Positions 1-13,700 of a DNA stretch of 13,700 nt are shown here, piece by piece (positions within the stretch are counted from its first letter, which is position 1; every line of letters starts with the position of its first letter). Below the pieces are notes generated by a model that had not been told where the DNA came from, ran no database searches, and saw nothing but the letters and a program-made list of their open reading frames with translations. The position numbers and the translations under genes are program-made. This DNA is from a virus. The stretch is taken from the UHGV virus genome UHGV-1812412, one strand, 5' to 3'.

Positions 1-660
1 AAGGCTAAAGAGTTCGGCATGACCGGATCAGAGGTTGGCGAGCTTATCGGGAAACTGGTAGTCGGCTTAGCTGGTCTGAAAGTTATTACTACACTGCTTT
101 CCCCTCTAACCGGATTTGTTTCACTTGTCACCCAACTGATTTCTCTGATAGGCAAGATTCCAGGTCTGGGCAATCTCGTTAAGGGTGCTGGCGGGGCAGT
201 CGCTGGAAGCCCAACAACAGCATTAGCCGCTGGCAGTGCCGCAGGTGTGGGTGTTGGTGTCGCTGGCGCACTGGGCGCTAAGACGGTAGGCGAGAAGTTC
301 AGAGGATGGATGCAAAGCAAGGCTGATCAGTTCGGGGAGTGGGCTAAATCTAAAGGCCTGCTTAGCGATGAACAGGACGCTATGACCAAACCGGGGGCCT
401 ATAACCATAGCTACATCAACAAGGGGGCTTCCTTTAATCCATATCCAACCATTAGCCCGTCACGTCCTACTCCTAGCACTGGTACGGCTATTCAGAATGG
501 TGGCTATCAACCTGCTCAGGTTAATGTGGTGCCTCAAGGTGAGATTTCCGGCAAATGGGAGATAACTATTGATGAGGGGGGAATTGCCAGGGTGATCCAG
601 AAGGAAGTCAGCGATCAGTTGGATTGGAAAGCCACACAGGAATCTAACCAGCTTTTCTAA
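1..660 (+). CDS. Partial CDS (5' end outside window): C-terminal part of a phage tail tape-measure-like protein
   Basis: Frame 1 is open from position 1 (AAG GCT AAA GAG TTC GGC precede the first ATG at 19), stop TAA at 658-660. Product has two hydrophobic helices followed by a Gly/Ala-rich segment (GAGGAVAGSPTTALAAGSAAGVGVGVAGALGA), a pattern typical of tape measure C-terminal regions. Assignment is by composition only. Confidence 0.45.
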   Translation, partial: KAKEFGMTGSEVGELIGKLVVGLAGLKVITTLLSPLTGFVSLVTQLISLIGKIPGLGNLVKGAGGAVAGSPTTALAAGSAAGVGVGVAGALGAKTVGEKFRGWMQSKADQFGEWAKSKGLLSDEQDAMTKPGAYNHSYINKGASFNPYPTISPSRPTPSTGTAIQNGGYQPAQVNVVPQGEISGKWEITIDEGGIARVIQKEVSDQLDWKATQESNQLF

Positions 661-768
661 TGTCCACTCTGTGGATTTGAGTTCTACTCAAACCTGCATA
701 GCAGGCACTAATATTGTGATCTAAATCAATAAGTTAGCCTGACCGGATAAACTCCAGGCAAGAAAAAA

Positions 769-793
769 GCCCCTAAGTGTTAACAAAGGGGCT
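769..793 (-). terminator. Hairpin terminator oriented for minus-strand transcripts
   Basis: GCCCC (769-773) pairs with GGGGC (788-792) around a 14-nt loop; an A-tract at 762-768 on the + strand gives a U-tract after the hairpin on the - strand. Lies about 435 nt downstream of the last minus-strand gene. Confidence 0.45.
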
Positions 794-824
794 CTTCTCC
801 GGTATCCTTTTGATGCGGGGCAAA

Positions 825-870
825 ACCTGCTAACAAAAATCAACCTCTCGCGAGACTAATGTTAGCAGGT
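825..870. repeat. Perfect 11-bp inverted repeat (ACCTGCTAACA / TGTTAGCAGGT) with a 24-nt spacer that contains the palindrome TCTCGCGAGA
   Basis: Read directly: 825-835 is the exact reverse complement of 860-870; nested palindrome at 845-854. Confidence 0.7.
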
Positions 871-1227
871 TGCCGGAAGGTAAGTCAACTCCGGCCTATA
901 AACCTTAAAGCGACTATAAAATCGCCCCGCCAATTGTGATGATCCGACCTTTGAGGCGGGTCCGGTGCCCAGGGGGTGCAGTGATGCACAAACCAGGCAA
1001 CGATAAACAGGCTAACAGTGATAGCGGCGCTCAATCAGCGCACTAAATCCTAACCAGTCCGGGAAAGAGGCTGGCTCTATCGACCGCTCATGCACGGGAC
1101 AATGCATACCTGATAAAGGATTCTCACAAGGGACCAATCGCGAGAAAAGAAGTGGAAAGGGGCTGATTTGTGGTGTATCACTACGGCCTCAAAAGAACAC
1201 TATTGTCTTTTTTAAGCCGGACCGTGA

Positions 1228-1686
1228 TTAGCCTCTCCCCACATTTGACCAATATTTGATTGCACCGATCAAATCATCATAGTGGCGCATGGCATCATTG
1301 AAGCCTTTATAGCTTGCCCATTGTGGGGAAACCTTGTTATTGCTGAATTGCCCACTAATCAGGATAGTCTCCAAAATGTCGGCGTATCGCTTGCCAATTC
1401 GCTTTCTGACGGCCTCAGAGCTCCCACCCTTTACGATTGCATTAATCAGGGCTTTTGTGTGTCTCAGGCTCTCATAGAGCATTGCAGCGTGGGCAGATTC
1501 CATAAAGGAGCGCTTAGGCAGATCACCCCACCCCTCAGAATGAATTGCTGCCAGTGTGGCGTAATTCAGGCCGCTATAGTGCTTTCCGTCATCCCAGCCA
1601 ACCGCTACACCTTCCATCTGTGAGAGCTCTTTATGCAGCTTATCCATCATGCGCTTGTCTATGGTGCAACGGACTTTCGGACTCAT
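1228..1686 (-). CDS. Hypothetical phage-associated protein, 152 aa
   Basis: Intact ORF; its ATG (1686..1684) overlaps the stop of the upstream gene in an ATGA arrangement (translational coupling); GGAGA 7 nt upstream. No family recognised. Confidence 0.55.
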   Translation of the reverse strand: MSPKVRCTIDKRMMDKLHKELSQMEGVAVGWDDGKHYSGLNYATLAAIHSEGWGDLPKRSFMESAHAAMLYESLRHTKALINAIVKGGSSEAVRKRIGKRYADILETILISGQFSNNKVSPQWASYKGFNDAMRHYDDLIGAIKYWSNVGRG

Positions 1687-2513
1687 TTGTTGATCTCCGT
1701 GATGTCATCGAGCAACATGTTGGCCTTATCAATCATCGTTTCGTGGAACTCATTCGACACAACAGACTTATCACCTGCGGCAATCTTTCCAGCAGCCTCT
1801 CCCTGTGCATATTCCCCGCGATGCTTAGCCCTGGTTGATTTCGTAGCAGCGTTGCCAGCGTTGCTACCCTCTTTAGCACTATTAACAGCACCCTTTTGCT
1901 GTGTTTTATTCACCTTCTTACTGTTAGTGAAAACTCCGGCATTTTCGACCATCTTCACCTTGAAGGTGCGGAATTCTTCAAAAGTGCAATCAATAGTGAT
2001 GCAGTCACCAGAGGAAGAGCTACGCTTAACTTCACATTTCGTCATGATGAAGTTCTCAAGGAGTCCGGCATCTTCACTTACCAGGCTAACAAGCTGGCGC
2101 TTGTCTCTCATTTCTATAAGTGCCTGAACAGCGGCGGCAGGGCGCATAGATTCACGGGGATTATCTGGATCAGTGTTCCGGTCGATGTAGTTCTCTTTCC
2201 GGATGATATGAGGGGAAGAGGTAATAATGCCCGTAAAGCTGACAGATTTATCTTTAATGACGGCATGGTCTGACATGGTGGTGCCATCCTCGACCGCATA
2301 GCTCGATTTCTCAACAGGGAACGAATAGCTGACATCAGAGATAGAGTCAAAGAAGATAGCCACATTATCGGTATAGTTGAAGCCATCCATTATATTTTTG
2401 TTTTGTGAATATCCCCCACACATAACAGTGAATGCAGGAGATCTCGACTCAGCTTGTTTTGCAGCTGTCAGAGCATCACTAGCCATAGTAAACATGCCTC
2501 CAAATTGGTCCAC
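1683..2513 (-). CDS. Hypothetical protein, 276 aa, with a Lys/Ala/Gly-rich low-complexity C-terminal region
   Basis: Intact ORF coupled to the downstream gene. The first ATG at 2513 has no usable Shine-Dalgarno; an in-frame ATG at 2486 has GGAGG 10 nt upstream and may be the true start. No family recognised. Confidence 0.55.
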   Translation of the reverse strand: MDQFGGMFTMASDALTAAKQAESRSPAFTVMCGGYSQNKNIMDGFNYTDNVAIFFDSISDVSYSFPVEKSSYAVEDGTTMSDHAVIKDKSVSFTGIITSSPHIIRKENYIDRNTDPDNPRESMRPAAAVQALIEMRDKRQLVSLVSEDAGLLENFIMTKCEVKRSSSSGDCITIDCTFEEFRTFKVKMVENAGVFTNSKKVNKTQQKGAVNSAKEGSNAGNAATKSTRAKHRGEYAQGEAAGKIAAGDKSVVSNEFHETMIDKANMLLDDITEINK

Positions 2514-2645
2514 TTCATGGATTTGGCTAAAGCCAAACCTGCAAAAGATGCAGGCAAAATAGAACTTATCGTTGCCCTGCTTAAAATCTGCAGAAAATAC
2601 AGGGCAGTTATTCGTTAGAATCGCTTATAGCTCTTCCCGAGAGCG

Positions 2646-2897
2646 TTATTTTGCAAAACGGTTATGGGCATTCAGGGCTTTTTTGCGGTCCTGGGCTTGT
2701 TTGCGTGCAATAAAATGTTCGAAAGTCTCGGCCCAGGTGCATTTATTATATTCACGGTACTTATGCATAGCCTGGCGGCTAACGTCATAGCAGGCGGCAA
2801 ATGTGGAGATACGCAGAAATTCCGGCAGATCCTCGTCATCGATATGGATAATATCAAAAGGCACGTCGTCACGGTCGCCGTATAAAACAATTTTCAT
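2646..2897 (-). CDS. Small protein, 83 aa, possible helix-turn-helix DNA-binding protein
   Basis: ORF track starts at a GTG at 2906; the in-frame ATG at 2897 has GAGGTG 6 nt upstream. Segment ISTFAACYDVSRQAMHKY resembles an HTH. Function not established. Confidence 0.5.
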   Translation of the reverse strand: MKIVLYGDRDDVPFDIIHIDDEDLPEFLRISTFAACYDVSRQAMHKYREYNKCTWAETFEHFIARKQAQDRKKALNAHNRFAK

Positions 2898-2931
2898 AAA
2901 AGACACCTCAAAAACTTAAGACGGGGATAAT

Positions 2932-2980
2932 AAAAAAGGGAAGAGGGAAAGACCTATCCCCGATCTCTCACCTCTTCCCT
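2932..2980 (-). terminator. Rho-independent terminator immediately downstream of the capsid-like gene
   Basis: 9-bp stem GGGAAGAGG (2938-2946) / CCTCTTCCC (2971-2979) with a 24-nt loop; A6 at 2932-2937 on + gives a U-tract after the hairpin on the - strand. T-rich on the + side too (2980-2994), so possibly bidirectional. Confidence 0.6.
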
Positions 2981-3010
2981 TTGCTTTTATTTGGCCTTCG
3001 AAGAAGGACC

Positions 3011-4054
3011 TTATTTAGCCTTGGCTTTTGCCAGAGCAGCGGCGGCGGAGTTACTAACACTCACTTTAACCACAACCTCAGGCATCATGTTCATGAAAGC
3101 ATAAGAGGATTCAATGAAGATTTCTCGTTTACCTCTGGACTCTTCCATATACATGAAAGCTTCACGTGCAGCGCCGTTTGCAAGCTTCAGGTTGCGAGCG
3201 CAAGGGCCGAAAAATTGAGTATAAACGCCCACCATATCGCCTAACGCATGTGGCTGGAATTGTGGGACCAGATAAGCAGTATTCTCTGGCAGACTATCCA
3301 TTTGCACCACACGCAGAGCTAAGCCCGGAATGCGGAAGGTCGGGAAGCCCGGCAGAATATCCTCAGGGAACATCAGACCTTTATCGGTAATATTCTGATT
3401 GCCGAACAACAGCACTTTACGGAGCAGTTCATCAGTCTGAATAGCGGCGAACACCTCAGCACGGCAGAACAGGGTGAAACCACGCAGAGCGCGAACGACA
3501 CCACGCTGTTTAACCTTGCTCAGTGCAACCAGGTCCTGCAGTTGTTTGAGAATATCTTGAGCTAGATCCATTTCAGAGGTGGACTGTTCCACGCCCAGCA
3601 GTTCGCACACATTCAGCTCTTTACCCTTGGTGAGGATAATTTTGTTCTCAAAGAGAGCAAGCTGGCGTGCTTCTTCGTGGGTCTGGCGTAAGCCTTCGCC
3701 CAGTTGAATAACACGACGAGCGGTTACAGACTCTAAATTCTCTTCGGAATCTTTGCCCGGAACACGGATACCTTGCCAGTCAGAAGGATAAATAGCACTT
3801 GATGCGGCAGTGAATGCCATATCACCCGTGCCCGTTTCACGCTCATCTGCGGTAATGGTCGCCATCTGTTCACCGTAGCGCGGATACTGACCGAAAGCGG
3901 TTTGTTTCACCTGGCGAACTTTGTCATATTCAAATTTAAAGGTATTGCACAGAGCAGTAGTGTTGAAGATATCCATTGCTGAAATAATCTGGTTATCCAG
4001 CGGGATGTCTTTAATCAAGCCACACAGATCGCGGACTTCGAATTCTTTTTTCAT
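3011..4054 (-). CDS. Putative phage major capsid protein (lambda gpE-like), 347 aa
   Basis: Long ORF; ATG at 4054 with GGAGG 6 nt upstream (ORF track begins at a TTG at 4060). N-terminal MDIFNTTALCNTFKFEYD and C-terminal IESSYAFMNMMPEVVVKVSV resemble lambda gpE (TTAQLL...KFKFD; MIQSAPLMLLADPDEFVSV) as recalled from memory, not search-verified. Followed by a strong terminator, as expected for a highly expressed capsid gene. Confidence 0.55.
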   Translation of the reverse strand: MKKEFEVRDLCGLIKDIPLDNQIISAMDIFNTTALCNTFKFEYDKVRQVKQTAFGQYPRYGEQMATITADERETGTGDMAFTAASSAIYPSDWQGIRVPGKDSEENLESVTARRVIQLGEGLRQTHEEARQLALFENKIILTKGKELNVCELLGVEQSTSEMDLAQDILKQLQDLVALSKVKQRGVVRALRGFTLFCRAEVFAAIQTDELLRKVLLFGNQNITDKGLMFPEDILPGFPTFRIPGLALRVVQMDSLPENTAYLVPQFQPHALGDMVGVYTQFFGPCARNLKLANGAAREAFMYMEESRGKREIFIESSYAFMNMMPEVVVKVSVSNSAAAALAKAKAK

Positions 4055-4065
4055 CTCCAACCTCC

Positions 4066-4401
4066 TTATTGTGCAACACGCAAATCGCCATTGCTGGCAG
4101 CGATAACAGCGGCTAAGCCTTCTTTATCCACGTAGGCCGGATTGATATAACAGCCCTTGTTGGCAACAACGATAAAAGCATCACCAACCTCAGCACGTTC
4201 TACAACCAGCAGCGGAGTTTTATCGGTGTGCGTTTCTTTAACGAAGGTCTCAACCTCGCCAGCCTCAGTCACCACAACAACAGTGCCAGCCGGAATCTCA
4301 GCTTTAACTTTGTTTTTAATTTCAACGTCGCGAATACTAAATTGCTCATCTGCGGCGTATGAAATGATGTGTCCGCGTGTGCGGATAGTCATATCTCTCA
4401 T
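4066..4401 (-). CDS. Putative head decoration / capsid accessory protein, 111 aa
   Basis: ORF ends 11 nt before the capsid start; AGGTGA 6 nt upstream of its ATG. Size and position directly upstream of the capsid gene fit a decoration or cement protein. Function is by context only. Confidence 0.45.
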   Translation of the reverse strand: MRDMTIRTRGHIISYAADEQFSIRDVEIKNKVKAEIPAGTVVVVTEAGEVETFVKETHTDKTPLLVVERAEVGDAFIVVANKGCYINPAYVDKEGLAAVIAASNGDLRVAQ

Positions 4402-5215
4402 TTGATCACCTGCGATTTAAATTAACTCCCCTCAAAGAGTTCCGGTATAACCTCTCAAACCACGACGCTCGGGCCGAAAAGTTATGCCGGAAATCTAAAG
4501 GGAAATTGATACAAGGAGAGGGAGATAGCCCCGCACCGTCCAAGCGGGGGCTATTCCATATGGGGAAAACCAACAACAGTTGGCTGATAGTTCACAGTAT
4601 GGGTTACTAGAGAGCACTATCACGAAAGACACTCCCCCGAATCAGTTCAGGCTGCGGTCACATCAGCGGGGAAATACCTTTCGGGATAGCTACCCACACA
4701 GAAAACCCGCAAAAGAAAACTGTGTGGATAACTAGCCCAATAGGAGAATTAATCGACCACTCAACGATGATCAGGGTAGTGTTATTTATAAGGCGGCACC
4801 GCTACCTGGTCGCCTTTACTTTGGAGGAAAATACGGCAAATCAAGATCTTCTCACAATGATATTGACGCCATACTGTATATTATATCAGTATTTACTCAC
4901 ATTGTCAACACCCTGATTATATAAATTCTAATAATTAGCGTAGTAACGGTATTTTCAGACCTCTATCAATCCCATCAATACGTCACCCCACCCTTTAGAT
5001 GCATACATCCGACCTACTTTGTAGGCTTGGCGTACTGCCAAGGTCGCAGCTATGCGACTCCTATCTATCACCACTTTATAAAGCTTGATAGATATCCGTT
5101 GATCAATATCAATGTTTTCCGGGGATTTACCCGGCTATAGTTCGAATCAAGGAAGGGGAGCATTGATAGCACCCAACCGAGCAAACAAATCAACTTCTCG
5201 CAAAAGGTTATAGAT

Positions 5216-5338
5216 ATGGGTATCAAGAACAGTGCCAGCGCATGGCAAAAGGCCAGGTTTCATCACCCACACATGGTTAAGGCAATTGAGGTGGTTGGAG
5301 TTTTAGCCCTGATGTTAGCTCTGTGTGTGGAGGTGTGA
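5216..5338 (+). CDS. Micro-ORF, 40 aa, hydrophobic C-terminus (MGIKNSASAWQKARFHHPHMVKAIEVVGVLALMLALCVEV)
   Basis: ATG preceded by AAAGG 8 nt upstream inside a 17-nt leader motif that is duplicated before the membrane protein gene; its stop is 1 nt before the next ATG. Confidence 0.25.
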   Translation: MGIKNSASAWQKARFHHPHMVKAIEVVGVLALMLALCVEV

Positions 5339-5339
5339 G

Positions 5340-5420
5340 ATGGGCAAAGGAGGCAAAGCATTTTTAATAGGTCTGGCAGTCTTAGATTTTGTATTAATCA
5401 TCATTGAGCGGAGTTTATGA
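5340..5420 (+). CDS. Micro-ORF, 26 aa, single hydrophobic helix (MGKGGKAFLIGLAVLDFVLIIIERSL)
   Basis: ATG at 5340 with GGAGG 6 nt upstream; its stop overlaps the ATG of the following HTH gene (ATGA at 5417-5420). Confidence 0.25.
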   Translation: MGKGGKAFLIGLAVLDFVLIIIERSL

Positions 5421-5677
5421 CGGGAACTAAAGATATTAAGAGACTGAGGGAAGAGCTGATAGCTGAAATTAAAGCGAAGGCAAAGCAAATGGAGATAGCC
5501 GCACAAATGGATGTAGCGGAACAGATGTACAAGATGGTTGAGGAGGGAACGCCACGACAGGTTATAGCAAAAACCTTCGGTGTGGGGATCGCCACCGTGC
5601 ACAGAAGGCTGAAAGCCTATGCCGACTACCACAATATCGAGAGAAAGGAGGATGGGAGATTTAAGAAGAATAAATAG
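5417..5677 (+). CDS. Small DNA-binding protein with resolvase/invertase-type helix-turn-helix, 86 aa
   Basis: Segment TPRQVIAKTFGVGIATVHRRLK matches the pattern of the Hin/Gin-type C-terminal HTH (PRQ-LA-FG-G-ST--R, recalled from memory); N-terminal half predicted coiled coil. No catalytic recombinase domain present. Confidence 0.65.
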   Translation: MTGTKDIKRLREELIAEIKAKAKQMEIAAQMDVAEQMYKMVEEGTPRQVIAKTFGVGIATVHRRLKAYADYHNIERKEDGRFKKNK

Positions 5678-5769
5678 TGTGAACAGTCCAATAGGTTAAG
5701 CTCTGGCTCATAGCCCTCGCCTCGAGGGTGTTATTAACTAAATTCAACTTCTCGCAAAGGGGTACCATT

Positions 5770-6291
5770 ATGTTATTTCAGAAAGATAAAGAATCAGAAA
5801 ACAAAAAGCTTTTTAAAGCAATAGTAAAAATGTTCTTTCAGTACACTGCAGCGTTTTTGATAGCCGGGCCTTGGTTAATGGCTATCTGTTTTTACCCTGC
5901 TACCTTGTTTATTGGCAGTAGCAAGTTCGGCGATGGCCCGTTTCATGTGGATATTGGTTTTATAGATTCTCTCCTGATCCGTCCTATAAATGCTGTTCTC
6001 AATGCTTTCTACTTCCCCACTAGTCTAGAGGGGTGGTCGGTAACCTGGGGTGTTTTAGGCTTAGCATATGTATATTGGTTGGTTGGCTTTTTGTGGGGTG
6101 CAATCTGTGCTCTCCTCGATATTGATACAGGATCAAGCCGTAGGAGTGGTGGTAATAATAGCGGAGCGGGTGTATATGCACACGTAGGTACCAGAGGGGT
6201 AAGTATCACCGCAGGTACCCGATTCGCTGGCGGCTGGCTGAGCATAGGCAAACGCGGCGTTAGTTGGAGAAAAAGCAAAAAACTGTTCTGA
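5770..6291 (+). CDS. Membrane protein, 173 aa from ATG 5770, with at least two hydrophobic helices and a Gly-rich basic tail containing a repeated G-x-R-G-V-S motif
   Basis: ORF track starts at a GTG at 5728; the ATG at 5770 has AAGGGG 7 nt upstream. Hydrophobic helices FFQYTAAFLIAGPWLMAICFYPATLFI and WGVLGLAYVYWLVGFLWGAICALL; tail has GTRGVS and GKRGVS. Terminator directly downstream. Confidence 0.6.
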   Translation: MLFQKDKESENKKLFKAIVKMFFQYTAAFLIAGPWLMAICFYPATLFIGSSKFGDGPFHVDIGFIDSLLIRPINAVLNAFYFPTSLEGWSVTWGVLGLAYVYWLVGFLWGAICALLDIDTGSSRRSGGNNSGAGVYAHVGTRGVSITAGTRFAGGWLSIGKRGVSWRKSKKLF

Positions 6292-6298
6292 CCTACCA

Positions 6299-6322
6299 GG
6301 GGGGCCATCACGGCCCCTTTTT
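6299..6322 (+). terminator. Rho-independent terminator after the membrane protein gene
   Basis: GGGGCC (6301-6306) / GGCCCC (6312-6317) stem with 5-nt loop, followed by TTTTT (6318-6322). Confidence 0.7.
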
Positions 6323-7636
6323 ATTTATCCCTCAATTAACCCCTATTTATCCCCTATTTAATGCCTATTTATTGATTTAATCCGTTTTATGCCACAACCG
6401 CCCGGTTGACAGAGTAAGAGAGAGGGTGTAACCCTTTTTCGTAATACCAATAAAATCAATAGCTTAGCTCAATTGGCCTTTTCTCTGTTTTTGTCAAATT
6501 TAACATACCCTCAAAAACTGCAAAATCTGGCTGCAAGATTATCTGCAGCTGGATTTCTTACACCTCAATTTGTGGTATCACCCTGACTAGTTTGTGCATA
6601 AAATGAACAGTTTTTAACATTTCCTCCTCACCTGGTAACCACACAAAAAGCTAAAAACGAGGCACAGATAATCTTAGAGGCCTGTTTTCTTGTTATCACT
6701 CTGGGAACGTCGTAGAAGTGATTTTGATGAAAGACGGCCTACCCTATTACACCCCCATTTTTTGTTATCACAATTGCATCCTGTGCGGTATATGACTATG
6801 TGCTGAAAGCGGTCTCAGGTGTTGGTGTCAGAAATATCCATTAGCGGTATTTGAGCTTATGGGTAACTCGTCTGAGGTGCCAGGCAGGCGCTCCCCTACC
6901 TCCCCTTTTTCTTCTAACAATTCTCAAATATCACACCACTGCCCACCACGTTGCTATTATGTTAATTCTTAAGCTTTGCTGTATGTTGTGCACATTATTT
7001 ATTCAGATGCATGTACGTAAATTCTGTGCCCACTGATCATGATTTTTAAATCAGATTTTGTAGTGCGCTTTATTAGTGTAGATAAGATCTATTATGTTAA
7101 ATGCAATTTTCCCAACCCTTCAAATCAATGACTTACATGTAAGCATGCACTAACACCCCACACAGCACATTAGACGTGTAGATGTCTATATCCCACATTT
7201 TTGATTGTTTTGTAGTCATTCCCCTGATCATTTAACCAGTATAGTTTGCTCTCTGCAGACCACAAAATCGGAATTTACATCTGATTAACATAATCTGTTA
7301 GCATGATCACCATTACCCACACAACAATAACCCCATGCAAGCCTCTTCAGGCAATTTATCGGCGTGTTGGTGTGAACAGTCTTTCATGTTCTTTATGTAT
7401 TCATGACTGCAAGGAATGTATTCATTGGCCTGTGTGGGGGAAGGATGGACTGCCTCAGGGGCCATACTTATGATGCCCGGTCAACATAGCTGTTGATAAA
7501 ATCAATGGGTGTTGATCTGCGTATTTCCCACACATGAGAGGAAATCAAAGCAAAGAGAGAGGAGAGAGGTTTGTTAGTCAAAATAGGTCAATTGACGGCT
7601 AATACAGAGTAAAAAATCAGATGCAATCACTCCCCC

Positions 7637-7819
7637 ACCTGTTGGGATTTCCCTCACCTGTATAAGAATACAGTCATACTTTCCCGTTATACGGTCATAC
7701 ACATGATGGAATAACCTGTTGGAATTTCCCACAGGTTCAACCATACATAAGCATTAACCTGTTGGAATTTCCTACTACTACCTGTCGGTATTTCCCACAG
7801 GTACCTGTTGGAATTTCCC
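7637..7819. repeat. Iteron array: five direct copies of a 17-mer ACCTGTYGGWATTTCCC
   Basis: Copies at 7637-7653, 7714-7730, 7757-7772, 7780-7796, 7803-7819; the last three are exactly 23 bp apart. Two copies are followed by the inverse ACAGGT. Partial copies of the ATTTCCCACA core at 7522-7534 and 8321-8333. Confidence 0.75.
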
Positions 7820-7911
7820 ACACTAATAGATAAAGAGAATAGATTAATAAAAAGATACCCCCCTAACCCCCCAGGGGGAATGGGGAGGGATCAGAGAGTG
7901 GGGAAGGTTTT

Positions 7912-8014
7912 CTAGATGTACGTAATTGGTACACTTAAAGGTGGATAATATGAGGCTAGATGTACGTAATTGGTACACTTAGAATATTCTAGATGTACGT
8001 AATTGGTACACTTA
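7912..8014. repeat. Three identical 26-bp direct repeats CTAGATGTACGTAATTGGTACACTTA, each with an internal dyad TGTAC-N7-GTACA
   Basis: Copies at 7912-7937, 7956-7981, 7989-8014; start-to-start spacing 44 and 33 bp (multiples of about 11, same helical face). A near DnaA box GGTGGATAA lies at 7940-7948. Confidence 0.8.
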
Positions 8015-8339
8015 AATCACATAAGTTATTGAGTTTATTAGAAAAAGTGATTCACCTATATATACTACTGATTCGCCTCCGCTCATCATTAGTATGGTGT
8101 AACTGATTCATGCTTCGCTTACGCTCACATTCATCTACTTACACCCCCTTATCTGAATTGAACATTCCCGTCCAATCCAGCTAAGAGAATTGATTGAACA
8201 TTACCTAACATCCGTTAGCTAACATTCTAATCAATTAACTACTTAATCACTTCCACACCTTCCGGTGGTGCCAAGTGTCCTGGCATGGTGGGAAAAGATT
8301 CTGCCGTTTTAGGTAGAATTGATTTCCCACAAATAGTAA

Positions 8340-8660
8340 GTGTCGGCCCTTCAATGTCACTCTCCTATGAGGGGGAGAGATGACGGGCCTCCTGTGTGGG
8401 TGAGTATCGGAGCAGTCTGTGAAGTATGAGCAGGCTGTGAGATACGCTACTGTATATCTGCGTAGAACAGCCTCCGCTGTTTACGCTCTTTGTGTGGGTC
8501 CGGCGAATGCGACAGCATGAGGCCCACATGTGGACCGCTGCCGAAAGCTTGCCAGCGCCGGAAGGAGGCGGCAAAGAGTCTCCCGCGCGGTTGTAGGTCC
8601 GCGCCGGACTTTAACTTACAGTTAAACCCTTCGGGCTTGTGCGGGTGCACGCACACATAT
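8340..8660. other. GC-rich, hairpin-dense non-coding island, candidate structured RNA or DNA processing site
   Basis: Sharp rise in GC relative to AT-rich flanks. Local stems include TCTCC/GGAGA (8361-8379), GCGCGG/CCGCGC (8585-8604), TTTAAC/GTTAAA (8609-8625) and GTGCG/CGCAC (8639-8654). The only ORFs are two overlapping Arg/Pro/Ser-rich minus-strand frames without RBS. Confidence 0.3.
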
Positions 8661-8843
8661 ATATAAAGGATACACTCATAAATCGAAAATAAGCGCGATT
8701 TTAGCGCCTACAGCGAGATAAACTATACTCCCTAGTGTAATTGCATTACCTGATGCTTAAATCGCGTTGTAGGGCCTCTCATGAGGTTTGAGTTTAACAC
8801 CCTCCAAAGTTTTAACAAAAAGTGCTCTCCCTCCATTGTGGGC

Positions 8844-9013
8844 CATTGACAATCTTATTGCATAAATGCTATAAGTTATTCTGATTTTGACACGGTAGGG
8901 GCCATTAATAATGCTTACCCCTTTGCTGTGGACTTGCTTGTGTCTGCTGTGCAGGCTATGGCACCTATAGCTCGCCTAAATGATAATGATTCCTATTGAC
9001 AATTGGTTGTCAA
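8844..9013 (+). promoter_or_regulatory. Operator-like 9-bp palindromes ATTGACAAT overlapping -35-like TTGACA hexamers; candidate tandem promoters
   Basis: ATTGACAAT at 8844-8852 and 8995-9003; the second is part of an 18-bp dyad TTGACAA-TTGG-TTGTCAA (8996-9013). Possible promoters: TTGACA 8846-8851 + 18 nt + TATAAG 8870-8875; TTGACA 8996-9001 + 17 nt + TAAGAT 9019-9024. Confidence 0.4.
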
Positions 9014-9059
9014 TATGATAAGATTATAGATAGTGGGAGAAACAGATCCGGAGGTCAAC

Positions 9060-9209
9060 GTGGAACTGAGCGACGCTATAGCGATCATCAACCTGGCTGT
9101 ACTGTGGTGCGGTGTTGCCTACATAGCCGGAGTAACTGCAATCGACAACCTTGAAGAAAAAATGATAGATAAATACAAAAAGATTGTTGACAATCTCGCA
9201 AATAGCTGA
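9060..9209 (+). CDS. Small hydrophobic protein, 49 aa, GTG start
   Basis: GGAGG at 9050-9054, 5 nt before the GTG at 9060; product MELSDAIAIINLAVLWCGVAYIAGVTAIDNLEEKMIDKYKKIVDNLANS has one predicted transmembrane helix. Not in the supplied ORF track (below the length cutoff). Confidence 0.35.
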   Translation: MELSDAIAIINLAVLWCGVAYIAGVTAIDNLEEKMIDKYKKIVDNLANS

Positions 9210-9215
9210 TAAAAT
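9182..9215 (+). promoter_or_regulatory. Sigma70-type promoter with an operator dyad over the -35
   Basis: -35 TTGACA (9187-9192), 17-nt spacer, -10 TAAAAT (9210-9215); dyad GATTGT-TG-ACAATC (9182-9195) overlaps the -35 and shares the TTGACAAT core with the upstream palindromes. Confidence 0.5.
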
Positions 9216-9263
9216 ATAAATCATAGGGTAATTCTCAGCATGTGAATTTTCCTTAAACAGACT

Positions 9264-9295
9264 AGCGGGGCTTGTCTTGAGTCCCGTTTCTTTTT
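9264..9295 (+). terminator. Promoter-proximal hairpin plus U-tract (attenuator or 3' end of a short RNA)
   Basis: CGGGGC (9266-9271) pairs with GTCCCG (9281-9286), with one G-U pair, around a 9-nt loop, followed by TTTCTTTTT (9287-9295). Sits about 50 nt after the predicted start site and 44 nt before the next ATG. Confidence 0.5.
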
Positions 9296-9338
9296 AAACC
9301 TACATCGCACAGGCGGTGAGCCAACAGGAGATTGAATC

Positions 9339-9548
9339 ATGGCTAAAACTGGACCGATCAGCCAGCTGGTAGACTGGACTACTGACGAAATCGTCGAGAA
9401 CGTGCTTAAAGGTAACTTTCGAAAAACTTCTGTTTATGCATTTATTCGAAAACACAAAGGAGAATATCCACACATTGAAGCGGCAATAGAAAAACTTAAC
9501 TTTATTAAACTTGAGCGCCAGCTGGAAAGATATAAACACCTACTTTGA
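9339..9548 (+). CDS. Small protein, 69 aa, possibly DNA-binding
   Basis: AGGAG at 9326-9330, 8 nt before the ATG; first gene after the promoter/attenuator. No family recognised. Confidence 0.6.
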   Translation: MAKTGPISQLVDWTTDEIVENVLKGNFRKTSVYAFIRKHKGEYPHIEAAIEKLNFIKLERQLERYKHLL

Positions 9549-9584
9549 TAAAAGGTAACCGTAACCCGGTAAGAGGTAAACATT

Positions 9585-10454
9585 ATGAATATTAAGTCTG
9601 TTTTTAATATAACTTTAAATGATGATCCTAGTATCCTTTTGCTGCCTATGCTCATAAACAAATCTGGACTATTAAAAAAAGGCGACGCAAGGGATATTTA
9701 TATTTATATGTGGAATATTTACTATCTCAACGCTAAAAAAGAGGCCGCCAAGGTGTTCAGTAAGAAGACTAAAGGAAGAAGCCTCAGTCAGGATATGAAA
9801 GATTCCATAAGAAAAGAATGTTTTGCAATTAATGATAAAGATTCCTGTGTGGAAATCTCTTATAAGGATATAGAGGAAAGAGTAGGAATATTACGACCAC
9901 ACGCAGTAAGGGCAATTAAAAAGCTGGAATCTGAAGGAATTATCACCTGCCTTAAAAAAGGCAATAAGCATAACCCTTATGCATCATGGCAAATTAATGT
10001 CGGAATCTTTGAAATGATGGAAAGAGTAGGGATTGAAAACCTCATTGGGTGGGATCTCTTAAAACCATATTGGAAGAAAGAACAGGAAGCAGCCGGAAGA
10101 GGGGAGGGGGATAAAGCCCCGCAAGAAGCCCCAAAACAGGCCGCACAGCAAGCTAAAAAGGCCGAGGTGGTGCAGTTCCCTTCTACGAAAGATAAGAGCG
10201 TCAGAATCGAGCGTAGCTCTCATCCTGAAAGTGTGACAACGTCACCTGTTAAGACAAACAATGAAGGGCCAGTGAAAGAGATACCCAAAATTATAGACAT
10301 TTCTTCTTTTATGGCAGATGAGGAAGATATGCAAGATGAGTGGTGGACACCTCCAGAAAATAATGATTATGGTTATGATCCTTATGGCTATGATGAAGAT
10401 GAATATAGCCCGTTTGAAGATGAATATATAAATGATTCCGCTATCCCTTATTAA
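9585..10454 (+). CDS. Winged-helix DNA-binding protein, 289 aa, with a Lys/Ala/Gln-rich linker and an acidic, aromatic C-terminal tail; candidate replication initiator or regulator
   Basis: AAGAGGT 7 nt before the ATG. Segment ISYKDIEERVGILRPHAVRAIKKLESEGIITC has the classic winged-helix pattern seen in replication initiators and MarR-like regulators; C-terminus DEEDMQDEWWTPPENNDYGYDPYGYDEDEYSPFEDEY. Function inferred. Confidence 0.75.
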   Translation: MNIKSVFNITLNDDPSILLLPMLINKSGLLKKGDARDIYIYMWNIYYLNAKKEAAKVFSKKTKGRSLSQDMKDSIRKECFAINDKDSCVEISYKDIEERVGILRPHAVRAIKKLESEGIITCLKKGNKHNPYASWQINVGIFEMMERVGIENLIGWDLLKPYWKKEQEAAGRGEGDKAPQEAPKQAAQQAKKAEVVQFPSTKDKSVRIERSSHPESVTTSPVKTNNEGPVKEIPKIIDISSFMADEEDMQDEWWTPPENNDYGYDPYGYDEDEYSPFEDEYINDSAIPY

Positions 10455-10542
10455 TACCCCCAAATAAACTAAATAAACTAAACATAGAATTACTAGAACT
10501 AGATTGATTGCCCTGATCTTTTAAACGTTCGGAGAATTAATC

Positions 10543-11028
10543 ATGTTCAAATCTGATCTTTCTGATTCCCAATTTGAAAAACTGGTAGCACTGCAGAAAT
10601 ATCTCCCCAGTGATGATCAACCAACACGACAGGCCAAACACTTATTAGTCGAGGGCTTTACCCCTGAATTCGTAGCGGAATATACAGGCGTTAAACTTGA
10701 GAAAGTCCAAAAACTATATAATGAGTCCTGGAATCCACGGTGTCGAGTTCCCCTCAGTGTCTATAACGAAATAGATAGAGATAAAAATGTCTTCGAAGAT
10801 CGCCGCCGCAAATCTCTTTTAATGTGGAATTGCGGGATGAATATTGAAGAGATAGCAAAAGAATTAAAAGTAACCTGCTTTCATATTTGGGGCTTGTTGA
10901 GTGAAATCCTGCCACGTAAGGAGCTTAATCAACGTTTGCCTAAGCCCGGTAGTCGTGCTTATCGCGAATTTATATTCATCTACCGCCGCCATAGCAATAA
11001 AGTCCGGAAAGCAATGCAGCGCAAATAG
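10543..11028 (+). CDS. Hypothetical protein, 161 aa, with two HTH-like segments and a basic C-terminus
   Basis: GGAGA 7 nt before the ATG; HTH-like segments FTPEFVAEYTGVKLEKVQKLY and MNIEEIAKELKVTCFHIWGLL. Could be a small terminase subunit-like or regulatory protein; not resolved. Confidence 0.7.
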   Translation: MFKSDLSDSQFEKLVALQKYLPSDDQPTRQAKHLLVEGFTPEFVAEYTGVKLEKVQKLYNESWNPRCRVPLSVYNEIDRDKNVFEDRRRKSLLMWNCGMNIEEIAKELKVTCFHIWGLLSEILPRKELNQRLPKPGSRAYREFIFIYRRHSNKVRKAMQRK

Positions 11029-11116
11029 CTTATAGCCTTCACATATGCCGCAAGTTATTGATTCTGCCGTCCGGTAAATATGCCGGATGGCTCATATAAA
11101 TTTTAAGGAATTCCAA

Positions 11117-11560
11117 ATGTCTCAAATCGCTAAATTACTATCCCAGGTTATCAAAGCTATCGACGCTGAAGATTCAAAAGTTCGCCAGGATCTTTTAGAT
11201 GGCAAGTTTACCAATACTCTGGCATTTACCCGTGACAAAGAGCACTTCTTAGAGCACAAACATCCCGCCTTTGTTGAATGCAAGTCCGCTAATGGTGATG
11301 TTTTCTATGTCGATTTGGTGGTTATGGCTATGCGCCTGTGGATGATTCAGGACCTTATGCGCCAACACGGTGATGATCCTCTTATCAGCATGTGGAACAG
11401 CGCCCAGGATGGCTTTGTGATTGCTGCCTTATCCAAATCCATGATTGAGGCAGAAGGCGCAAGCCTTCAAAACATGGCAGATCTCTTTGAAATAAGCGTA
11501 GGAATGATGCAGACCATGCTGCAGGCGGTGAAGCCTCTCAAGCTGGTTAACCTTGAATAA
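11117..11560 (+). CDS. Hypothetical protein, 147 aa
   Basis: ORF track begins at an ATG at 11087 with no RBS; the in-frame ATG at 11117 has AAGGAA 6 nt upstream. Followed by a terminator. Confidence 0.65.
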   Translation: MSQIAKLLSQVIKAIDAEDSKVRQDLLDGKFTNTLAFTRDKEHFLEHKHPAFVECKSANGDVFYVDLVVMAMRLWMIQDLMRQHGDDPLISMWNSAQDGFVIAALSKSMIEAEGASLQNMADLFEISVGMMQTMLQAVKPLKLVNLE

Positions 11561-11571
11561 TTGATTAATAA

Positions 11572-11606
11572 GCACCCTCAAAAAATGGGGGTGCCTTTAT
11601 TTATCT
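11572..11606 (+). terminator. Rho-independent terminator
   Basis: GCACCC (11572-11577) / GGGTGC (11589-11594) stem followed by the T-rich run CTTTATTTATCTT. Confidence 0.6.
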
Positions 11607-11638
11607 TACTTTTCACGTTTATCTAAAAGGATATGCCT

Positions 11639-12022
11639 ATGAATATTGAAGAAATGATAGTTGAATTCGATGATGGTGATTTCCTGGAAGATGGGGAGTT
11701 TAAATACTCCCGTTTTAAACAGGCGTTATTTAGCAGCGATGATAAACCCCACGTTAGTGATCTAAATGACGATGATTTATGTCGCTGGGTATGCACCCGC
11801 TTATATGAGGATGGAAAATATACAGGCCAAAACTTTCCAAATCTCTATTTCAAAGCACAAACATTTGAGGAAGGGCAAAGAGTGAAAAACCTGGTCGATA
11901 AAATGCTGTCAGCCGGATATTTGCATAAAGAATTATTAAATCCTAAAGCTGAAAGCAAGCGCCATTATATTTTTGTGTGGACTATTGGCGATAAGTGTCC
12001 ACTAAGACGCAAAGGCAAATGA
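11639..12022 (+). CDS. Acidic protein, 127 aa, in the position of a tail assembly chaperone
   Basis: ATG at 11639 has AAGGA 8 nt upstream (the ATG at 11633 is too close to it). Product is strongly acidic at the N-terminus; sits two genes upstream of the tape measure gene, as gpG-like chaperones do. Inferred from position and composition. Confidence 0.55.
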   Translation: MNIEEMIVEFDDGDFLEDGEFKYSRFKQALFSSDDKPHVSDLNDDDLCRWVCTRLYEDGKYTGQNFPNLYFKAQTFEEGQRVKNLVDKMLSAGYLHKELLNPKAESKRHYIFVWTIGDKCPLRRKGK

Positions 12023-12023
12023 T

Positions 12024-12209
12024 ATGAATACCTACGAAAAGATTTATCAAAAATTAAAAAGTGATAACAATGCTCCCGTCATCAAGGGCGGGGCTTCTTC
12101 CTCTGGTGACCTCTCAATCGAAGAGCTTGCGGAGAAATATAATATTGATAAAGAGGCCCTGAAAAGGGCTATTTCATTATCAAAATCTTTAAGACAGGGC
12201 GAGGTGTAA
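12024..12209 (+). CDS. Small protein, 61 aa, immediately upstream of the tape measure gene
   Basis: ATG 1 nt after the stop of the preceding gene (TGA-t-ATG); ends 3 nt before the tape measure ATG. Could be independent or the extension part of a frameshifted chaperone. Confidence 0.45.
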   Translation: MNTYEKIYQKLKSDNNAPVIKGGASSSGDLSIEELAEKYNIDKEALKRAISLSKSLRQGEV

Positions 12210-12212
12210 GAG

Positions 12213-13700
12213 ATGGCAATGAAGGAAGTCGCCAGACTAACAAACGTTATTTACTGGGATTCTGATAAATCCAGCTGGCGAAAAGAAGTTAAACGGCTTG
12301 AGGATTATAAAAAATCCTGGAAGAAAGCCACCGACGATATAGCTAAAGCTGATTTTAAATCTAATCAGGCTGTGCTCAGAACACAAAGAACACGCGCTAA
12401 GGTGGAAGAGCAGATTGCCAGAGCTCAGAGGAAACAACAGGAAGCACAGAAGAAACAACGTGCTCAGGCTGTCAGCCGTCTGACCGGGGGCAACAATGCC
12501 GAACTTAACTCTATGCGCAAGTTCTATCAGCAGCAAGCCAGAGAGGCCGCCAGACAACAAAAACTGTTAGATCGTAGTGTTGGAGATGTTCAGCACAGAA
12601 AAGCACGTGTAGGGGCCAACAGTGCACGAATTAGCGGCATGTTTGATGGCTCTATCGTCTCCCAGTTCCAGGGGCGCATTCAAAGAGTTAATGCTGATTA
12701 TGCTAAAGGGGCTATAAACCTGCAGACCTATAATCAGAGGATGGCTCGGCTCAGAGCTGAAATGAAGATGGCAACAGCAGAGGCCGGAAAATTTCAGAGC
12801 AGACTGGATAAACTGGCATCAGGTGCCAGCAAGGTGCATGACAACCTGGGCAAAATCAACTCCACACTAGGCAAGATAGCCATTGGCCTTACTGCCGCTG
12901 GCTGGGGTGTTCAGCGTGCTGTTAGTGGTGCTATGGGTAGCCTTGCAGATCGCAACAGTGCCTACTTCGGTTTAATGGCTCAGAACAAGGATGATAAAGC
13001 CAAGACTGATCAGCAGATGGCTTTTATCAAGAACACAGCCTACACCTATGGGATGGATGAGCGGGAGATGCAAGGGGGCTACATGCGCTTTGCTGCAGCT
13101 ACTCCCACCATGAAGGAATCTGATAAGCAGGCTCTTTTTGAGGCTATGGCTATTAAAGGTCGCTCAGTGGGTGCTACTGGCGAGCAACAGAACAGGGCGC
13201 TTGTTGCGGTCCAACAAATGGCTTCAAAGGGAAAAGTTATGGCAGAAGAGCTGCGGGGCCAACTGTCAGAAGCCTTTGCAGGCTCACAACAGGATTTTCA
13301 ACAGGCCGCTATTGATGCCGGAATCATCAAGAATGCCCAGGAATTCGATAAAGCCCTTAAAGATGGCAAAATCACCCTGGACAAACTTCTTCCTTCTCTG
13401 GTGAAAATCTGGGGTGCAGCAAAAGAAACTAAAGCTTTTGCTGAATCCATGAAACAACCGGAAGTAGCACTGCAGCGCATGAAAAACAGCTTTAACGAGC
13501 TGGCGATTCAGTTTATGGGTGTTGTGGATCCTGCGGATGGCGTTATTAGCTTATCTGAATCTCTGATCTCCATCTTCGAAGACCTCACCACTGATATGGA
13601 CGGCAGCGGGAGCGCGGCAAAACAGTTCGGTGAGGCAGTCGGGGCTGCCATGCGTGAGATCATGTATTGGGTAGGCTTCGCTAAGGGATATATTGAGGTC
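12213..13700 (+). CDS. Partial CDS (3' end outside window): N-terminal part of a phage tail tape measure protein
   Basis: ATG at 12213 with GAGGTG 7 nt upstream; frame stays open to the window edge (496 codons). Missing from the supplied ORF track because it has no stop in the window. Coiled-coil N-terminus, then NRALVAVQQMASKGKVMAEELRGQLSEAF, which matches the conserved tape-measure domain pattern. Confidence 0.8.
   Translation, partial: MAMKEVARLTNVIYWDSDKSSWRKEVKRLEDYKKSWKKATDDIAKADFKSNQAVLRTQRTRAKVEEQIARAQRKQQEAQKKQRAQAVSRLTGGNNAELNSMRKFYQQQAREAARQQKLLDRSVGDVQHRKARVGANSARISGMFDGSIVSQFQGRIQRVNADYAKGAINLQTYNQRMARLRAEMKMATAEAGKFQSRLDKLASGASKVHDNLGKINSTLGKIAIGLTAAGWGVQRAVSGAMGSLADRNSAYFGLMAQNKDDKAKTDQQMAFIKNTAYTYGMDEREMQGGYMRFAAATPTMKESDKQALFEAMAIKGRSVGATGEQQNRALVAVQQMASKGKVMAEELRGQLSEAFAGSQQDFQQAAIDAGIIKNAQEFDKALKDGKITLDKLLPSLVKIWGAAKETKAFAESMKQPEVALQRMKNSFNELAIQFMGVVDPADGVISLSESLISIFEDLTTDMDGSGSAAKQFGEAVGAAMREIMYWVGFAKGYIEV

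What the first reader, a model, noticed from the sequence alone, without database searches (positions are those of the whole stretch)
1..13700. Tape-measure gene fragments at both window edges in the same orientation
The window begins inside the 3' part of a tape-measure-like ORF and ends inside the 5' part of a tape measure ORF, both on the + strand. Either two different tail modules flank this region (tandem or neighbouring prophages), or the locus is a small circular or tandemly repeated element in which one tape measure gene is the only sequence missing from the window.
Basis: inference. Interest (0 to 1): 0.5.

Follow-up and report, generated by a model that had tools for sequence, protein, structure and literature searches.

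The report
One tape-measure gene, circular satellite-like plasmid
The two "tape measure fragments" are the two halves of a single gene, cut where a 13.7-kb circular E. coli plasmid was linearised; the plasmid carries a partial set of virion genes and non-coding elements copied from rV5-like lytic phages, and so looks like an undescribed phage-satellite plasmid.

Summary
Bases 1-660 encode the C-terminal 219 residues of a tape measure protein (TMP) and 12213-13700 the N-terminal 496, both on the + strand.

They are one gene. The source contig is 13,755 bp with an exact 55-bp terminal overlap, and the window is exactly one 13,700-bp turn. The junction is in frame. Both pieces hit consecutive positions of one TMP profile. 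Intact 706-708-aa TMPs of relatives read straight across the junction. Nothing is missing.

The element belongs to a family of 13.2-14.3-kb E. coli plasmids, found in 7 of 5,426 complete genomes and never on a chromosome. It has a Rep/iteron replicon but no terminase, portal, sheath, tube or baseplate. It does encode a major capsid protein, a tail-tube initiator, a neck protein and the TMP. All are homologous to Vequintavirus (rV5-like) proteins (25-51% identity) and under purifying selection.

It also carries a ~420-nt structured non-coding element that is 85-88% identical to a Vequintavirus intergenic region, with compensatory base-pair changes.

Best reading: a helper-dependent satellite plasmid of rV5-like phages. 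This is inferred, not shown. Literature searches found no description of it.

The parts
12213..13700 (+). Tape measure protein gene, 5' part (codons 1-496 of 715)
   Evidence: PF20155 TMP_3 at 51.2 bits (cut-off 41). PHROG 5255 positions 255-565, E=1.3e-134. 27% identical to the Vequintavirus TMP bas57_0018 over aa 4-501. Matches PDB 9cuy_W 'putative tape measure protein', E=4.6e-19.
1..660 (+). Tape measure protein gene, 3' part (codons 497-715 plus stop). It continues in frame from base 13700.
   Evidence: PHROG 5255 positions 579-795 of 800, E=1.5e-41. Relatives read ...GFAKGYIEV|KAKEFGMTGSEV... without interruption across the junction. This C-terminal third is the most variable, mosaic part of the gene within the family.
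1228..1686 (-). Head-tail neck / tail-completion protein (152 aa)
   Evidence: PHROG 222 'tail completion or Neck1 protein', E=7.9e-29. 45% identical to Vequintavirus bas57_0011, which is also PHROG 222. dN/dS <=0.02.
1683..2486 (-). Tail tube initiator (Dit-like; 267 aa by the gene call, and the ORF extends to a GTG at 2513)
   Evidence: PF21821 Dit_like, E=1.6e-25. PHROG 5197, E=1.3e-107. 51% identical to the Vequintavirus 'tail tube initiator protein'. Matches PDB 9cuy_K 'Tube initiator protein', E=1.5e-34, and phi92 gp135.
2646..2897 (-). Small conserved protein p83
   Evidence: dN=0 against 8 relatives. It holds a conserved position between the MCP and the tube initiator in distant relatives. 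The link to PHROG 12108, the family of phage bas57_0132, is weak: window E=0.11, and the L019 homologue E=1.1e-5.
3011..4054 (-). Major capsid protein (347-349 aa)
   Evidence: PHROG 29 'major head protein', E=8.9e-22. 25% identical to the Vequintavirus MCP over 361 columns. The 43%-identical relative P0019 carries PF03864 Phage_cap_E. PGAP names it 'major capsid protein'. dN/dS 0.04-0.14.
4066..4401 (-). p111, directly upstream of the MCP. By position only, a candidate head decoration/cement or scaffolding factor.
   Evidence: It is always adjacent to the MCP in relatives down to 30% MCP identity. There is no family hit, the structure model failed (pLDDT 44), and it shows no similarity to the helper decoration protein.
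4880..4908 (-). Perfect sigma-70 consensus promoter (TTGACA-17-TATAAT with TG), about 480 nt upstream of p111
   Evidence: 12 of 12 matches in the consensus scan. The leader at 4402-4780 folds better than shuffles on the - strand in a rough test. Function not shown.
5417..5677 (+). HTH_7 (resolvase-type helix-turn-helix) small regulator, divergent from the capsid operon
   Evidence: PF02796, E=3.6e-6. dN/dS 0.06-0.16.
5770..6291 (+). Hydrophobic 173-aa protein in a variable 'cargo' slot
   Evidence: Relatives carry unrelated 195- or 236-aa ORFs at this slot. No Pfam or PADLOC hit. The hydrophobic segments are read directly from the sequence.
6400..7600 (.). Conserved ORF-free region of unknown function
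   Evidence: 91-96% identical in relatives with no ORF of 80 aa or more. Found only in this plasmid family. Holds a 24-nt box at 6909-6932 that matches phage non-coding DNA at 23 of 24 positions.
7637..7825 (.). Five 23-nt partly palindromic repeats (ACCTGTTGGAATTTCCCACAGGT)
   Evidence: The core TTTCCCACA occurs 5 times against 0.13 expected. The repeats occur across the family whatever the Rep type.
7910..8016 (.). Three 30-nt direct repeats, probably the Rep iterons
   Evidence: Present only in the loci that share the window's Rep allele, L001 and L004.
8333..8751 (+). Structured non-coding element shared with Vequintavirus phages
   Evidence: nhmmer E=1.1e-16 to MaxTheCat 131600-131887. 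Blocks of 85-88% nucleotide identity in 119 phage records, nearly all named as rV5-like phages. In the phages examined it is intergenic. Hairpin 8345-8389: 15 of 15 pairs kept, 4 with compensatory changes. The whole element has 54 predicted pairs, 14 compensatory. No Rfam family matches.
9339..9548 (+). p69, a small conserved protein upstream of Rep
   Evidence: Gene call and dN/dS 0.05-0.30. A promoter-like site at 9187-9215 matches 11 of 12 positions.
9585..10454 (+). Replication initiator (winged-helix, phage O-like / HTH_36 type)
   Evidence: PHROG 391/678 'replication initiation O-like', E=3e-5. Relatives' alleles hit PF13730 HTH_36 and weakly PF04492 Phage_rep_O. The alleles vary together with the 30-nt repeats.
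10543..11028 (+). p161, a two-HTH DNA-binding protein
   Evidence: Only weak HTH/sigma-r4/KorA/TerS hits. The AF2 model with 8 sequences has pLDDT 78 and shows two helical HTH-like domains, with no significant PDB fold match. Conserved at 46% in the distant relative L025.
11117..11560 (+). p147, function unknown
   Evidence: Gene call. dN/dS 0.05-0.20. No family hit.
11639..12022 (+). p127, function unknown; occupies the position of a tail-assembly chaperone upstream of the TMP
   Evidence: Gene call. dN/dS 0.06-0.26. No similarity to the helper gene at the analogous position.
12024..12209 (+). p61, a small HTH protein immediately upstream of the TMP
   Evidence: PF04297 YlxM/p13-like HTH, E=8e-4 and below the cut-off. 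Other relatives carry a 78-aa allele here.

Best explanation
The window is one complete turn of a 13,700-bp circular E. coli plasmid that the assembler happened to cut inside its only tape measure gene. The 3' third of the gene therefore sits at the window start and the 5' two-thirds at the window end. I put about 0.97 on this part.

The plasmid replicates with its own Rep protein and iterons. It cannot make a virion: it has no terminase, portal, protease, scaffold, sheath, tube, baseplate or fibres.

It does keep a specific subset of virion genes under purifying selection. These are a major capsid protein with an adjacent small protein, plus three proteins that line or cap the inside of a contractile tail: the tube initiator at the baseplate end, the tape measure inside the tube, and a neck/tail-completion protein at the head end. 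All four are homologues of Vequintavirus (rV5-like, ~137-kb lytic myophage) proteins. The plasmid also carries a ~420-nt structured non-coding element nearly identical to a Vequintavirus intergenic element.

Inferred mechanism (about 0.55): the plasmid is a phage satellite maintained as a plasmid.
- When an rV5-like phage infects, the shared cis or RNA element couples the plasmid to phage replication, packaging or gene expression.
- The plasmid capsid protein, using the phage portal, protease, scaffold and terminase, builds capsids suited to the small genome or short concatemers of it.
- The plasmid's initiator, tape measure and neck proteins take over phage baseplates, tube and sheath to make tails that serve the plasmid's capsids.
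- The particles carry the plasmid to new cells at the helper's expense.

Shown here: circularity, a single TMP gene, gene content, homologies, selection, and the shared structured element. Inferred: induction, packaging, particle formation and transfer.
For: Circle and single gene:
- The source contig is 13,755 bp, and its last 55 bases are identical to its first 55. The window equals contig bases 1-13700.
- 12213-13700 is exactly 496 codons and frame 1 continues at base 1.
- The two pieces hit PHROG 5255 at positions 255-565 and 579-795.
- Intact TMPs of relatives L006, L007 and L009 are identical across the junction.

Plasmid status:
- Five PLSDB records and seven complete E. coli genomes match at 91-96% identity.
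- There are 0 places on chromosomes and 9 on plasmids.
- Independent assemblies are cut at different points of the circle.

Incomplete virion set:
- The only ORFs of 150 aa or more are those listed under parts, apart from one antisense ORF (1633-2127) inside the tube-initiator gene.

Link to the helper:
- The tube initiator is 51% identical, the neck protein 45%, the TMP 27% and the MCP 25% to phage MaxTheCat proteins.
- In a 5.8-billion-protein search, closer tube-initiator homologues lie only on small contigs. Contigs of 91-138 kb appear at about 46% identity.
- The non-coding element is shared with 119 phage records, nearly all named as rV5-like phages, at 85-88% identity. That is far above the similarity of the coding regions.
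- Its stems keep pairing through compensatory changes.
- GC content is 44.7%, against 43.6% for the phage.

Function retained:
- dN/dS is 0-0.31 for every gene against 8 relatives.
- The module p111-MCP-p83-tube initiator-neck keeps its order (neck gene not seen at 30%) at 43% and 30% MCP identity.
- The initiator-TMP-neck triad recurs in a second class of ~19-20-kb E. coli elements.

Concept precedent:
- Satellite-plasmids were described in Vibrio (PMC13230959).
Against: - There is no experimental or read-level evidence of induction, encapsidation or transfer.
- The element was not found in IMG/VR viral contigs by exact-peptide scan.
- No terminase small subunit or other packaging-redirection gene was identified. 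p161 gave only insignificant HTH/sigma-like matches.
- The shared non-coding element is absent from 2 of 9 full-length relatives (L002, L005), and its first hairpin is present in only 3. It may therefore not be essential.
- The capsid and tape measure proteins are only 25-27% identical to the phage proteins, so compatibility with the phage portal, scaffold and baseplate is unproven.
- The plasmid TMP (715 aa) is only about 8% shorter than the phage's (778 aa), so a large change in tail length is not implied.
- A perfect sigma-70 promoter upstream of the capsid operon fits host-driven, possibly repressed, expression rather than obviously phage-driven expression.
Confidence: 0.6

Rival explanations
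1. Anti-phage defence plasmid without transfer of its own. The diverged capsid, tube-initiator, tape-measure and neck proteins act as dominant-negative decoys that poison Vequintavirus head and tail assembly. The shared RNA or cis element senses or titrates a phage factor. The plasmid gains by protecting the host population rather than by being packaged.
For: - The same homologies and selection apply.
- No packaging gene was found.
- The element is absent from IMG/VR.
- Blocking tail assembly is a known defence strategy on mobile elements (abstract of PMC11364771).
- A variable cargo slot at 5728-6291 resembles the defence hot spots of satellites.
Against: - No known defence family was detected (PADLOC).
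- Keeping a full-length 715-aa TMP, a complete MCP and their partner proteins in conserved order across lineages as far apart as 30% identity is more than a decoy function would seem to need.
- Known satellites combine interference with transfer, so this rival overlaps the main model rather than excluding it.
Confidence: 0.2
2. Decaying remnant of a phage-plasmid or defective prophage that replicates as a plasmid. Its leftover structural genes have no present function.
For: - The set of virion genes is partial.
- Only 63% of the sequence is coding, with three long ORF-free stretches.
- The family is rare, at 7 of 5,426 complete genomes.
Against: - Every gene is under purifying selection. For example, the neck protein has dN <=0.003 at dS up to 0.15.
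- Size and gene order are constant at 13.2-14.3 kb in dozens of independent assemblies.
- The module is conserved in relatives at 30-43% MCP identity.
- The ORF-free regions are as conserved as the genes.
Confidence: 0.08
3. Two separate tail modules, from tandem or neighbouring prophages, flank the region.
For: Only the appearance of TMP fragments at both window edges.
Against: - The contig has a 55-bp end overlap, the junction is in frame, and the profile coverage is complementary.
- Relatives have a single TMP.
- There is no chromosomal match in 5,426 E. coli genomes.
Confidence: 0.01
4. The circle is an assembly collapse of a tandem array, either a chromosomal or plasmid multimer, rather than a monomeric 13.7-kb plasmid.
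For: One PLSDB/RefSeq record (CP043822, 39,610 bp) is a head-to-tail trimer of the unit. A k-mer overlap alone cannot tell a circle from a tandem repeat.
Against: - At least six other closed records are monomers of 13.2-13.7 kb.
- No chromosomal copy exists.
- Some copies in the trimer record carry truncated or split genes, which points to long-read consensus errors or a multimer of the same plasmid.
- Either way there is one TMP gene per unit, so the explanation of the finding does not change.
Confidence: 0.04
5. An autonomous miniature tailed phage whose portal and terminase are too diverged to recognise.
For: Several ORFs (p147, p127, p111, p83, p69) have no assigned function.
Against: No unassigned ORF exceeds 187 aa. 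Large terminases and portals are each several hundred residues long (established knowledge). No sheath, tube or baseplate genes are present.
Confidence: 0.01

Closest known systems
Vibrio satellite-plasmids PISP and cf-PISP (Nat Commun 2026, PMC13230959)
   Same: They are small (11-16 kb) circular extrachromosomal elements with plasmid replication functions and an incomplete set of phage structural genes, including a capsid protein. PISP has a PF03864 'capsid protein E' type, the family hit by the 43%-identical relative of the window's MCP. They are proposed to be inherited vertically as plasmids and spread horizontally in particles built with helper parts.
   Different: - The Vibrio elements 'lack tail genes' and encode a head protease, terminase(s) and ParA. 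The window has none of these, but does have a tape measure, tube initiator and neck protein.
- The hosts differ (E. coli against Vibrio). The authors report no relatives outside Vibrio.
- The proposed helper here is a large virulent myophage, and a helper-derived structured non-coding element is present.
[quoted passage not shown]
   Same: They are satellites that encode some capsid-forming or capsid-remodelling proteins of their own and borrow the rest from a helper.
   Different: - They are chromosomally integrated, with an integrase and att sites.
- cf-PICIs carry a full head and packaging module (portal, protease, terminases, connectors) and steal only tails.
- The window has no integrase, portal or terminase, and it encodes tail-interior proteins.
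PLE of Vibrio cholerae (satellite of the lytic myophage ICP1), PICMIs, and P4 (satellite of P2)
   Same: They are satellites of virulent (PLE, PICMI) or myovirus (P4) helpers. P4 (11.6 kb) can persist as a plasmid, and both P4 and PLE redirect the helper capsid to a small size (own knowledge, and abstracts).
   Different: These satellites use the helper's capsid protein together with a size-determining scaffold (Sid, TcaP), rather than a capsid protein of their own. None is known to encode a tape measure or tube initiator. No sequence similarity to them was detected here.
Vequintavirus (rV5-like) phages and phi92
   Same: They are the source family of the homologous tube initiator, neck protein, TMP and MCP, and of the shared non-coding element. 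In phi92 the tube initiator is a hexamer on the hub that surrounds the trimeric TMP C-terminus, and the head has T=13 (PMC13450770).
   Different: The phages are 131-140 kb with complete virion, replication and lysis modules. The window is 13.7 kb, holds four or five of those genes in diverged form, and has a plasmid replicon.
Phage-plasmids (P1, N15, SSU5 types)
   Same: They carry phage structural genes on an extrachromosomal replicon in Enterobacteriaceae.
   Different: Phage-plasmids encode complete phages of tens of kilobases or more. This element cannot.

Membership tests
Tape measure protein (Pfam PF20155 TMP_3 / PHROG 5255) | Sequence match above the family threshold | tested here: met
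   PF20155 scores 51.2 bits against a 41-bit cut-off on the 5' piece. PHROG 5255 gives E=1.3e-134 and 1.5e-41 on the two pieces. PDB 9cuy_W TMP matches at E=4.6e-19.
Tape measure protein (Pfam PF20155 TMP_3 / PHROG 5255) | The two fragments are parts of one protein: adjacent profile coverage, a shared frame, and colinearity with intact homologues | tested here: met
   Profile positions 255-565 and 579-795 are covered. The junction is in frame. Relatives are identical across the junction.
Circular plasmid replicon (iteron type) | Closed circle with independent extrachromosomal records | tested here: met
   Exact 55-bp terminal overlap. Closed circular plasmid records of 13.2-13.7 kb exist, with 0 chromosomal places.
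Circular plasmid replicon (iteron type) | Initiator protein plus cognate direct repeats | tested here: met
   The Rep protein matches O-like / HTH_36 families. The 3x30-nt repeats occur only with the same Rep allele. Binding was not tested.
Circular plasmid replicon (iteron type) | Partition or mobilisation functions (ParA, relaxase, oriT) | tested here: not met
   No ParA or relaxase hit in any ORF. PLSDB types the relatives as non-mobilizable.
Phage satellite (general definition) | Lacks the genes for an autonomous virion and packaging | tested here: met
   No terminase, portal, protease, scaffold, sheath, tube, baseplate, fibre or lysis genes.
Phage satellite (general definition) | Specific molecular link to a helper phage (shared proteins or cis sites) | tested here: met
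   Four proteins are homologous to Vequintavirus proteins, and a ~420-nt non-coding element is 85-88% identical in blocks.
Phage satellite (general definition) | Helper-dependent replication, packaging and transfer; interference with the helper | not testable with these tools
   This needs infection experiments. The only indirect test, an IMG/VR scan, was negative.
PISP / cf-PISP satellite-plasmids (Vibrio) | Extrachromosomal, small, with a capsid protein (PF03864 or PF05065) | tested here: inconclusive
   The element is a plasmid with an MCP. The window's MCP itself gives no Pfam hit at E<=1, whereas its 43%- and 30%-identical relatives carry PF03864.
PISP / cf-PISP satellite-plasmids (Vibrio) | No tail genes; head protease, terminase small subunit and ParA/RepA present | tested here: not met
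   The window has a TMP, tube initiator and neck protein, and no detectable protease, TerS or ParA.
cf-PICI / PICI | Integrase and chromosomal att site; portal, protease and terminases (cf-PICI) | tested here: not met
   None of these genes is present, and no copy is chromosomal.
Phage-plasmid | Complete phage gene set on a plasmid replicon | tested here: not met
   The element is 13.7 kb with only 4-5 virion genes.
Known RNA family (Rfam) for the element at 8333-8751 | Covariance-model match | tested here: not met
   No hit at gathering scores or at E<=1. No tRNA or tmRNA.

The most novel reading that the evidence does not exclude
This is a previously unrecognised class of phage satellite in E. 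coli. It is a plasmid-borne hitcher on virulent Vequintavirus (rV5-like) phages. Unlike any described satellite, it encodes its own tail-interior module (tube initiator, tape measure and neck protein) together with its own capsid protein. It also carries a helper-derived structured RNA that couples it to the infection. The window's family would be one branch of a large, diverse group of 13-15-kb and 19-21-kb elements built around the same initiator-TMP-neck triad.
Probability: 0.4. Interest if true: 0.8.

Novelty: new variant of a known kind. Interest (0 to 1): 0.62.

Why it matters
As stated, the finding is an ordinary linearisation effect. The replicon behind it is not ordinary.

If the satellite reading holds, E. 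coli carries a family of plasmids that ride on one of its commonest groups of lytic phages. rV5-like phages have a broad host range (BASEL paper). That would have several consequences.
- It would add a transfer route for plasmids currently typed 'non-mobilizable'.
- It would be a source of interference with therapeutic phages.
- It would be the first satellite known to bring its own tape measure and tube initiator, opening the question of why a parasite needs to own the inside of the tail.

Two further results are leads in their own right. One is the ~420-nt structured non-coding element shared by plasmid and phage, which matches no Rfam family. The other is a wider superfamily of small elements carrying the initiator-TMP-neck triad.

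Tried and rejected
- **DNA search of the whole window against 50,697 phage records (megablast):** no match. The link to phages appears only at protein level and in short non-coding blocks.
- **Rfam at gathering scores and at E<=1, and ARAGORN:** nothing.
- **Look-up of the 276-aa Dit ORF by exact sequence:** failed because the gene caller used a later start. Other proteins worked.
- **The search for related loci with the MCP in GTDB species representatives and in IMG/VR:** no confirmed relatives.
- **AlphaFold2 of p111 from a single sequence:** pLDDT 44, unusable, so no fold search was run. BLASTP of p111 against the helper decoration protein and of p127 against the helper gene upstream of the TMP found no similarity.
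- **p161 as a small terminase:** only an E=0.05 PHROG hit. The AF2 model (pLDDT 78) gave no significant PDB fold match (best E=0.45, mostly sigma factors and HTH regulators). The idea is neither supported nor excluded.
- **PADLOC on all small ORFs and on the variable cargo ORFs of relatives:** no defence system found.
- **The 49-nt triple-hairpin motif that relatives share with the phage:** not present in the window at up to 12 mismatches.
- **Non-coding DNA of relative L005, which lacks the shared element, against phages:** no match.
- **Sensitive nhmmer of all window non-coding stretches against the phage genome:** only the 8333-8751 element matched.
- **A whole-window fold z-score scan:** timed out. 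A reduced version with mononucleotide shuffles is only indicative.
- **Literature searches:** one was badly designed and returned irrelevant papers. Searches by accession, by protein id and by concept found no description of this plasmid family.
- **Alternative genetic code to explain the ORF-poor region:** considered and dropped, because the host is E. coli and the flanking genes read normally in code 11.

Full report
**1. The observation**

Frame 1 of bases 1-660 is open from the first base to a stop at 658-660 (219 aa). From an ATG at 12213 an ORF runs to the last base of the window, exactly 496 codons. Both pieces match the same family.
- PHROG 5255 'tail length tape measure protein': profile positions 579-795 of 800 for the first piece (E=1.5e-41) and 255-565 for the second (E=1.3e-134).
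- Pfam PF20155 TMP_3 on the second piece: 51.2 bits against a 41-bit cut-off.

**2. One gene, one circle**

Five independent results show that the fragments are two halves of a single gene.
- An exact-sequence look-up of the window's 289-aa Rep protein returned the source contig, ENA ERZ28576195 scaffold_2690, 13,755 bp. Its first 13,700 bases equal the window, and its last 55 bases are identical to its first 55. From my own knowledge, that is the usual k-mer signature of a circular contig.
- 13700-12213+1 = 1,488 = 496 x 3, and the first fragment is in frame 1. The reading frame therefore passes from base 13700 to base 1 and gives a 715-aa protein.
- The two pieces cover adjacent parts of one profile.
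- Relatives assembled with other cut points carry one intact TMP of 706-708 aa. In L006, L007 and L009 the sequence ...GFAKGYIEV|KAKEFGMTGSEV... is identical to the window on both sides of the junction, with no insertion.
- Closed circular plasmid records of 13.2-13.7 kb at 91-96% identity exist in PLSDB and RefSeq. In 5,426 complete E. coli genomes the element is found in 7, at 9 places, all on plasmids and none on a chromosome.

Nothing is missing from the window. The 'small circular element' alternative is right, apart from the idea that a TMP gene lies outside the window. One record, CP043822 (39,610 bp), is a head-to-tail trimer of the unit. It may be a real multimer or a long-read assembly product, and either way it does not change the conclusion.

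**3. What the replicon contains**

Gene calls and family searches give the following map.
- On the - strand, one operon-like block:
  - p111 (4066-4401);
  - the major capsid protein (3011-4054; PHROG 29, E=8.9e-22);
  - p83 (2646-2897);
  - a Dit-like tail tube initiator (1683-2486; PF21821, E=1.6e-25; PDB 9cuy_K 'Tube initiator protein', E=1.5e-34; phi92 gp135);
  - a 152-aa neck/tail-completion protein (1228-1686; PHROG 222, E=7.9e-29).
- On the + strand:
  - an HTH_7 regulator (5417-5677);
  - a hydrophobic 173-aa protein in a slot that holds unrelated ORFs in relatives (5770-6291);
  - after 2.7 kb without called genes, p69;
  - a phage-O-like/HTH_36-type initiator (9585-10454);
  - three small proteins (p161, p147, p127) and a 61-aa HTH protein;
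  - the TMP, which crosses the junction.

Only 63% of the sequence is coding. No ORF resembles a terminase, portal, protease, scaffold, sheath, tube, baseplate, fibre or lysis protein. No unassigned ORF exceeds 187 aa. PADLOC finds no defence system. PLSDB types the relatives as non-mobilizable.

**4. Replicon features**

Three 30-nt direct repeats (7910-8016) occur only in the two loci that share the window's Rep allele, L001 and L004. Relatives with other Rep alleles (32-74% identity) have different sequence there. This is the pattern expected of iterons and their initiator.

Five 23-nt partly palindromic repeats (7637-7825) occur across the family whatever the Rep type. Their core TTTCCCACA is seen 5 times against 0.13 expected. 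Their ligand is unknown.

**5. The link to rV5-like phages**

Protein searches against 50,697 phage records place the closest phage homologues in Vequintavirus. Against the full genome of phage MaxTheCat (MZ501094), fetched in three pieces, the identities are as follows.

| Window protein | Identity | MaxTheCat counterpart |
|---|---|---|
| Tube initiator | 51% | 'tail tube initiator protein' bas57_0019 |
| Neck protein | 45% | bas57_0011, a PHROG 222 member lying between the capsid and sheath genes |
| TMP | 27%, over aa 4-501 | TMP bas57_0018 |
| MCP | 25% | MCP bas57_0008 |

p83 may be a fifth shared gene, but only weakly. The window protein hits PHROG 12108 at E=0.11, a distant relative's copy hits at E=1.1e-5, and phage bas57_0132 is a member.

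A search of 5.8 billion proteins with the tube initiator found closer homologues (41-66% identity) almost only on contigs of about 13-15 kb or 19-21 kb. Contigs of 91-138 kb appear at about 46%. No phage closer than Vequintavirus is on record.

**6. A shared structured non-coding element**

Local BLAST of the window against the phage genome gave two colinear blocks inside the ORF-poor region. Window 8333-8392 and 8528-8589 match MaxTheCat 131600-131658 and 131730-131791 at 85% identity. nhmmer extends the match to window 8333-8751 against phage 131600-131887 (E=1.1e-16). It is the only non-coding stretch of the window that matches the phage.

The same blocks occur at 85-88% identity in 119 phage records, nearly all named as rV5-like phages. 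In the four phage loci inspected, plus MaxTheCat, the element lies in a gap of ~650 nt between a 'putative transcriptional regulator' gene and a 579-nt gene. It is mostly unannotated. This nucleotide identity is far higher than that of the coding homologues.

The element looks structured.
- The hairpin at 8345-8389 keeps 15 of 15 pairs in all four distinct sequence versions. Four of those pairs change on both sides; 8 of 500 shuffles reached that pair count and 3 of 500 the covariation score, and slid registers gave none.
- A six-pair stem in the second block changes three pairs in a compensatory way between plasmids and phages (GCUGCC/GGCAGC against ACCGAC/GUCGGU).
- RNAalifold on eight sequences predicts 54 pairs, 14 with compensatory changes, including a long-range closing helix. 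Between the conserved helices, plasmids and phages carry different inserted hairpins.
- G-U pairs on the + strand, and the direction of the neighbouring phage genes, favour an RNA read from the + strand. This is weak evidence.
- Both strands fold better than shuffles (z = -3.6 and -4.0). No Rfam family matches.

The caveats are that the comparisons involve only two or three lineages, and that the element is not universal. Block 2 is present in 7 of 9 full-length plasmids and block 1 in 3. L005 has no phage match at the equivalent place.

Relatives, but not the window, also carry one to three copies of a 49-nt triple-hairpin motif that matches phage non-coding DNA at 90,903-90,951. All family members, including the window (6909-6932), share a 24-nt box with phage 91,576-91,599.

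**7. Are the genes functional?**

Nei-Gojobori dN/dS of the window's genes against eight relatives is low throughout.

| Gene | dN/dS or dN |
|---|---|
| Neck protein | <=0.02 |
| Tube initiator | 0-0.20 |
| MCP | 0.04-0.14 |
| p111 | 0-0.17 |
| p83 | dN = 0 |
| TMP | 0.08-0.31 |

The MCP family is tight: 18 clusters at 81-98% identity, about 500 sequences, and the named ones all E. coli, nearly all on contigs of 13.4-14.3 kb. An exhaustive HMMER search found relatives at 43% and 30% identity. Their contigs show the same gene order: small ORF, MCP (PF03864 Phage_cap_E), small ORF, Dit-like, and, in the 43% relative, a 152-aa ORF.

A 14.9-kb metagenomic contig, L025, repeats the whole architecture, including a convergent 725-aa TMP and a ~3.3-kb ORF-free stretch. 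A second class of ~19-20-kb E. coli contigs carries tube initiator, TMP (757 aa) and a neck-like protein in a row.

The conserved core of this wider group is therefore the initiator-TMP-neck triad. These are not decaying remnants.

**8. Mechanism (inference)**

In phi92, a close relative of Vequintavirus, the tube initiator is a hexamer on the baseplate hub that surrounds the trimeric C-terminus of the TMP. The connector and terminator proteins close the other end of the tail, and the head is T=13 with a cement protein encoded just upstream of the MCP (PMC13450770).

The plasmid thus encodes three things:
- the protein that sets the shell geometry;
- a small protein at the cement-gene position;
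- the three proteins at the bottom, inside and top of the tail tube.

The remaining virion and packaging proteins would have to come from a helper.

The most economical reading is a satellite kept as a plasmid. On infection by an rV5-like phage, it would use the phage's assembly, packaging and possibly replication machinery. It would build capsids from its own MCP and seed tails on phage baseplates with its own initiator and TMP. The neck protein would provide the head-tail interface.

The shared structured element could serve as the coupling device, acting as an origin, a packaging signal or a regulatory RNA. I cannot tell which. Simple volume scaling from a T=13, ~137-kb head gives roughly 15 kb for T=3 and 23 kb for T=4, so a 13.7-kb genome would fit a very small head. 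This is my estimate, not a result.

Several points count against certainty.
- No packaging gene was identified. p161 is a two-HTH protein with no significant fold match.
- The element is absent from IMG/VR.
- Identity to the phage MCP and TMP is low.
- The TMP is only 8% shorter than the phage's.
- The capsid operon has a perfect sigma-70 promoter.

The main rival is a plasmid that only interferes with phage assembly, as a defence. It overlaps the satellite model, because known satellites do both.

**9. Comparison with what is known**

Full-text searches by concept, accession and protein id found no description of this family. The one paper that lists CP043822 only tabulates it.

[quoted passage not shown] Vibrio 'satellite-plasmids' (PISP, cf-PISP) were then described. 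They lack tail genes, carry protease/terminase and ParA, and their authors found no relatives outside Vibrio (PMC13230959).

The window shares the lifestyle concept but fails the gene-content criteria of PISP/cf-PISP, cf-PICI, PICI and phage-plasmids; P4 and PLE differ on points I know from the literature and did not test. It is best filed as a new variant of the satellite kind, pending experiments. The library does not hold most subscription papers, so prior description cannot be excluded.

**10. Verdict**

The finding as written is explained by linearisation of a circular contig. That part is ordinary and near certain. The replicon itself is a rare, conserved and apparently undescribed E. 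coli plasmid family, with a coherent set of Vequintavirus-derived virion genes and cis/RNA elements. I give about 0.55 to a true helper-dependent satellite, about 0.2 to a defence-only plasmid, and little to the other readings.

Noticed in passing
window 8333-8751 (+); counterpart L012:31600-31887 (MaxTheCat 131600-131887): A non-coding element of about 420 nt is shared with 119 phage records, nearly all named as rV5-like phages, at 85-88% identity in blocks. It has conserved helices that keep pairing through compensatory changes, and lineage-specific inserted hairpins. It matches no Rfam family and may be an undescribed phage RNA.
   Followed up: yes
relatives L002, L004-L007, L009, L025 (e.g. 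L004:9242-9293, 2312-2362); phage MaxTheCat 90,903-90,951; not in the window: A 49-nt motif of three consecutive hairpins (CTGGC..GCCAG, GGTGAC..GTCACC, CACCC..GGGTG) occurs in 1-3 copies per plasmid and once in the phage's 2.5-kb gene-free region. Stem variants such as CTGCC..GGCAG are compensatory. The window's plasmid lacks the motif.
   Followed up: partly
window 6909-6932: A 24-nt box (GATATTTGAGAATTGTTAGAAGAA on the - strand) matches phage non-coding DNA at 91,576-91,599 at 23 of 24 positions. It is conserved in five of the six relatives tested. Function unknown.
   Followed up: partly
window 6292-9023, 4402-5416, 661-1227: Only 63% of the plasmid is coding. The ORF-free stretches, especially 6400-7600, are as conserved in the family (91-97%) as the genes, and they occur in no other plasmid family. 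Several segments (661-960, 4402-4780, 8017-8400) fold better than shuffles in a rough test.
   Followed up: partly
window 7637-7825 and single copies at 7524, 8323: 23-nt partly palindromic repeats with the core TTTCCCACA (5 observed against 0.13 expected) are conserved across the family whatever the Rep allele. They are therefore probably not the Rep iterons, and their binding partner is unknown.
   Followed up: partly
window 5728-6291: This is a variable slot downstream of the HTH_7 gene. The window, L009 and L017 have a hydrophobic 173-aa ORF, while other relatives have unrelated 195-aa or 236-aa ORFs. None hits Pfam or PADLOC. It resembles the accessory or defence hot spots of satellites.
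   Followed up: partly
window 1-600 (TMP C-terminal third): The C-terminal ~200 residues of the TMP are the most divergent, mosaic part of the structural genes within the family. L002 and L004 show no DNA match over 1-400, and the whole TMPs are 72-99% identical to the window's. In phi92 this part of the TMP sits in the baseplate hub.
   Followed up: no
NZ_CP043822.1 (L018), 39,610 bp: A RefSeq 'complete plasmid' record is a head-to-tail trimer of the ~13.5-kb unit. Some copies have split or truncated genes. It is either a real multimer or a long-read assembly artefact.
   Followed up: partly
L023, L024 (E. coli contigs of 18.6-19.9 kb); many similar clusters: A second class of small E. coli elements (~19-21 kb) carries tube initiator (290 aa), TMP (757 aa) and a neck-like protein on one strand, plus HNH_3 and Lambda_Kil domain genes. 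It shares the initiator-TMP-neck triad with the window's family but has a different layout.
   Followed up: partly
window 8842-9215: Several promoter-like boxes share the word (C)ATTGACAAT (at about 8847, 8996 and 9187). They include an inverted pair, TTGACAATTGGTTGTCAA, at 8996-9013 upstream of the p69-Rep operon. This looks like an operator region.
   Followed up: no
phage collection hits: Eighteen records named 'Campylobacter phage' (MG0656xx) carry the same tube initiator and non-coding element as E. coli rV5-like phages, and most have similar genome sizes. Their host label looks doubtful.
   Followed up: no

What the first reader, a model, noticed from the sequence alone, without database searches (positions are those of the whole stretch)
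1228..4401. Capsid-like operon without portal, protease or terminase partners, convergent with the tape measure gene
In lambda-like phages the decoration and capsid genes sit between the protease/scaffold genes and the head-tail joining genes, all co-oriented with the tail genes. Here the capsid-like block starts from non-coding DNA and runs toward the end of a tape-measure-like gene. This points to a remnant prophage, or a satellite-like element keeping only some structural genes. The three downstream proteins (83, 276, 152 aa) are unassigned.
Basis: inference. Interest (0 to 1): 0.55.

Follow-up and report, generated by a model that had tools for sequence, protein, structure and literature searches.

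The report
Probable plasmid satellite of rV5-like phages
The capsid-like operon is real, but it sits on a complete 13.7-kb circular E. coli plasmid carrying only a handful of virion genes related to those of rV5-like lytic phages. It is therefore most likely an undescribed plasmid-borne phage satellite, not a decayed prophage.

Summary
The window is a whole circular replicon: the tape-measure frame reads through the window end into its start. Complete E. coli plasmids of 13.2-13.7 kb are 91-96% identical to it, and none of 5,426 complete E. coli genomes has a chromosomal copy. The circle holds only four reading frames longer than 200 codons, so a portal or large terminase cannot be hidden.

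The minus-strand operon encodes:
- a 111-aa partner protein;
- an HK97-fold, gpE-family capsid protein;
- an 86-aa protein;
- a myovirus tail-tube initiator, 51% identical to that of Vequintavirus (rV5-like phages);
- an Ne1 neck protein, 45% identical.

The tape measure is 27% identical and the capsid protein 25% identical to the Vequintavirus counterparts. Diverged lineages keep the same genes, with dN/dS of 0.02-0.13, so this is not a remnant.

A structured non-coding element beside iteron-like repeats is 85-88% identical to an origin-like intergenic region found in 119 Vequintavirus records.

Best reading (about 0.55): a plasmid-resident satellite of rV5-like virulent myophages. It would be unusual in encoding tail-core proteins. 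No packaging or transfer evidence exists, and I found no paper describing it.

The parts
4880..4908 (-). Perfect sigma-70 consensus promoter (TTGACA, 17 nt, TG-extended TATAAT) for the capsid operon
   Evidence: 12 of 12 matches; sequence read
4402..4872 (-). Long, highly structured 5' leader of the capsid operon, about 470 nt. It contains a CCACACAG...CTGTGTGG hairpin and one TATAAATA.
   Evidence: MFE -167.6 kcal/mol, z = -5.7, 0 of 100 shuffles as stable
4066..4401 (-). 111-aa protein immediately upstream of the capsid gene. It is a conserved partner of the capsid protein (decoration- or scaffold-like by position only).
   Evidence: Homologues occur only in this plasmid family. hhalign gives 91% probability to the 107-aa protein upstream of the capsid gene in the deep lineage L017. 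No similarity to the rV5 decoration protein. The AF2 model is unusable, pLDDT 45.
3011..4060 (-). Major capsid protein, HK97 fold, divergent gpE family
   Evidence: phrog_29 E = 8.9e-22. 28 of 31 aligned relatives hit PF03864. The profile hits the Phi92, PhiTE and ICP1 capsid proteins in the PDB. AF2 pLDDT 85. Foldseek top hits are myovirus capsids. 24.7% identity over the full length to the Vequintavirus capsid protein.
2944..2961 (-). Terminator-like hairpin with a T-run just after the capsid gene (a partial stop, as in rV5-like phages)
2646..2906 (-). 86-aa protein of unknown function, conserved in position (81 aa in L009, 53 aa in L017)
1683..2513 (-). Tail-tube initiator (Dit-like) of myovirus type
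   Evidence: PF21821 E = 1.6e-25. phrog_5197 E = 1e-107. PDB PhiTE tube initiator E = 1.5e-34 and Phi92 gp135. 51% identity to the Vequintavirus tail tube initiator.
1228..1686 (-). Ne1 neck / tail-completion protein
   Evidence: phrog_222 E = 7.9e-29. 44.7% identity to Vequintavirus bas57_0011 and 48-49% to the Certrevirus homologue. Annotated 'Ne1 neck protein' in rV5_ev156.
758..798 (-). Intrinsic-terminator hairpin with a T-run in the 567-nt convergent spacer. A second terminator-like site lies at 1146-1121 (minus strand).
12213..13700 (+). Tape measure protein, N-terminal 496 codons. The gene continues across the circular junction.
   Evidence: PF20155 hit in the L009 orthologue. 26.9% identity to the Vequintavirus tape measure over residues 5-502.
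1..660 (+). Tape measure protein, C-terminal 219 codons plus stop (715 aa in all)
   Evidence: phrog_5255 E = 3.7e-40
11633..12209 (+). Two small genes (129 aa and 61 aa) directly upstream of the tape measure, in the position of tail assembly chaperones. Homology is not shown.
   Evidence: hhalign against the rV5 tail assembly chaperone is negative.
9585..10454 (+). Winged-helix, Rep-like protein (replication initiator O-like, weak). It is swapped between otherwise near-identical plasmids.
   Evidence: phrog_391 and phrog_678, E = 3-4e-5. Only 31.6% identical in L001, where neighbouring genes are 95-100% identical.
7637..8016 (.). Iteron-like direct repeats: five copies of 23 nt at 7637-7825 and three copies of 30 nt at 7910-8016. 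Putative origin of replication.
8338..8612 (+). Structured GC-rich non-coding element shared with Vequintavirus phages. It includes a hairpin at 8345-8389 and a helix pairing 8537-8542 with 8567-8572.
   Evidence: No Rfam family.
5417..6291 (+). HTH regulator (86 aa), divergent from the capsid operon, followed by a variable slot that holds a 187-aa protein here
   Evidence: PF02796 E = 3.6e-6. The slot holds unrelated genes in L006, L009 and L010. No defence-system match.
10543..11560 (+). Two conserved genes of unknown function (161 aa with weak HTH signals; 157 aa)

Best explanation
The operon belongs to a family of roughly 13.5-kb circular E. coli/Shigella plasmids that are most likely phage satellites (hitchers) of rV5-like virulent myoviruses. 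The helper is probably of genus Vequintavirus or a close relative.

Shown by computation:
- The element is an autonomous circle with a Rep-like protein and iteron-like repeats.
- It encodes its own HK97-fold capsid protein with a conserved small partner, an Ne1 neck protein, a tail-tube initiator and a tape measure protein.
- It encodes nothing else of a virion: no portal, protease, scaffold, terminase, sheath, tube, baseplate, fibres or lysis genes.

Inferred:
- In an uninfected cell the element persists as a plasmid.
- When a helper infects, the plasmid is amplified, possibly through the origin-adjacent structured element it shares with the helper.
- Its capsid protein builds small shells on the helper's portal, scaffold and protease. 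Own estimate: T=4-sized for 13-14 kb.
- The helper terminase fills these shells with plasmid DNA.
- Its own neck, tube-initiator and tape-measure proteins create a private head-tail interface and tail core on helper baseplates, sheath and tube. This would favour satellite particles and probably lower helper yield.
For: 1. Complete circular replicon, plasmid only. The tape-measure frame closes the circle. Seven complete E. coli genomes carry it, always as a plasmid, with no chromosomal place among 5,426 genomes. PLSDB scores it non-mobilizable.

2. Only a subset of virion genes is present.

3. Every assignable structural gene has its best or only phage relatives in Vequintavirinae-type myoviruses: tube initiator 51%, neck 45-49%, tape measure 27%, capsid protein 25%. 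GC content is 44.7% against 43.6% for phage MaxTheCat.

4. It is not decaying. All genes are intact in relatives, with dN/dS of 0.02-0.13 in the operon.

5. The gene order is conserved in deeper lineages. The full gene order recurs in a circular 13.3-kb lineage whose capsid protein is 80% identical. The order small protein, capsid, small protein, tube initiator, convergent with a large ORF, recurs in a lineage whose capsid protein is 29% identical.

6. Size is tightly held. Nearly all capsid-bearing contigs of the closest lineage (capsid protein at least 92% identical) are 13.4-14.3 kb, and more distant lineages are 13.3-15.9 kb.

7. A non-coding element next to the iteron-like repeats is 85-88% identical to an intergenic element present in 119 Vequintavirus records. 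In those phages it also follows iterons and a 116-aa protein that some records call a replication initiator. It keeps its helices through compensatory changes.

8. Plasmid-resident Caudoviricetes satellites have a recent precedent in Vibrio (PMC13230959).
Against: - There is no direct evidence of encapsidation or transfer. No match was found in 50,697 phage records by megablast, nor in IMG/VR viral contigs for the capsid protein.
- No small terminase or pac/cos mimic was identified. Only weak HTH hints exist in the 161-aa and 61-aa proteins.
- A capsid protein only 25% identical to the helper's must still work with the helper's portal, scaffold and protease. This is untested.
- No rV5-type extended -10 motif is enriched in the plasmid, and the capsid operon has a host-type consensus promoter. 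So helper-dependent induction is not evident.
- Protein identities of 25-51% do not pin the helper to any sequenced phage.
Confidence: 0.55

Rival explanations
1. Assembly-interference (defence) plasmid. The divergent capsid, neck, tube-initiator and tape-measure homologues act as dominant-negative decoys that poison virion assembly of infecting rV5-like phages. The plasmid itself is not packaged.
For: The homologues are exactly those of a lytic phage group that infects E. coli. No packaging gene or pac site was recognised. The capsid operon has a strong host-type promoter. Tail- and virion-assembly interference is a known defence strategy (PMC11364771 and PMC10884400, abstracts).
Against: A capsid protein only 25% identical is a poor candidate for co-assembly poisoning. 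Maintaining five structural genes, including a 715-aa tape measure, under strong purifying selection is costly for a decoy. The narrow size range and the shared origin-like element are not explained. No PADLOC model matches. Interference and satellite spread are not mutually exclusive.
Confidence: 0.15
2. Satellite of a different, not yet sequenced helper: a temperate or virulent myovirus distantly related to Vequintavirinae. Under this reading the resemblance to Vequintavirus reflects shared ancestry only.
For: Protein identities are only 25-51%. The neck protein is slightly closer to Certrevirus and Pectobacterium phages (48-49%) than to Vequintavirus (44.7%). The deep lineage L017 has a large convergent ORF with no similarity to any known tape measure.
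Against: The non-coding element is 85-88% identical at the nucleotide level to Vequintavirus specifically. Both that element and the adjacent 116-aa protein are restricted to the same 119 records. No phage in the 50,697-record collection has closer homologues.
Confidence: 0.15
3. Decaying remnant of a phage-plasmid or prophage. The structural genes would be leftovers without function.
For: Only a subset of virion genes is present, and 36% of the circle is non-coding.
Against: All genes are intact, with dN/dS of 0.02-0.13 across relatives whose synonymous sites are saturated. The same gene set and size recur in lineages with 80%, 43% and 30% capsid identity. The element is never chromosomal. 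No complete parental phage was found.
Confidence: 0.05

Closest known systems
PISP and cf-PISP satellite-plasmids of Vibrio crassostreae (PMC13230959, 2026)
   Same: Small circular extrachromosomal elements (11-16 kb) with plasmid maintenance functions and no integrase. They carry a partial set of Caudoviricetes head genes, and PISP TG93 carries a 'capsid protein E'. They were proposed on genomic grounds to be phage satellites living as plasmids.
   Different: Those elements lack tail genes and carry a protease, a small terminase and (cf-PISP) portal and adaptor genes. This family has no portal, protease or terminase, but has a tape measure, a tube initiator and a neck protein. The host is E. 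coli/Shigella. The inferred helper is a virulent myovirus of about 137 kb. No ParA or RepA homologues were detected.
[quoted passage not shown]
   Same: Satellites that encode their own HK97-fold capsid protein and build satellite-sized capsids.
   Different: cf-PICIs are integrated islands. They carry a full head module (portal, protease, connectors, small terminase) and make tail-less capsids that take helper tails (abstract of 10.1101/2025.02.11.637232). This family has a minimal head set plus tail-core genes and lives as a plasmid.
SaPIbov5 Ccm (cos-type SaPI)
   Same: A satellite-encoded homologue of the helper's major capsid protein that redirects capsid size and shape (PMC8569155, abstract).
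   Different: SaPIs are chromosomal and integrase-dependent, parasitise temperate siphoviruses and carry no tail genes. Whether the capsid protein here co-assembles with the helper's or replaces it is unknown.
PLE of Vibrio cholerae (helper ICP1) and PICMI of Vibrionaceae
   Same: Satellites of virulent phages. ICP1 is a myovirus with a gpE-family capsid protein that is among the closest structural matches to this capsid protein. PICMIs are minimal and package as concatemers (abstracts).
   Different: Both are chromosomal islands and encode no capsid or tail structural homologues. PLE remodels the helper's coat protein with the external scaffold TcaP (PMC10002752).
P4 (helper P2)
   Same: It can persist as a plasmid and is packaged by a myovirus helper into a small capsid (PMC7552001, abstract).
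   Different: P4 encodes no capsid or tail homologues. It uses Sid, Psu, delta, epsilon, the alpha primase-helicase and an integrase, none of which is detectable here.
Plasmids carrying T4 replication origins (own knowledge: Kreuzer and Alberts, 1980s)
   Same: A plasmid that shares an origin element with a virulent phage is replicated by the phage machinery after infection and packaged as concatemers. This is a possible analogue for the shared origin-adjacent element.
   Different: Those were laboratory constructs. Here the sharing is natural, and its function is untested.

Membership tests
gpE-family / HK97-fold major capsid protein (PF03864) | Sequence membership in Phage_cap_E | tested here: inconclusive
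   The window protein alone gives no Pfam hit at E <= 0.1. However, 28 of 31 aligned relatives hit PF03864, best E = 1.4e-58, and phrog_29 'major head protein' scores 8.9e-22. It is a divergent member by transitive homology.
gpE-family / HK97-fold major capsid protein (PF03864) | HK97 fold | tested here: met
   AF2 model with pLDDT 85 and pTM 0.82. Foldseek top hits are the PhiTE, ICP1, Bas63, Sf14 and lambda capsids, E down to 8.7e-20. The profile hits Phi92 gp124 at E = 2.4e-56.
Myovirus tail-tube initiator (Dit_like, PF21821) | Dit-like N-terminal domain above the Pfam gathering score; homology to solved tube initiators | tested here: met
   90.1 bits against a cut-off of 24.2. PDB 9cuy PhiTE tube initiator E = 1.5e-34 and Phi92 gp135.
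Phage satellite (general) | Lacks a complete virion gene set while keeping its own replication and maintenance | tested here: met
   Whole-circle gene inventory. Complete circular plasmid records exist. Rep-like protein and iteron-like repeats are present.
Phage satellite (general) | Packaged and transferred by a helper phage's particles | not testable with these tools
   No virion-derived sequence was found. Lysate transduction experiments are needed.
Phage satellite (general) | A specific molecular link to a helper (shared signals or proteins that fit helper parts) | tested here: inconclusive
   Homologues of Vequintavirus neck, initiator, tape-measure and capsid proteins, and a shared origin-adjacent structured element at 85-88% nucleotide identity. 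The function is untested.
cf-PICI / cf-PISP | Own portal, prohead protease, head-tail connectors and small terminase; no tail genes | tested here: not met
   No portal, protease or terminase in any frame. Tape measure and tube initiator are present.
PICI / SaPI | Chromosomal island with integrase and att sites | tested here: not met
   No integrase or recombinase gene. The only recombinase-related signal is an HTH_7 DNA-binding domain in an 86-aa protein. There are no chromosomal places in 5,426 genomes.
P4-like satellites | Alpha primase-helicase, Sid/Psu, delta/epsilon, integrase | tested here: not met
   No Pfam, PHROG or NCBIfam matches to any of these.
Phage-plasmid (complete temperate phage replicating as a plasmid) | Full virion, packaging and lysis modules on the plasmid | tested here: not met
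   Only five or six virion-related genes on 13.7 kb.
Known anti-phage defence systems (PADLOC) | A match to a defence-system protein model | tested here: not met
   No significant model for the variable-slot genes or other unknowns.

The most novel reading that the evidence does not exclude
This would be a new class of phage satellite with three unusual properties. It lives as a plasmid in E. coli and parasitises virulent rV5-like myophages, which are common in phage-therapy collections. It is the first satellite known to bring its own tail-core proteins (tape measure, tube initiator, neck) together with its own capsid protein, and so to build a private head-tail interface on borrowed parts. 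It is plugged into the helper's replication through a shared, previously undescribed structured origin-associated RNA or DNA element.
Probability: 0.35. Interest if true: 0.85.

Novelty: new variant of a known kind. Interest (0 to 1): 0.68.

Why it matters
If this reading holds, the element extends phage satellites in three directions:
- to plasmids in E. coli;
- to large virulent rV5-like helpers, for which no satellite is reported in the searched literature;
- to satellites that encode tail-core proteins, which the described families lack.

It would also explain how a class of 'non-mobilizable' cryptic plasmids moves between cells. One derivative already carries aminoglycoside phosphotransferase genes (strA/strB-like) and a TetR-family regulator gene.

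The system is compact enough to ask which proteins set capsid size, tail length and head-tail specificity.

There is a practical side. Vequintaviruses are used in phage cocktails, so carrier strains could reduce phage yield or spread plasmid DNA during therapy.

The shared structured non-coding element is a separate lead. It may be a new RNA or origin motif of rV5-like phages.

Tried and rejected
- Megablast of the whole window against 50,697 phage records gave no match. The element is not a deposited phage.
- The capsid protein and its family alignment found no relatives in GTDB species-representative genomes or in IMG/VR. One further look-up was blocked by tool rules.
- The word-indexed search of 5.8 billion proteins found only near-identical E. 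coli sequences. The exhaustive HMMER search was needed to reach the 43% and 30% lineages.
- 111-aa protein: no Pfam, PHROG, NCBIfam or PDB match. hhalign against the rV5 decoration protein gave probability 0.2%. The AF2 model had pLDDT 45 and was unusable, so no fold search was run. 'Decoration' remains positional only.
- The 129-aa protein compared with the rV5 tail assembly chaperone was negative.
- The Ne1 neck protein profile against the PDB gave nothing meaningful.
- Phage-type promoters: T4-like TATAAATA occurs 3 times against 0.7 expected, which is not significant. The rV5 extended -10 motif TGGTAAAATA is not enriched. Helper-driven transcription is therefore not supported by motifs.
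- Rfam found no family for the structured element, the leader or anything else. No tRNAs were found.
- PADLOC found no defence system.
- The phage iteron is not present in the plasmid, and the plasmid repeats are not present in the phage. Only the structured element is shared.
- Literature: seven searches found no description of this plasmid family or of any rV5 or Vequintavirus satellite.

Full report
**1. The observation**

Upstream lies about 1 kb without ORFs. It contains a perfect sigma-70 consensus promoter, TTGACA-17-TATAAT with a TG extension, at 4908-4880 on the minus strand. A leader of about 470 nt follows, and it folds far better than shuffled controls (z = -5.7). The operon converges on the 3' end of a tape measure gene (phrog_5255, E = 3.7e-40). 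The two are separated by a 567-nt spacer with terminator-like hairpins.

**2. The window is a whole circular replicon**

The tape-measure reading frame runs without a stop from 12213 through the last base into 1-660, giving a 715-aa protein.

Megablast finds complete circular E. coli plasmids of 13.2-13.7 kb at 91-96% identity over the full length. Examples are pE275a_13, which at 13,697 bp is almost exactly the window's length, and NZ_CP020521. One 39.6-kb record is a head-to-tail trimer. Among 5,426 complete E. coli genomes, seven carry the element, always as a plasmid and never in the chromosome. PLSDB types the records as non-mobilizable.

The 'missing' morphogenetic genes therefore cannot lie in flanking DNA, because there is none. 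In six frames the circle holds only four reading frames longer than 200 codons: Rep-like, tape measure, tube initiator and capsid protein. A portal or large terminase cannot be hidden. Only 63.5% of the circle is coding.

**3. What the operon encodes**

*The 349-aa protein is a capsid protein.*
- phrog_29 'major head protein' scores E = 8.9e-22.
- An exhaustive HMMER scan of 1.84 billion representatives finds only 29 relatives.
- 28 of the 31 aligned sequences hit Pfam Phage_cap_E.
- The family profile hits the solved capsid proteins of Phi92, PhiTE and ICP1.
- The AlphaFold model (pLDDT 85) has the HK97 fold, and its best structural matches are myovirus gpE-type capsids.

*The 276-aa protein is a myovirus tail-tube initiator.* It hits Dit_like PF21821 and the PhiTE and Phi92 tube initiators in the PDB.

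*The 152-aa protein is an Ne1 neck or tail-completion protein* (phrog_222; annotated 'Ne1 neck protein' in an rV5 record).

*The 111-aa protein* has no relatives outside these plasmids and gave no usable model. It does not resemble the rV5 decoration protein. It is, however, homologous to the 107-aa protein that precedes the capsid gene in a very distant lineage (hhalign 91%). It is therefore an old partner of this capsid protein, whether decoration, scaffold or size factor.

*The 86-aa protein* is unassigned.

**4. Relatives point to rV5-like myoviruses, not lambda**

Compared with the annotated Vequintavirus MaxTheCat (Bas57), identities are:

| Plasmid protein | Identity | Phage gene |
|---|---|---|
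| Tube initiator | 51% | bas57_0019 |
| Neck protein | 44.7% | bas57_0011 |
| Tape measure | 26.9% over 500 residues | bas57_0018 |
| Capsid protein | 24.7% over the full length | bas57_0008 |

Searches of 50,697 phage records find no closer phage for any of them. In those phages the genes are co-oriented, in the order decoration, capsid, neck genes, sheath, tube, chaperones, tape measure, initiator. The plasmid has brought the initiator and one neck gene next to the capsid gene and placed the tape measure in the opposite operon. Plasmid GC content (44.7%) is like the phage's (43.6%) and, from general knowledge, below the E. coli chromosome's roughly 51%.

**5. Not a remnant**

A second lineage (L009-L012) consists of contigs of 13.31-13.35 kb. 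Three of the four (L009-L011) carry 30-nt end overlaps that indicate circularity. It has every gene in the same order, with capsid protein 80%, tube initiator 66%, neck 92% and tape measure 84% identical.

dN/dS in the operon is 0.02-0.13, and synonymous sites are saturated in the distant comparison.

Still more distant capsid lineages sit on contigs of similar size. The 43% lineage is on a 13,268-bp contig. The 30% lineage is on E. coli and Shigella sonnei contigs of 13.8-15.9 kb. One partial contig of that lineage keeps the order small protein, capsid, small protein, tube initiator, convergent with a large ORF.

The 90% cluster of the capsid protein alone has 441 member sequences. Conservation of content, order and size across such divergence indicates a functional element.

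**6. Replication and the link to the phage**

The plus-strand side carries several small HTH proteins and a 289-aa winged-helix protein with weak similarity to lambda-O-like initiators.

A 2.7-kb stretch (6300-9030) has no ORF longer than 69 aa. It contains five 23-nt and three 30-nt direct repeats.

Just downstream of those repeats, 8338-8612 is GC-rich. It contains two blocks that are 85-88% identical to an intergenic region of 119 phage records: 97 Escherichia, one Shigella and one Vequintavirinae sp. record, two records named only 'Phage', and 18 rV5-like records deposited as Campylobacter phage. In these phages the element also follows a set of 21-nt iterons and an AT-rich stretch. It lies next to a 116-aa DNA-binding protein that is confined to the same number of records (119) with the same composition by organism name and that some records annotate as a replication initiation protein.

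Alignment of three plasmid and five phage versions supports a plus-strand structure:
- 96% of cells are paired, against about 40% when partners are slid.
- Six pairs show compensatory double changes. For example, GCTGCC/GGCGGC in the plasmid becomes ACCGAC/GTCGGT in phages, and CTCTCC/GGAGAG becomes CTCGCC/GGCGAG.
- None of 500 shuffles reaches the observed covariation score.

Rfam has no such family. In the divergent plasmid lineage the core block is 93% identical, while the flanks are 67-80%.

I read this element as an origin-associated RNA or DNA structure shared by plasmid and phage. It is the most specific tie to Vequintavirus, but its function is inferred, not shown.

**7. Mechanism proposed**

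*Shown:* the element is a circular plasmid with a minimal set of structural genes homologous to those of a virulent myovirus group, it is under purifying selection, and it shares an origin-adjacent element with that group.

*Inferred:*
- It is a satellite that waits as a plasmid.
- It is amplified on infection.
- It uses its own capsid protein, with the 111-aa and perhaps the 86-aa protein, to build small shells on the helper's portal, scaffold and protease. From my own knowledge, the satellites P4 (11.6 kb) and SaPI1 (about 15 kb) use T=4 shells, so 13-14 kb fits that size. Alternatively, ten copies fill a 137-kb helper head.
- It is packaged by the helper terminase.
- It uses its own neck, initiator and tape-measure proteins to make tails that fit its heads.

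The last point would give the satellite a private head-tail interface and would probably cost the helper progeny.

*Weak points:* no terminase small subunit or pac mimic was found, no virion-derived sequence exists, no phage-type promoters were detected, and no sequenced phage is close enough to be named the helper with confidence.

**8. Comparison with known systems**

The nearest concept is the satellite-plasmids (cf-PISP and PISP) proposed in 2026 for Vibrio crassostreae (PMC13230959). Those lack tail genes and carry protease, terminase and portal genes.

cf-PICIs, SaPIs (including the capsid homologue Ccm of SaPIbov5), P4, PLE and PICMI each share one feature with this family. Each fails on defining features tested here (see the membership table).

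Seven full-text searches found no description of this plasmid family or of any satellite of rV5-like phages. [quoted passage not shown]

**9. Verdict**

- Novelty: a new variant of a known kind, a phage satellite with a plasmid lifestyle, a virulent rV5-like helper and tail-core genes.
- Confidence in the satellite reading is about 0.55. The main rivals are an assembly-interference plasmid that is not itself transferred, and a satellite of an unsequenced relative of Vequintavirus.

Noticed in passing
window 8338-8612 (+); phage MaxTheCat MZ501094.1 131600-131800 (L005 31600-31800): A structured GC-rich non-coding element is shared at 85-88% nucleotide identity between this plasmid family and 119 Vequintavirus records. 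It has six compensatory base-pair changes and no Rfam family. In both plasmid and phage it lies just downstream of iteron-like repeats. It may be a new origin-associated RNA or DNA motif.
   Followed up: partly
window 7637-7825 and 7910-8016: Two sets of direct repeats: five 23-nt copies (ACCTGTTGGAATTTCCCACAGGT) and three 30-nt copies (TTCTAGATGTACGTAATTGGTACACTTAAA). The 23-mers are kept in plasmid L001. The 30-mers are absent from L001 and L009, whose Rep-like proteins also differ.
   Followed up: partly
window 9585-10454 versus L001 5517-6437: The Rep-like gene is only 31.6% identical between two plasmids whose other genes are 95-100% identical. The adjacent part of the non-coding region is also replaced. 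This looks like a swapped replicon module.
   Followed up: partly
window 2415-2422, 4693-4700, 5266-5273, 7157-7164, 7316-7323, 7431-7438, 7527-7534, 8393-8400, 8491-8498: The octamer TGTGTGGG occurs 9 times against 0.34 expected (0 of 200 shuffles reach 9). Most copies are in non-coding DNA, including the capsid-operon leader and the shared structured element. It occurs 20 times in phage MaxTheCat, with a cluster in that phage's unannotated 90.0-92.6 kb region.
   Followed up: partly
L006 (NTNY01000053.1, 30,105-bp contig) 13452-21041: A derivative of the element carries an insertion between the neck gene and the tape measure gene. The insertion holds two aminoglycoside phosphotransferase (APH) genes (strA/strB-like), a DDE transposase and a TetR-family regulator gene. 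This roughly doubles the element's size.
   Followed up: no
L002 (NZ_CP043822.1, 39,610 bp): This record is a head-to-tail trimer of the element. The three copies differ mainly by small indels and broken ORFs. It may be a true multimer or a long-read assembly artefact.
   Followed up: partly
window 5728-6291: There is a variable gene slot after the 86-aa HTH gene. It holds a 187-aa protein here and unrelated 233-, 165- and 186-aa proteins in L006, L009 and L010. None matches Pfam (window protein only), NCBIfam or PADLOC models. It could be an accessory or defence hotspot, as in P4.
   Followed up: partly
window 4402-4872 (-): The 5' leader of the capsid operon, behind a perfect consensus promoter, is unusually stable (z = -5.7). 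This suggests post-initiation control such as attenuation, antitermination or a processing site.
   Followed up: partly
phage MaxTheCat MZ501094.1 90,051-92,584 (L004 40051-42584); window 6909-6932: The phage has a 2.5-kb stretch with no annotated gene. A 24-nt segment of it (91576-91599) is 96% identical to window 6909-6932, which lies inside the plasmid's own 2.7-kb ORF-free region.
   Followed up: no
phage collection records MG0656xx: About 18 records named 'Campylobacter phage' carry rV5-like genes and the shared element at the same identity as E. coli Vequintaviruses. They look like mislabelled or contaminating rV5-like genomes.
   Followed up: no
window, whole: Only 63.5% of the circle is coding, which is unusually low for a plasmid or phage-derived element. 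The two large ORF-free stretches are 4402-5416 and 6292-9032.
   Followed up: partly

Follow-up and report, generated by a model that had tools for sequence, protein, structure and literature searches.

The locus examined here raises the question of what four short open reading frames (ORFs), set between virion-type genes and an origin-like region of a small E. coli element, do for the DNA that carries them. Working from the letters alone, a first-pass annotation had described positions 5190–6322 of the window (the whole 13.7-kb stretch of DNA analysed) as an accessory cassette of two hydrophobic micro-ORFs, a resolvase-type helix–turn–helix (HTH) protein and a membrane protein. Comparing the window with 23 close relatives and 6 distant ones, we find that 5190–6322 is a real, conserved small operon. 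In our preferred reading, to which we give a probability of about 40%, the cassette combines a regulator with an exchangeable host-envelope effector and is a conserved regulatory and host-interface operon of satellite-like plasmids.

The carrier is a circular plasmid with a partial virion gene set

The window spans a whole circular plasmid: seven circular E. coli plasmids of 13.2–13.7 kb match it from end to end, and its tape-measure ORF is continuous across the window ends. One record of the element is a head-to-tail trimer. Virion-type genes encode a capsid, a tape measure and Dit-like and Neck1-like proteins, with the tail genes being nearest to those of rV5/FV3/phiTE-like myoviruses, and replication functions comprise an O-like replication initiator (Rep) and iterons at 7637–8016. 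The trimer and the kinship of the tail genes hint, indirectly, at packaging and transfer by a helper. Among the plasmid's genes we found no terminase, portal, protease, fibre or lysis gene, and no ORF is of sufficient size for a terminase or portal. Neither a recombinase outside the cassette nor recognizable partition genes were found on the plasmid.

An incomplete set of virion and packaging genes combined with its own replication functions is one mark of a satellite, and the whole element shows this combination. Judged by gene content, these autonomous plasmids of approximately 13.5 kb from E. coli and Shigella are most likely plasmid-borne phage satellites; with a partial virion set and no terminase, portal or lysis gene, the element looks like one that has not been described before. 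Because the window is an entire plasmid of this kind, the biology of the cassette is likely to lie in the interplay of satellite and helper and not in that of a prophage moron. A 2025 review (PMC12282955) counts a single plasmid whose status as a phage satellite has been demonstrated to date, and that one is an inovirus satellite. Should our carrier prove to be a satellite on a plasmid, the range of satellites would widen to include autonomous plasmids of tailed phages, and would do so through an element that has its own capsid and tail-initiation genes and tail genes related to those of virulent rV5-like phages. We found no account of the element in the literature, and region 5000–6500 has no DNA similarity to sequenced phages.

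A small operon with defined boundaries

All four plus-strand ORFs of the first-pass annotation are present where it had placed them, forming a self-contained operon with the structural genes on one side and the iteron/origin region on the other, and the layout of a regulator with a membrane protein is real; none of the four has homology to morphogenetic proteins. The tight coupling ascribed to all four applies to the first three, which are joined by a 1-nucleotide (nt) gap and a 4-nt ATGA overlap, but not to gene 4, which follows a 92-nt spacer. This spacer contains a window-specific 35-nt insertion with a CCCTCG/CGAGGG hairpin (5696–5730, plus strand), identified from the alignment of relatives (A1) and from folding; in other relatives, small insertions with other hairpins occur elsewhere between the genes. 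The PGAP annotation covers only two of the four ORFs.

The proposed boundaries, long non-coding DNA and a terminator, also hold. The flanks at 4402–5215 and from 6292 to approximately 8530 are free of ORFs and remain so under genetic codes 4 and 15; alternative codes as the cause of these gaps were rejected, as no long ORFs appear. The intrinsic terminator at 6298–6325 on the plus strand (GGGGGCC-ATCAC-GGCCCC followed by a T-run) folds, over 6298–6320, at −16.5 kcal/mol (z = −2.5), with no shuffled sequence folding equally well, and is invariant among the relatives in A1. Searching 4300–9600 against Rfam returned nothing at E ≤ 1, and nucleotide conservation between lineages was not detectable in the non-coding flanks of the cassette. 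The same kinds of genes recur in two distant lineages. The term accessory cassette is therefore only partly apt: gene 4 acts as exchangeable cargo, but the micro-peptide, HTH and type-A membrane protein genes co-occur in three diverged lineages and are thus ancestral core parts of the element family.

Two micro-ORFs precede a stand-alone HTH protein

Micro-ORF1 (5216–5338, plus strand) encodes a 40-residue peptide with a polar N terminus and, by hydropathy, a transmembrane (TM) segment near its C terminus (approximately residues 24–38), and is thus predicted to be a tail-anchored membrane peptide. It is intact in 23 of 23 relatives. Its polymorphic sites fall on the three codon positions in a ratio of 1:2:8 (8 of 11 at the third) and its dN/dS is 0.24, indicating purifying selection on a genuine gene and not a chance ORF. 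A 42-residue peptide of lineage 3 gives a suggestive match (E = 0.05).

Micro-ORF2 (5340–5420, plus strand) encodes a hydrophobic 26-residue peptide with one TM segment, and its stop codon overlaps the HTH start in the ATGA. Its ATG at 5340 is preceded by a GGAGG Shine–Dalgarno sequence; the ORF list instead opens the frame with the GTG at 5325. In 11 of 23 relatives, truncations or frameshifts at T-runs break the frame, and micro-ORF2 is therefore dispensable and decaying. Micro-ORF2 was also rejected as the functional partner of the type-A protein, its integrity being independent of the slot allele downstream (4/3 versus 7/8, Fisher p = 1).

The HTH gene (5417–5677, plus strand) encodes 86 residues, a long N-terminal helix followed by a Hin/resolvase-type HTH. 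A profile check bore out this assignment, which the first-pass annotation had made from the sequence alone: the protein scores 27.5 bits against Pfam HTH_7 (gathering score 23.8), and the best solved-structure match of its family profile is the Hin DNA-binding domain (1hcr, E = 7 × 10−4). It thus resembles the C-terminal HTH of Hin and resolvases, to which it aligns, but differs from them in standing alone behind a helix of approximately 40 residues and in belonging to a family confined to these plasmids. The catalytic domain of serine recombinases is absent, with residues 1–40 forming a single helix that has no match to Resolvase. tblastn against PLSDB recovered this plasmid family only, IMG/VR contained no relatives, and matches in PADLOC-DB were weak and generic, the best being a CARF-associated HTH segment (E = 3.7 × 10−4).

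The gene is conserved (dN/dS of 0.11), its lineage 2 homologues carry C-terminal extensions, and one exact variant (P0009) alone occurs in 228 indexed blocks of the public assembly collection. An identical HTH protein (WP_042962565.1) adjoins two different alleles of the fourth gene, A or B. A search for its operator, in which the k-mers of the non-coding flanks in lineage 1 were compared with those in lineage 2, gave no convincing candidate; apart from the core of the divergent promoter, the k-mers in common lie in just a few short islands on the origin side.

The fourth gene is a swap slot for predicted envelope proteins

The fourth gene is a recombinational swap slot between a conserved 40-nt leader/ribosome-binding site and the conserved terminator, which forms its right boundary. 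Plasmid backbones are approximately 100% identical up to the slot ATG and again from the terminator, and the coding sequences enclosed are unrelated: allele A encodes a 173-residue multi-TM protein, allele B a 195-residue signal-peptide protein and allele C a 236-residue N-terminally anchored protein. Hydropathy analysis finds an export or membrane-anchor segment in each, and all three are predicted to be targeted to the envelope. Most close relatives carry the signal-peptide protein or the differently built anchored protein in place of type A, and allele B is a mosaic with two hypervariable blocks. Type A is kept at the same place in distant lineages, which argues that it is more than disposable cargo.

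The earlier description of the system as undescribed was fair, as all of the cassette proteins are orphans. tblastn with alleles A, B and C found nothing in phages, tblastn of type A against PLSDB returned this plasmid family only, and neither micro-ORF nor any of the three alleles has a match in PADLOC-DB. An exhaustive profile search with type A recovered five clusters among 1.84 billion representative proteins, all of the same family. The slot supplies three orphan envelope proteins without detectable relatives outside one plasmid family; variable cargo slots of satellites and prophages have often yielded new genes for phage defence and counter-defence.

Allele A (5770–6291, plus strand) encodes a predicted inner-membrane protein with two or three TM segments and a basic, Gly/Arg-rich, beta-type tail at approximately residues 131–173. 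Its ORF is open from a GTG at 5728, and the ATG at 5770 is the start common to the other slot alleles. The tail of approximately 40 residues is invariant in nine family members with overall identities of 37–95%, whereas the TM part is divergent; accordingly, dN/dS is 0.32 overall and 0.13 in the tail, and a minimal family member (P0021) consists of one TM segment and the tail. Hydropathy and charge counts place this basic tail probably in the cytoplasm. AlphaFold2 models were unusable (mean pLDDT of 47.5 for type A and 48.7 for type B); the low-confidence type-A model has three helices and a beta tail, and Foldseek with the type-B model, at that mean pLDDT, gave no match in the PDB or BFVD at E ≤ 0.001. 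Homology between the N-terminal TM regions of types A and C, which have a GPW in common, was rejected (BLASTP E = 0.07, not significant).

The repeated GxRGVS tail had been said to match no family. This is correct in that type A is an orphan with nothing above threshold, but a sub-threshold resemblance to DUF4236 (PF14020) had been missed: three of the nine family members score 12.6–12.9 bits (E of 0.16–0.2) against a threshold of 27. Tail and domain share a repeated G-x-R-G-x-S, beta-hairpin-like pattern over approximately 40 residues, with a weak alignment to model positions 20–55; unlike in DUF4236, the motif in allele A is C-terminal and membrane-anchored, and the score is far below the cut-off. 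A link of type A to DUF4236 or to a larger family was rejected, as no DUF4236 proteins were among those that the exhaustive profile search recovered. Our literature search found no account of DUF4236 function.

Sequence signals flank the operon and the slot

The plus-strand leader motif AAATCAACTTCTCGCAAAAGGTTA lies at 5187–5210, 29 nt before the micro-ORF1 ATG, and a second copy lies at 5741–5764, where it marks the left boundary of the slot and is kept ahead of all three slot alleles. The window contains two exact copies of TCAACTTCTCGCAAARGG against a chance expectation of 0.01, and the second has the same 29-nt spacing to its ATG. The leader 15-mer TCAACTTCTCGCAAA was rejected as a shared phage signal: its 106 matches in IMG/VR are single, scattered over unrelated contigs and close to the chance estimate. 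Directly after the terminator, approximately five repeats of (C/G)4TATTTA(A/T), phased at 11 bp (6322–6376), may constitute a protein-binding or bent-DNA site.

Upstream of the cassette, two promoters stand back to back. The minus-strand sigma-70 promoter at 4880–4908 (TTGACA-17-TATAAT with a TG extension) matches the consensus at 12 of 12 positions and is directed away from the cassette, toward the operon of a 111-residue protein and the capsid; lineage 2 has TTGACT-17-TATAAT at the same relative place. The candidate cassette promoter, picked by eye on the plus strand at 4891–4920 (TTTACT-18-GATTAT), has counterparts in lineage 2, where GATTAT and a TTAACT/TTTACT −35 element recur, and is weak in relatives with TTCTCT. 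Overlapping the −10 element of the divergent promoter is a LexA-box-like palindrome, TACTGTATATTATATCAGTA, at 4872–4891, which agrees with the SOS-box consensus at 15 of 20 positions and retains CTG-N10-CAG. This palindrome is intact in 8 of the 18 close relatives that have the anchor, the remainder having a 1-nt deletion (ATG..CAG), and it is not conserved in lineage 2. Its resemblance to the SOS box suggests that LexA may bind here.

Possible functions of the cassette

Several known systems offer points of comparison. Lambda SieB and RexB, P22 SieA, HK97 gp15 and T4 Imm and Sp are small inner-membrane proteins without enzymatic domains, and superinfection-exclusion morons are often lineage-specific orphans encoded by terminal or stand-alone cistrons beside regulators. 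By analogy, the cassette resembles such morons of temperate phages in placing a small membrane protein beside a regulator on a mobile element, and its slot products have the inner-membrane or envelope localization of that class, as predicted from TM segments and a signal peptide. It differs from them in having no sequence or fold similarity to them, in the plasmid with a partial virion set that carries it and in the distinctive invariant Gly/Arg beta-type tail of its type-A effector. The slot also recalls the hotspots of P4-like and PICI satellites, in which unrelated cargo alternates between conserved flanks at a fixed position in a small, helper-dependent element. Unlike those hotspots, however, it holds a single orphan envelope protein and no recognizable defence system, and its carrier is an autonomous plasmid without an integrase, which, unlike P4, has its own capsid and tail genes. 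A further analogy, functional only and without homology, is with LidI, a small membrane protein that alters lysis timing and is encoded by PLE, a Vibrio cholerae satellite of a virulent myovirus.

In our preferred reading, a regulatory and host-interface operon, the HTH protein would be the element's transcriptional regulator, acting at the divergent promoter region between this operon and the capsid operon, a region that in the window also bears the SOS-box-like site. The slot proteins would work at the cell envelope upon phage infection, through superinfection exclusion at DNA entry or interference with lysis timing, to the advantage of the cell that carries the plasmid or, when a helper infects, of the element. 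In allele A, the divergent TM part would anchor the invariant basic, beta-rich tail at the cytoplasmic face of the inner membrane, with the tail as the effector surface. The cassette components have no homology to known exclusion, abortive-infection, holin or toxin proteins, and the exclusion, abortive-infection or toxin role first proposed is a guess.

A more specific proposal, which we regard as doubtful, makes the cassette the host-interface operon of a new class of autonomous plasmid satellites of large, virulent rV5-like myoviruses. Its slot would hold new envelope effectors that block DNA injection by helper or competitor phages, from which particles assembled with the tape measure and Dit of the element would escape. 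Self would then be told from non-self at injection; the effector of type A, to which B and C are alternatives, would carry a DUF4236-like tail on a membrane anchor, the 40-residue peptide would be the effector's partner, and the Hin-type HTH protein would be the regulator.

Four other explanations compete with a host-interface operon. One, unlikely in our estimation, is a lysis or lysis-timing module, in which the hydrophobic peptides and type A would be holin/antiholin-like or LidI-like and time lysis during helper infection. The plasmid itself lacks lysis genes, its small TM peptides adjoin a protein of two or three TM segments with a predicted highly basic C-terminal cytoplasmic tail, which is a general trait of holins, and the gene directly upstream of type A in lineages 2 and 3 encodes a small, very hydrophobic protein. 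Against this, the cassette ORFs match no holin or lysis family in Pfam or PHROGs, neither an endolysin nor a spanin is found among the plasmid's genes, 173 residues is large for a holin, the carrier plasmid is apparently stable, and the replacement of type A by a soluble signal-peptide protein or another anchored protein in most close relatives would be unexpected for an essential lysis gene. Long odds also apply to micro-ORF1 as a Hok/TisB-like type I membrane toxin for post-segregational killing, unrelated to the rest of the operon. A strictly conserved 40-residue peptide with one TM segment, on a plasmid without recognizable partition genes, would suit such a role, and hok/sok loci are likewise plasmid-borne and encode a short hydrophobic peptide; but micro-ORF1 heads an operon of four genes and is no stand-alone locus, its Shine–Dalgarno sequence is accessible, it has no similarity to Hok or other known type I toxins, and no minus-strand promoter/terminator pair surrounds 5190–5340. 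Rfam likewise gave no antitoxin RNA even at E ≤ 1, a search that a novel antisense RNA could escape, and the cassette ORFs had no match in NCBIfam, in PHROG lysis or toxin families or among Rfam antisense RNAs.

Packaging specificity is improbable as well. Here the HTH protein would steer a helper's packaging to the plasmid, acting like a small terminase or recognizing cos or pac, with the membrane genes as passengers. As a satellite, the element would have to be packaged although it has no terminase; the cassette is flanked by phased repeats, and short oligomeric HTH proteins are common among small terminases. In lineage 3, a similarly placed protein of 183 residues that contains an HTH has a faint small-terminase PHROG match (E = 0.016). 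The best matches of the HTH protein itself, however, are to the Hin DNA-binding domain and to generic DNA-binding and regulator PHROGs and not to terminase families, its HTH follows the helix, opposite to the domain order typical of small terminases, and sequenced phages and IMG/VR contigs contain no homologue. The remaining explanation, that these are chance ORFs in non-coding plasmid DNA with no functional unit, is barely credible: the partial PGAP coverage and the frequent breakage of micro-ORF2 speak for it, but micro-ORF1, the HTH gene and type A are under purifying selection, the HTH gene is backed by Pfam and the architecture is conserved in three lineages. For three of the four ORFs, these comparative data refute it.

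Architecture of the cassette

The cassette at 5190-6322 is a real operon of four plus-strand ORFs, all of them present where the first-pass annotation had placed them: micro-ORF1 (5216-5338, 40 aa), micro-ORF2 (ATG at 5340, end at 5420, 26 aa), the HTH gene (5417-5677, 86 aa) and the gene for the membrane protein, here designated type A (ATG at 5770, end at 6291, 173 aa). Tight coupling, previously claimed for all four, holds for the first three, with a gap of 1 nt between the micro-ORFs and an ATGA overlap between micro-ORF2 and the HTH gene, but not for the fourth, which follows a 92-nt spacer. The terminator bounding the cassette is strong (6298-6320, -16.5 kcal/mol, z=-2.5), and the long flanks described as non-coding are ORF-free under genetic codes 11, 4 and 15. 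The resolvase-type reading of the HTH protein is likewise borne out, with a Pfam HTH_7 score of 27.5 bits (gathering score 23.8) and a match of the family profile to the Hin DNA-binding domain (E=7e-4); by sequence comparison it is a Hin-type protein that has no recombinase catalytic domain.

In an alignment, close relatives are nearly identical up to and including the leader TTAACTAAATTCAACTTCTCGCAAAGGGGTACCATTATG, and near-identity resumes at the terminator CCAGGGGGCCATCACGGCCCCTTTT; three unrelated coding sequences lie in between. We call this position the slot; its alleles are type A, the window's own (172-176 aa), type B, which has a signal peptide (195 aa), and type C, anchored at its N-terminus (236 aa). 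The exchange is recent, because an identical HTH protein, WP_042962565.1, adjoins type A in pVTB448v-4 and type B in pJNE25-003_2. The leader core TCAACTTCTCGCAAARGG occurs twice in the window (0.01 copies expected), each time 29 nt before an ATG, that of micro-ORF1 and that of the slot gene. Short hairpin-forming insertions of 35-50 nt also differ among relatives at intergenic points of the cassette, lying at 5696-5730 in the window, at the equivalent of about window 5170 in the loci L001 and L004, and between the HTH gene and the slot in L004; they are possibly mobile stem-loops or recombination scars.

The comparison covered 23 close relatives: complete plasmids, contigs from NCBI and ENA, Logan assemblies and two contigs from metagenomes. 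micro-ORF1 is intact at 40 aa in all 23, with polymorphic sites distributed 1:2:8 across codon positions and a dN/dS of 0.24; that of the HTH gene is 0.11. micro-ORF2 is disrupted at short T-runs, by truncation or frameshift, in 11 of the 23. micro-ORF1 is under selection; micro-ORF2 is decaying and is dispensable in these close relatives, which with the window form lineage 1. Its integrity is unrelated to the slot allele (intact versus broken, 4 versus 3 with type A and 7 versus 8 with type B; Fisher p=1). Chance ORFs, considered as an alternative, are ruled out for three of the four.

Proteins of the slot

For type A, a word-indexed search of 5.8 billion proteins returned 8 clusters, and 1.84 billion representatives searched exhaustively with a profile gave 5, all of the same family; type A is an orphan. 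In the family alignment the membrane part is divergent and a basic tail of ~40 residues is invariant (G.Y.H.GTRG.S.T.G.R.AGGWLS.GKRG..WRKSK..F.; dN/dS 0.13), and one member, P0021, consists of a single TM segment and the tail, nothing more. The tail is probably cytoplasmic, because it carries 10 Lys/Arg versus 2 Asp/Glu (positive-inside rule). That it matches no nameable family stands with a reservation: DUF4236 aligns with it in 3 of 9 family members, but scores 12.9 bits where the cut-off is 27, and the one paper mentioning DUF4236 contains nothing on its function. AlphaFold2 predicts three helices and a four-strand tail, though at a pLDDT of 47.5, too low for a fold search.

Types B and C have no match in Pfam, PHROG, PADLOC or NCBIfam and no phage homologue. 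Type B is a mosaic with two hypervariable blocks, limited to 13-14-kb E. coli/Shigella contigs. Hydropathy profiles show export or membrane signals in all three alleles, so that every one of the slot's orphan proteins is predicted to be either exported or anchored in a membrane.

The cassette in distant relatives

In lineage 2 (L008, L009, L131 and L132), the cassette genes begin after the same ~1.1-kb gap behind the capsid operon and encode, in this order, a micro-peptide (31-45 aa), a homologue of the HTH protein extended at its C-terminus by 90-165 aa, a second, very hydrophobic peptide (38-39 aa; 9-10 synonymous versus 3-4 non-synonymous codon changes) and type A. Lineage 3 (L007 and L128) is larger, and one long rightward operon there combines a 40-aa Lambda_Kil-like gene with several TM peptides and a homologue of type A. 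The Lambda_Kil-family (PF06301) protein is encoded by the first gene past the long non-coding gap (L007 5402-5524; L128 1752-1874); many small genes follow, some of them for TM peptides that are relatives of the lineage 1 and 2 micro-peptides, and one of these, a 79-aa protein, matches phrog_4641 (E=7e-16). Because they are present across lineages 2 and 3, the micro-peptides, HTH protein and type A form an ancestral set of the element family, and lineage 1 alone has made the last position exchangeable. The proposed accessory nature of the cassette therefore fits the slot but not the whole, and the first-pass interpretation is supported in part.

A satellite-like carrier plasmid

The window's 13,700 bases make up a complete circular replicon, as seen from whole-plasmid alignments and from the tape-measure ORF (12210..657, plus strand; phrog_5255, E=4e-165), which closes across its ends. 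Five PLSDB plasmids typed as non-mobilizable, pE275a_13 among them, align with it end to end, and seven E. coli plasmids of 13.2-13.7 kb and one 39.6-kb record match region 5000-6500. Contigs of 13-14 kb from this family recur in public assemblies; in one collection, 228 blocks list the exact HTH variant P0009, and 194 of these blocks include 10-20-kb contigs. The 39.6-kb record, L134 (NZ_CP043822.1, a RefSeq 'plasmid' of 39,610 bp), is a head-to-tail trimer of the element, either a genuine multimer or an artefact of assembly. Its three element lengths sum to ~40 kb, reminiscent of the filling of P2-sized heads by P4 multimers.

The replicon encodes a capsid protein (3011-4060, minus strand; phrog_29, E=9e-22; Phage_cap_E in relatives) and, within 1228-2513 on the minus strand, a Dit-like protein (Pfam E=1.6e-25) and a Neck1/tail-completion-like protein; a gpD-sized 111-aa gene lies in front of the capsid gene. 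An O-like replication initiator (Rep) adjoins the iterons at 7637-8016. No ORF of the replicon fits a terminase, portal, protease, fibre or lysis gene, and no integrase is found among its genes. Because this virion gene set is partial, the element looks like a plasmid-borne phage satellite, judged from gene content. The closest relatives of the three tail genes are large virulent myoviruses like rV5, FV3 and phiTE (identity 51% for the Dit-like protein, 49% for the Neck1-like protein and 27% for the tape measure), and these phages are candidate helpers. By tblastn, none of 50,697 sequenced phage records matches the capsid gene, and we found no description of the element in the literature; the carrier plasmid is probably a more novel object than the cassette.

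Predicted divergent promoters

A TG-extended sigma-70 promoter (12/12) on the minus strand at 4880-4908, located ~310 nt upstream of micro-ORF1, faces the 111-aa/capsid operon across a leader of ~480 nt and has an equivalent in lineage 2. Its -10 element lies inside TACTGTATATTATATCAGTA (4872-4891), an SOS-box-like palindrome that matches the consensus at 15/20 positions and keeps CTG-N10-CAG; of 18 close relatives with the anchor sequence, 8 retain an intact box, and lineage 2 lacks it. A second SOS-like box, ACCTGTATAAGAATACAGTC (CTGT-N8-ACAG, 7656-7675), lies beside the iterons, and in lineage 2 other stretches of non-coding DNA contain good LexA boxes, such as ACTGTATGCACATACAGTGT in L008. 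SOS control may thus extend to the virion genes. Back-to-back with the minus-strand promoter is a candidate plus-strand cassette promoter, TTTACT-18-GATTAT (4891-4920), read from sequence only. A search for an operator of the HTH protein identified none.

Possible roles of the cassette

The cassette is a regulator with a variable cargo position in a satellite-like element, all of its proteins orphans. The HTH protein would regulate the divergent promoter region, and the slot proteins may come into play at the envelope when a phage infects, either by excluding it at DNA entry or by affecting the timing of lysis. They would be analogous, and are not homologous, to proteins of the SieB, RexB, SieA, HK97 gp15 and Imm type and to LidI of the PLE satellite, and the slot itself to the cargo hotspots of P4-like satellites and PICIs, again without homology.

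A holin-like lysis module is weakened as an explanation, as type A is freely replaced by a soluble periplasmic protein and the plasmid lacks an endolysin. micro-ORF1 could instead be a type I toxin, although no antisense signal was found around it, and the HTH protein could be small-terminase-like, although it lacks similarity to terminase families.

Non-coding DNA

ORF-free DNA at 6292-8530 and 4402-5215 amounts to ~3 kb, about a quarter of the replicon, an unusually large share for a 13.7-kb element. Such DNA occurs in every lineage (3.3 kb in the gap of L009), with a few short islands common to lineage 2. It holds 11-bp-phased repeats, (C/G)4TATTTA(A/T), at 6322-6376, five 23-nt iterons at 7637-7825 and three 30-nt repeats at 7910-8016; no Rfam family was found in the flanks even at E<=1, and no tRNA. 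The non-coding stretch 881-1208, between the tape-measure gene and the Neck1-like gene, is 75% identical to lineage 2 (L008 2039-2370). Its conservation exceeds that of most coding DNA between lineages 1 and 2, which makes the stretch a candidate for a cos/pac site or an RNA element.

What the first reader, a model, noticed from the sequence alone, without database searches (positions are those of the whole stretch)
5190..5772. Duplicated 17-nt leader motif TCAACTTCTCGCAAA(A)GG in front of two start codons
The same sequence occurs at 5190-5207, before the 40-aa micro-ORF, and at 5744-5760, before the membrane protein ATG. In both it supplies the Shine-Dalgarno region about 10 nt upstream of the ATG. 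A shared translation-initiation element suggests co-regulation by one RNA-binding factor or small RNA, or a duplicated expression signal.
Basis: seen in the sequence. Interest (0 to 1): 0.45.

Follow-up and report, generated by a model that had tools for sequence, protein, structure and literature searches.

The report
Leader motif pair matching a candidate small RNA
The two repeated leader motifs are real and conserved, and they are most likely the two docking sites of a previously unannotated small antisense RNA encoded elsewhere on this 13.7-kb phage-like E. coli plasmid; this suggests how the plasmid co-controls a regulator operon and a swappable cargo gene.

Summary
TCAACTTCTCGCAAA occurs at 5190 and 5744, each exactly 26 nt before an ATG (5216, 5770). 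An exact 15-mer repeat alone is not beyond chance (about 11% of shuffles). However, the 12-nt core TCAACYTCTCGC is kept at both sites in all 32 related E. coli plasmids examined, while the flanks, inserts and even the downstream gene change. Every complete plasmid has a third copy, at 840-851 in the window. Read on the minus strand this is GCGAGAGGUUGA, the complement of the other two. It lies about 7 nt after a promoter-like site (TTGACT-18-TGcTAACAT) and about 50 nt before a strong hairpin plus U-tract. In two other lineages this intergenic region is unalignable, yet TTGACT, the seed and a GCCCC/GGGGC-U-tract hairpin persist in the same order. All observed base changes keep pairing (C-G, U-A, U·G). 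Best explanation (about 0.6): a roughly 45-90-nt trans-acting sRNA pairs at -26 to -15 of both leaders. It co-represses the micro-ORF/HTH operon and the variable envelope-protein cargo gene. There is no expression data, covariation has no statistical power, and a DNA-binding protein site is not excluded. No Rfam family matches. I class it as a new member of a known kind.

The parts
5190..5201 (+). Leader motif copy 1 (core TCAACTTCTCGC; extended identity 5187-5207), at -26 to -15 of micro-ORF1. Proposed sRNA target site 1.
   Evidence: The core is invariant in 32 plasmids while the upstream flank varies. It is the best plus-strand duplex partner of the candidate seed, -22.2 kcal/mol.
5744..5755 (+). 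Leader motif copy 2 (core TCAACTTCTCGC), at -26 to -15 of the cargo gene. Proposed sRNA target site 2 and left boundary of the variable cargo slot.
   Evidence: It is the second-best duplex partner, -20.7 kcal/mol. Variants ACAACCTCTCGC and ACAATCTCTCGC still pair with the seed.
840..851 (-). Third copy of the core (plus strand TCAACCTCTCGC). On the minus strand it reads GCGAGAGGUUGA, the proposed 12-nt seed complementary to copies 1 and 2 with one G·U pair.
   Evidence: (three exact matches to CAACYTCTCGC; 0.34 expected even when one mismatch is allowed). Present in every complete family plasmid.
762..852 (-). Candidate trans-acting sRNA, about 90 nt: 5' seed, U-rich stretch, small hairpin, then terminator hairpin (768-793, extended to 800) and a U6 tract (768-763).
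   Evidence: The fold has MFE -33.2 kcal/mol and z -2.84, with the seed largely unpaired. Equivalent units in L244 (z -4.55) and L267/L271 (z -3.02) have different bodies. No Rfam family matches.
859..888 (-). Promoter-like site for the candidate sRNA: -35 TTGACT (888-883), an 18-nt spacer, and an extended -10 TGcTAACAT (864-859). The predicted start at 852/851 falls at the first base of the seed.
   Evidence: TTGACT recurs 29 nt upstream of the seed in the unalignable L244/L267/L271 versions. The evidence is weak on its own because promoter-like hits are not enriched over shuffles.
824..871 (.). Perfect 12-bp inverted repeat (824-835 and 860-871) bracketing the seed and the -10 element. It could be an operator or, in read-through RNA, a stem that presents the seed in a 24-nt loop.
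   Evidence: the arms occur nowhere else in the window. It is absent from the L244-type allele, so it is not essential to the model.
5216..5338 (+). Micro-ORF1: a 40-aa protein with a C-terminal hydrophobic helix, the first cistron of the regulated operon.
   Evidence: It is 40 aa in all 30 plasmids scored, with 10 protein variants. It is kept as a protein in the lineage whose capsid is 81% identical.
5340..5420 (+). Micro-ORF2 (26 aa, hydrophobic). It starts 1 nt after the micro-ORF1 stop, and its stop overlaps the HTH start (ATGA). It is poorly conserved: 35 aa in some relatives and absent in the L247 lineage.
5417..5677 (+). 86-aa HTH protein (resolvase-type HTH_7), encoded between the two motif copies. 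It is the presumed regulator whose synthesis depends on translation of the leading micro-ORF.
   Evidence: Pfam HTH_7 at 3.6e-06 and PHROG DNA-binding protein. Homologues occur only in this plasmid family.
5770..6291 (+). Cargo gene (here a 173-aa multi-pass membrane protein) in a slot that holds at least four unrelated envelope proteins in relatives.
   Evidence: No Pfam or PADLOC family matches.
6298..6320 (+). Intrinsic terminator closing the micro-ORF/HTH/cargo operon.
   Evidence: 9-bp stem with 6 G-C pairs, followed by a T-run.
5136..5141 (+). Conserved TATAGT (TAAAGT in the L247 lineage), a putative -10 of the operon promoter. This places copy 1 about 42-53 nt into the transcript.
   Evidence: Conserved block CCCGGCTATAGTT. 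The scan tool did not call it, so this is an inference.

Best explanation
The two leader motifs are probably the target sites of one plasmid-encoded trans-acting antisense small RNA. The RNA would be transcribed from the minus strand of the convergent intergenic region between the tape-measure gene and orf152, about 852 to 762 and roughly 90 nt long. It would begin with the 12-nt seed GCGAGAGGUUGA and end in an intrinsic terminator. The seed pairs with UCAACUUCUCGC at -26 to -15 of micro-ORF1 (15 bp when the upstream AAA is included) and of the cargo gene, directly next to each Shine-Dalgarno. Both sites lie on one polycistronic mRNA that runs from micro-ORF1 through micro-ORF2 and the HTH gene to the cargo gene, ending at the terminator at 6298-6320. 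I infer that pairing blocks 30S binding. Because micro-ORF1, micro-ORF2 and the HTH gene are translationally coupled, blocking micro-ORF1 would also lower synthesis of the HTH regulator. The second site would put whatever cargo gene occupies the slot under the same control. Shown here: the three copies, their strand relation, their conservation through sequence turnover, the predicted folds and the duplex energies. Inferred: that the RNA is made, that it pairs in vivo, and that it represses rather than activates.
For: (1) CAACYTCTCGC has exactly three perfect matches in the window, at 841, 5191 and 5745. Only 0.34 are expected even when one mismatch is allowed. (2) Every complete family plasmid examined has the same three copies. 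(3) Minus-strand context in the window: TTGACT-18-TGcTAACAT, then 7 nt, then the seed. The RNA continues into a hairpin plus U6; the fold gives -33.2 kcal/mol, z -2.84, with the seed mostly free. (4) In L244/L245 and in L267/L271 the intergenic region is otherwise unalignable. Even so, TTGACT lies 29 nt upstream of GCGAGAAGUUGA, which abuts a GCCCC...GGGGC hairpin plus U-tract with a completely different loop (folds z -4.55 and -3.02). The conserved block therefore runs exactly from the -35 element to the terminator. (5) All base changes seen keep pairing. Position 6 shows U·G, C-G and U-A in different lineages and never C·A. C5 to U in L248 gives G·U. The seed state of the L247 lineage (G) was predicted from its C-bearing target before its sequence was fetched. 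(6) The region shared by all three copies is exactly the 12-nt duplex, whereas copies 1 and 2 share more because of the SD context. (7) With 16- or 22-nt 5' seeds, the two leaders are the best plus-strand partners in the whole plasmid. (8) Both leaders are less structured than shuffles (z +0.73 and +1.46), so the sites should be accessible. (9) The spacing from motif to ATG is fixed at 25-29 nt in all lineages and across cargo types, which fits a function in translation rather than at the DNA level.
Against: No transcript data exist for either strand. The -10 element in the L244/L267 type is weak (CACACT) and the scan tool did not call it. Promoter-like hits in the window are no more frequent than in shuffles. 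The terminators were not flagged by the simple scan because their loops exceed 8 nt; they rest on fold predictions only. The formal covariation test has no power: there are four distinct rows, and 252 of 500 shuffles do as well. In window-type plasmids the third copy lies inside a 450-bp block that is almost invariant throughout, so its conservation there is not specific to the seed. The family is narrow (capsid at least 81% identical, E. coli only), so there are few independent lineages. The duplex stops 2-3 nt before the SD, so occlusion of the ribosome is plausible but not guaranteed.
Confidence: 0.6

Rival explanations
1. The 12-mer is a DNA site for a sequence-specific DNA-binding protein. 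The obvious candidate is the 86-aa resolvase-type HTH protein encoded between copies 1 and 2; a helper-phage or host factor is also possible. Binding at three same-oriented sites would regulate transcription, by roadblock or looping, of the operon, the cargo gene and the convergent intergenic region.
For: An HTH_7 protein is encoded between the two copies. HTH_7 domains of resolvases and invertases read asymmetric half-sites of about 12 bp (own knowledge). All three copies have the same orientation on the plus strand. Nothing computed here excludes protein binding.
Against: The motif has no dyad symmetry. Copies 1 and 2 lie in transcribed leaders at a fixed 25-29 nt from the start codons, not at promoters. 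Copy 2 sits only 33-100 nt after the HTH stop with no promoter-like site. This model does not predict the -35 element, start site and terminator that frame the third copy on the opposite strand in three unalignable versions. It also does not predict the stable T-versus-C difference between the leader copies and the third copy.
Confidence: 0.2
2. The motif acts only in cis on the mRNA, as a pyrimidine-rich translational enhancer or standby site, or as the binding site of an RNA-binding protein. On this view the third copy is unrelated, or acts as a decoy on the plus-strand 3' UTR of the tape-measure operon.
For: The position is fixed just 5' of the SD in an unstructured leader. The motif is kept in front of unrelated cargo genes. 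An analogy is the start-associated sequences of Cluster K mycobacteriophages, whose authors proposed a role in translation initiation through an unknown RNA or protein factor (PMC3203893).
Against: It does not explain why a third copy without a conserved start codon is retained through complete turnover of its surroundings. It also does not explain why that copy always lies between a -35-like hexamer and a terminator on the other strand. Only 2 of about 16 genes carry the motif, which is unlike a general enhancer. The local hairpins between motif and SD are weak (-0.8 to -4.2 kcal/mol) and no better than shuffles.
Confidence: 0.12
3. The repeat has no regulatory function. It would be a chance 15-mer or a recombination scar that marks the junction where cargo cassettes are exchanged, conserved only because the plasmids are closely related.
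For: An exact 15-mer repeat arises in about 11% of shuffles, and another 15-mer repeat that is probably chance exists in the window. Most relatives are 92-98% identical. Copy 2 is the left edge of the variable cargo region.
Against: The core stays intact in the L244 and L247 lineages where both flanks are rewritten. No matching repeat marks the right edge of the cargo. No plasmid among the 32 has lost the 445-648-bp segment between the direct repeats. Three exact copies of the 11-mer are far above expectation.
Confidence: 0.05

Closest known systems
P1/P7 immI system: c4 antisense RNA acting on the icd-ant mRNA
   Same: A phage-plasmid encodes a short trans-acting RNA that represses synthesis of a regulator, the Ant antirepressor (PMC8546580). 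From my own knowledge (Citron & Schuster 1990/1992; Heinrich et al. 1994, papers not held): c4 pairs with two short repeated target sequences in one mRNA. It blocks the ribosome-binding site of a small leading ORF (icd) whose translation is required for expression of the downstream regulator. That is the same logic as micro-ORF1 leading to the HTH gene here.
   Different: c4 is processed from the same transcript, upstream of its targets. Here the candidate RNA is encoded 4.3 kb away on the opposite strand and has its own promoter-like site. There is no sequence or structure match to Rfam C4. The second target here controls a separate, swappable cargo gene.
Satellite phage P4 immunity: CI RNA pairing with seqA and seqC
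   Same: A phage satellite that can live as a plasmid uses one small RNA that pairs with two directly repeated complementary sequences in its own operon transcript (PMC4825925).
   Different: P4 CI is cut out of the target transcript itself and causes premature transcription termination. Its targets flank the RNA gene. In this plasmid the targets sit immediately 5' of two Shine-Dalgarno sequences and the RNA gene is elsewhere. There is no sequence similarity.
Hfq-type trans-encoded sRNAs with a 5'-terminal seed (e.g. RybB, OmrA/B) and type I toxin-antitoxin pairs with trans sRNAs (tisB/istR-1, zorO/orzO, shoB/ohsC)
   Same: The architecture is seed, then U-rich stretch, then Rho-independent terminator. 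Complementarity of 12-15 nt lies in the 5' UTR close to the RBS. The first target is a small (40 aa) hydrophobic peptide gene (own knowledge of these systems; features here).
   Different: No family match was found; the ohsC model scores 19.4 bits against a threshold of 50, which is chance level. Type I antitoxin genes lie next to or overlap the toxin gene, unlike here. Toxicity of micro-ORF1 and dependence on Hfq are untested.
Start-associated sequences (SAS) of Cluster K mycobacteriophages
   Same: An asymmetric conserved motif in one orientation lies just upstream of start codons of unrelated genes. Its function is unknown, and a role in translation via an RNA or protein factor has been proposed (PMC3203893).
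   Different: A SAS is 13 bp, contains the SD itself, lies 3-7 bp from the start codon and occurs 10-20 times per genome. Here the conserved core lies upstream of the SD, 15-26 nt from the ATG, and occurs twice. A complementary partner locus can also be pointed to.

Membership tests
Trans-acting base-pairing sRNA (seed + Rho-independent terminator) | Short independent transcription unit with its own promoter | tested here: inconclusive
   The window has TTGACT-18-TGcTAACAT (9/12 plus TG). The L244/L267 types keep TTGACT at the same distance but have a weak -10, CACACT, which the tool did not call. Promoter-like hits are not enriched overall.
Trans-acting base-pairing sRNA (seed + Rho-independent terminator) | 3' GC-rich hairpin followed by a U-tract | tested here: met
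   Folds have z -2.84, -4.55 and -3.02, each followed by U5-U6. The stem GCCCC/GGGGC is kept while the loops differ.
Trans-acting base-pairing sRNA (seed + Rho-independent terminator) | Conserved single-stranded seed complementary to target mRNAs near the RBS | tested here: met
   The 12-nt complement pairs with both leaders at -26 to -15. These are the best plus-strand partners in the plasmid. The seed is invariant except for one G/A change that keeps pairing.
Trans-acting base-pairing sRNA (seed + Rho-independent terminator) | Statistically supported compensatory covariation between seed and targets | tested here: inconclusive
   One pair shows C-G, U-A and U·G, and 95.8% of cells are paired compared with 33-48% when the partners are slid. 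With only four distinct rows, 252 of 500 shuffles do as well.
Trans-acting base-pairing sRNA (seed + Rho-independent terminator) | The RNA is expressed and regulates the targets (and, for the Hfq class, binds Hfq) | not testable with these tools
   No transcriptome or reporter data are available.
P1/P7 C4 antisense RNA family (Rfam) | Match to the family covariance model | tested here: not met
   No Rfam family reaches its gathering score in the window. No C4 hit appears even at E up to 10 in 650-1250.
P1/P7 C4 antisense RNA family (Rfam) | RNA processed from the same operon transcript, upstream of its targets | tested here: not met
   The candidate RNA lies 4.3 kb from the targets, on the opposite strand.
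Type I toxin-antitoxin system | Small hydrophobic peptide gene repressed by an sRNA | tested here: inconclusive
   Micro-ORF1 is a conserved 40-aa peptide with a C-terminal hydrophobic helix, and its leader carries the target. Toxicity is unknown, and there is no PADLOC or Pfam hit.
Type I toxin-antitoxin system | Antitoxin RNA gene overlapping or adjacent to the toxin gene | tested here: not met
   The candidate RNA gene is 4.3 kb away.
Start-associated sequences (Cluster K mycobacteriophages) | Motif contains the SD, lies 3-7 bp from the start codon and is present in many copies | tested here: not met
   The core ends 15 nt before the ATG and the SD lies outside it. Only 2 of about 16 gene starts carry it. 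The definition comes from PMC3203893.
Promoter (sigma-70 or phage RNA polymerase) | -35/-10 hexamers, or a conserved promoter block, placed so that the downstream ATG is transcribed | tested here: not met
   No promoter-like site was called at either copy. Reading the sequence by eye, any -10-like hexamer would overlap the ATG. The resemblance to T3/T7-class promoters that I recalled did not survive base-by-base comparison (inference, no tool).
Operator of a dimeric HTH repressor | Dyad-symmetric site overlapping a promoter | tested here: not met
   The motif is asymmetric and lies in the transcribed leader. Binding of a monomeric HTH_7 domain is not testable here.

The most novel reading that the evidence does not exclude
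The motif pair and its antisense partner may form the immunity-like switch of an uncharacterised family of 13-kb plasmid-borne phage satellites. These plasmids carry their own capsid, tape-measure, Dit and tail-completion genes but no terminase or portal. In this reading the sRNA keeps the micro-ORF/HTH regulator off. The conserved leader in front of the cargo slot works as a regulatory socket, so that any newly acquired envelope-protein gene is automatically wired into the same RNA control. The 12-bp inverted repeat around the sRNA promoter could be the operator through which the HTH protein feeds back on the sRNA, giving a protein/RNA double-negative switch.
Probability: 0.25. Interest if true: 0.75.

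Novelty: new member of a known kind. Interest (0 to 1): 0.55.

Why it matters
If the model is right, a 12-nt RNA-RNA interaction co-ordinates a regulator operon and a hot-swappable cargo gene. The host element is an unstudied family of small phage-derived E. coli plasmids found in human, cattle, pig, chicken and metagenome samples. That would give a direct experimental handle, through seed and target mutations, on how these elements decide between quiet plasmid maintenance and expression of their phage-like genes. It would also add an unannotated sRNA family to the short list of RNA-based immunity and control systems of phage-plasmids and satellites (P1 c4, P4 CI). More generally, it shows that a short repeat in front of start codons can be decoded by looking for its complement beside a terminator elsewhere on the replicon.

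Tried and rejected
(1) Exact 15-mer scans of genome contigs and viral contigs returned only single hits scattered over unrelated phyla. None was enterobacterial and none had two copies.

(2) Searches for distant relatives through the HTH protein, the capsid protein, tblastn against plasmids and phages, IMG/VR and JGI metagenomes showed that the family is confined to E. coli, with capsid identity of at least 81%. No deeply diverged members were available for covariation. One protein search was wasted on a 50-aa N-terminal fragment of the tape-measure protein.

(3) A sigma-70 promoter at the motif was rejected. No site was called, and any -10-like hexamer would overlap the ATG.

(4) A T7/T3-type phage-polymerase promoter was considered because of the A-rich block followed by GGGG. 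It was rejected after base-by-base comparison from memory, and because the plasmid's tail genes are siphovirus-like.

(5) IHF, CsrA and boxA resemblances were weak and were not pursued.

(6) An intrinsic hairpin between motif and SD, which an sRNA could open to activate translation, was rejected. The hairpins have -0.8 to -4.2 kcal/mol and are no better than shuffles, and the leaders as a whole are less folded than shuffles.

(7) The minus-strand match at 287-301 inside the tape-measure gene (10-nt complement) is not conserved in relatives and is treated as chance.

(8) A partial fourth copy, TCAACCTCTCCC, at the orf152 stop in some relatives is coding sequence, is variable, and is absent from the window.

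(9) Rfam was searched at gathering score and at E up to 10. Only sub-threshold hits driven by the terminator hairpin appeared.

(10) No paper on this plasmid family was found.
Full report
**Observation.** TCAACTTCTCGCAAAAGG lies at 5190-5207 and TCAACTTCTCGCAAAGG at 5744-5760, sharing an exact 15-mer. Each is followed after exactly 26 nt by an ATG. ATG 5216 opens a 40-aa ORF and ATG 5770 opens a 173-aa membrane protein. Length alone does not make the repeat significant. In 300 Markov shuffles, 32 contained an exact direct repeat of at least 15 nt, and the window has another such repeat at 2387/11962. The 15-mer scans of the genome and viral collections returned only single hits scattered across unrelated phyla, which is background.

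**Context.** The window is a complete circular plasmid of about 13.7 kb. Nine closely related E. coli plasmids (92-98% identical, typed non-mobilizable) are in the public collections, from human, cattle, pig and chicken isolates. There is no match in the phage collection.
- The plasmid carries a major head protein, a Dit-like tail protein, a tail-completion protein, a tape-measure protein and a lambda-O-like replication initiator downstream of iterons.
- Two divergent operons start near 4900. The leftward operon (orf111, capsid, Dit, orf152) sits behind a perfect sigma-70 consensus promoter at 4908-4880.
- The rightward operon runs micro-ORF1, micro-ORF2, an 86-aa resolvase-type HTH protein and the membrane protein, and ends at a strong terminator at 6298-6320.
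- Micro-ORF1, micro-ORF2 and the HTH gene are tightly coupled: GTGTGAGATG at the first junction and ATGA at the second.

**The motif is under selection.** I collected 32 family plasmids from E. coli genomes, public assemblies and metagenomes.
- The 12-nt core TCAACTTCTCGC is invariant at copy 1. At copy 2 it varies only in one lineage (ACAACCTCTCGC, and ACAATCTCTCGC in one plasmid). Most of the 40 upstream columns vary at both sites.
- In the most diverged lineages (L244, and L247-L250 with capsid 81% identical) the flanks are rewritten and lineage-specific hairpin-bearing inserts appear, yet the core persists.
- The gene after copy 2 differs between plasmids. At least four unrelated envelope proteins occupy this slot, always behind the same leader, and none matches Pfam or PADLOC.
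- The distance from motif to ATG stays at 25-29 nt throughout.
- Micro-ORF1 is 40 aa in every plasmid, with ten protein variants, so it is a real gene.
- No other gene start on the plasmid carries the motif.

**A third copy on the other strand.** The refined core CAACYTCTCGC has exactly three perfect matches in the window: 5191, 5745 and 841. Only 0.34 are expected even when one mismatch is allowed.
- The third copy lies in the 570-bp convergent intergenic region between the tape-measure stop (660) and the orf152 stop (1228). No conserved start codon follows it.
- Read on the minus strand it is GCGAGAGGUUGA, complementary to both leader cores over 12 nt with one G·U pair. The duplex reaches 15 bp at copy 1.
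- On that strand it lies 7 nt downstream of a promoter-like site, TTGACT-18-TGcTAACAT.
- About 50 nt further on comes a long GC-rich hairpin and a U6 tract. The 96-nt RNA folded (758-853) gives -33.2 kcal/mol and z -2.84, with most of the seed unpaired.

**Persistence through sequence turnover.**
- In the L244/L245 lineage the intergenic region is otherwise unalignable. It again contains the core, here the perfect complement GCGAGAAGUUGA.
- There the seed lies 29 nt downstream of TTGACT and directly abuts a GCCCC...GGGGC hairpin followed by UUUUUCUUUU (fold z -4.55).
- L267 and L271 carry a third version with the same -35 element, seed and stem but a completely different loop and different upstream sequence (fold z -3.02).
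- Across three sequence versions, what is retained is the -35 element, the seed at the predicted start, and the terminator. That is the anatomy of a small transcription unit.

**Pairing is kept by every change seen.**
- Window-type plasmids have G in the seed opposite U in both targets.
- The L247 lineage has C in target 2. I predicted that its seed must have G before fetching its full plasmids, and it does.
- L248 has an additional C-to-U change opposite G.
- The L244/L267 types have A in the seed opposite U in both targets. No C·A combination occurs.
- The formal test has no power. With four distinct rows, 252 of 500 shuffles do as well. Still, 95.8% of cells pair, compared with 33-48% when the partners are slid.
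- With 16- or 22-nt 5' seeds, the two leaders are the best plus-strand partners in the plasmid, at -22.2 and -20.7 kcal/mol. Both leaders are less structured than shuffles.

**Mechanism proposed.** A trans-acting sRNA of about 90 nt (45-60 nt in the other alleles) would pair just upstream of the two Shine-Dalgarno sequences of one polycistronic mRNA.
- It would block initiation at micro-ORF1, and through translational coupling lower HTH synthesis. It would also block initiation at the cargo gene.
- Repression is favoured over activation because the local motif-SD hairpins are weak and no better than shuffles.
- The steps from 'the RNA is made' onwards are inference.

**Rivals.**
- A DNA-binding protein site, with the resolvase-type HTH protein as the obvious candidate, cannot be excluded. 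It predicts neither the fixed distance to the start codons nor the promoter and terminator framing of the third copy.
- A purely cis-acting translational element leaves the third copy unexplained.
- Chance or a recombination scar is contradicted by conservation through flank turnover.

**Caveats.** In window-type plasmids the third copy sits in a 450-bp block that is almost invariant throughout. The promoter evidence is weak by the tool's own statistics.

**Comparison with known systems.**
- No Rfam family matches, and no paper on this plasmid family was found.
- The logic is closest to P1 c4, which acts on icd-ant (and own knowledge), and to P4 CI, which pairs with seqA and seqC: one small RNA and two repeated targets in one operon of a phage-plasmid or satellite. 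In those systems the RNA is cut from the target transcript itself.
- The architecture resembles Hfq-type sRNAs with 5'-terminal seeds. With a 40-aa hydrophobic first target, it also resembles type I toxin-antitoxin pairs that use trans sRNAs, although the gene arrangement differs.
- The mycobacteriophage start-associated sequences resemble the original observation but differ in position, content and copy number.

**Verdict.** The most likely reading is a new, unannotated member of the class of antisense-RNA control systems in phage-derived plasmids.

Noticed in passing
window 1-13700 (whole): The window is a complete circular plasmid of about 13.7 kb belonging to an E. coli-restricted family. 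It carries capsid, tape-measure, Dit-like and tail-completion genes and an O-like replication initiator, but no recognisable terminase or portal. It has no relatives in the phage collection. It looks like a plasmid-borne phage satellite or a minimal phage-plasmid, and I found no publication on it.
   Followed up: partly
window 745-1195: A non-coding block of about 450 bp between the tape-measure gene and orf152 is almost invariant among window-type plasmids, although the flanking gene ends vary heavily. The family has at least two unalignable alleles of this region, sharing only short islands such as GATAAACAGGC. It may be a packaging (cos/pac) site or a further RNA gene.
   Followed up: partly
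window 824-835 and 860-871: A perfect 12-bp inverted repeat (AACCTGCTAACA / TGTTAGCAGGTT) brackets the anti-motif and the -10 of the candidate sRNA promoter. Its arms occur nowhere else in the window, and it is absent from the L244-type allele. It could be an operator or an RNA stem.
   Followed up: partly
window 5770-6291 and the same slot in L230, L231, L246, L248: The gene behind motif copy 2 is a swap hotspot. At least four unrelated envelope proteins occupy it: 173-179 aa multi-pass membrane proteins, 225-236 aa proteins with two TM helices plus a periplasmic domain, a 186-aa signal-peptide form of that same domain, and a 195-aa signal-peptide protein. None has a Pfam or PADLOC hit.
   Followed up: partly
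window 5695-5729; also L230 and L244 at the same place; 48-nt insert in the copy-1 leader of L001/L230/L242: Different lineages carry different short hairpin-containing insertions between the HTH stop and motif copy 2, and in the leader upstream of copy 1. The window's 35-nt insert is flanked by a GTTA duplication and contains the hairpin CCCTCG..CGAGGG. They may be attenuators or mobile mini-elements.
   Followed up: no
window 6320-8990, iterons 7637-7825 and 7910-8016: A non-coding region of more than 2 kb holds five 23-nt repeats and three 30-nt repeats, upstream of small ORFs and the O-like initiator gene (9585-10454). This is presumably the replication origin and copy-control region.
   Followed up: no
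window 4880-4908 (minus strand) and 5062-5141: A perfect sigma-70 consensus promoter (TTGACA-17-TATAAT preceded by TG) faces the orf111/capsid operon. The divergent region also holds inverted repeats (CTATCTATCA / TGATAGATAT) and the palindrome CCGGGGATTTACCCGG next to a conserved TATAGT. These are likely operators of the lifestyle switch.
   Followed up: no
L235 (NZ_CP043822.1, 39.6 kb): This record is a head-to-tail trimer of the plasmid, with one partly degraded copy. It may be a true multimer or an assembly artefact.
   Followed up: no
window 1046-1082: This 37-nt stretch of the conserved intergenic block matches (94.6%) an unannotated chromosomal site in two cat E. coli genomes (NZ_CP146893.1, NZ_CP146890.1).
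   Followed up: no
window 5340-5420: The second micro-ORF (26 aa, hydrophobic) is poorly conserved. It is 35 aa in L237/L239 and missing in the L247 lineage, unlike micro-ORF1. It may serve only as a translational coupling bridge.
   Followed up: partly

What the first reader, a model, noticed from the sequence alone, without database searches (positions are those of the whole stretch)
4402..5215. One-kilobase structured non-coding region upstream of the capsid operon, with a consensus DnaA box
No ORF has a usable RBS here, but there are serial hairpins: 4527-4552; 4694-4727 with an 8-bp stem whose 3' arm overlaps a perfect TGTGGATAA at 4723-4731; and back-to-back stems at 5026-5042, 5043-5060 and 5069-5098. 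A single perfect 9-mer is expected roughly 0.1 times by chance in this window, so the DnaA box is only suggestive. The region could hold the late promoter and leader, an attachment-site remnant, or small RNAs.
Basis: seen in the sequence. Interest (0 to 1): 0.45.

Follow-up and report, generated by a model that had tools for sequence, protein, structure and literature searches.

The report
Promoter and structured leader RNA before capsid genes
The ORF-free stretch is not a replication origin but the control region of a small E. coli plasmid that looks like a phage satellite: a very strong promoter fires towards the capsid genes through a roughly 470-base folded leader RNA that matches no known RNA family, and the DnaA box is just one arm of one of its helices.

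Summary
The hairpins and the perfect DnaA box are at the stated coordinates, and no conserved ORF lies there. The signal is on the minus strand, the strand of the capsid genes. A 12/12 sigma-70 promoter with an extended -10 (4908-4880, minus) is kept in all 25 related E. coli elements. Its -10 context, TGATA(T/A)AATA, matches the published late-gene motif of rV5-like phages, the likely helpers. The roughly 470-nt transcript down to the first capsid-operon gene folds far better than shuffles and better than its antisense. Two adjacent long helices (4683-4738 and 4617-4689) are kept in a diverged lineage through compensatory changes. A covariance model trained on one lineage scores the other at 45 bits, against 17 bits for sequence alone. 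The hairpin at 4521-4557 corresponds to a textbook intrinsic terminator in that second lineage. The DnaA box is the 5' arm of a helix. It is lost in relatives while the pairing is kept. Iterons, a DnaA-like box and a helper-homologous segment lie elsewhere (7637-8016 and 8333-8589). The stems at 5026-5058 are dispensable. Best reading: a helper-type late promoter plus a new structured, terminator-bearing leader RNA that gates capsid gene expression. The mechanism is inferred, not shown.

The parts
4880..4908 (-). P_left: sigma-70 promoter TTGACA-17-TATAAT with TG extended -10. The -10 context TGATATAATA is of the rV5 late-motif type. Inferred transcription start about 4873-4875.
   Evidence: 12/12 match, the best in the window. 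Present in all 25 related loci. Motif TGNTAAAATA occurs 6 times upstream of structural genes of an rV5-like phage against 0.68 expected. Published rV5 late motif is TggTAaAAtA (PMC3606486).
4926..4935 (-). Conserved AT-rich block (TTCTAATAAT on the plus strand) 18-27 nt upstream of the -35; a possible UP element.
   Evidence: Invariant between lineages A and B in an otherwise diverged spacer. The role is inferred.
4832..4873 (-). H1: 5'-terminal hairpin of the transcript. Its 5' arm is hypervariable and its 3' arm (GAUUUGCCGUA) is constant.
   Evidence: Four sequence variants occur within lineage A. It is not alignable with lineage B.
4790..4816 (-). H2: short hairpin with the invariant loop CCAGGUAGCGG.
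   Evidence: One G-C to C-G compensatory change between lineages.
4767..4789 (-). Block A: the most conserved unpaired stretch, AUAAAUAACACU(A/G)CCC.
   Evidence: It is the only blastn-detectable island of the leader between the lineages.
4683..4738 (-). H3: long hairpin. Its 5' arm contains UUAUCCACA, which is the DnaA box at 4723-4731 read on the other strand. The apical UUUUGCGG loop is conserved.
   Evidence: -34.4 kcal/mol, z -7.0 on the minus strand against -21.1 on the plus strand. 12 core pairs, 98.8% paired, 3 double and 5 single compatible changes. The A' changes C-G to U-G and A-U to G-U destroy the box but keep the pairs.
4617..4689 (-). H4: long hairpin directly abutting H3.
   Evidence: 22 pairs, 99.7% paired, 8 pairs changed on both sides and 3 on one side. 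16/16 pairs are kept on the plain MAFFT alignment. A model trained on lineage A only scores lineage B at 45 bits with structure and 17 bits without.
4585..4622 (-). H5: hairpin in lineage A. A counterpart in lineage B is uncertain.
4566..4584 (-). H6: small hairpin CCAAC-UGUU-GUUGG followed by UUUU.
   Evidence: A-U to G-C compensatory change within lineage A, 8 against 9 sequences. Absent from lineage B.
4521..4557 (-). It is the positional homologue of an intrinsic terminator in lineage B. In the window it has no U tract.
   Evidence: -21.3 kcal/mol. Lineage B has a 15-bp stem followed by T7-10. 8 pairs are 100% kept, with 1 double and 2 single changes. The terminator scan does not flag it in the window.
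4489..4526 (-). C-rich, G-poor tract after H7 (13 C and 2 G in 38 nt); a possible Rho entry site.
   Evidence: Read from the sequence. The role is inferred.
4440..4493 (-). I3: long hairpin just upstream of the ribosome-binding region. Relatives L009 and L023-25 carry a roughly 70-nt insertion within this hairpin's span.
4399..4411 (-). Shine-Dalgarno AGGTGAT (4405-4411) and ATG (4399-4401) of the first capsid-operon gene (111 aa), followed by the major capsid protein gene.
   Evidence: The capsid protein matches phrog_29 at 9e-22 and is 25% identical to the rV5-like capsid protein.
4723..4731 (+). Perfect DnaA 9-mer TGTGGATAA; judged incidental.
5026..5058 (.). Two back-to-back 6-bp GC hairpins in the spacer between the divergent units; dispensable.
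   Evidence: Deleted in L005, L008, L009, L010, L018 and L020.
5063..5093 (.). Inverted repeat ATCTATCA-N15-TGATAGAT; a candidate operator. A third exact TGATAGAT lies at 9163-9170, 17 nt upstream of the second strong promoter.
   Evidence: Partly conserved in lineage B. The role is inferred.
5099..5215 (+). Conserved upstream region of the rightward unit (40-aa and 26-aa peptides, then the 86-aa HTH protein). It holds the palindrome TTGATCAA (5099-5106), the stem CCGGG/CCCGG (5119-5134), TATAGT (5136-5141) and the conserved 5'-UTR blocks 5148-5159 and 5185-5208.
   Evidence: No good -35 was found, so the rightward promoter is not identified.

Best explanation
Region 4402-5215 is the divergent control region of a 13.7-kb circular E. 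coli replicon that looks like a plasmid-borne satellite of rV5-like phages. On the minus strand, the strongest promoter of the element fires towards the capsid operon. It has a consensus -35, a 17-bp spacer and an extended consensus -10 of the same TGnTA(A/T)AATA type that precedes the helper family's structural genes. The first roughly 470 nt of that transcript (about 4873 down to 4402) are an untranslated, highly structured leader RNA. Its parts are a 5' hairpin, a small hairpin with an invariant loop, an invariant single-stranded block, two long abutting helices (H3 and H4) and a GC-rich hairpin (H7), followed by a long hairpin next to the ribosome-binding site. H7 is a canonical intrinsic terminator in the sister lineage and is followed by a C-rich tract here. 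The inferred mechanism is that the promoter is active with host RNA polymerase alone. The leader then gates how much transcription or translation reaches the capsid genes, through termination at H7 or the C-rich tract, possibly modulated by the H3-H4 domain or by a helper-encoded factor. In this way structural proteins would be made mainly when a helper infects. Shown here: the promoter match and its conservation, the strand-specific fold, the conservation of H3 and H4 through covariation, and the terminator in lineage B. Inferred: the transcription start, termination in lineage A, and any response to a helper. The DnaA box is simply part of the 5' arm of H3.
For: The promoter is 12/12 with a TG extension, the best in the window, and is present in all related loci of two lineages whose capsid genes are only 72% identical at the DNA level. 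The -10 context matches the rV5 late-gene motif TggTAaAAtA (PMC3606486). TGNTAAAATA occurs 6 times against 0.68 expected in an rV5-like structural module, always on the coding strand in intergenic DNA. The minus-strand RNA folds to -168.8 kcal/mol (z -5.5) against -135.5 (z -2.6) for the plus strand, and lineage B shows the same asymmetry, -162.9 against -136.6. The consensus fold of one sequence from each lineage has z -5.8 against column shuffles in the sense direction and -3.1 in antisense. For H3 and H4, a covariance model built from lineage A only finds lineage B full length at 45 bits, against 17 bits and a partial match for the sequence-only model. On the fitted alignment, 34 pairs are 99.4% paired, with 11 pairs changed on both sides against 2-4 in slid controls. 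On the unfitted MAFFT alignment, H4 keeps 16/16 pairs with 2 double and 3 single changes. H7 corresponds to a 15-bp stem followed by a T tract in lineage B. The origin and helper-homology candidates lie elsewhere: iterons at 7637-7825, repeats and a DnaA-like box at 7910-8016, and 86% identity to 119 rV5-like phages at 8333-8589.
Against: There are no transcript data, so the start site and the 3' ends are inferred. Only two deep lineages plus one sub-lineage exist, so each covariation is one or two events and R-scape-type statistics are impossible. Transferring the whole minimum-energy fold of the window onto lineage B does no better than slid controls. H1, H5 and H6 are not conserved across lineages. 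In the window's own lineage H7 lacks a U tract and is not flagged as a terminator, so termination there would need Rho or would be weak. No alternative antiterminator pairing could be defined. The predicted partner of the Shine-Dalgarno sequence differs from variant to variant. No conserved operator sits at the promoter, and no antiterminator protein was recognised among the element's proteins. The helper relationship itself is inferred from homology.
Confidence: 0.55

Rival explanations
1. The product that matters is a discrete, abundant non-coding RNA of about 350-375 nt, running from the start site to H7. It would act in trans, for example in immunity or copy control of the element, as a sponge or guide against helper transcripts, or as a partner of a helper or satellite protein. 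The capsid genes downstream would then be incidental.
For: The consensus promoter has no conserved operator. Lineage B has a canonical terminator that would release a roughly 375-nt RNA. Invariant loops and single-stranded blocks (CCAGGUAGCGG, AUAAAUAACACU, UUUUGCGG) suggest contacts with another molecule. The 5' end is hypervariable within lineage A, as in specificity-determining antisense systems. There is no Rfam family.
Against: No convincing complementary target was found in the element: the best duplex, -37 kcal/mol, is not an outlier among about 2700 windows. The region has no similarity to phage genomes. In the window's lineage there is no clear 3' end. No other promoter was found for the capsid genes between H7 and the start codon.
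Confidence: 0.2
2. The H3-H4 double hairpin is a cis-acting, protein-independent antiterminator of the HK022 put type. It would load onto the RNA polymerase that made it and carry it through H7 and later terminators, so that only transcripts from this promoter express the capsid operon.
For: The layout fits: promoter, then two directly abutting conserved stem-loops, then a terminator, then the genes. The element has no recognisable antiterminator protein.
Against: H3 and H4 together span 128 nt, about twice the size I recall for put RNA. No put sequence or model was available for comparison. The scheme would give constitutive capsid expression, which is odd for a satellite.
Confidence: 0.1
3. 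The region acts at the DNA level, as a DnaA-dependent origin or DnaA-titrating site, a packaging signal, or a remnant of an attachment site.
For: There is one perfect DnaA 9-mer. DnaA-like 9-mers with up to one mismatch are enriched across the window, 14 against 3.7. The region has many inverted repeats.
Against: The box is lost in lineage B and in A' while the RNA pairing is kept through G-U pairs, which are mismatches on the other strand. Folding is strand-asymmetric. Iterons and a DnaA-like box lie at 7637-8016. The only DNA shared with rV5-like phages is 8333-8589. There is no integrase, no tRNA and no chromosomal copy.
Confidence: 0.03
4. The region is a neutral spacer or a decayed gene, with fortuitous hairpins behind an ordinary promoter.
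For: Much of the region diverges fast and carries many indels. The whole-fold transfer test is negative.
Against: The structure model gains 28 bits over sequence alone in an independent lineage. The alifold z-score is -5.8. Conserved islands stand in a background where even the capsid gene is only 72% identical. The region has no protein similarity to helper genes.
Confidence: 0.07

Closest known systems
Lambda late leader (pR' promoter, 6S RNA, tR' terminator, read through by Q)
   Same: A strong constitutive promoter is followed by an untranslated leader that ends in a terminator ahead of the head genes. A second strong promoter in the window (9187-9215) is likewise followed by a terminator at 9264-9288.
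   Different: No Q-like gene was recognised in the element. The leader is 2-2.5 times longer and much more structured. No Q-binding or pause element could be defined. The presumed helper is a virulent rV5-like myovirus, not a lambdoid phage.
HK022 put RNAs (cis-acting antiterminator RNA)
   Same: Two adjacent conserved stem-loops sit between a promoter and a terminator, and no protein factor is evident.
   Different: The size is about 128 nt, against roughly 65-70 nt as I recall for put. No sequence relation was tested, and the function is not shown.
Satellite P4 immunity leader (CI RNA) and the P1/P7/N15 C4-type antisense RNAs
   Same: A satellite or plasmid-prophage uses a constitutive promoter and a structured leader RNA to cause or relieve premature termination.
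   Different: No hit to any Rfam family, which would include a C4 or CI antisense model if the library holds one, even at E up to 5. No internal repeated complementary boxes were found. Here the RNA precedes structural genes, not replication or anti-repressor genes.
Putative late promoters of rV5-like phages (TggTAaAAtA; PMC3606486)
   Same: The extended -10 context is the same, TGATA(T/A)AATA. One phage copy even shares TTGACAAT-N12-TGGTAAAAT.
   Different: The phage promoters sit 25-40 nt from their start codons. The satellite inserts a 470-nt structured leader and always has a consensus -35.
oriC-type or plasmid origins with DnaA boxes
   Same: One perfect TTATCCACA.
   Different: The box is single, not conserved, has no AT-rich unwinding element or iterons next to it, and lies inside a transcribed RNA helix. 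The real iteron cluster is at 7637-8016.

Membership tests
DnaA-dependent replication origin | Cluster of several DnaA boxes | tested here: not met
   One perfect box at 4723-4731. The nearest one-mismatch box is at 4124-4132, inside a coding gene.
DnaA-dependent replication origin | Adjacent iterons or an AT-rich unwinding element | tested here: not met
   No tandem repeats in 4300-5500. Five 23-nt iterons and three 30-nt repeats lie at 7637-8016.
DnaA-dependent replication origin | Box conserved in relatives | tested here: not met
   ATATCTACC in lineage B and TTATCCATG in L023-25.
Sigma-70 promoter with extended -10 | TTGACA, 17-bp spacer, TGnTATAAT | tested here: met
   12/12 with TG. Conserved in 25 loci.
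Sigma-70 promoter with extended -10 | Mapped transcription start | not testable with these tools
   No transcript data are available.
rV5-type late-gene promoter motif (TggTAaAAtA) | Match to the motif | tested here: met
   TGATATAATA in lineage A and TGATAAAATA in lineage B. The phage motif is and PMC3606486.
rV5-type late-gene promoter motif (TggTAaAAtA) | Activation during rV5-like infection | not testable with these tools
   Needs an infection experiment.
Terminator-containing leader (transcription attenuator) | GC-rich hairpin followed by a U tract between promoter and gene | tested here: inconclusive
   Met in lineage B: a 15-bp stem plus T7-10. In the window the homologous hairpin has no U tract.
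Terminator-containing leader (transcription attenuator) | Mutually exclusive antiterminator pairing | tested here: inconclusive
   Repeated CUAUC and GAUAG segments allow alternative pairings, but none is consistently conserved.
Conserved structured RNA | Helices kept by compensatory change in independent sequences | tested here: met
   Met for H3 and H4. Weaker for H2 and H7. Not met for H1, H5 and H6 across lineages.
Any Rfam 15 family (including known leaders, ribozymes and phage antisense RNAs) | Score at or above the gathering threshold | tested here: not met
   0 hits in the window. Only chance-level hits at E up to 5 in both lineages.
Lambda-type Q antitermination leader | Q antiterminator gene in the element | tested here: not met
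   No antiterminator family among the proteins scanned with Pfam, PHROGs and NCBIfam.
Lambda-type Q antitermination leader | Q-binding element and sigma-dependent promoter-proximal pause | not testable with these tools
   Needs biochemistry, and the early transcribed region is not conserved.
Prophage attachment-site remnant | Integrase or tRNA nearby, or chromosomal copies | tested here: not met
   No tRNA. No integrase annotated or detected. 0 chromosomal places in 5426 E. coli genomes.
Packaging signal shared with a helper phage | DNA similarity to the helper genome | tested here: not met
   No phage match for 4402-5215. The only shared DNA is 8333-8589.
HK022 put-type antiterminator RNA | Two-stem RNA that makes RNA polymerase terminator-resistant | not testable with these tools
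   No model or reference sequence is at hand. Only the layout resembles it.

The most novel reading that the evidence does not exclude
The 128-nt H3-H4 double helix, together with the invariant loop and block upstream of it, is the core of a new functional RNA class made by a previously undescribed plasmid-borne satellite of virulent rV5-like phages. It would be either a factor-independent antiterminator, or a sensor or decoy RNA that detects helper infection and switches on production of the satellite's own capsid.
Probability: 0.25. Interest if true: 0.75.

Novelty: new member of a known kind. Interest (0 to 1): 0.5.

Why it matters
The work turns an apparent origin-like DnaA box into a testable regulatory RNA. 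It gives exact coordinates for a promoter, a roughly 470-nt leader and two covarying helices that probably decide when a satellite makes its own capsid protein. The surrounding element is the larger prize. It is a 13-14 kb E. coli plasmid with its own capsid, tape-measure and tail-tube-initiator genes, promoters of rV5 late type, and a 250-bp segment shared with rV5-like phages. It appears to be an undescribed satellite of a virulent phage family that is used in phage typing and therapy. If the leader responds to infection, it would be a compact, portable switch triggered by phage infection.

Tried and rejected
1. Searches for more distant relatives failed. The capsid protein and the 111-aa protein have no homologues below 66-81% identity among 5.8 billion proteins. 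Capsid-protein scans of viral and genome contigs gave nothing. DNA-pattern scans found nothing in viral or genome contigs and only four near-identical metagenome contigs. Two further patterns gave one chance hit inside an unrelated coding region, and none.

2. Long-range masking of the Shine-Dalgarno sequence looked attractive by eye. However, the most probable partner changes between variants, so the idea was dropped.

3. Block A contains TATAAATA, the T4 late-promoter consensus. That motif is not enriched in the rV5-like structural module and never occurs on its coding strand there, so this reading was rejected.

4. A search for trans targets of the conserved loops within the element gave no outlier.

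5. Transferring the whole minimum-energy fold between lineages did no better than slid controls. Only local helices are conserved.

6. One viral-contig scan used a spacer one base too long and is uninformative.

7. The degraded-gene idea fails: tblastn with 19 helper proteins gives no hit in the region, and close relatives carry frame-breaking indels.

8. Literature searches for such a satellite found nothing.

Full report
CONTEXT

The 13,700-base window is essentially one complete small circular replicon. It aligns end to end with the 13,697-bp plasmid pE275a_13. The finding region matches only seven E. coli plasmids of 13.3-13.7 kb, plus one 39.6-kb apparent trimer, among 5,426 complete E. 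coli genomes. It never matches a chromosome.

Public assemblies hold many more 13-14 kb contigs, all from E. coli. They fall into lineage A (which includes the window), a sub-lineage A' (L023-L025), and lineage B (L003, L012-L017).

The two operons are as follows:
- On the minus strand: a 111-aa protein (4066-4401), a major capsid protein (3011-4060; phrog_29 at 9e-22), a Dit-like tail-tube initiator and a tail-completion protein.
- On the plus strand: two tiny hydrophobic peptides, an 86-aa HTH protein, an O-like replication initiator, and a tail module ending in a tape-measure protein.

The tail-tube initiator (48-51%), the tail-completion protein (45%), the tape measure (27%) and the capsid protein (25%) have their nearest phage relatives in rV5-like Vequintavirinae. 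No portal, terminase or protease was seen. I therefore read the element as a probable plasmid-borne satellite of rV5-like phages. That reading is an inference, and I found no paper describing such an element.

CHECKING THE OBSERVATION

The perfect DnaA 9-mer is at 4723-4731 and is the only perfect one in the window. No ORF in the region is conserved. Close relatives differ by indels that are not multiples of three, and 19 helper-phage proteins give no tblastn hit there. The right edge, 5215, is the base before a 40-aa ORF.

The 8-bp stem at 4694-4727 is the core of a 23-bp helix on the minus strand. It scores -34.4 kcal/mol (z -7.0) there, against -21.1 on the plus strand, because many of its pairs are G-U.

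THE PROMOTER

The best sigma-70 match in the whole window lies on the minus strand at 4908-4880. It reads TTGACA, a 17-bp spacer, then TATAAT preceded by TG, a 12/12 match. Every related locus has it. This holds although the two lineages are so diverged that the capsid gene is only 72% identical in DNA and most of the intergenic region cannot be aligned by blastn.

Its -10 context is TGATATAATA, or TGATAAAATA in lineage B. This matches the motif TggTAaAAtA that the rV5 genome paper found upstream of late genes (PMC3606486). In the structural module of the rV5-like phage JohannBauhin, TGNTAAAATA occurs six times against 0.68 expected. All six are on the coding strand, in intergenic DNA just upstream of structural genes. 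One copy even shares the form TTGACAAT-N12-TGGTAAAAT.

The window has exactly two such promoters. The second, at 9187-9215 on the plus strand, is followed by an intrinsic terminator at 9264-9288.

THE LEADER RNA

From the inferred start (about 4873) to the start codon at 4401 there are about 470 untranslated bases.
- The minus-strand RNA folds to -168.8 kcal/mol (z -5.5) and the plus strand to -135.5 (z -2.6).
- Lineage B shows the same asymmetry, -162.9 against -136.6.
- A consensus fold of one sequence from each lineage is far more stable than column-shuffled alignments in the sense direction (z -5.8, 0 of 100 shuffles as good). It is less so in antisense (z -3.1).

The strongest test is independent of lineage B. 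I built a covariance model of the two abutting helices H3 (4683-4738) and H4 (4617-4689) from lineage A sequences only. It finds lineage B full length at 45 bits (E about 1e-9). A sequence-only model from the same alignment reaches 17 bits over half the length.

Pair counts agree with this:
- On the model-fitted alignment, 34 pairs are 99.4% paired. Eleven pairs are changed on both sides, against 2-4 in slid controls. This alignment leans towards the structure.
- On the unfitted MAFFT alignment, H4 keeps 16 of 16 pairs, with two double and three single compatible changes.
- Smaller support exists for H2 (one G-C to C-G change), for H6 (one A-U to G-C change within lineage A) and for H7 (one double and two single changes).

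LIMITS OF THE STRUCTURAL EVIDENCE

Transferring the entire minimum-energy fold of the window to lineage B does no better than slid controls. H1, H5 and H6 are not conserved across lineages. With only two or three independent lineages, each covariation is a single event.

TERMINATOR

In the window's lineage the stem is GC-rich (-21.3 kcal/mol) but is followed by a C-rich, G-poor tract (13 C and 2 G in 38 nt) instead of U residues. It is not flagged as a terminator. Termination there would have to be weak or Rho-dependent, and this is inference.

THE DnaA BOX

On the RNA strand the box reads UUAUCCACA and forms the 5' arm of H3.
- In lineage B it reads ATATCTACC (three mismatches).
- In sub-lineage A' it reads TTATCCATG. 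The two changes there turn C-G into U-G and A-U into G-U, so the box is destroyed while the RNA helix is preserved.
- The element's real origin candidate is elsewhere. It has five 23-nt iterons at 7637-7825, three 30-nt repeats at 7910-8016, and the DnaA-like box TTATCCACC between them.
- The only DNA shared with phages is 8333-8589, about 86% identical to 119 rV5-like genomes. The finding region has no phage match.

Origin, packaging-site and attachment-site readings of the finding region are therefore poorly supported.

THE REST OF THE REGION

The two GC stems at 5026-5058 are absent from six of fourteen lineage-A relatives and are replaced by unrelated sequence in lineage B, so they are dispensable.

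Between 5063 and 5215 lie conserved elements that belong to the rightward unit:
- an inverted repeat ATCTATCA-N15-TGATAGAT, whose half-site recurs 17 nt upstream of the second strong promoter;
- a TTGATCAA palindrome;
- a conserved CCGGG/CCCGG stem;
- a strongly conserved 5' UTR.

I could not identify a convincing rightward promoter.

HOW IT MOST LIKELY WORKS

Shown: the element's strongest promoter, of helper late type, points into a conserved, strand-specific, structured leader that carries a terminator in one lineage.

Inferred: the promoter is active with host polymerase. The leader limits what reaches the capsid genes, by termination at H7 or the C-rich tract, with the H3-H4 domain as the regulatory or sensing part. 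Infection by the helper increases read-through.

Rivals that the data do not exclude are a discrete trans-acting RNA and a put-like self-acting antiterminator.

COMPARISON WITH KNOWN SYSTEMS

The layout is closest to the lambda pR'-6S-tR' late leader, to the HK022 put RNAs and to the P4 CI-RNA leader. No Rfam family matches, no Q-like protein was found, and the leader is longer and more structured than these. The helper's own late promoters sit 25-40 nt from their genes, so the long leader is specific to the satellite.

VERDICT

The region is a promoter plus a new structured leader RNA, a known kind of element. It is of moderate interest in itself, and more so because of the unusual satellite-like plasmid it controls.

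Noticed in passing
window 1-13700 (whole): The window is a complete 13.7-kb circular E. coli replicon. It carries its own capsid protein, tape measure, tail-tube initiator and tail-completion genes, distantly related to those of rV5-like phages (25-51% identity), plus an O-like Rep. No portal, terminase or protease was seen. It looks like an undescribed plasmid-borne satellite of a virulent phage family. Only E. coli carries it (7 of 5426 complete genomes), in two lineages.
   Followed up: partly
window 8333-8589: A GC-rich, ORF-free segment is about 86% identical to 119 Vequintavirinae genomes, for example JohannBauhin 132126-132330, which is unannotated or carries only tiny ORFs. Two modules are also conserved in lineage B. 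There is no Rfam hit. It is a candidate shared packaging or recognition site, or a shared non-coding RNA.
   Followed up: partly
window 7637-8016: Five 23-nt iterons (ACCTGTTGGAATTTCCCACAGGT) and three 30-nt repeats (TTCTAGATGTACGTAATTGGTACACTTAAA) flank a DnaA-like box, TTATCCACC, at 7940-7948. This is the likely true origin. It sits inside a 2.9-kb ORF-poor stretch (6292-9186).
   Followed up: partly
window 9187-9288: A second consensus extended -10 promoter (TTGACAAT-N12-TGATAAAAT) is followed about 50 nt later by an 11-bp-stem intrinsic terminator, ahead of the 69-aa and Rep operon. This is the same promoter-then-terminator logic as in the finding region. The promoter overlaps the 3' end of a 49-aa ORF (9060-9209). 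Further TTGACAAT sites lie at 8846 and 8996.
   Followed up: partly
L009, L023-L025 (leader 3' part) and window 8606-8645: A roughly 70-nt insertion in the leader of some relatives resembles the window sequence TTTAACTTACAGTTAAACCCTTCGGGCTTGTG. This suggests a small repeated or mobile module within the element.
   Followed up: no
window 5216-5420: Two translationally coupled tiny ORFs (40 aa and 26 aa, both hydrophobic) precede the 86-aa HTH gene and overlap it in ATGA fashion. Some relatives carry an extra copy of the ribosome-binding module.
   Followed up: no
window, whole: DnaA-box-like 9-mers with up to one mismatch occur 14 times against 3.7 expected (0 of 200 shuffles reach this). This may reflect the CCACA/TGTGG-rich composition. 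It remains unexplained.
   Followed up: no
window 5063-5093 and 9163-9170: The exact 8-mer TGATAGAT occurs three times: twice as an inverted repeat in the finding region and once 17 nt upstream of the second strong promoter. It is a possible shared operator for the HTH protein.
   Followed up: no
NZ_CP043822.1 (L002): This 39.6-kb 'plasmid' holds three copies of the element (three places matched), some with truncated genes. It is a multimer or an assembly artefact.
   Followed up: no

What the first reader, a model, noticed from the sequence alone, without database searches (positions are those of the whole stretch)
6292..9338. Three kilobases with no credible ORF in any frame, dense with repeats and dyads
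Bacterial and phage DNA is normally about 90 percent coding. Here about 3 kb between two terminators and a promoter has only short, low-complexity ORFs, yet it is highly ordered: iterons, phased repeats, homopolymer runs, a GC-rich island and operator palindromes. That looks like a replication or partition origin plus regulatory RNA region, or the decayed remains of genes.
Basis: seen in the sequence. Interest (0 to 1): 0.7.

Follow-up and report, generated by a model that had tools for sequence, protein, structure and literature searches.

The report
Replication-control region of a phage-satellite plasmid
The 3 kb gene-free stretch is real. It is best read as the replication origin and control region of a small E. 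coli plasmid that looks like an undescribed parasite (satellite) of rV5-like phages, and it includes an array of conserved hairpins that the plasmid shares with those phages.

Summary
No ORF above 69 aa lies in 6292-9338, and the same 2.5-3 kb gap is present in all 15 related elements examined. One correction: a 49-aa gene (9060-9209) is real, so the gene-free span is 6292-9059. There is no sign of decayed genes.

The window is a whole 13.7 kb circular E. coli plasmid. It carries a capsid gene, plus tape-measure and tail-tube-initiator genes related to those of rV5-like phages (Vequintavirus).

The gap contains:
- two iteron sets (5x23 bp and 3x30 bp), each followed by an AT-rich stretch;
- a C/G-run box;
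- an array of hairpin modules separated by the linker TGTGTGGG;
- three tandem TTGACA promoters and a leader terminator in front of the rep operon.

Iteron type co-varies with the winged-helix DNA-binding part of the adjacent Rep protein, not with its C-terminal half. The window's own Rep type always comes with the 3x30-nt set. The hairpin stems co-vary (98/98 cells paired). Two modules are about 86% identical to an unannotated intergenic region of all 119 Vequintavirus genomes, which itself looks like the phage origin.

Unresolved: whether the hairpins act as RNA or DNA, and what a strongly constrained 210-nt core (6492-6700) does. The closest analogue is the non-coding origin region of Vibrio PLE satellites.

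The parts
6298..6320 (+). Intrinsic terminator closing the upstream 187-aa membrane-protein gene (5728-6291)
   Evidence: 9-bp stem with 6 GC pairs, followed by a T-run.
6322..6383 (.). Phased about-11-bp repeats (TATTTATCCC-like). They lie in a zone that evolves neutrally and tolerates indels.
   Evidence: repeat family and coordinates. Relatives carry 58-75 nt insertions here. Variable-column fraction is 0.35, similar to synonymous sites.
6492..6700 (.). Strongly constrained non-coding core of unknown cis or RNA function. It contains a 13-bp-arm dyad (6523-6556) and a relaxed DnaA box (6593-6601).
   Evidence: Variable-column fraction is 0.057, against 0.31 at codon position 3 and 0.05-0.07 at positions 1-2. 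It is the only part of the 1.3 kb block with a conserved-structure signal (z about -3.5 on both strands). The DnaA-like box was found. No conserved small ORF has a coding pattern.
7041..7440 (.). Moderately constrained non-coding block of unknown function. It carries invariant CCCACACA sites at 7157 and 7316.
   Evidence: Variable-column fraction is 0.14. There is no conserved RNA structure. The motif sites are invariant in 9/9 relatives.
7637..7825 (.). Five 23-bp imperfect palindromes (ACCTGTTGGAATTTCCCACAGGT; 'type A' iterons). They are the cognate sites of a Rep N-domain type that this window does not encode, so here they are an orphan or secondary iteron set.
   Evidence: repeat family. 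The same set is present in L001 and L003. Iteron type tracks the N-terminal about 140 aa of Rep in 10 relatives: within-type identity 0.8-0.93 against 0.3-0.7 between types. The window's own Rep belongs to a different group.
7823..7857 (.). Conserved AT-rich box directly after the 23-bp iterons. It is a candidate DNA-unwinding element.
   Evidence: conserved in all relatives. It is among the AT-richest 40-nt windows of the element (0.78).
7858..7907 (.). C/G-run box (C6..C6 G5..G4 G3..G4). The C and G runs can pair, giving a terminator-like hairpin on the minus strand, and the G runs fit a G-quadruplex pattern.
   Evidence: minus-strand terminator-like hairpin at 7879-7858. It is conserved in all relatives. 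The G-quadruplex reading is inference from the sequence.
7910..8016 (.). Three 30-nt iterons (TTCTAGATGTACGTAATTGGTACACTTAAA; spacing 44 and 33 nt). They are the cognate binding sites of the window's own Rep-like protein.
   Evidence: repeat family. The module is present in 5/5 elements with window-type Rep and in 0/10 with other Rep types, always with identical spacing. The repeat sequence switches together with 11 fixed substitutions in the recognition helix and wing of Rep, residues 93-139.
8016..8075 (.). AT-rich stretch directly after the 30-nt iterons. It is the most likely unwinding site of the active origin.
   Evidence: AT fraction is 0.80 in 40-nt windows. It is shared with L002.
8076..8341 (.). 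Spacer belonging to the window-type replicon module. Its function is unknown, and it ends in TTTCCCACAAAT.
   Evidence: It is present only in elements with window-type Rep.
8342..8400 (+). Hairpin module 1 (rV5-like nested hairpin) plus linker TGTGTGGG
   Evidence: It is about 85% identical to the rV5 intergenic region. Two compensatory stem changes separate plasmid from phage: GTCA/TGAC becomes GGCA/TGCC, and CTCTCC/GGAGAG becomes CTCGCC/GGCGAG.
8401..8498 (+). Hairpin module M2 plus linker TGTGTGGG. It ends in a boxA-like CGCTCTTT.
   Evidence: module also present in L002, L008, L013. The boxA resemblance is recalled from memory and was not tested.
8499..8645 (+). Terminal module B (rV5-like), two extra small hairpins and the linker variant TGTGCGGG
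   Evidence: homology to rV5. The closing stem has 3 compensatory pairs between plasmid and phage copies plus G.U wobbles on the + strand, and it encloses a 25-nt segment that is invariant between plasmids and phages.
8646..8749 (.). Tail module of the array, with a minus-strand terminator-like hairpin (8711-8689) and the palindrome GTGTAATTGCATTAC (8735-8749)
8846..9215 (+). Three tandem promoter units beginning TTGACAAT: P1 8846-8876, P2 8996-9024 with operator dyad TTGACAATTGGTTGTCAA, and P3 9187-9215. They drive g49 and the rep operon.
   Evidence: P2 10/12 and P3 11/12 matches, both with an extended -10 TG. (the repeated unit is also in L002). This part is conserved among relatives.
9060..9209 (+). 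Real small gene g49 (49 aa, hydrophobic N-terminus) inside the reported 'ORF-free' interval
   Evidence: It is annotated in relatives as WP_157794903. It has a coding signature of 0.10/0.08/0.33. A GGAGG Shine-Dalgarno sequence lies 6 nt upstream of the GTG start.
9264..9288 (+). Intrinsic terminator in the leader between P3 and the first rep-operon gene (g69, 9339). It could act as an attenuator or define a short leader RNA.
   Evidence: 11-bp stem followed by a T-run. The regulatory role is inference.
9585..10454 (+). Rep-like initiator (289 aa, winged helix at about residues 83-140, acidic C-terminal tail). It lies outside the finding but is the trans-acting partner of the iterons.
   Evidence: PHROG 'replication initiation O-like' at 3e-5. 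HTH_36 in 10/10 relatives' Reps, GntR in 8/10, DnaD_N and Phage_rep_O in 4/10 each. Co-variation with the iterons.

Best explanation
The gene-free 2.8 kb is the replication origin and replication-control region of a 13.7 kb circular plasmid. The plasmid behaves like a plasmid-resident satellite of rV5-like (Vequintavirus) phages.

Shown:
- The region holds arrays of initiator-binding repeats (iterons), each followed by an AT-rich stretch.
- The repeat type co-evolves with the winged-helix DNA-binding part of the Rep-like protein encoded just downstream.
- This window carries two such sets. The 3x30-nt set (7910-8016) matches its own Rep. The 5x23-bp set (7637-7825) matches a Rep type found in relatives.
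- Downstream lies an array of small hairpins separated by the linker TGTGTGGG. The stems are kept by compensatory changes. Two of the modules are shared with an intergenic region of all Vequintavirus genomes, and that region has the layout of an origin.
- Three tandem promoters with an operator dyad, a 49-aa gene and a leader terminator precede the rep operon.

Inferred:
- Rep dimers bind the iterons and open the adjacent AT-rich DNA for plasmid maintenance by host enzymes.
- The promoter, operator and terminator unit sets the Rep level and so the copy number.
- The phage-like hairpin array is the part recognised by the helper phage's replication machinery (priming or helicase loading on unwound DNA) or by its transcription or packaging machinery. 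This would let the plasmid be amplified or mobilised when an rV5-like phage infects.
- Iteron and Rep-domain swapping reflects incompatibility or helper counter-attack, as in PLE satellites.

The role of the constrained 210-nt core (6492-6700) is not explained.
For: - Gap conserved as non-coding: it is present in all relatives, with no coding signature.
- Iterons and flanking AT-rich DNA.
- Rep N-terminal about 140 aa tracks the 23-bp iteron type, with within-type identity 0.8-0.93 against 0.3-0.7 between types. The C-terminal half does not track it.
- The 3x30-nt module is in 5/5 elements with window-type Rep and in 0/10 others, always at 44/33 spacing. The two repeat sequences correlate with 11 fixed differences confined to the recognition helix and wing.
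- Rep is a winged-helix protein with weak lambda-O, DnaD_N and HTH_36 signals.
- Hairpin covariation: 98/98 cells paired, 8/14 pairs compensatory, 0/500 shuffles reach the observed values, and slid controls pair at 14-48%. Module B's stem has 3 compensatory pairs between plasmid and phage copies.
- Homology to an unannotated intergenic region in 119/119 Vequintavirus records.
- That phage region has 2-4 x 21-bp repeats and the AT-richest 60 nt of the first 100 kb. It lies 1.5-2 kb from the GC-skew minimum and from the point where transcription diverges. The rV5 paper left the origin undefined (PMC3606486).
- Helper link: the tail-tube initiator is 51% identical and the tape measure 27% identical to the Vequintavirus proteins.
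- Promoters and terminator.
- Same logic in PLE satellites: a non-coding region with three about-30-bp semi-palindromic iterons, a RepA N-domain that co-varies with the origin, and module swapping (PMC7145576, PMC8263062).
Against: - No experiment supports any of this. Replication function is inferred from co-variation and layout.
- Rep family assignment is weak, with all HMM hits below curated thresholds or marginal. Rep has no phage homologue by tblastn.
- No DnaA box lies next to either iteron set. There is only a relaxed one at 6593 and a perfect one in the other gap at 4723.
- An origin accounts for perhaps 0.5-1 kb, not for 2.8 kb. The 1.3 kb left block is unexplained.
- The phage region being an origin is itself an inference, because skew in rV5 follows transcription direction.
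- Satellite behaviour (helper dependence, packaging) is untested.
- The window's iteron region shows no significant similarity to the phage region upstream of the hairpins.
- The 23-bp set persists intact without a cognate Rep in this window, which 'relic' does not fully explain.
Confidence: 0.62

Rival explanations
1. The hairpin array (about 8340-8735), and its counterpart in rV5-like phages, is transcribed from the + strand into a multi-hairpin non-coding RNA. The UGUGUGGG linkers would be protein-binding, processing or antitermination sites. The RNA would regulate replication (as a primer or antisense copy control), sense or interfere with the helper phage, or act as a decoy. The iterons would still be the origin.
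For: - The stems are kept by compensatory change.
- G.U wobbles appear on the + strand in module B.
- The + strand of 8325-8625 folds better than shuffles (z -4.6) and better than the minus strand (z -3.7).
- In rV5 the region sits among RNA-repair genes and upstream of the tRNA cluster.
- Modules are gained, lost and duplicated as in fast-evolving specificity determinants.
Against: - No Rfam family matches in the window or the phage locus.
- No convincing promoter lies upstream of the array (and reading of the sequence).
- The three-hairpin modules show 0 G.U pairs in 98 cells, which is unusual for RNA and expected for DNA hairpins.
- Stable GNRA and UNCG tetraloops are not enriched on either strand when counted formally.
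- One relative carries an inverted module copy.
Confidence: 0.25
2. The phage-like hairpin segment is a packaging signal (a pac-site mimic). It would be recognised by the helper phage's terminase so that plasmid concatemers are packaged, as P4 and cos-type islands copy their helper's cos site.
For: - It is the only stretch of nucleotide similarity between the plasmid and rV5-like phages.
- A 25-nt core is invariant between the two.
- In rV5 the region lies at the start of the leftward block that runs into the terminase and structural genes.
- rV5 is circularly permuted, which implies headful packaging from a pac site.
- No terminase gene is recognisable in the plasmid.
Against: - In rV5 the region is about 4 kb and a tRNA cluster away from the terminase gene.
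- It has iterons and the AT-richest DNA of the region, which fit an origin better.
- About half of the plasmid relatives carry module D instead of the rV5-like module B, and most lack module 1. A required helper pac site should be universal.
Confidence: 0.12
3. Part of the gap, especially the conserved left block with its dispersed invariant CCCACACA/TGTGTGGG sites, is a partition (centromere-like) or global regulatory site array. It would be bound by one of the element's small HTH proteins.
For: - The 8-mer occurs 9-10 times against 0.4 expected, almost only in non-coding DNA and in both orientations, including the other gap.
- The dispersed sites are invariant in 9/9 relatives.
- The element encodes several small HTH proteins of unknown role.
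Against: - No ParA/ParB/ParM-type gene was detected.
- The flanks of the sites are nearly as conserved as the sites themselves.
- The same linker occurs in the phage region, which is hard to explain by a plasmid-specific partition protein.
Confidence: 0.1
4. The gap is the decayed remnant of protein-coding genes.
For: The only support is the general expectation of about 90% coding density in phage and plasmid DNA.
Against: - The gap is present at the same place in every relative.
- No 3-base periodicity is seen, and indels are 1, 10, 11 and 13 nt.
- Six-frame translations hit no Pfam family.
- The ORFs are not conserved.
- No intact homologous gene was found in plasmid, phage or E. coli collections.
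Confidence: 0.02

Closest known systems
Non-coding region (NCR), origin and RepA replicon module of Vibrio cholerae PLE satellites of phage ICP1 (Barth et al. 2020, PMC7145576; Barth et al. 2021, PMC8263062)
   Same: - A large non-coding region in a small phage-parasitic element carries several repeat families.
- The origin consists of three about-30-bp semi-palindromic iterons.
[quoted passage not shown]
- Replicon modules have been swapped repeatedly among relatives.
- The helper is a virulent myovirus.
   Different: - The initiator is not a detectable RepA_N protein.
- The element is an autonomous plasmid with no integrase, not a chromosomal island.
- It encodes its own capsid, tape-measure and tail-tube-initiator proteins.
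- It carries two iteron sets plus a hairpin array homologous to helper non-coding DNA, a feature I did not find in the PLE papers read here.
Iteron-controlled theta replicons (pSC101, F, P1, R6K, RK2) and the lambda ori/O system
   Same: - Tandem initiator-binding repeats lie beside an AT-rich unwinding stretch.
- A winged-helix initiator is encoded in cis.
- Promoter and operator control of rep is present.
- Extra iteron sets could act in copy control or incompatibility.
   Different: - No adjacent DnaA boxes are present.
- The iterons are long imperfect palindromes (23-30 bp) rather than 17-22 bp asymmetric repeats.
- The iterons lie 1.6-1.9 kb upstream of rep, not inside it as in lambda or immediately next to it.
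- Sequence membership in the Rep_3 or O families is weak.
IncQ (RSF1010) oriV
   Same: The elements come in a similar order: iterons, then adjacent AT-rich and GC-rich stretches, then conserved hairpins next to a single-stranded motif. In RSF1010 these hairpins are the ssiA/ssiB priming signals (recalled from established knowledge).
   Different: - No RepB' primase or RepA helicase genes were found.
- There are many hairpin modules of several types instead of two ssi sites.
- A priming function is untested.
- There is no sequence similarity.
Satellite phage P4 (helper P2)
   Same: A roughly 11-14 kb element can live as a plasmid and depends on a helper for virion parts. It shares a short helper-derived cis element with the helper, and it has a non-coding RNA-based control region.
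   Different: No cos-type similarity, no alpha primase-helicase, no integrase and no CI-RNA-like family were detected. The putative helper here is a virulent 137 kb myovirus.

Membership tests
Iteron-type plasmid/phage replication origin | Tandem direct repeats (iterons) of about 17-30 bp | tested here: met
   There are 5x23 nt at 7637-7825 and 3x30 nt at 7910-8016. Equivalent arrays are present in all relatives.
Iteron-type plasmid/phage replication origin | AT-rich unwinding stretch adjacent to the iterons | tested here: met
   7823-7857 and 8016-8075 are among the AT-richest 40-nt windows of the element.
Iteron-type plasmid/phage replication origin | Cognate initiator whose DNA-binding domain matches the iterons | tested here: met
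   Co-variation is confined to the winged-helix part of Rep, and the module is present or absent according to Rep type in 5/5 and 0/10 elements. This is comparative evidence, not binding data.
Iteron-type plasmid/phage replication origin | DnaA boxes next to the iterons (typical of enterobacterial iteron plasmids) | tested here: not met
   Only a relaxed box at 6593 and a perfect box at 4723 were found. Both are more than 1 kb from the iterons.
Iteron-type plasmid/phage replication origin | Supports autonomous replication with Rep supplied | not testable with these tools
   This needs a minimal-replicon experiment.
PLE-type satellite replicon (NCR origin + RepA_N) | Non-coding region with several repeat types, including three about-30-bp semi-palindromic iterons | tested here: met
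   compared with the PLE description.
PLE-type satellite replicon (NCR origin + RepA_N) | Initiator belongs to the RepA_N family | tested here: not met
   Pfam scans of 11 Rep variants and PDB sequence searches give no RepA_N hit. Hits are to HTH_36, GntR, DnaD_N and Phage_rep_O. A fold comparison was not done.
PLE-type satellite replicon (NCR origin + RepA_N) | Chromosomally integrated island with an integrase, excised on helper infection | tested here: not met
   All 10 matches in 5,426 complete E. coli genomes are on plasmids and none on chromosomes. No integrase was found.
Phage satellite (general) | Carries some helper-related virion genes or cis sites but lacks a full virion, packaging and lysis gene set | tested here: met
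   The tail-tube initiator is 51% and the tape measure 27% identical to the Vequintavirus proteins. About 260 nt of helper-like non-coding DNA is shared. Only 15-17 genes are present, with no recognisable terminase, portal, sheath, tube or lysis genes.
Phage satellite (general) | Mobilisation depends on a helper phage | not testable with these tools
   This needs infection and transduction experiments.
IncQ-type oriV with ssi priming hairpins | Conserved hairpins beside the unwinding region that serve as primase entry sites, together with a dedicated primase | tested here: inconclusive
   Hairpins are present and under selection. No RepB'-like primase gene was found. Function is untested.
Any curated RNA family (Rfam 15) | Covariance-model match at or near the gathering score | tested here: not met
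   No match falls inside the gap at E<=1. Only a spurious rli43 hit appears in the phage locus. No tRNA or tmRNA was found.

The most novel reading that the evidence does not exclude
These 13-14 kb E. coli plasmids are an undescribed class of phage satellite that lives as a plasmid and parasitises virulent rV5-like myoviruses. The hairpin array punctuated by TGTGTGGG, shared between satellite and helper, would be a new kind of cis element (either RNA or single-stranded DNA). Through it the helper's replication, transcription or packaging machinery would recognise the satellite. The array's modular turnover, together with the swapping of iteron and Rep-domain modules, would record an arms race with the helper.
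Probability: 0.35. Interest if true: 0.8.

Novelty: new variant of a known kind. Interest (0 to 1): 0.62.

Why it matters
If this reading is right, the region gives a worked example, from sequence alone, of how a small phage parasite organises its replication control. It pairs interchangeable iteron and initiator-domain modules with a piece of helper-like non-coding DNA. It also points to the still-unmapped replication origin of rV5-like phages, which are widely used in phage therapy and biocontrol. And it flags a plasmid family, present in about 0.1% of complete E. coli genomes, that may interfere with or ride on those phages. The hairpin array with a fixed 8-nt linker is a defined, testable element with no assigned function.

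Tried and rejected
- Rfam scans of the window and the phage locus found nothing relevant, and the tRNA/tmRNA scan was empty.
- Six-frame translations against Pfam gave no domain remnants. The small-ORF conservation scan found none with a coding pattern apart from g49.
- A single large structured RNA across the 1.3 kb left block is rejected. RNAalifold z is about 0 except at 6444-6643.
- My first impression that the left block is 'more conserved than genes' was corrected with a fair baseline. Overall it sits between synonymous and non-synonymous sites, and only 6492-6700 is strongly constrained.
- Whole-protein Rep identity does not track iteron type. Domain-wise analysis resolved this.
- The search for distant relatives failed. 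The capsid protein is absent from IMG/VR, and its family is E. coli-only at 81% identity or above.
- An exact-pattern scan for module B in IMG/VR found only one rV5-like contig.
- A three-linker pattern scan gave 46 hits, but the 16 loci I inspected were unrelated CRISPR arrays or simple tandem repeats.
- Similarity between the window's iterons, AT region or spacer and the upstream half of the rV5 intergenic region is not significant (z <= 1.6).
- Enrichment of GNRA or UNCG tetraloops on the + strand as evidence for RNA is not supported when counted formally.
- TGTGTGGG is not a general rV5 promoter or signal. It is only mildly enriched genome-wide, 10 against about 3 in 100 kb.
- The association of module B/D with the type of the 187-aa protein holds in 11/12 elements and is too weak to build on.
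- rV5 ORF79 against the Rep N-domain gives the same kind of winged helix, but HHalign probability is only 16%.
- Literature searches for this plasmid family or for a Vequintavirus satellite found nothing.

Full report
WHAT THE WINDOW IS. The 13,700-base window is a complete, circularly permuted copy of a small circular E. coli plasmid. Megablast finds 13.2-13.7 kb plasmids that are 91-95% identical over 73-89% of the window. These include pE275a_13, CP020521, CP074841, CP178698, AP045055, CP134895 and CP148565, plus a 39.6 kb record holding three copies. The family is rare, occurring in 7 of 5,426 complete E. coli genomes, and is always extrachromosomal. The genes are a major capsid protein (PHROG 29; almost an orphan), a tape-measure protein, a Dit-like 'tail tube initiator', several small HTH proteins and a 289-aa Rep-like protein. 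The tail-tube initiator is 51% identical, and the tape measure 27% identical over 87% of the N-terminal 496 aa queried, to the proteins of rV5-like phages of the genus Vequintavirus. The capsid family is restricted to E. coli, is at least 81% identical throughout, and sits mostly on 13.4-14.3 kb contigs. I found no publication describing these elements.

CHECK OF THE OBSERVATION. No ORF longer than 69 aa lies in 6292-9338. The 23-nt (x5) and 30-nt (x3) repeat families, the dyads and the GC-rich island are all present. The hexamer CCCACA/TGTGGG occurs 13 times in the gap against about 1 expected, and the 8-mer TGTGTGGG/CCCACACA occurs 9-10 times in the window against 0.4 expected. The gap is left unannotated in all eight annotated relatives and is present in the further contigs I retrieved. 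One correction applies. A 49-aa gene at 9060-9209 is annotated in relatives and evolves like a gene, with variable-column fractions of 0.10/0.08/0.33 at codon positions 1/2/3. The truly gene-free span is therefore 6292-9059.

NOT DECAYED GENES. Across ten aligned elements the left 1.35 kb shows no 3-base periodicity of substitutions. It also carries indels of 1, 10, 11 and 13 nt. The largest ORFs in the window are intact in only 1 of 10 relatives, and no small ORF has a convincing coding pattern. Six-frame translations hit no Pfam family. No collection holds an intact gene at this position.

HOW CONSTRAINED IS IT. Measured against the same ten sequences, the genes have variable-column fractions of 0.073, 0.046 and 0.309 at codon positions 1, 2 and 3. 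The block 6292-7640 has 0.197. Its edges (6292-6491 and 7441-7640) are at about 0.35, which is neutral, and 6701-7040 is at 0.185. The stretch 7041-7440 is at 0.14. A 210-nt core (6492-6700) is at 0.057, as constrained as protein-coding positions. RNAalifold in sliding windows with column-shuffled controls gives z about 0 everywhere except 6444-6643 (z about -3.5 on both strands), around a 13-bp-arm dyad at 6523-6556. The left block is therefore not one large structured RNA. The function of its constrained core remains unknown.

THE ITERONS AND THEIR PROTEIN. Every relative carries, at the position of 7590-7830, an assortment of 20-23 bp imperfect palindromes. They share the plan ACC-N4-5-AAnATTT-N4-5-GGT but differ in their specificity bases. 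Each assortment ends in 3-4 tandem copies directly before a conserved AT-rich box and a C/G-run box. The Rep-like proteins are highly diverse (30-93% identity) and mosaic, and whole-protein identity does not follow iteron type. Domain-wise analysis gives a clear result. In ten relatives the N-terminal about 140 residues, the winged helix, are 0.8-0.93 identical within an iteron type and 0.3-0.7 between types. The C-terminal half shows no difference.

The window and L002 carry a third Rep type. Both have an extra module after the C/G box, made of three 30-nt repeats at 44/33-nt spacing followed by a shared AT-rich stretch. I retrieved more elements with this Rep type. All five with the gap available carry the module at identical spacing, and none of the ten with other Rep types do. 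Two repeat sequences occur, CTAGATGTACGTAATTGGTACAC and TATCAACATATCAAnnnGATATAC. They correlate with 11 fixed Rep substitutions confined to residues 93-139, in the recognition helix and wing. Residues 1-92 and 140-240 have none.

This is the pattern expected of a cognate initiator and iteron pair. It identifies 7910-8075 as the likely active origin of this window. The 23-bp set, identical to that of L001 and L003 whose Rep N-domains match it, is an orphan or secondary set here. Rep itself gives weak matches to lambda-O-like PHROGs, HTH_36, GntR, DnaD_N and Phage_rep_O. It gives none to RepA_N or to any solved initiator by sequence.

THE HAIRPIN ARRAY AND THE PHAGE LINK. A distant BLAST of the gap against phages found one thing. 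Window positions about 8333-8589 are about 86% identical to an unannotated 643-nt intergenic region present in all 119 Vequintavirus records. In rV5 this lies between ORF79, a GntR-like winged-helix protein, and ORF77. Splitting the plasmids' variable cassette at the recurring linker TGTGTGGG shows an array. It starts with a leader hairpin, continues with 0-3 small modules of four types, then a large terminal module (B, rV5-like, or D) and a tail module. Modules are gained, lost, duplicated and, in one relative, inverted.

For the three-hairpin module, 98 of 98 cells form Watson-Crick pairs and 8 of 14 pairs show compensatory double changes. No shuffle of 500 reaches the observed values, and slid controls pair at only 14-48%. 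Module B's closing stem has three compensatory pairs between plasmid and phage copies, and it encloses 25 nt that are invariant between them. Module 1 shows two compensatory changes between plasmid and phage.

RNA OR DNA. Whether the hairpins act in RNA or in DNA is unresolved.
- For RNA: the + strand folds better than shuffles (z -4.6), and a few G.U pairs occur on the + strand.
- For DNA: the small modules have no G.U pairs at all, stable tetraloop classes show no strand bias, no convincing upstream promoter is present, and Rfam finds nothing.

THE PHAGE REGION LOOKS LIKE AN ORIGIN. The rV5 intergenic region has 2-4 copies of a 21-bp palindromic repeat next to the ORF79 gene. These are followed by about 45 nt of extremely AT-rich DNA, then dyads and the hairpin modules. 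It holds the AT-richest 60-nt window of the first 100 kb (85% AT at 65,011). It lies 1.5-2 kb from the cumulative GC-skew minimum (about 67 kb) and from the point where transcription diverges (66.7 kb). The rV5 genome paper reported the skew change at 66,675-66,725 but left the origin undefined, and it describes the genome as circularly permuted (PMC3606486). The plasmid region has the same order: iterons, AT-rich DNA, hairpin array. Nucleotide homology is limited to the hairpin modules, since the iteron and AT parts show no significant similarity. ORF79 aligns with the Rep N-domain only weakly (HHalign E 0.002, probability 16%).

THE RIGHT END. Three tandem promoter units begin with TTGACAAT. 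P1 is at 8846. P2 is at 8996 and overlaps the dyad TTGACAATTGGTTGTCAA. P3 is at 9187. They precede g49 and the rep operon. An intrinsic terminator (9264-9288) lies between P3 and the first gene of the operon, g69 at 9339. Minus-strand terminator-like hairpins at 8711-8689 and 7879-7858 would stop transcription from running leftward into the origin. I infer that this is the copy-number control unit.

BEST EXPLANATION AND COMPARISON. The region is the origin and replication-control region of a plasmid-resident, satellite-like element.

The closest known system is the non-coding region of Vibrio PLE satellites of phage ICP1. That region has several repeat types and three about-30-bp semi-palindromic iterons. 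[quoted passage not shown] The element here is not a member of that family. Its Rep is not a detectable RepA_N protein, it has no integrase, and it is a plasmid.

The order iterons, AT/GC stretches, hairpins also recalls IncQ oriV with its ssi priming hairpins. That resemblance is from established knowledge and was not tested here.

What is not covered by any known system is the modular hairpin array with a fixed 8-nt linker, shared between the plasmid and its presumed helper. The strongly constrained 210-nt core is also unexplained.

VERDICT. The finding is real and orderly. The origin reading is well supported by comparative evidence. The pseudogene reading is rejected. The RNA reading stays open for about 400 nt. 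About 1.3 kb is only partly explained.

Noticed in passing
window 1-13700 (whole element): The window is a complete 13.7 kb circular plasmid. It encodes a near-orphan major capsid protein, plus tape-measure and tail-tube-initiator proteins related to rV5-like phages, but has no recognisable terminase, portal, sheath, tube or lysis genes. It looks like an undescribed plasmid-borne satellite of Vequintavirus. Family members are 13.2-14.3 kb, about one tenth of the helper genome (about 137 kb).
   Followed up: partly
window 4402-5416: A second gene-free gap of about 1 kb lies upstream of the capsid operon. It contains a perfect sigma-70 promoter on the minus strand (4908-4880, 12/12 matches with TG), a perfect DnaA box (4723-4731) and two invariant CCCACACA sites (4693, 5266). 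The capsid operon would have a leader of about 470 nt.
   Followed up: partly
L009 3711-4353 (rV5 DQ832317 64,665-65,307): An unannotated 643-nt intergenic region is conserved at 88-100% in all 119 Vequintavirus genomes. It holds 2-4 x 21-bp palindromic repeats beside a GntR-like gene (ORF79), the AT-richest DNA of the first 100 kb, and conserved hairpins. It is a candidate for the unmapped phage origin. A short ORF (ORF78) annotated there is probably spurious.
   Followed up: partly
window 10300-10451 (C-terminus of the Rep-like protein): The window-type Rep ends in a long acidic tail, ...DEDEYSPFEDEYINDSAIPY. The acidic run ending in I-P-Y resembles the C-terminal tip of E. coli SSB (...DDDIPF), which recruits replication proteins. 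This resemblance is recalled from memory and was not tested.
   Followed up: no
NZ_CP043822.1 (39,610 bp plasmid; hits H4, H10): This record contains three places matching the element and is about three unit lengths long. It is either a trimeric plasmid or an assembly concatemer.
   Followed up: no
L007 gap, about 40-100 nt after the G-rich box (CP134895): One relative carries an inverted copy of a three-hairpin module with its linkers, next to the normal array.
   Followed up: partly
window 5728-6291 versus 8499-8590, across relatives: The type of the 187-aa membrane protein upstream of the gap agrees with the type of terminal hairpin module (B or D) in 11 of 12 elements. The iteron zone between them recombines freely. 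This could be linkage or a functional pairing.
   Followed up: partly
window 9187-9295: Promoter P3 lies inside the 3' end of g49 and is followed about 50 nt later by an intrinsic terminator, before the rep operon. This could give a short leader RNA of about 70 nt or an attenuator.
   Followed up: no
relatives' Rep-like proteins (alignment A3), residues about 150-300: The C-terminal half of Rep comes in two unrelated versions that assort independently of the N-domain and of iteron type. I found no partner that it co-varies with. It may contact different host or helper replication proteins.
   Followed up: partly

What the first reader, a model, noticed from the sequence alone, without database searches (positions are those of the whole stretch)
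7637..7819. Five-copy 17-bp iteron array with 23-bp phasing
ACCTGTYGGWATTTCCC occurs five times in 183 bp, the last three spaced exactly 23 bp. This is the architecture of iteron-type origins or arm-type recombinase binding arrays. No initiator gene is adjacent; the nearest candidate, the 289-aa winged-helix protein, starts about 1.8 kb away.
Basis: seen in the sequence. Interest (0 to 1): 0.7.

Follow-up and report, generated by a model that had tools for sequence, protein, structure and literature searches.

The report
Orphan iteron origin in phage-like plasmid
The five repeats are real initiator-binding sites of a lambda-style replication origin, but this small E. coli phage-like plasmid lacks the matching initiator and probably replicates from a second repeat set next door.

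Summary
Observation confirmed: five copies at 7637, 7714, 7757, 7780 and 7803, against 0.1 expected by chance. The true unit is a 23-bp near-palindrome.

The window is a complete circular 13.7-kb Escherichia plasmid with phage structural genes. In relatives, four phased 23-bp sites (spacing 43/23/23) plus a distal site sit between conserved flanks. They are followed by the least stable AT-rich DNA of the element and a G/C inverted repeat, the layout of lambda's origin.

The repeat sequence comes in at least seven types. In 20 elements the type tracks the recognition helix of a two-domain winged-helix initiator, with no exception (0 of 200,000 permutations).

This window carries type A repeats but not the type A initiator. 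Its 289-aa protein belongs to another winged-helix lineage. That lineage covaries in four types with three 30-bp repeats at 7910-8016.

Sibling elements with this initiator have deleted the 23-bp origin core, or collapsed it to one site. The array here is therefore best read as an orphan origin cassette, 99.5-100% identical to that of plasmid pE275a_13. That points to recent recombination.

The iteron-origin reading is supported. The 289-aa partner and the recombinase-arm-site alternative are not. This is a new member of a known kind, of moderate interest.

The parts
7637..7659 (.).
   Evidence: A near-identical site sits at the same place in nearly all relatives regardless of their core iteron type. 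The same 77-bp offset to the core is seen in L029.
7714..7736 (.). Core iteron 1, type A, ACCTGTTGGAATTTCCCACAGGT (10 of 11 dyad-matched pairs)
   Evidence: Identical in L001 and L003, which encode the type A initiator.
7757..7779 (.). Core iteron 2, type A
7780..7802 (.). Core iteron 3, type A
7803..7825 (.). Core iteron 4, type A, abutting the AT-rich stretch
7823..7857 (.). AT-rich stretch (83% A+T), candidate DNA-unwinding element of the type A origin cassette
   Evidence: Least stable 35-bp duplex of the whole 13.7-kb window: -33.5 kcal/mol against a mean of -45.9, sd 3.9. Conserved motif CTAATAGATAAA in all relatives that have a core array.
7858..7889 (.). G/C-run inverted repeat CCCCCCTAACCCCCCAGGGGGAATGGGGAGGG closing the cassette
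   Evidence: Read. Conserved in relatives. The hairpin is no more stable than shuffles. It also matches a minus-strand terminator-like pattern.
7910..8016 (.). Three 30-bp repeats (7910, 7954, 7987), each with the palindrome TGTAC-N7-GTACA: inferred cognate iterons of the 289-aa protein (second origin)
   Evidence: Present only in elements with the window-type initiator. Their sequence changes in step with that protein's helix and wing variant, in four types.
8012..8075 (.). Second AT-rich stretch, right of the 30-bp repeats
   Evidence: -35.8 kcal/mol at 8012, 71-83% A+T. Retained in siblings that lack the first origin cassette.
9585..10454 (+). 289-aa protein: N-terminal winged-helix domain (about 1-170) plus a disordered acidic tail. 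Inferred initiator for the 30-bp repeats, not for the 23-bp array
   Evidence: Weak PHROG hits to O-like initiator families, 3e-5. AlphaFold model. 44 near-full-length (283-304 aa) homologue clusters, all on 13.5-14.4-kb Escherichia contigs. Covariation.

Best explanation
The array is the initiator-binding part of a lambda-ori-like replication origin cassette, here called specificity type A. It belongs to a family of 13-14-kb Escherichia plasmids with phage structural genes.

In cognate elements the inferred sequence of events is as follows. Dimers of a two-domain initiator (N-terminal winged helix, disordered linker, C-terminal domain) occupy four phased 23-bp palindromes plus a distal site. 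The resulting nucleoprotein complex melts the adjoining AT-rich stretch, and host replication proteins are recruited there.

In this window the matching initiator gene has been replaced by a different winged-helix protein (289 aa). That protein pairs with three 30-bp repeats about 90 bp further right. The 23-bp array is therefore an orphan origin, brought in or kept by recent recombination with a type A relative. It is probably not needed for this plasmid's own replication.

Shown:
- the repeats, their dyad symmetry and their phasing;
- the AT-rich minimum in duplex stability;
- the cassette-like variation between conserved flanks;
- the two covariation patterns;
- loss or collapse of the array in sibling elements.

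Inferred: actual binding, unwinding, origin firing, and the dispensability of the array in this particular plasmid.
For: Repeats and palindromy.

The window is a whole circular element. The tape-measure ORF runs 12213 to 13700 and on to 660. Relatives are 13.2-13.7-kb circular plasmids.

The array lies between conserved flanks, and its sequence is swapped as a cassette. There are seven types, A-G, with the same 43/23/23 spacing.

The AT-rich stretch next to iteron 4 is the least stable DNA in the window.

The initiator is the only hypervariable protein: 28-36% identity, against 94-100% for most other proteins compared. It matches phage replication-initiator families: PHROG 1e-8 to 1e-12, and Pfam HTH_36.

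Recognition-helix class maps to iteron type without exception in 20 elements, and 0 of 200,000 permutations are as consistent. N-terminal identity is a median 98% within a type and 56% between types, while the C-terminal domain reassorts freely.

The window has no type A initiator.

The 289-aa lineage covaries with the 30-bp repeats in four types.

Elements with this lineage carry an A, B or D core, a single site, or no core at all.

Window 7637-7909 is 99.6-100% identical to L001, while the flanks are 89-95% identical.
Against: There is no experimental evidence of binding or origin activity for any member of the family.

The initiator identity of both protein lineages rests on weak to moderate profile hits and on position. 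Fold searches return mostly generic winged-helix regulators.

The origin and the initiator gene are only 1.2-1.8 kb apart, so part of the covariation could be linkage. Different intervening sequences and freely reassorting C-termini argue against that.

The orphan array is fully intact. Both elements sampled with the window's helix variant carry a type A core (window and L019). A related variant keeps one A-like site. So a retained function cannot be excluded.

The G/C inverted repeat plus T-run also fits a minus-strand terminator pattern.
Confidence: 0.7

Rival explanations
1. One reading: the 23-bp array is this plasmid's working origin, fired by the 289-aa winged-helix protein encoded 1.8 kb away.
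For: The 289-aa protein gives weak hits to O-like initiator families. It is the only initiator-like gene in the window. The array is intact and adjoins the weakest duplex in the element. Both sampled elements with the same helix variant carry a type A core.
Against: L001 and L003 have identical arrays but an initiator only about 28% identical to this protein. Close homologues of the 289-aa protein sit with type B or D arrays, with one site, or with none. The protein's helix variants track the 30-bp repeats instead.
Confidence: 0.08
2. The 23-bp sites are operators of an immunity-type or autoregulatory repressor rather than origin iterons. On this reading the hypervariable winged-helix proteins are repressors, and the elements replicate by some other means, for example an RNA-primed origin in the large ORF-poor region.
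For: Repressor-operator pairs also diversify as matched cassettes in phages (established knowledge). Fold searches return mainly MarR/LexA-like regulators. The element has 3.3 kb of conserved ORF-poor DNA of unknown function.
Confidence: 0.1
3. The orphan array is kept because it is useful. One version has it titrating the type A initiator of competing relatives (incompatibility decoy). The other has it letting this plasmid replicate from a co-resident relative's or helper's initiator.
For: The array is fully intact. Four window-type elements keep complete non-cognate cores. All elements keep solo sites of foreign specificities upstream of their core. Ectopic lambda origin copies block lambda replication (PMC4488673).
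Against: Seven of thirteen sampled window-type elements (L015-L018, L021-L023) have deleted the whole core cassette, and in L035/L036 it is collapsed to one site. That fits neutral decay. The 99-100% identity to canonical modules fits recent recombination. No co-residence of two family members was seen in complete genomes. No phage carries type A arrays.
Confidence: 0.1
4. The repeats are recombinase arm-type sites, a partition centromere, or terminase (cosB-like) recognition sites.
For: Phased direct repeats occur in all of these systems (established knowledge). An 86-aa protein with a resolvase-type HTH is encoded at 5417-5677.
Against: No integrase, ParA/ParM/TubZ or terminase gene was found. 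There are no chromosomal copies. The 86-aa HTH protein is 94-100% conserved across all iteron types. The specificity follows the initiator-like protein instead.
Confidence: 0.02

Closest known systems
Bacteriophage lambda origin (ori-lambda) and O protein; Stx-phage origins with six iterons
   Same: Four imperfect inverted-repeat sites at about two-turn phasing. Lambda has 18-bp sites with start spacing 20/24/23; here the units are 23 bp with spacing 43/23/23. Both are followed by an AT-rich stretch and then an inverted repeat. The initiator has an N-terminal DNA-binding domain and a separate C-terminal domain. Extra distal iterons exist in Stx phages (PMC7466680). Matched origin/initiator specificity types among otherwise similar genomes are known for lambdoid phages (my own knowledge).
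   Different: The origin is intergenic, 1.2-1.8 kb upstream of the initiator gene, not inside it. There is no detectable pairwise homology to lambda O (BLASTP E>1; hhalign probability 0.1). No P-like helicase-loader gene was recognised. In this window the cognate initiator is absent.
RepA_N / DnaD-like replisome-organiser initiators of Gram-positive plasmids and phages (e.g. the pSK41-type RepA, PDB 4pta)
   Different: Generic winged-helix regulators score equally well, so the fold does not discriminate. Those initiators usually have their iterons inside the rep gene (my own knowledge). The host is Escherichia.
Iteron plasmids of Enterobacteria (pSC101, R6K, F, P1) with extra iteron sets acting in copy control and incompatibility
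   Same: Direct repeats next to an AT-rich region. Iteron sets not needed for initiation can titrate or handcuff the initiator (established knowledge; handcuffing in PMC5397158, listed). This is a possible parallel for an array without a local function.
   Different: There is no Rep_3-type protein. DnaA boxes are not enriched at the site: only 1-mismatch matches, and none inside the cassette. Each site here is palindromic. In those plasmids the extra iterons match the plasmid's own initiator, whereas here they match another element's.

Membership tests
Iteron-type replication origin (general class) | Three or more direct repeats of about 17-23 bp in helical phase | tested here: met
   Five copies, with the core four at 43/23/23 spacing. 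Chance expectation is 0.1.
Iteron-type replication origin (general class) | Adjacent AT-rich DNA-unwinding region | tested here: met
   7823-7857 is the least stable 35-bp duplex of the 13.7-kb element.
Iteron-type replication origin (general class) | A cognate initiator encoded by the same replicon whose DNA-binding specificity matches the repeats | tested here: not met
   Met in 20 relatives by helix-iteron covariation. This window encodes no type A initiator. Its 289-aa protein tracks other repeats.
Iteron-type replication origin (general class) | Repeats plus initiator suffice for autonomous replication, and cloned repeats exert incompatibility | not testable with these tools
   Needs mini-replicon and incompatibility assays.
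Lambda O / ori-lambda family | Four inverted-repeat iterons, then an AT-rich region, then an inverted repeat | tested here: met
   The lambda record was read directly and compared with window 7714-7889.
Lambda O / ori-lambda family | Origin lies inside the initiator gene | tested here: not met
   The array is intergenic in the window and in all relatives, 1.2-1.8 kb upstream of the initiator gene.
Lambda O / ori-lambda family | Initiator homologous to lambda O | tested here: inconclusive
   PHROG O-like families match at 3e-5 (289-aa protein) and at 1e-7 to 1e-10 (canonical initiator). Direct BLASTP to lambda O gives E>1 and hhalign gives probability 0.1.
Rep_3 (RepA/pi/RepE) iteron plasmids | Rep protein of the Rep_3 family with two winged-helix domains, and DnaA boxes at the origin | tested here: not met
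   No Rep_3 match in Pfam. DnaA-box matches are at 1 mismatch only and none lies in 7714-7889.
Arm-type recombinase binding array (attP) | Adjacent tyrosine integrase, and integrated copies in chromosomes | tested here: not met
   No integrase domain. All 9 places in 5,426 E. coli genomes are on plasmids.
Partition centromere (parS/parC/tubC) | Adjacent ParA, ParM or TubZ NTPase and a centromere-binding protein | tested here: not met
   No such domain in any ORF scanned.

The most novel reading that the evidence does not exclude
Members of this plasmid family deliberately keep binding sites for other members' initiators. These are complete non-cognate origin cores, as in this window, and solo sites of foreign specificity upstream of every core. 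On this reading they serve as weapons or lifelines. They would titrate a competitor's initiator (specificity-targeted incompatibility), or let the element be replicated by a co-resident relative or helper. That would make the origin region a record of, and a player in, an arms race among at least seven origin specificities on one backbone.
Probability: 0.12. Interest if true: 0.75.

Novelty: new member of a known kind. Interest (0 to 1): 0.5.

Why it matters
Taken alone, the array is an ordinary kind of object: iterons of a theta-type origin.

What gives it some value is the natural experiment around it. On a nearly constant 13.7-kb backbone there are at least seven matched pairs of iteron type and recognition helix. 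Some differ by only a few residues and a few bases:
- Type A and type G differ in the outer arms of the site and by V to A in the helix.
- Types D and E are decided by the helix and not the wing.

A second, unrelated initiator lineage has its own four matched repeat types. There are also hybrids that carry an origin without its initiator.

This is a compact system for reading a winged-helix recognition code, and for studying how origins and initiators are exchanged, orphaned and lost. The host element may deserve more attention than the repeats. It is a plasmid with capsid, decoration, tape-measure and baseplate genes but no recognisable terminase or portal gene. No paper on it was found in the library searched.

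Tried and rejected
- Megablast and blastn of the region against 50,697 phage records: no match.
- tblastn of the 289-aa protein against phages: none. Against plasmids: only CP020521.
- IMG/VR scan with protein p161: nothing.
- IMG/VR scan for the 17-mer: ten single hits and no arrays, taken as chance from my own rough estimate.
- Rfam at gathering and at E<=1 thresholds: nothing. tRNA scan: none.
- Sequence searches of solved structures (PDB): nothing for either initiator lineage.
- Foldseek with the 289-aa model (mean pLDDT 55): only weak MarR-like matches, not used for classification.
- DnaA boxes: 28 one-mismatch matches against 13.7 expected across the window, but none in the cassette. One (TTATCCACC, 7940-7948) lies between 30-bp repeats but is not conserved in siblings, so it was dropped.
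- G/C inverted repeat as a hairpin or terminator: no more stable than shuffles.
- The small 69-aa ORF (9339-9548) looked like a covarying candidate at first. Its variation follows backbone lineage, not iteron type.
- I searched elements carrying a 166-aa version of the window-type protein for matching repeat arrays: none found.
- Five literature searches, four aimed at the host element, found no description of this element family.
- The left-flank figures for L019, L020 and L002 are not homologous positions and were not used.

Full report
**Observation.** The pattern ACCTGTYGGWATTTCCC occurs on the + strand at 7637, 7714, 7757, 7780 and 7803. Shuffles expect 0.10 matches, and none of 200 reached the observed number. 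Start-to-start spacing is 77, 43, 23, 23. Tandem Repeats Finder reports a period-23 array at 7757-7825. The real unit is 23 bp and nearly palindromic (ACCTGTtGGAAtTTCCcACAGGT). It has 10 of 11 dyad-matched pairs against a chance mean of 2.8. Each site therefore looks like a target for a protein dimer.

**Context.** The window is a complete circular element.
- A 715-aa tape-measure ORF runs from 12213 through the window end to 660.
- The closest records are circular 13.2-13.7-kb E. coli plasmids, plus one 39.6-kb head-to-tail trimer.
- All nine matches of the 7500-8100 origin segment in 5,426 complete E. coli genomes are on plasmids, none on a chromosome.
- The element encodes a major capsid protein, a decoration-like protein, a Dit-like baseplate protein, a tail-completion-like protein and a tape measure. 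No terminase, portal, integrase or partition NTPase was recognised.
- About 3.3 kb (6300-9585) has no long ORF.

**Anatomy in relatives.** I aligned the region from nine plasmids and then from further contigs. The array lies between conserved flanks.
- On the left is GAGAGGTTTGTTAGTCAA.
- On the right is CTAATAGATAAAG... (A+T-rich), then a G/C-run inverted repeat, then GGGATCAGAGAGTGGGGAAGGTTTT.
- Every canonical relative has four core units with the same 43/23/23 spacing, but the unit sequence differs as a cassette. At least seven types were seen:

| Type | Unit |
|---|---|
| A | ACCTGTTGGAATTTCCCACAGGT |
| B | ACCCCGGTAAATATTTCCGGTGT |
| C | ACCTGTCAAAATATTTTACTACT |
| D | ACCCCGGAAGATTTCTCCGGTGT |
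| E | ACTACTGAAGATTTCTCACTACT |
| F | ACCTGGGGAAAAATTACCGGGGT |
| G | ATATGCTGGAATTTCCCGCATAT |

- L029, a type A element, reproduces the full 77/43/23/23 layout.
- In the window, the 35 bp right after iteron 4 (7823-7857, 83% A+T) is the least stable duplex of the whole 13.7 kb.
- Upstream of the core, relatives carry solo sites of other types. The window's copy 1 is such a site and is nearly universal.

**Who binds the array.** Most proteins compared are 94-100% identical across relatives. The exception is the gene at the position of the 289-aa ORF, which drops to 28-36%.
- In most relatives this gene encodes a 288-306-aa protein. It has an N-terminal winged helix, a low-complexity linker (QEAPKQAxQQ) and a C-terminal domain that reassorts independently.
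- It matches phage replication-initiator families (PHROG 1e-8 to 1e-12, 'O-like' and 'DnaD-like') and Pfam HTH_36.
- Its recognition-helix class maps to iteron type without exception in 20 elements:

| Recognition helix | Iteron type | Elements |
|---|---|---|
| LRKDRGKIVSAIKS | A | four elements with different wings and C-termini |
| LRKDRGKIASAIKS | G | L014 |
| YDATEKTVRSAIKT | B | L005, L009 |
| SRPTVINSIKS / SRPTIIKAIKS | C | L004; L030, L031 |
| SDRKIRDSIKS | D | includes two elements with an E-type wing |
| SDRKIIESIKT | E | L007, L024-L027 |
| TPKTVRTAIHS | F | L008, L010 |

- None of 200,000 permutations is as consistent.
- N-domain identity is a median 98% within a type and 56% between types.

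**The window is an exception.** It carries type A sites but no type A initiator. tblastn with the L001 initiator finds only the weak (31.6%) similarity to the 289-aa gene.
- The 289-aa protein belongs to a second lineage, with 44 near-full-length (283-304 aa) clusters at 73-100% identity, nearly all on contigs of about 13.5-14.4 kb and all source-named ones from E. coli.
- It has a winged-helix N-domain and a disordered acidic tail.
- The window shares two segments only with other members of this lineage: the gene itself, and 7915-8490, which starts with three 30-bp repeats.
- The lineage has discrete helix and wing variants, and the 30-bp repeat core changes with them:

| Helix / wing variant | Repeat core | Elements |
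|---|---|---|
| LRPHAVRA / NKHNPYASWQ | TGTACGTAATTGGTACA | window, L019 |
| LRPNAVRA / ..ASWK | TGTATCAATTAATACA | L035, L036 |
| ARTDALKA / NRWNPKATYQ | TGTGCG.T..CAGCACA | L015, L020 |
| LQPNIARA / NRWNPAATY. | ATATCAATNTGATAT | L002, L016-L018, L021-L023 |

- By contrast, the 23-bp core in these elements is type A (window, L019), D (L020) or B (L002). It is collapsed to a single site by recombination between repeats (L035, L036), or deleted together with its AT-rich stretch and G/C repeat (L015-L018, L021-L023).
- A second AT-rich stretch lies right of the 30-bp repeats (8012-8075) and is kept in all of them.

**Age of the orphan cassette.** Window 7637-7909 is 99.6-100% identical to L001, while the flanks are 89-95% identical. 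L020's module is 99.0% identical to that of L032. Cognate type A arrays differ from each other by about 7%. The near-identity therefore points to recent exchange rather than absolute constraint.

**Mechanism.** In cognate elements I infer lambda-like initiation. Initiator dimers bind the four phased palindromes plus the distal site. They wrap the DNA and open the adjacent AT-rich stretch, and the C-terminal domain recruits host replication factors.
- The gene layout fits this. Transcription units diverge from the 7.8-kb region and converge at 660-1228, opposite on the circle.
- In this window the type A sites have no protein to bind them. Replication is inferred to start at the 30-bp repeats with the 289-aa protein.

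**Comparison with known systems.** I read lambda's origin from NC_001416. It has four 18-bp iterons with start spacing 20/24/23, then an AT-rich stretch, then an inverted repeat, all inside gene O (PMC7466680). The layout matches. The location differs (intergenic here), and so does the protein (no pairwise homology to O). Rep_3-type plasmids, att sites and partition centromeres fail defining features (see the membership table).

**Rivals.** The operator/repressor reading is weakened by four things: no promoter-like site overlaps the array, the distance to the gene, the initiator-family matches, and the duplex-stability minimum. It is not excluded. A retained decoy or rescue function for the orphan array is possible. 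Against it stand the frequent deletion of the cassette in siblings and the absence of type A arrays in phage collections.

**Verdict.** The iteron-origin interpretation is right in kind, the proposed partner is wrong, and in this plasmid the array is most likely a recently acquired orphan origin. It is a new member of a known kind. Its interest is moderate and rests mainly on the natural set of matched specificities and on the uncharacterised host element.

Noticed in passing
whole window (1-13700): The window is a complete circular 13.7-kb Escherichia plasmid. It carries capsid, decoration-like, Dit, tail-completion-like and tape-measure genes, but no recognisable terminase, portal, tail tube or integrase. 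One relative record (NZ_CP043822) is a 39.6-kb head-to-tail trimer. One initiator homologue (P0066) is labelled from a Caudoviricetes virome assembly. It may be a plasmid-borne phage satellite or a minimal phage-plasmid. No paper on it was found.
   Followed up: partly
7910-8075: Three 30-bp repeats with TGTAC-N7-GTACA cores, followed by an AT-rich stretch. They covary in four types with the helix and wing variants of the 289-aa protein lineage. They are probably this plasmid's working origin.
   Followed up: yes
10094-10454 (C-terminal third of the 289-aa protein): The tail is disordered and strongly acidic, and ends ...EDEYINDSAIPY. From memory this resembles the SSB C-terminal tip (DDDIPF) that recruits replication proteins. 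Not tested.
   Followed up: no
L024-L029, L032, L033 (relatives): Some relatives encode both a 165-172-aa protein homologous to the N-domain of the 289-aa protein and, directly downstream, a canonical initiator. The 289-aa gene looks like a fusion of that small gene to the shared linker (QEAPKQAAQQ). No repeat array matching the small protein was found.
   Followed up: partly
relatives L002, L004-L010, L015-L023 (region homologous to 7590-7720): Upstream of each core array lie solo 23-bp sites of other specificity types, in a mosaic that differs between elements. The 30-bp arrays likewise have solo sites of other types in front. This is either a fossil record of cassette swaps or a functional decoy set.
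   Followed up: partly
L035 and L036 (homologous to 7637-7825): The five-copy array is collapsed to a single site joined directly to the AT-rich stretch, as expected from recombination between copy 1 and copy 5.
   Followed up: yes
6322-6372: TATTTATCCCC repeated 4.6 times (period 11; also readable as period 22), directly after a terminator-like hairpin at 6298-6320. It is conserved in L029. Function unknown; possibly another protein-binding array.
   Followed up: no
6300-7600 and 8330-9300: Long ORF-poor DNA that is 86-97% conserved among relatives. It includes a hairpin-rich stretch with recurring GTGTGGG/CCCACAC motifs around 8330-8600. No Rfam match. It could hold RNA genes or packaging signals.
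   Followed up: partly
660-1228: The two gene blocks converge here, diametrically opposite the 7.8-kb origin region on the circle. This fits bidirectional replication ending at this point.
   Followed up: no
7940-7948 (- strand): A DnaA-box-like TTATCCACC lies between 30-bp repeats 1 and 2. It is kept in L019 but not in other siblings.
   Followed up: partly

What the first reader, a model, noticed from the sequence alone, without database searches (positions are those of the whole stretch)
7912..8014. Three identical 26-bp repeats phased on one helical face
Exact 26-mers at 44 and 33 bp spacing, each with a TGTAC-N7-GTACA dyad, suggest cooperative binding of a dimeric protein, as at partition sites or repressor operator arrays. 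A near DnaA box lies between copies 1 and 2.
Basis: seen in the sequence. Interest (0 to 1): 0.65.

Follow-up and report, generated by a model that had tools for sequence, protein, structure and literature searches.

The report
Type-specific initiator binding sites, plasmid origin
The three identical 26-bp repeats are real and are almost certainly the docking sites for this small capsid-encoding E. coli plasmid's own winged-helix DNA-binding protein, most likely forming its replication origin, because related plasmids keep the same three positions and swap the repeat sequence exactly when the protein's DNA-reading helix changes.

Summary
CTAGATGTACGTAATTGGTACACTTA occurs exactly three times (7912, 7956, 7989; spacing 44 and 33), and each copy holds a TGTAC-N7-GTACA dyad.

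The window is a complete 13.7-kb circular E. coli plasmid that encodes capsid and tail proteins. The repeats open a ~420-bp cassette (7915-8335). Only plasmids that carry one allele family of the winged-helix protein at 9585-10454 have this cassette.

I examined 14 distinct plasmids of this type:
- Three dyad sites sit at the same offsets (44/33) beside a conserved AT-rich tract.
- The half-site sequence (TGTAC, TGTAT, TGTGC or CATAT) tracks the protein's recognition helix (LRPHAVR, LRPNAVR, ARTDALK, LQPNIAR) without exception, including two blind predictions.
- Other segments of the protein and of the DNA in between assort independently.

The protein is homologous (hhalign 98%) to the O-like replication initiators found at the same locus in sister plasmids. 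It is the only initiator candidate I found.

Best reading: these are lambda-ori-like dyad iterons of a swapped-in replicon module (confidence 0.65). Binding by this protein is far more certain than the function of that binding.

The partition or repressor reading is less likely. The near-DnaA box is not conserved. This is a new variant of a known kind, of moderate interest.

The parts
7912..7937 (.). Repeat copy 1 (site 1, distal): CTAGATGTACGTAATTGGTACACTTA, dyad TGTAC-N7-GTACA at 7917-7933
   Evidence: same offset in all window-type plasmids
7956..7981 (.). Repeat copy 2 (site 2), 44 bp after copy 1
   Evidence: spacing conserved across types
7989..8014 (.). Repeat copy 3 (site 3, next to the AT-rich tract), 33 bp after copy 2
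7940..7948 (-). Near-DnaA box TTATCCACC (8 of 9) in the longer spacer between copies 1 and 2; probably not functional
   Evidence: 14 matches with at most 1 mismatch in the plasmid; not conserved in types A', B, C
8015..8074 (.). AT-rich tract directly after copy 3 (GC 24-28% in 50-nt windows spanning 7975-8074); candidate DNA-unwinding element; its right end ACCTATATATACTACTGATTC is invariant in 12 plasmids
   Evidence: no single-strand structure (z +0.88)
8039..8066 (+). Weak sigma-70-like promoter match TAGAAA-16-TATACT inside the AT-rich tract (9 of 12)
   Evidence: consensus match only
8066..8335 (.). Conserved, hairpin-rich right part of the cassette, with compensatory changes (CTAAC..GTTAG to CTGAC..GTCAG; CACC..GGTG to CATC..GATG); function unknown (candidate ssDNA or RNA element of the origin)
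7915..8335 (.). Whole cassette, present only in plasmids that carry the window-type wHTH protein; in 7 of the 9 database relatives homology breaks exactly at 7914
9585..10454 (+). Gene of the 289-aa wHTH protein inferred to bind the repeats: recognition helix about residues 104-116 (LRPHAVRAIKKLE), wing about 125-132, disordered acidic C-terminal half (173-289)
7637..7825 (+). Five 23-bp direct repeats ACCTGTTGGAATTTCCCACAGGT (spacing 23-77): iterons of the 'standard' initiator type. In this plasmid they have no cognate protein. The array is dispensable in L023/L024

Best explanation
The three 26-bp repeats are the cognate binding sites of the plasmid's own winged-helix protein (289 aa, 9585-10454). 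Each 25-bp dyad (9+7+9; inner half-site TGTAC) is read by a dimer, with the recognition helix and wing of each subunit contacting one half-site. The three sites, at a fixed 44/33-bp geometry, together with the adjoining AT-rich tract (8015-8074) and the conserved hairpin-rich segment (to about 8335), form a replication-origin module. That module was swapped in with its initiator allele, next to the now orphaned 23-bp iterons of the ancestral initiator type. It works like lambda ori: dimers on dyad iterons assemble a nucleoprotein complex that opens the neighbouring AT-rich DNA. The disordered acidic C-terminal tail would then recruit host replication factors. Shown computationally: the repeats, the conserved geometry, the one-to-one covariation with the recognition helix, the wHTH fold, the homology to initiators at the same locus, and the AT-rich neighbour. 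Inferred: dimer binding, origin firing at this place, and the role of the tail.
For: (1) The cassette with the repeats occurs only where the window-type protein occurs. Eight of the nine database relatives have a protein only 23-29% identical and lack the cassette. L003 has an 81% identical protein and the cassette. (2) In 14 distinct plasmids (16 loci), the three sites at offsets about -105, -61 and -28 from a conserved anchor change sequence strictly with the recognition helix. LRPHAVR goes with TGTAC-N7-GTACA (window, L010). LRPNAVR goes with TGTAT-N6/7-ATACA (L011, L023/24). ARTDALK goes with TGTGC-N7-GCACA (L012, L013/14, L015). LQPNIAR goes with CATAT-CAAnnTG-ATATA (L003, L016-20, L025). 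Two of these were predicted before the DNA was read (P0024 and P0038). (3) The N-terminal segment, the linker insertion, the wing residue K/A and the downstream hairpin module assort independently of helix type, so simple linkage does not explain the match. (4) Within arrays of types A', B and C the arms are conserved and the spacers vary. (5) No other copy of the site exists in the plasmid. (6) The protein aligns with the 'standard' proteins of the same locus at hhalign probability 98.1%, E 8.8e-14, over the wHTH and linker. Those proteins hit phage replication-initiator families (phrog_270, 678, 391, 186; 1e-7 to 1e-10) and Pfam HTH_36. The window protein itself hits O-like PHROGs at 3e-5. 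(7) No other initiator candidate appears among the 16 ORFs scanned. (8) GC falls to 24-28% right after site 3, and the detrended cumulative GC-skew minimum is at 8263 (weak evidence). (9) L023/L024 have lost the 23-bp iteron array but keep the three dyad sites. L016-L020 have lost the ancestral AT-rich segment. (10) The AlphaFold model gives a confident wHTH (pLDDT 70-94, residues 1-172) with MarR/CodY-like neighbours, a class that binds dyads as dimers. The lambda precedent, 19-bp inverted-repeat iterons bound by O dimers next to an AT-rich tract, is described in PMC7466680.
Against: There is no experimental evidence, and the origin has not been mapped. The protein's own matches to initiator families are weak (3e-5 and worse). 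It reaches no Pfam gathering score, and its fold matches are generic wHTH regulators. Its N-domain has no relatives outside this plasmid family among 1.84 billion representatives, so function cannot be transferred from a characterised homologue. It lacks the folded C-terminal domain of the standard initiators. The sites lie 1.6 kb from the gene rather than inside or beside it. No helicase loader is encoded. The GC-skew minimum is confounded by gene orientation. A conserved 1.3-kb non-coding stretch (6355-7650) shared by all family members could hold a host-driven origin instead.
Confidence: 0.65

Rival explanations
1. Operator array. The same wHTH protein binds the three sites as a transcription factor. 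It would either activate or repress the weak promoter-like element just downstream (8039-8066), or block a leftward transcript that ends at the terminator-like hairpin at 7879-7858. Replication would be driven from elsewhere.
For: The fold and weak sequence matches are to MarR/CodY/Crp-type regulators. A promoter-like match lies 25 bp after site 3. The cassette folds better as a leftward transcript, and a conserved terminator-like hairpin lies just left of the repeats.
Against: The promoter match is weak (9 of 12; 8 such matches in the region against 4.5 expected). The strong promoters that head the protein's own operon (8996-9024, 9187-9215) have no site. On this reading the window-type plasmids would have no initiator at all. 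The protein is homologous to initiators at the same locus. The AT-rich tract and the loss of the 23-bp iterons in L023 fit an origin better.
Confidence: 0.13
2. Centromere-like segregation site. The protein acts as a one-protein partition adaptor (in the manner of pSK1 Par), or recruits a partition ATPase supplied by a co-resident helper element. The repeats are its centromere.
For: Arrays of dyad repeats at fixed phasing are typical of centromeres (F sopC has 43-bp units with inverted arms; from general knowledge). Type-specific switching resembles incompatibility-driven divergence of ParB/parS pairs. DBD-only paralogues on rival plasmids could equally interfere with partition.
Against: No ParA/ParM/TubZ-like gene turned up in the 16 ORFs scanned. 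The protein is homologous to initiator-family proteins, not to ParB/ParR/ParG. Only three sites are present. The sites are not next to the gene. This reading does not explain the adjacent invariant AT-rich tract.
Confidence: 0.08
3. Packaging-specificity site. The wHTH protein is a small-terminase-like specificity factor of this capsid-encoding, satellite-like plasmid, and the repeats are its pac/cosB-type recognition site.
For: The element encodes capsid and tail proteins, and no terminase or small terminase was identified among the 16 ORFs scanned. Small terminases often use an N-terminal wHTH and bind repeated sites (general knowledge, e.g. lambda Nu1 and the cosB R sites). A 39.6-kb trimer record exists.
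Against: PHROG matches are to replication initiators, with none to terminase families. The known cosB R sites are not dyads. This reading does not explain the AT-rich neighbour. Sister plasmids use 23-bp direct repeats at 23-bp spacing with the homologous protein, which is the classic iteron arrangement.
Confidence: 0.07
4. Recent local triplication with no function.
For: In this plasmid the three copies are 100% identical, spacer included.
Against: The same three positions are kept in four diverged sequence types, with arms conserved and spacers variable. They covary with a protein helix. The spacing is uneven (44/33), is conserved, and has non-homologous spacers, which is not the pattern of a tandem duplication.
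Confidence: 0.02

Closest known systems
Lambdoid phage origin (ori-lambda iterons bound by O protein)
   Same: Repeated sites that are each an imperfect inverted repeat, bound by an initiator dimer, directly flanked by an AT-rich tract (PMC7466680). The initiator has an N-terminal DNA-binding domain, a flexible linker and a C-terminal effector part. Iteron sequence and the initiator's N-domain differ together between related elements (type specificity among lambdoid phages is from general knowledge). There are weak PHROG 'O-like' matches.
   Different: There are three 25-bp sites at 44/33-bp spacing; from memory, lambda has four 19-bp sites about 20-24 bp apart. The sites lie 1.6 kb upstream of the gene, not inside it. 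No P-like helicase loader is encoded. A disordered acidic tail replaces the folded C-terminal domain. Sequence similarity to O is marginal, and the N-domain is an orphan.
Iteron-type theta plasmids (pSC101, P1, F, R6K, RK2; Rep_3/WH1-WH2 initiators)
   Same: A plasmid-encoded initiator binds repeated sites beside an AT-rich unwinding element. The sites act as specificity or incompatibility determinants. The sister plasmids' 23-bp direct repeats at 23-bp spacing (7637-7825 here) look exactly like this class.
   Different: The 26-bp repeats are dyads at 33/44 bp, not asymmetric 17-22-bp direct repeats at about 22 bp. There is no Rep_3 or two-winged-helix architecture. There is no inverted half-iteron operator at the rep promoter. 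The DnaA box is only a non-conserved 8/9 match.
ParB/parS-type or sopC-type centromeres with species-specific recognition (P1/P7, F)
   Same: Arrays of dyad sites, with discrete specificity classes that change by a few recognition residues and a few bases.
   Different: No partition NTPase was found, the protein is not ParB/ParR/ParG-like, and the sites sit next to an AT-rich tract rather than a par operon.
MarR-family dimeric repressors and their pseudo-palindromic operators
   Same: The best fold and sequence neighbours are MarR/CodY/SarA-type wHTH proteins. The dyad sites have half-site centres about 12 bp apart.
   Different: The MarR Pfam score (17.5) is below the gathering cut-off (24.6). 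No Foldseek match reaches E 0.001. There is a long disordered acidic tail. The sites do not overlap a convincing promoter. The protein occupies the initiator locus and is homologous to initiators.

Membership tests
Lambda-O-type origin | Several repeated sites, each an imperfect inverted repeat | tested here: met
   Three 25-bp dyads (9+7+9)..
Lambda-O-type origin | AT-rich tract directly beside the proximal iteron | tested here: met
   GC 24-28% in 50-nt windows spanning 7975-8074. The tract is conserved in position in 12 plasmids.
Lambda-O-type origin | Initiator is a recognisable member of the O protein family | tested here: inconclusive
   The protein hits PHROG O-like families only at 3e-5 to 6e-3, and no Pfam family reaches its gathering score. 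It is homologous (hhalign 98%) to sister-plasmid proteins that hit initiator PHROGs at 1e-7 to 1e-10.
Lambda-O-type origin | Origin lies within the initiator gene; a partner helicase loader (P-like) is encoded next to it | tested here: not met
   The sites are 1.6 kb upstream of the gene, and there is no further copy inside it. No P/DnaC-like protein appears among the scanned ORFs.
Lambda-O-type origin | Initiator binds the iterons and opens the AT-rich DNA | not testable with these tools
   Binding is inferred from helix/site covariation in 14 plasmids. Opening is not addressed.
Iteron plasmid (Rep_3 / WH1-WH2 class) | Asymmetric 17-22-bp direct repeats at about 22-bp (two-turn) spacing | tested here: not met
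   The 26-bp repeats are dyads at 44/33 bp. The neighbouring 23-bp array (7637-7825) does meet this feature, but it has no cognate protein here.
Iteron plasmid (Rep_3 / WH1-WH2 class) | Rep with two winged-helix domains (Pfam Rep_3) | tested here: not met
   There is no Rep_3 hit. The model shows one wHTH plus a disordered tail.
Iteron plasmid (Rep_3 / WH1-WH2 class) | Autoregulatory inverted half-iterons at the rep promoter | tested here: not met
   No site with at most 1-3 mismatches occurs anywhere else in the plasmid.
Iteron plasmid (Rep_3 / WH1-WH2 class) | Conserved DnaA box(es) in the origin | tested here: not met
   There is only an 8/9 match at 7940-7948. It is absent from the same spacer in types A', B and C.
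Plasmid partition centromere | Cognate NTPase (ParA/ParM/TubZ) encoded by the element | tested here: not met
   None appears among the 16 ORFs scanned with Pfam and PHROGs.
Plasmid partition centromere | Centromere-binding protein of ParB, ParR/ParG (RHH) or a comparable family | tested here: not met
   The protein is a wHTH related to initiator families. It has no ParB or RHH hits.
Plasmid partition centromere | The cloned site stabilises a plasmid or exerts incompatibility | not testable with these tools
   Requires an experiment.
Repressor operator array (lambda OR-like) | Sites overlap the -35/-10 elements of a regulated promoter | tested here: not met
   The nearest promoter-like match (8039-8066; 9 of 12) starts 25 bp after site 3. 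The strong promoters at 8996-9215 carry no site.
MarR family | Pfam MarR/MarR_2 match above the gathering score | tested here: not met
   17.5 bits against a cut-off of 24.6. Fold neighbours are MarR-like but none reaches E 0.001.

The most novel reading that the evidence does not exclude
The repeats belong to a previously undescribed, self-contained replicon module. It is built around an orphan winged-helix initiator whose folded effector domain has been replaced by a disordered acidic tail ending ...DSAIPY. That ending resembles the SSB C-terminal tip and might recruit SSB-client primosome proteins directly. The module has diversified into at least four mutually exclusive specificity (incompatibility) classes. 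One class differs by a single helix residue (H106N) matched by a single half-site base change (C to T). Rival plasmids of the same capsid-encoding, satellite-like family carry DNA-binding-domain-only copies with no cognate site of their own, and many plasmids keep single 'foreign-type' sites. That pattern would be expected if origin-blocking decoy proteins and titrating sites serve as weapons in plasmid-plasmid competition.
Probability: 0.15. Interest if true: 0.75.

Novelty: new variant of a known kind. Interest (0 to 1): 0.5.

Why it matters
If confirmed, this family offers a compact natural allelic series for protein-DNA recognition: four helix variants and four half-site variants at an invariant geometry, one pair separated by a single residue and a single base. 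It would also be a clear case of replicon-module swapping and incompatibility-driven diversification. The host is an apparently undescribed family of 13-14-kb E. coli plasmids that encode their own capsid and tail proteins. It would define the origin and initiator of that family, which is needed before its suspected phage-satellite lifestyle can be studied. On its own, an initiator binding repeated sites next to an AT-rich tract is textbook biology.

Tried and rejected
- **Search for the repeat elsewhere.** The 20-nt core has 0 exact matches in IMG/VR contigs. The cassette searched by blastn against phages, PLSDB and complete E. coli genomes finds only NZ_CP020521. So the sites are not borrowed from a known phage or plasmid system, at least in those collections.
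- **RNA families.** Rfam gives nothing, at gathering threshold on the whole window or at E<=1 on 6200-9400.
- **Repeats as RNA or ssDNA hairpins.** Folding is not better than shuffles (z -1.0 and -1.2), so this was rejected.
- **The 69-aa protein (9339-9548) as specificity factor.** Its sequence is conserved and tracks neither repeat family, so this was rejected.
- **The 23-bp repeats as the window protein's sites.** They are shared with L001/L002, whose protein has a different N-domain. They vary independently of the window-type helix, and the array is lost in L023. Rejected.
- **DnaA box.** It is an 8/9 match, not conserved.
- **Small ORFs in 7800-8700.** None is plausible or conserved; the only ATG ORF there starts inside repeat 3.
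- **Function from structure.** PDB sequence search, Foldseek and the 1.84-billion-protein representative search gave only generic wHTH matches or nothing.
- **Cognate sites for the 166-aa paralogues in L021/L022.** None found.
- **Literature.** Searches for a description of this plasmid family found nothing relevant.
- **GC skew.** The minimum falls at 8263 inside the cassette, but the profile is flat and confounded by gene orientation. I count it only as weak support.

Full report
**The observation.**
The sequence holds CTAGATGTACGTAATTGGTACACTTA at 7912, 7956 and 7989.
- Start-to-start spacing is 44 and 33 bp. Copies 1 and 3 are identical over 30 nt.
- A 24-nt core searched with up to three mismatches finds only these three places, and none appear in 200 shuffles.
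- The dyad TGTAC-N7-GTACA occurs nowhere else in the window.
- The region does not fold better than shuffled sequence as a single strand (z about -1). The dyads therefore look like double-stranded protein sites, not hairpins.
- The phasing claim is approximate. The spacings are multiples of 11, not of 10.5.

**The context.**
- The tape-measure ORF runs from 12213 across the end of the window to 660, giving 715 aa. The window is therefore a complete circle.
- It is a 13.7-kb E. coli plasmid. Its family has 9 members in PLSDB and RefSeq, of 13.2-13.7 kb, plus a 39.6-kb trimer.
- It encodes a major capsid protein, a Dit-like baseplate protein, a tail-completion-like protein and a tape measure.
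- A gene-poor stretch (about 6300-9000) holds five 23-bp direct repeats (7637-7825), then the three 26-bp repeats.

**The repeats are absent from the nearest relatives, for a reason.**
- None of the nine database relatives has the 26-mer.
- In seven of them, homology stops exactly at 7914.
- Only L003 (NZ_CP020521) shares the DNA that follows (8004-8490). At the same place it has three different dyad repeats, ATATCA-N3-TGATAT.
- Comparing all proteins showed one outlier, the wHTH protein at 9585-10454. It is 81% identical to L003's protein and only 23-29% identical to the others.
- Cassette and protein allele therefore travel together.

**The covariation test.**
- A protein search found 50 clusters of this protein, all on E. 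coli contigs, most of 13-14 kb.
- Their recognition helix and wing fall into discrete classes.
- I fetched contigs for twelve representatives.
- In all 14 distinct plasmids that carry the long form, three dyad sites lie at the same offsets from a conserved anchor. The spacing is 44/33 (43/32 where the spacer is one base shorter), and L016 has a fourth copy at a further 44 bp.
- The inner half-site follows the helix without exception:

| Recognition helix | Site | Plasmids |
|---|---|---|
| LRPHAVR | TGTAC-N7-GTACA | window, L010 |
| LRPNAVR | TGTAT-N6/7-ATACA | L011, L023/24 |
| ARTDALK | TGTGC-N7-GCACA | L012, L013/14, L015 |
| LQPNIAR | CATAT-CAAnnTG-ATATA | L003, L016-20, L025 |

- Two cases were predicted before the DNA was read. 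P0024 has the N-variant helix. P0038 combines a type-C helix with a type-B-like wing residue. Both came out as the helix predicts.
- The N-terminal segment, a 15-residue linker insertion, the wing residue and the next hairpin module downstream are shuffled relative to these classes. Linkage alone is therefore a poor explanation.
- Within arrays of types A', B and C the arms are conserved and the spacers vary.
- All four site types fit one 9+7+9 frame.

**What the protein is.**
- AlphaFold gives a confident N-terminal domain (residues 1-172, pLDDT 70-94).
- The model shows a wHTH with recognition helix 104-116 and wing about 125-132. Those are the positions that differ between classes.
- The C-terminal half (173-289) is disordered.
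- Fold and sequence neighbours are generic MarR/CodY-type wHTH proteins, and none is significant.
- The N-domain has no relatives outside this plasmid family among 1.84 billion representative proteins.
- A profile comparison aligns the wHTH and linker with the 'standard' proteins of the same locus in sister plasmids (probability 98.1%, E 8.8e-14).
- Those standard proteins match phage replication-initiator families at 1e-7 to 1e-10, and HTH_36. The window protein itself matches O-like PHROGs at 3e-5.
- In the sister plasmids the 23-bp direct repeats change with the standard protein's helix, as iterons should.
- In window-type plasmids the 23-bp repeats vary independently of the protein. The array is collapsed to one copy in L023/L024.

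**Why an origin is the best reading.**
- The sites abut the most AT-rich DNA of the region, at 24-28% GC. Its right end is invariant in 12 plasmids.
- No other initiator candidate is encoded among the 16 ORFs scanned.
- The ancestral iterons, or their AT-rich neighbour, can be lost while the triplet is kept.
- The detrended cumulative GC-skew minimum falls at 8263, but this is weak evidence confounded by gene orientation.
- The arrangement works like ori-lambda, where O dimers bind 19-bp imperfect inverted repeats next to an AT-rich tract (PMC7466680).
- It is not a member of that family in the strict sense. The sites are outside the gene, no P-like loader is present, and sequence similarity to O is marginal.

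**Rivals.**
- *Operator array.* This remains possible. A weak promoter-like match lies 25 bp downstream, and a terminator-like hairpin on the other strand lies just upstream.
- *Centromere.* No NTPase was found among the 16 ORFs scanned.
- *Packaging site.* This deserves mention because the element carries capsid and tail genes and no terminase was identified among the scanned ORFs. However, all family matches point to initiators.
- *Meaningless recent triplication.* This is excluded by conservation of the geometry across diverged types.

**The DnaA box.**
TTATCCACC (7940-7948, minus strand) is an 8/9 match, one of 14 such in the plasmid. The spacer that carries it is unrelated in the other site types. 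I give it little weight.

**Verdict.**
- The repeats are real and functional.
- Binding by the plasmid's own wHTH protein is very likely; I put it near 0.9.
- The origin role is likely (0.65) but unproven.
- This is a new variant of a known kind, of moderate interest. The allelic series and the unusual host element are the most attractive aspects.

Noticed in passing
whole window (1-13700); L001-L025: The window is a complete 13.7-kb circular E. coli plasmid. It encodes a major capsid protein (3011-4060, -), a Dit-like protein (1683-2513, -), a tail-completion-like protein (1228-1686, -) and a 715-aa tape measure (12213 wrapping to 660). No terminase, portal or integrase was identified among the 16 ORFs scanned. 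The capsid protein has no tblastn match in 50,697 phage records, and literature searches found no description of the family. It looks like an undescribed plasmid-borne phage-satellite-like lineage.
   Followed up: partly
L009 (NZ_CP043822.1), 39,610 bp: One database record is a head-to-tail trimer of the 13.2-kb unit, with some copies carrying truncated genes. Its size is about that of a mid-sized phage genome. It may reflect concatemer packaging or an assembly artefact.
   Followed up: no
window 6300-9000; motif hits at 4693, 5266, 7157, 7316, 7431, 7527, 8393, 8491: The 8-mer TGTGTGGG/CCCACACA occurs 9 times against 0.34 expected. Its polarity flips across 7530-8390. The non-coding region right of the repeats is an array of hairpin modules bounded by this motif. 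The modules are shuffled between plasmids and show compensatory base changes. There is no Rfam match.
   Followed up: partly
L021:2858-3358 and L022:10001-10501: 166-aa paralogues that comprise only the DNA-binding domain (58-64% identical; type-B-like and type-C-like helices) sit upstream of a standard 295-aa initiator. These plasmids lack the cassette and have no cognate dyad site. They may be trans-acting blockers of rival plasmids' sites.
   Followed up: partly
L003, L011, L013, L016-L020, L023, L025 (100-230 bp upstream of the anchor): Single sites of a foreign specificity class lie just upstream of the cognate triplet. There is one type-B site in every type-C plasmid and one type-C site in the A' plasmids. 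L013 has B, C, A' and a hybrid site. They could be relics of past module swaps or titrating decoys.
   Followed up: no
window 7637-7825: Five 23-bp direct repeats ACCTGTTGGAATTTCCCACAGGT are 95% conserved with L001/L002, whose initiator has a different N-domain. In this plasmid they have no cognate protein, yet they are intact. L023/L024 have collapsed the array to one copy.
   Followed up: yes
window 10101-10454 (protein residues 173-289): The C-terminal 117 residues are predicted disordered (pLDDT below 50) and very acidic. They end ...YDEDEYSPFEDEYINDSAIPY, which resembles the acidic IPF tip of E. coli SSB. That resemblance is from memory and was not tested.
   Followed up: no
window 8986-9024 and 9187-9215; 7858-7879: Overlapping divergent strong promoter matches occur near 9000: TTGACA-17-TAAGAT rightward and TTGACA-16-AATCAT leftward. 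A second rightward one lies at 9187-9215. A conserved terminator-like hairpin on the minus strand lies at 7879-7858. Together these would bracket a leftward non-coding transcript of about 1.1 kb that crosses the repeats. The cassette folds better on the minus strand.
   Followed up: no
window, both strands: Matches to the DnaA-box consensus TTATCCACA with at most one mismatch are enriched: 14 against 3.7 expected, and 0 of 200 shuffles reach 14. There is one perfect box at 4723-4731 (-) in the non-coding stretch between the capsid operon and the HTH gene.
   Followed up: no
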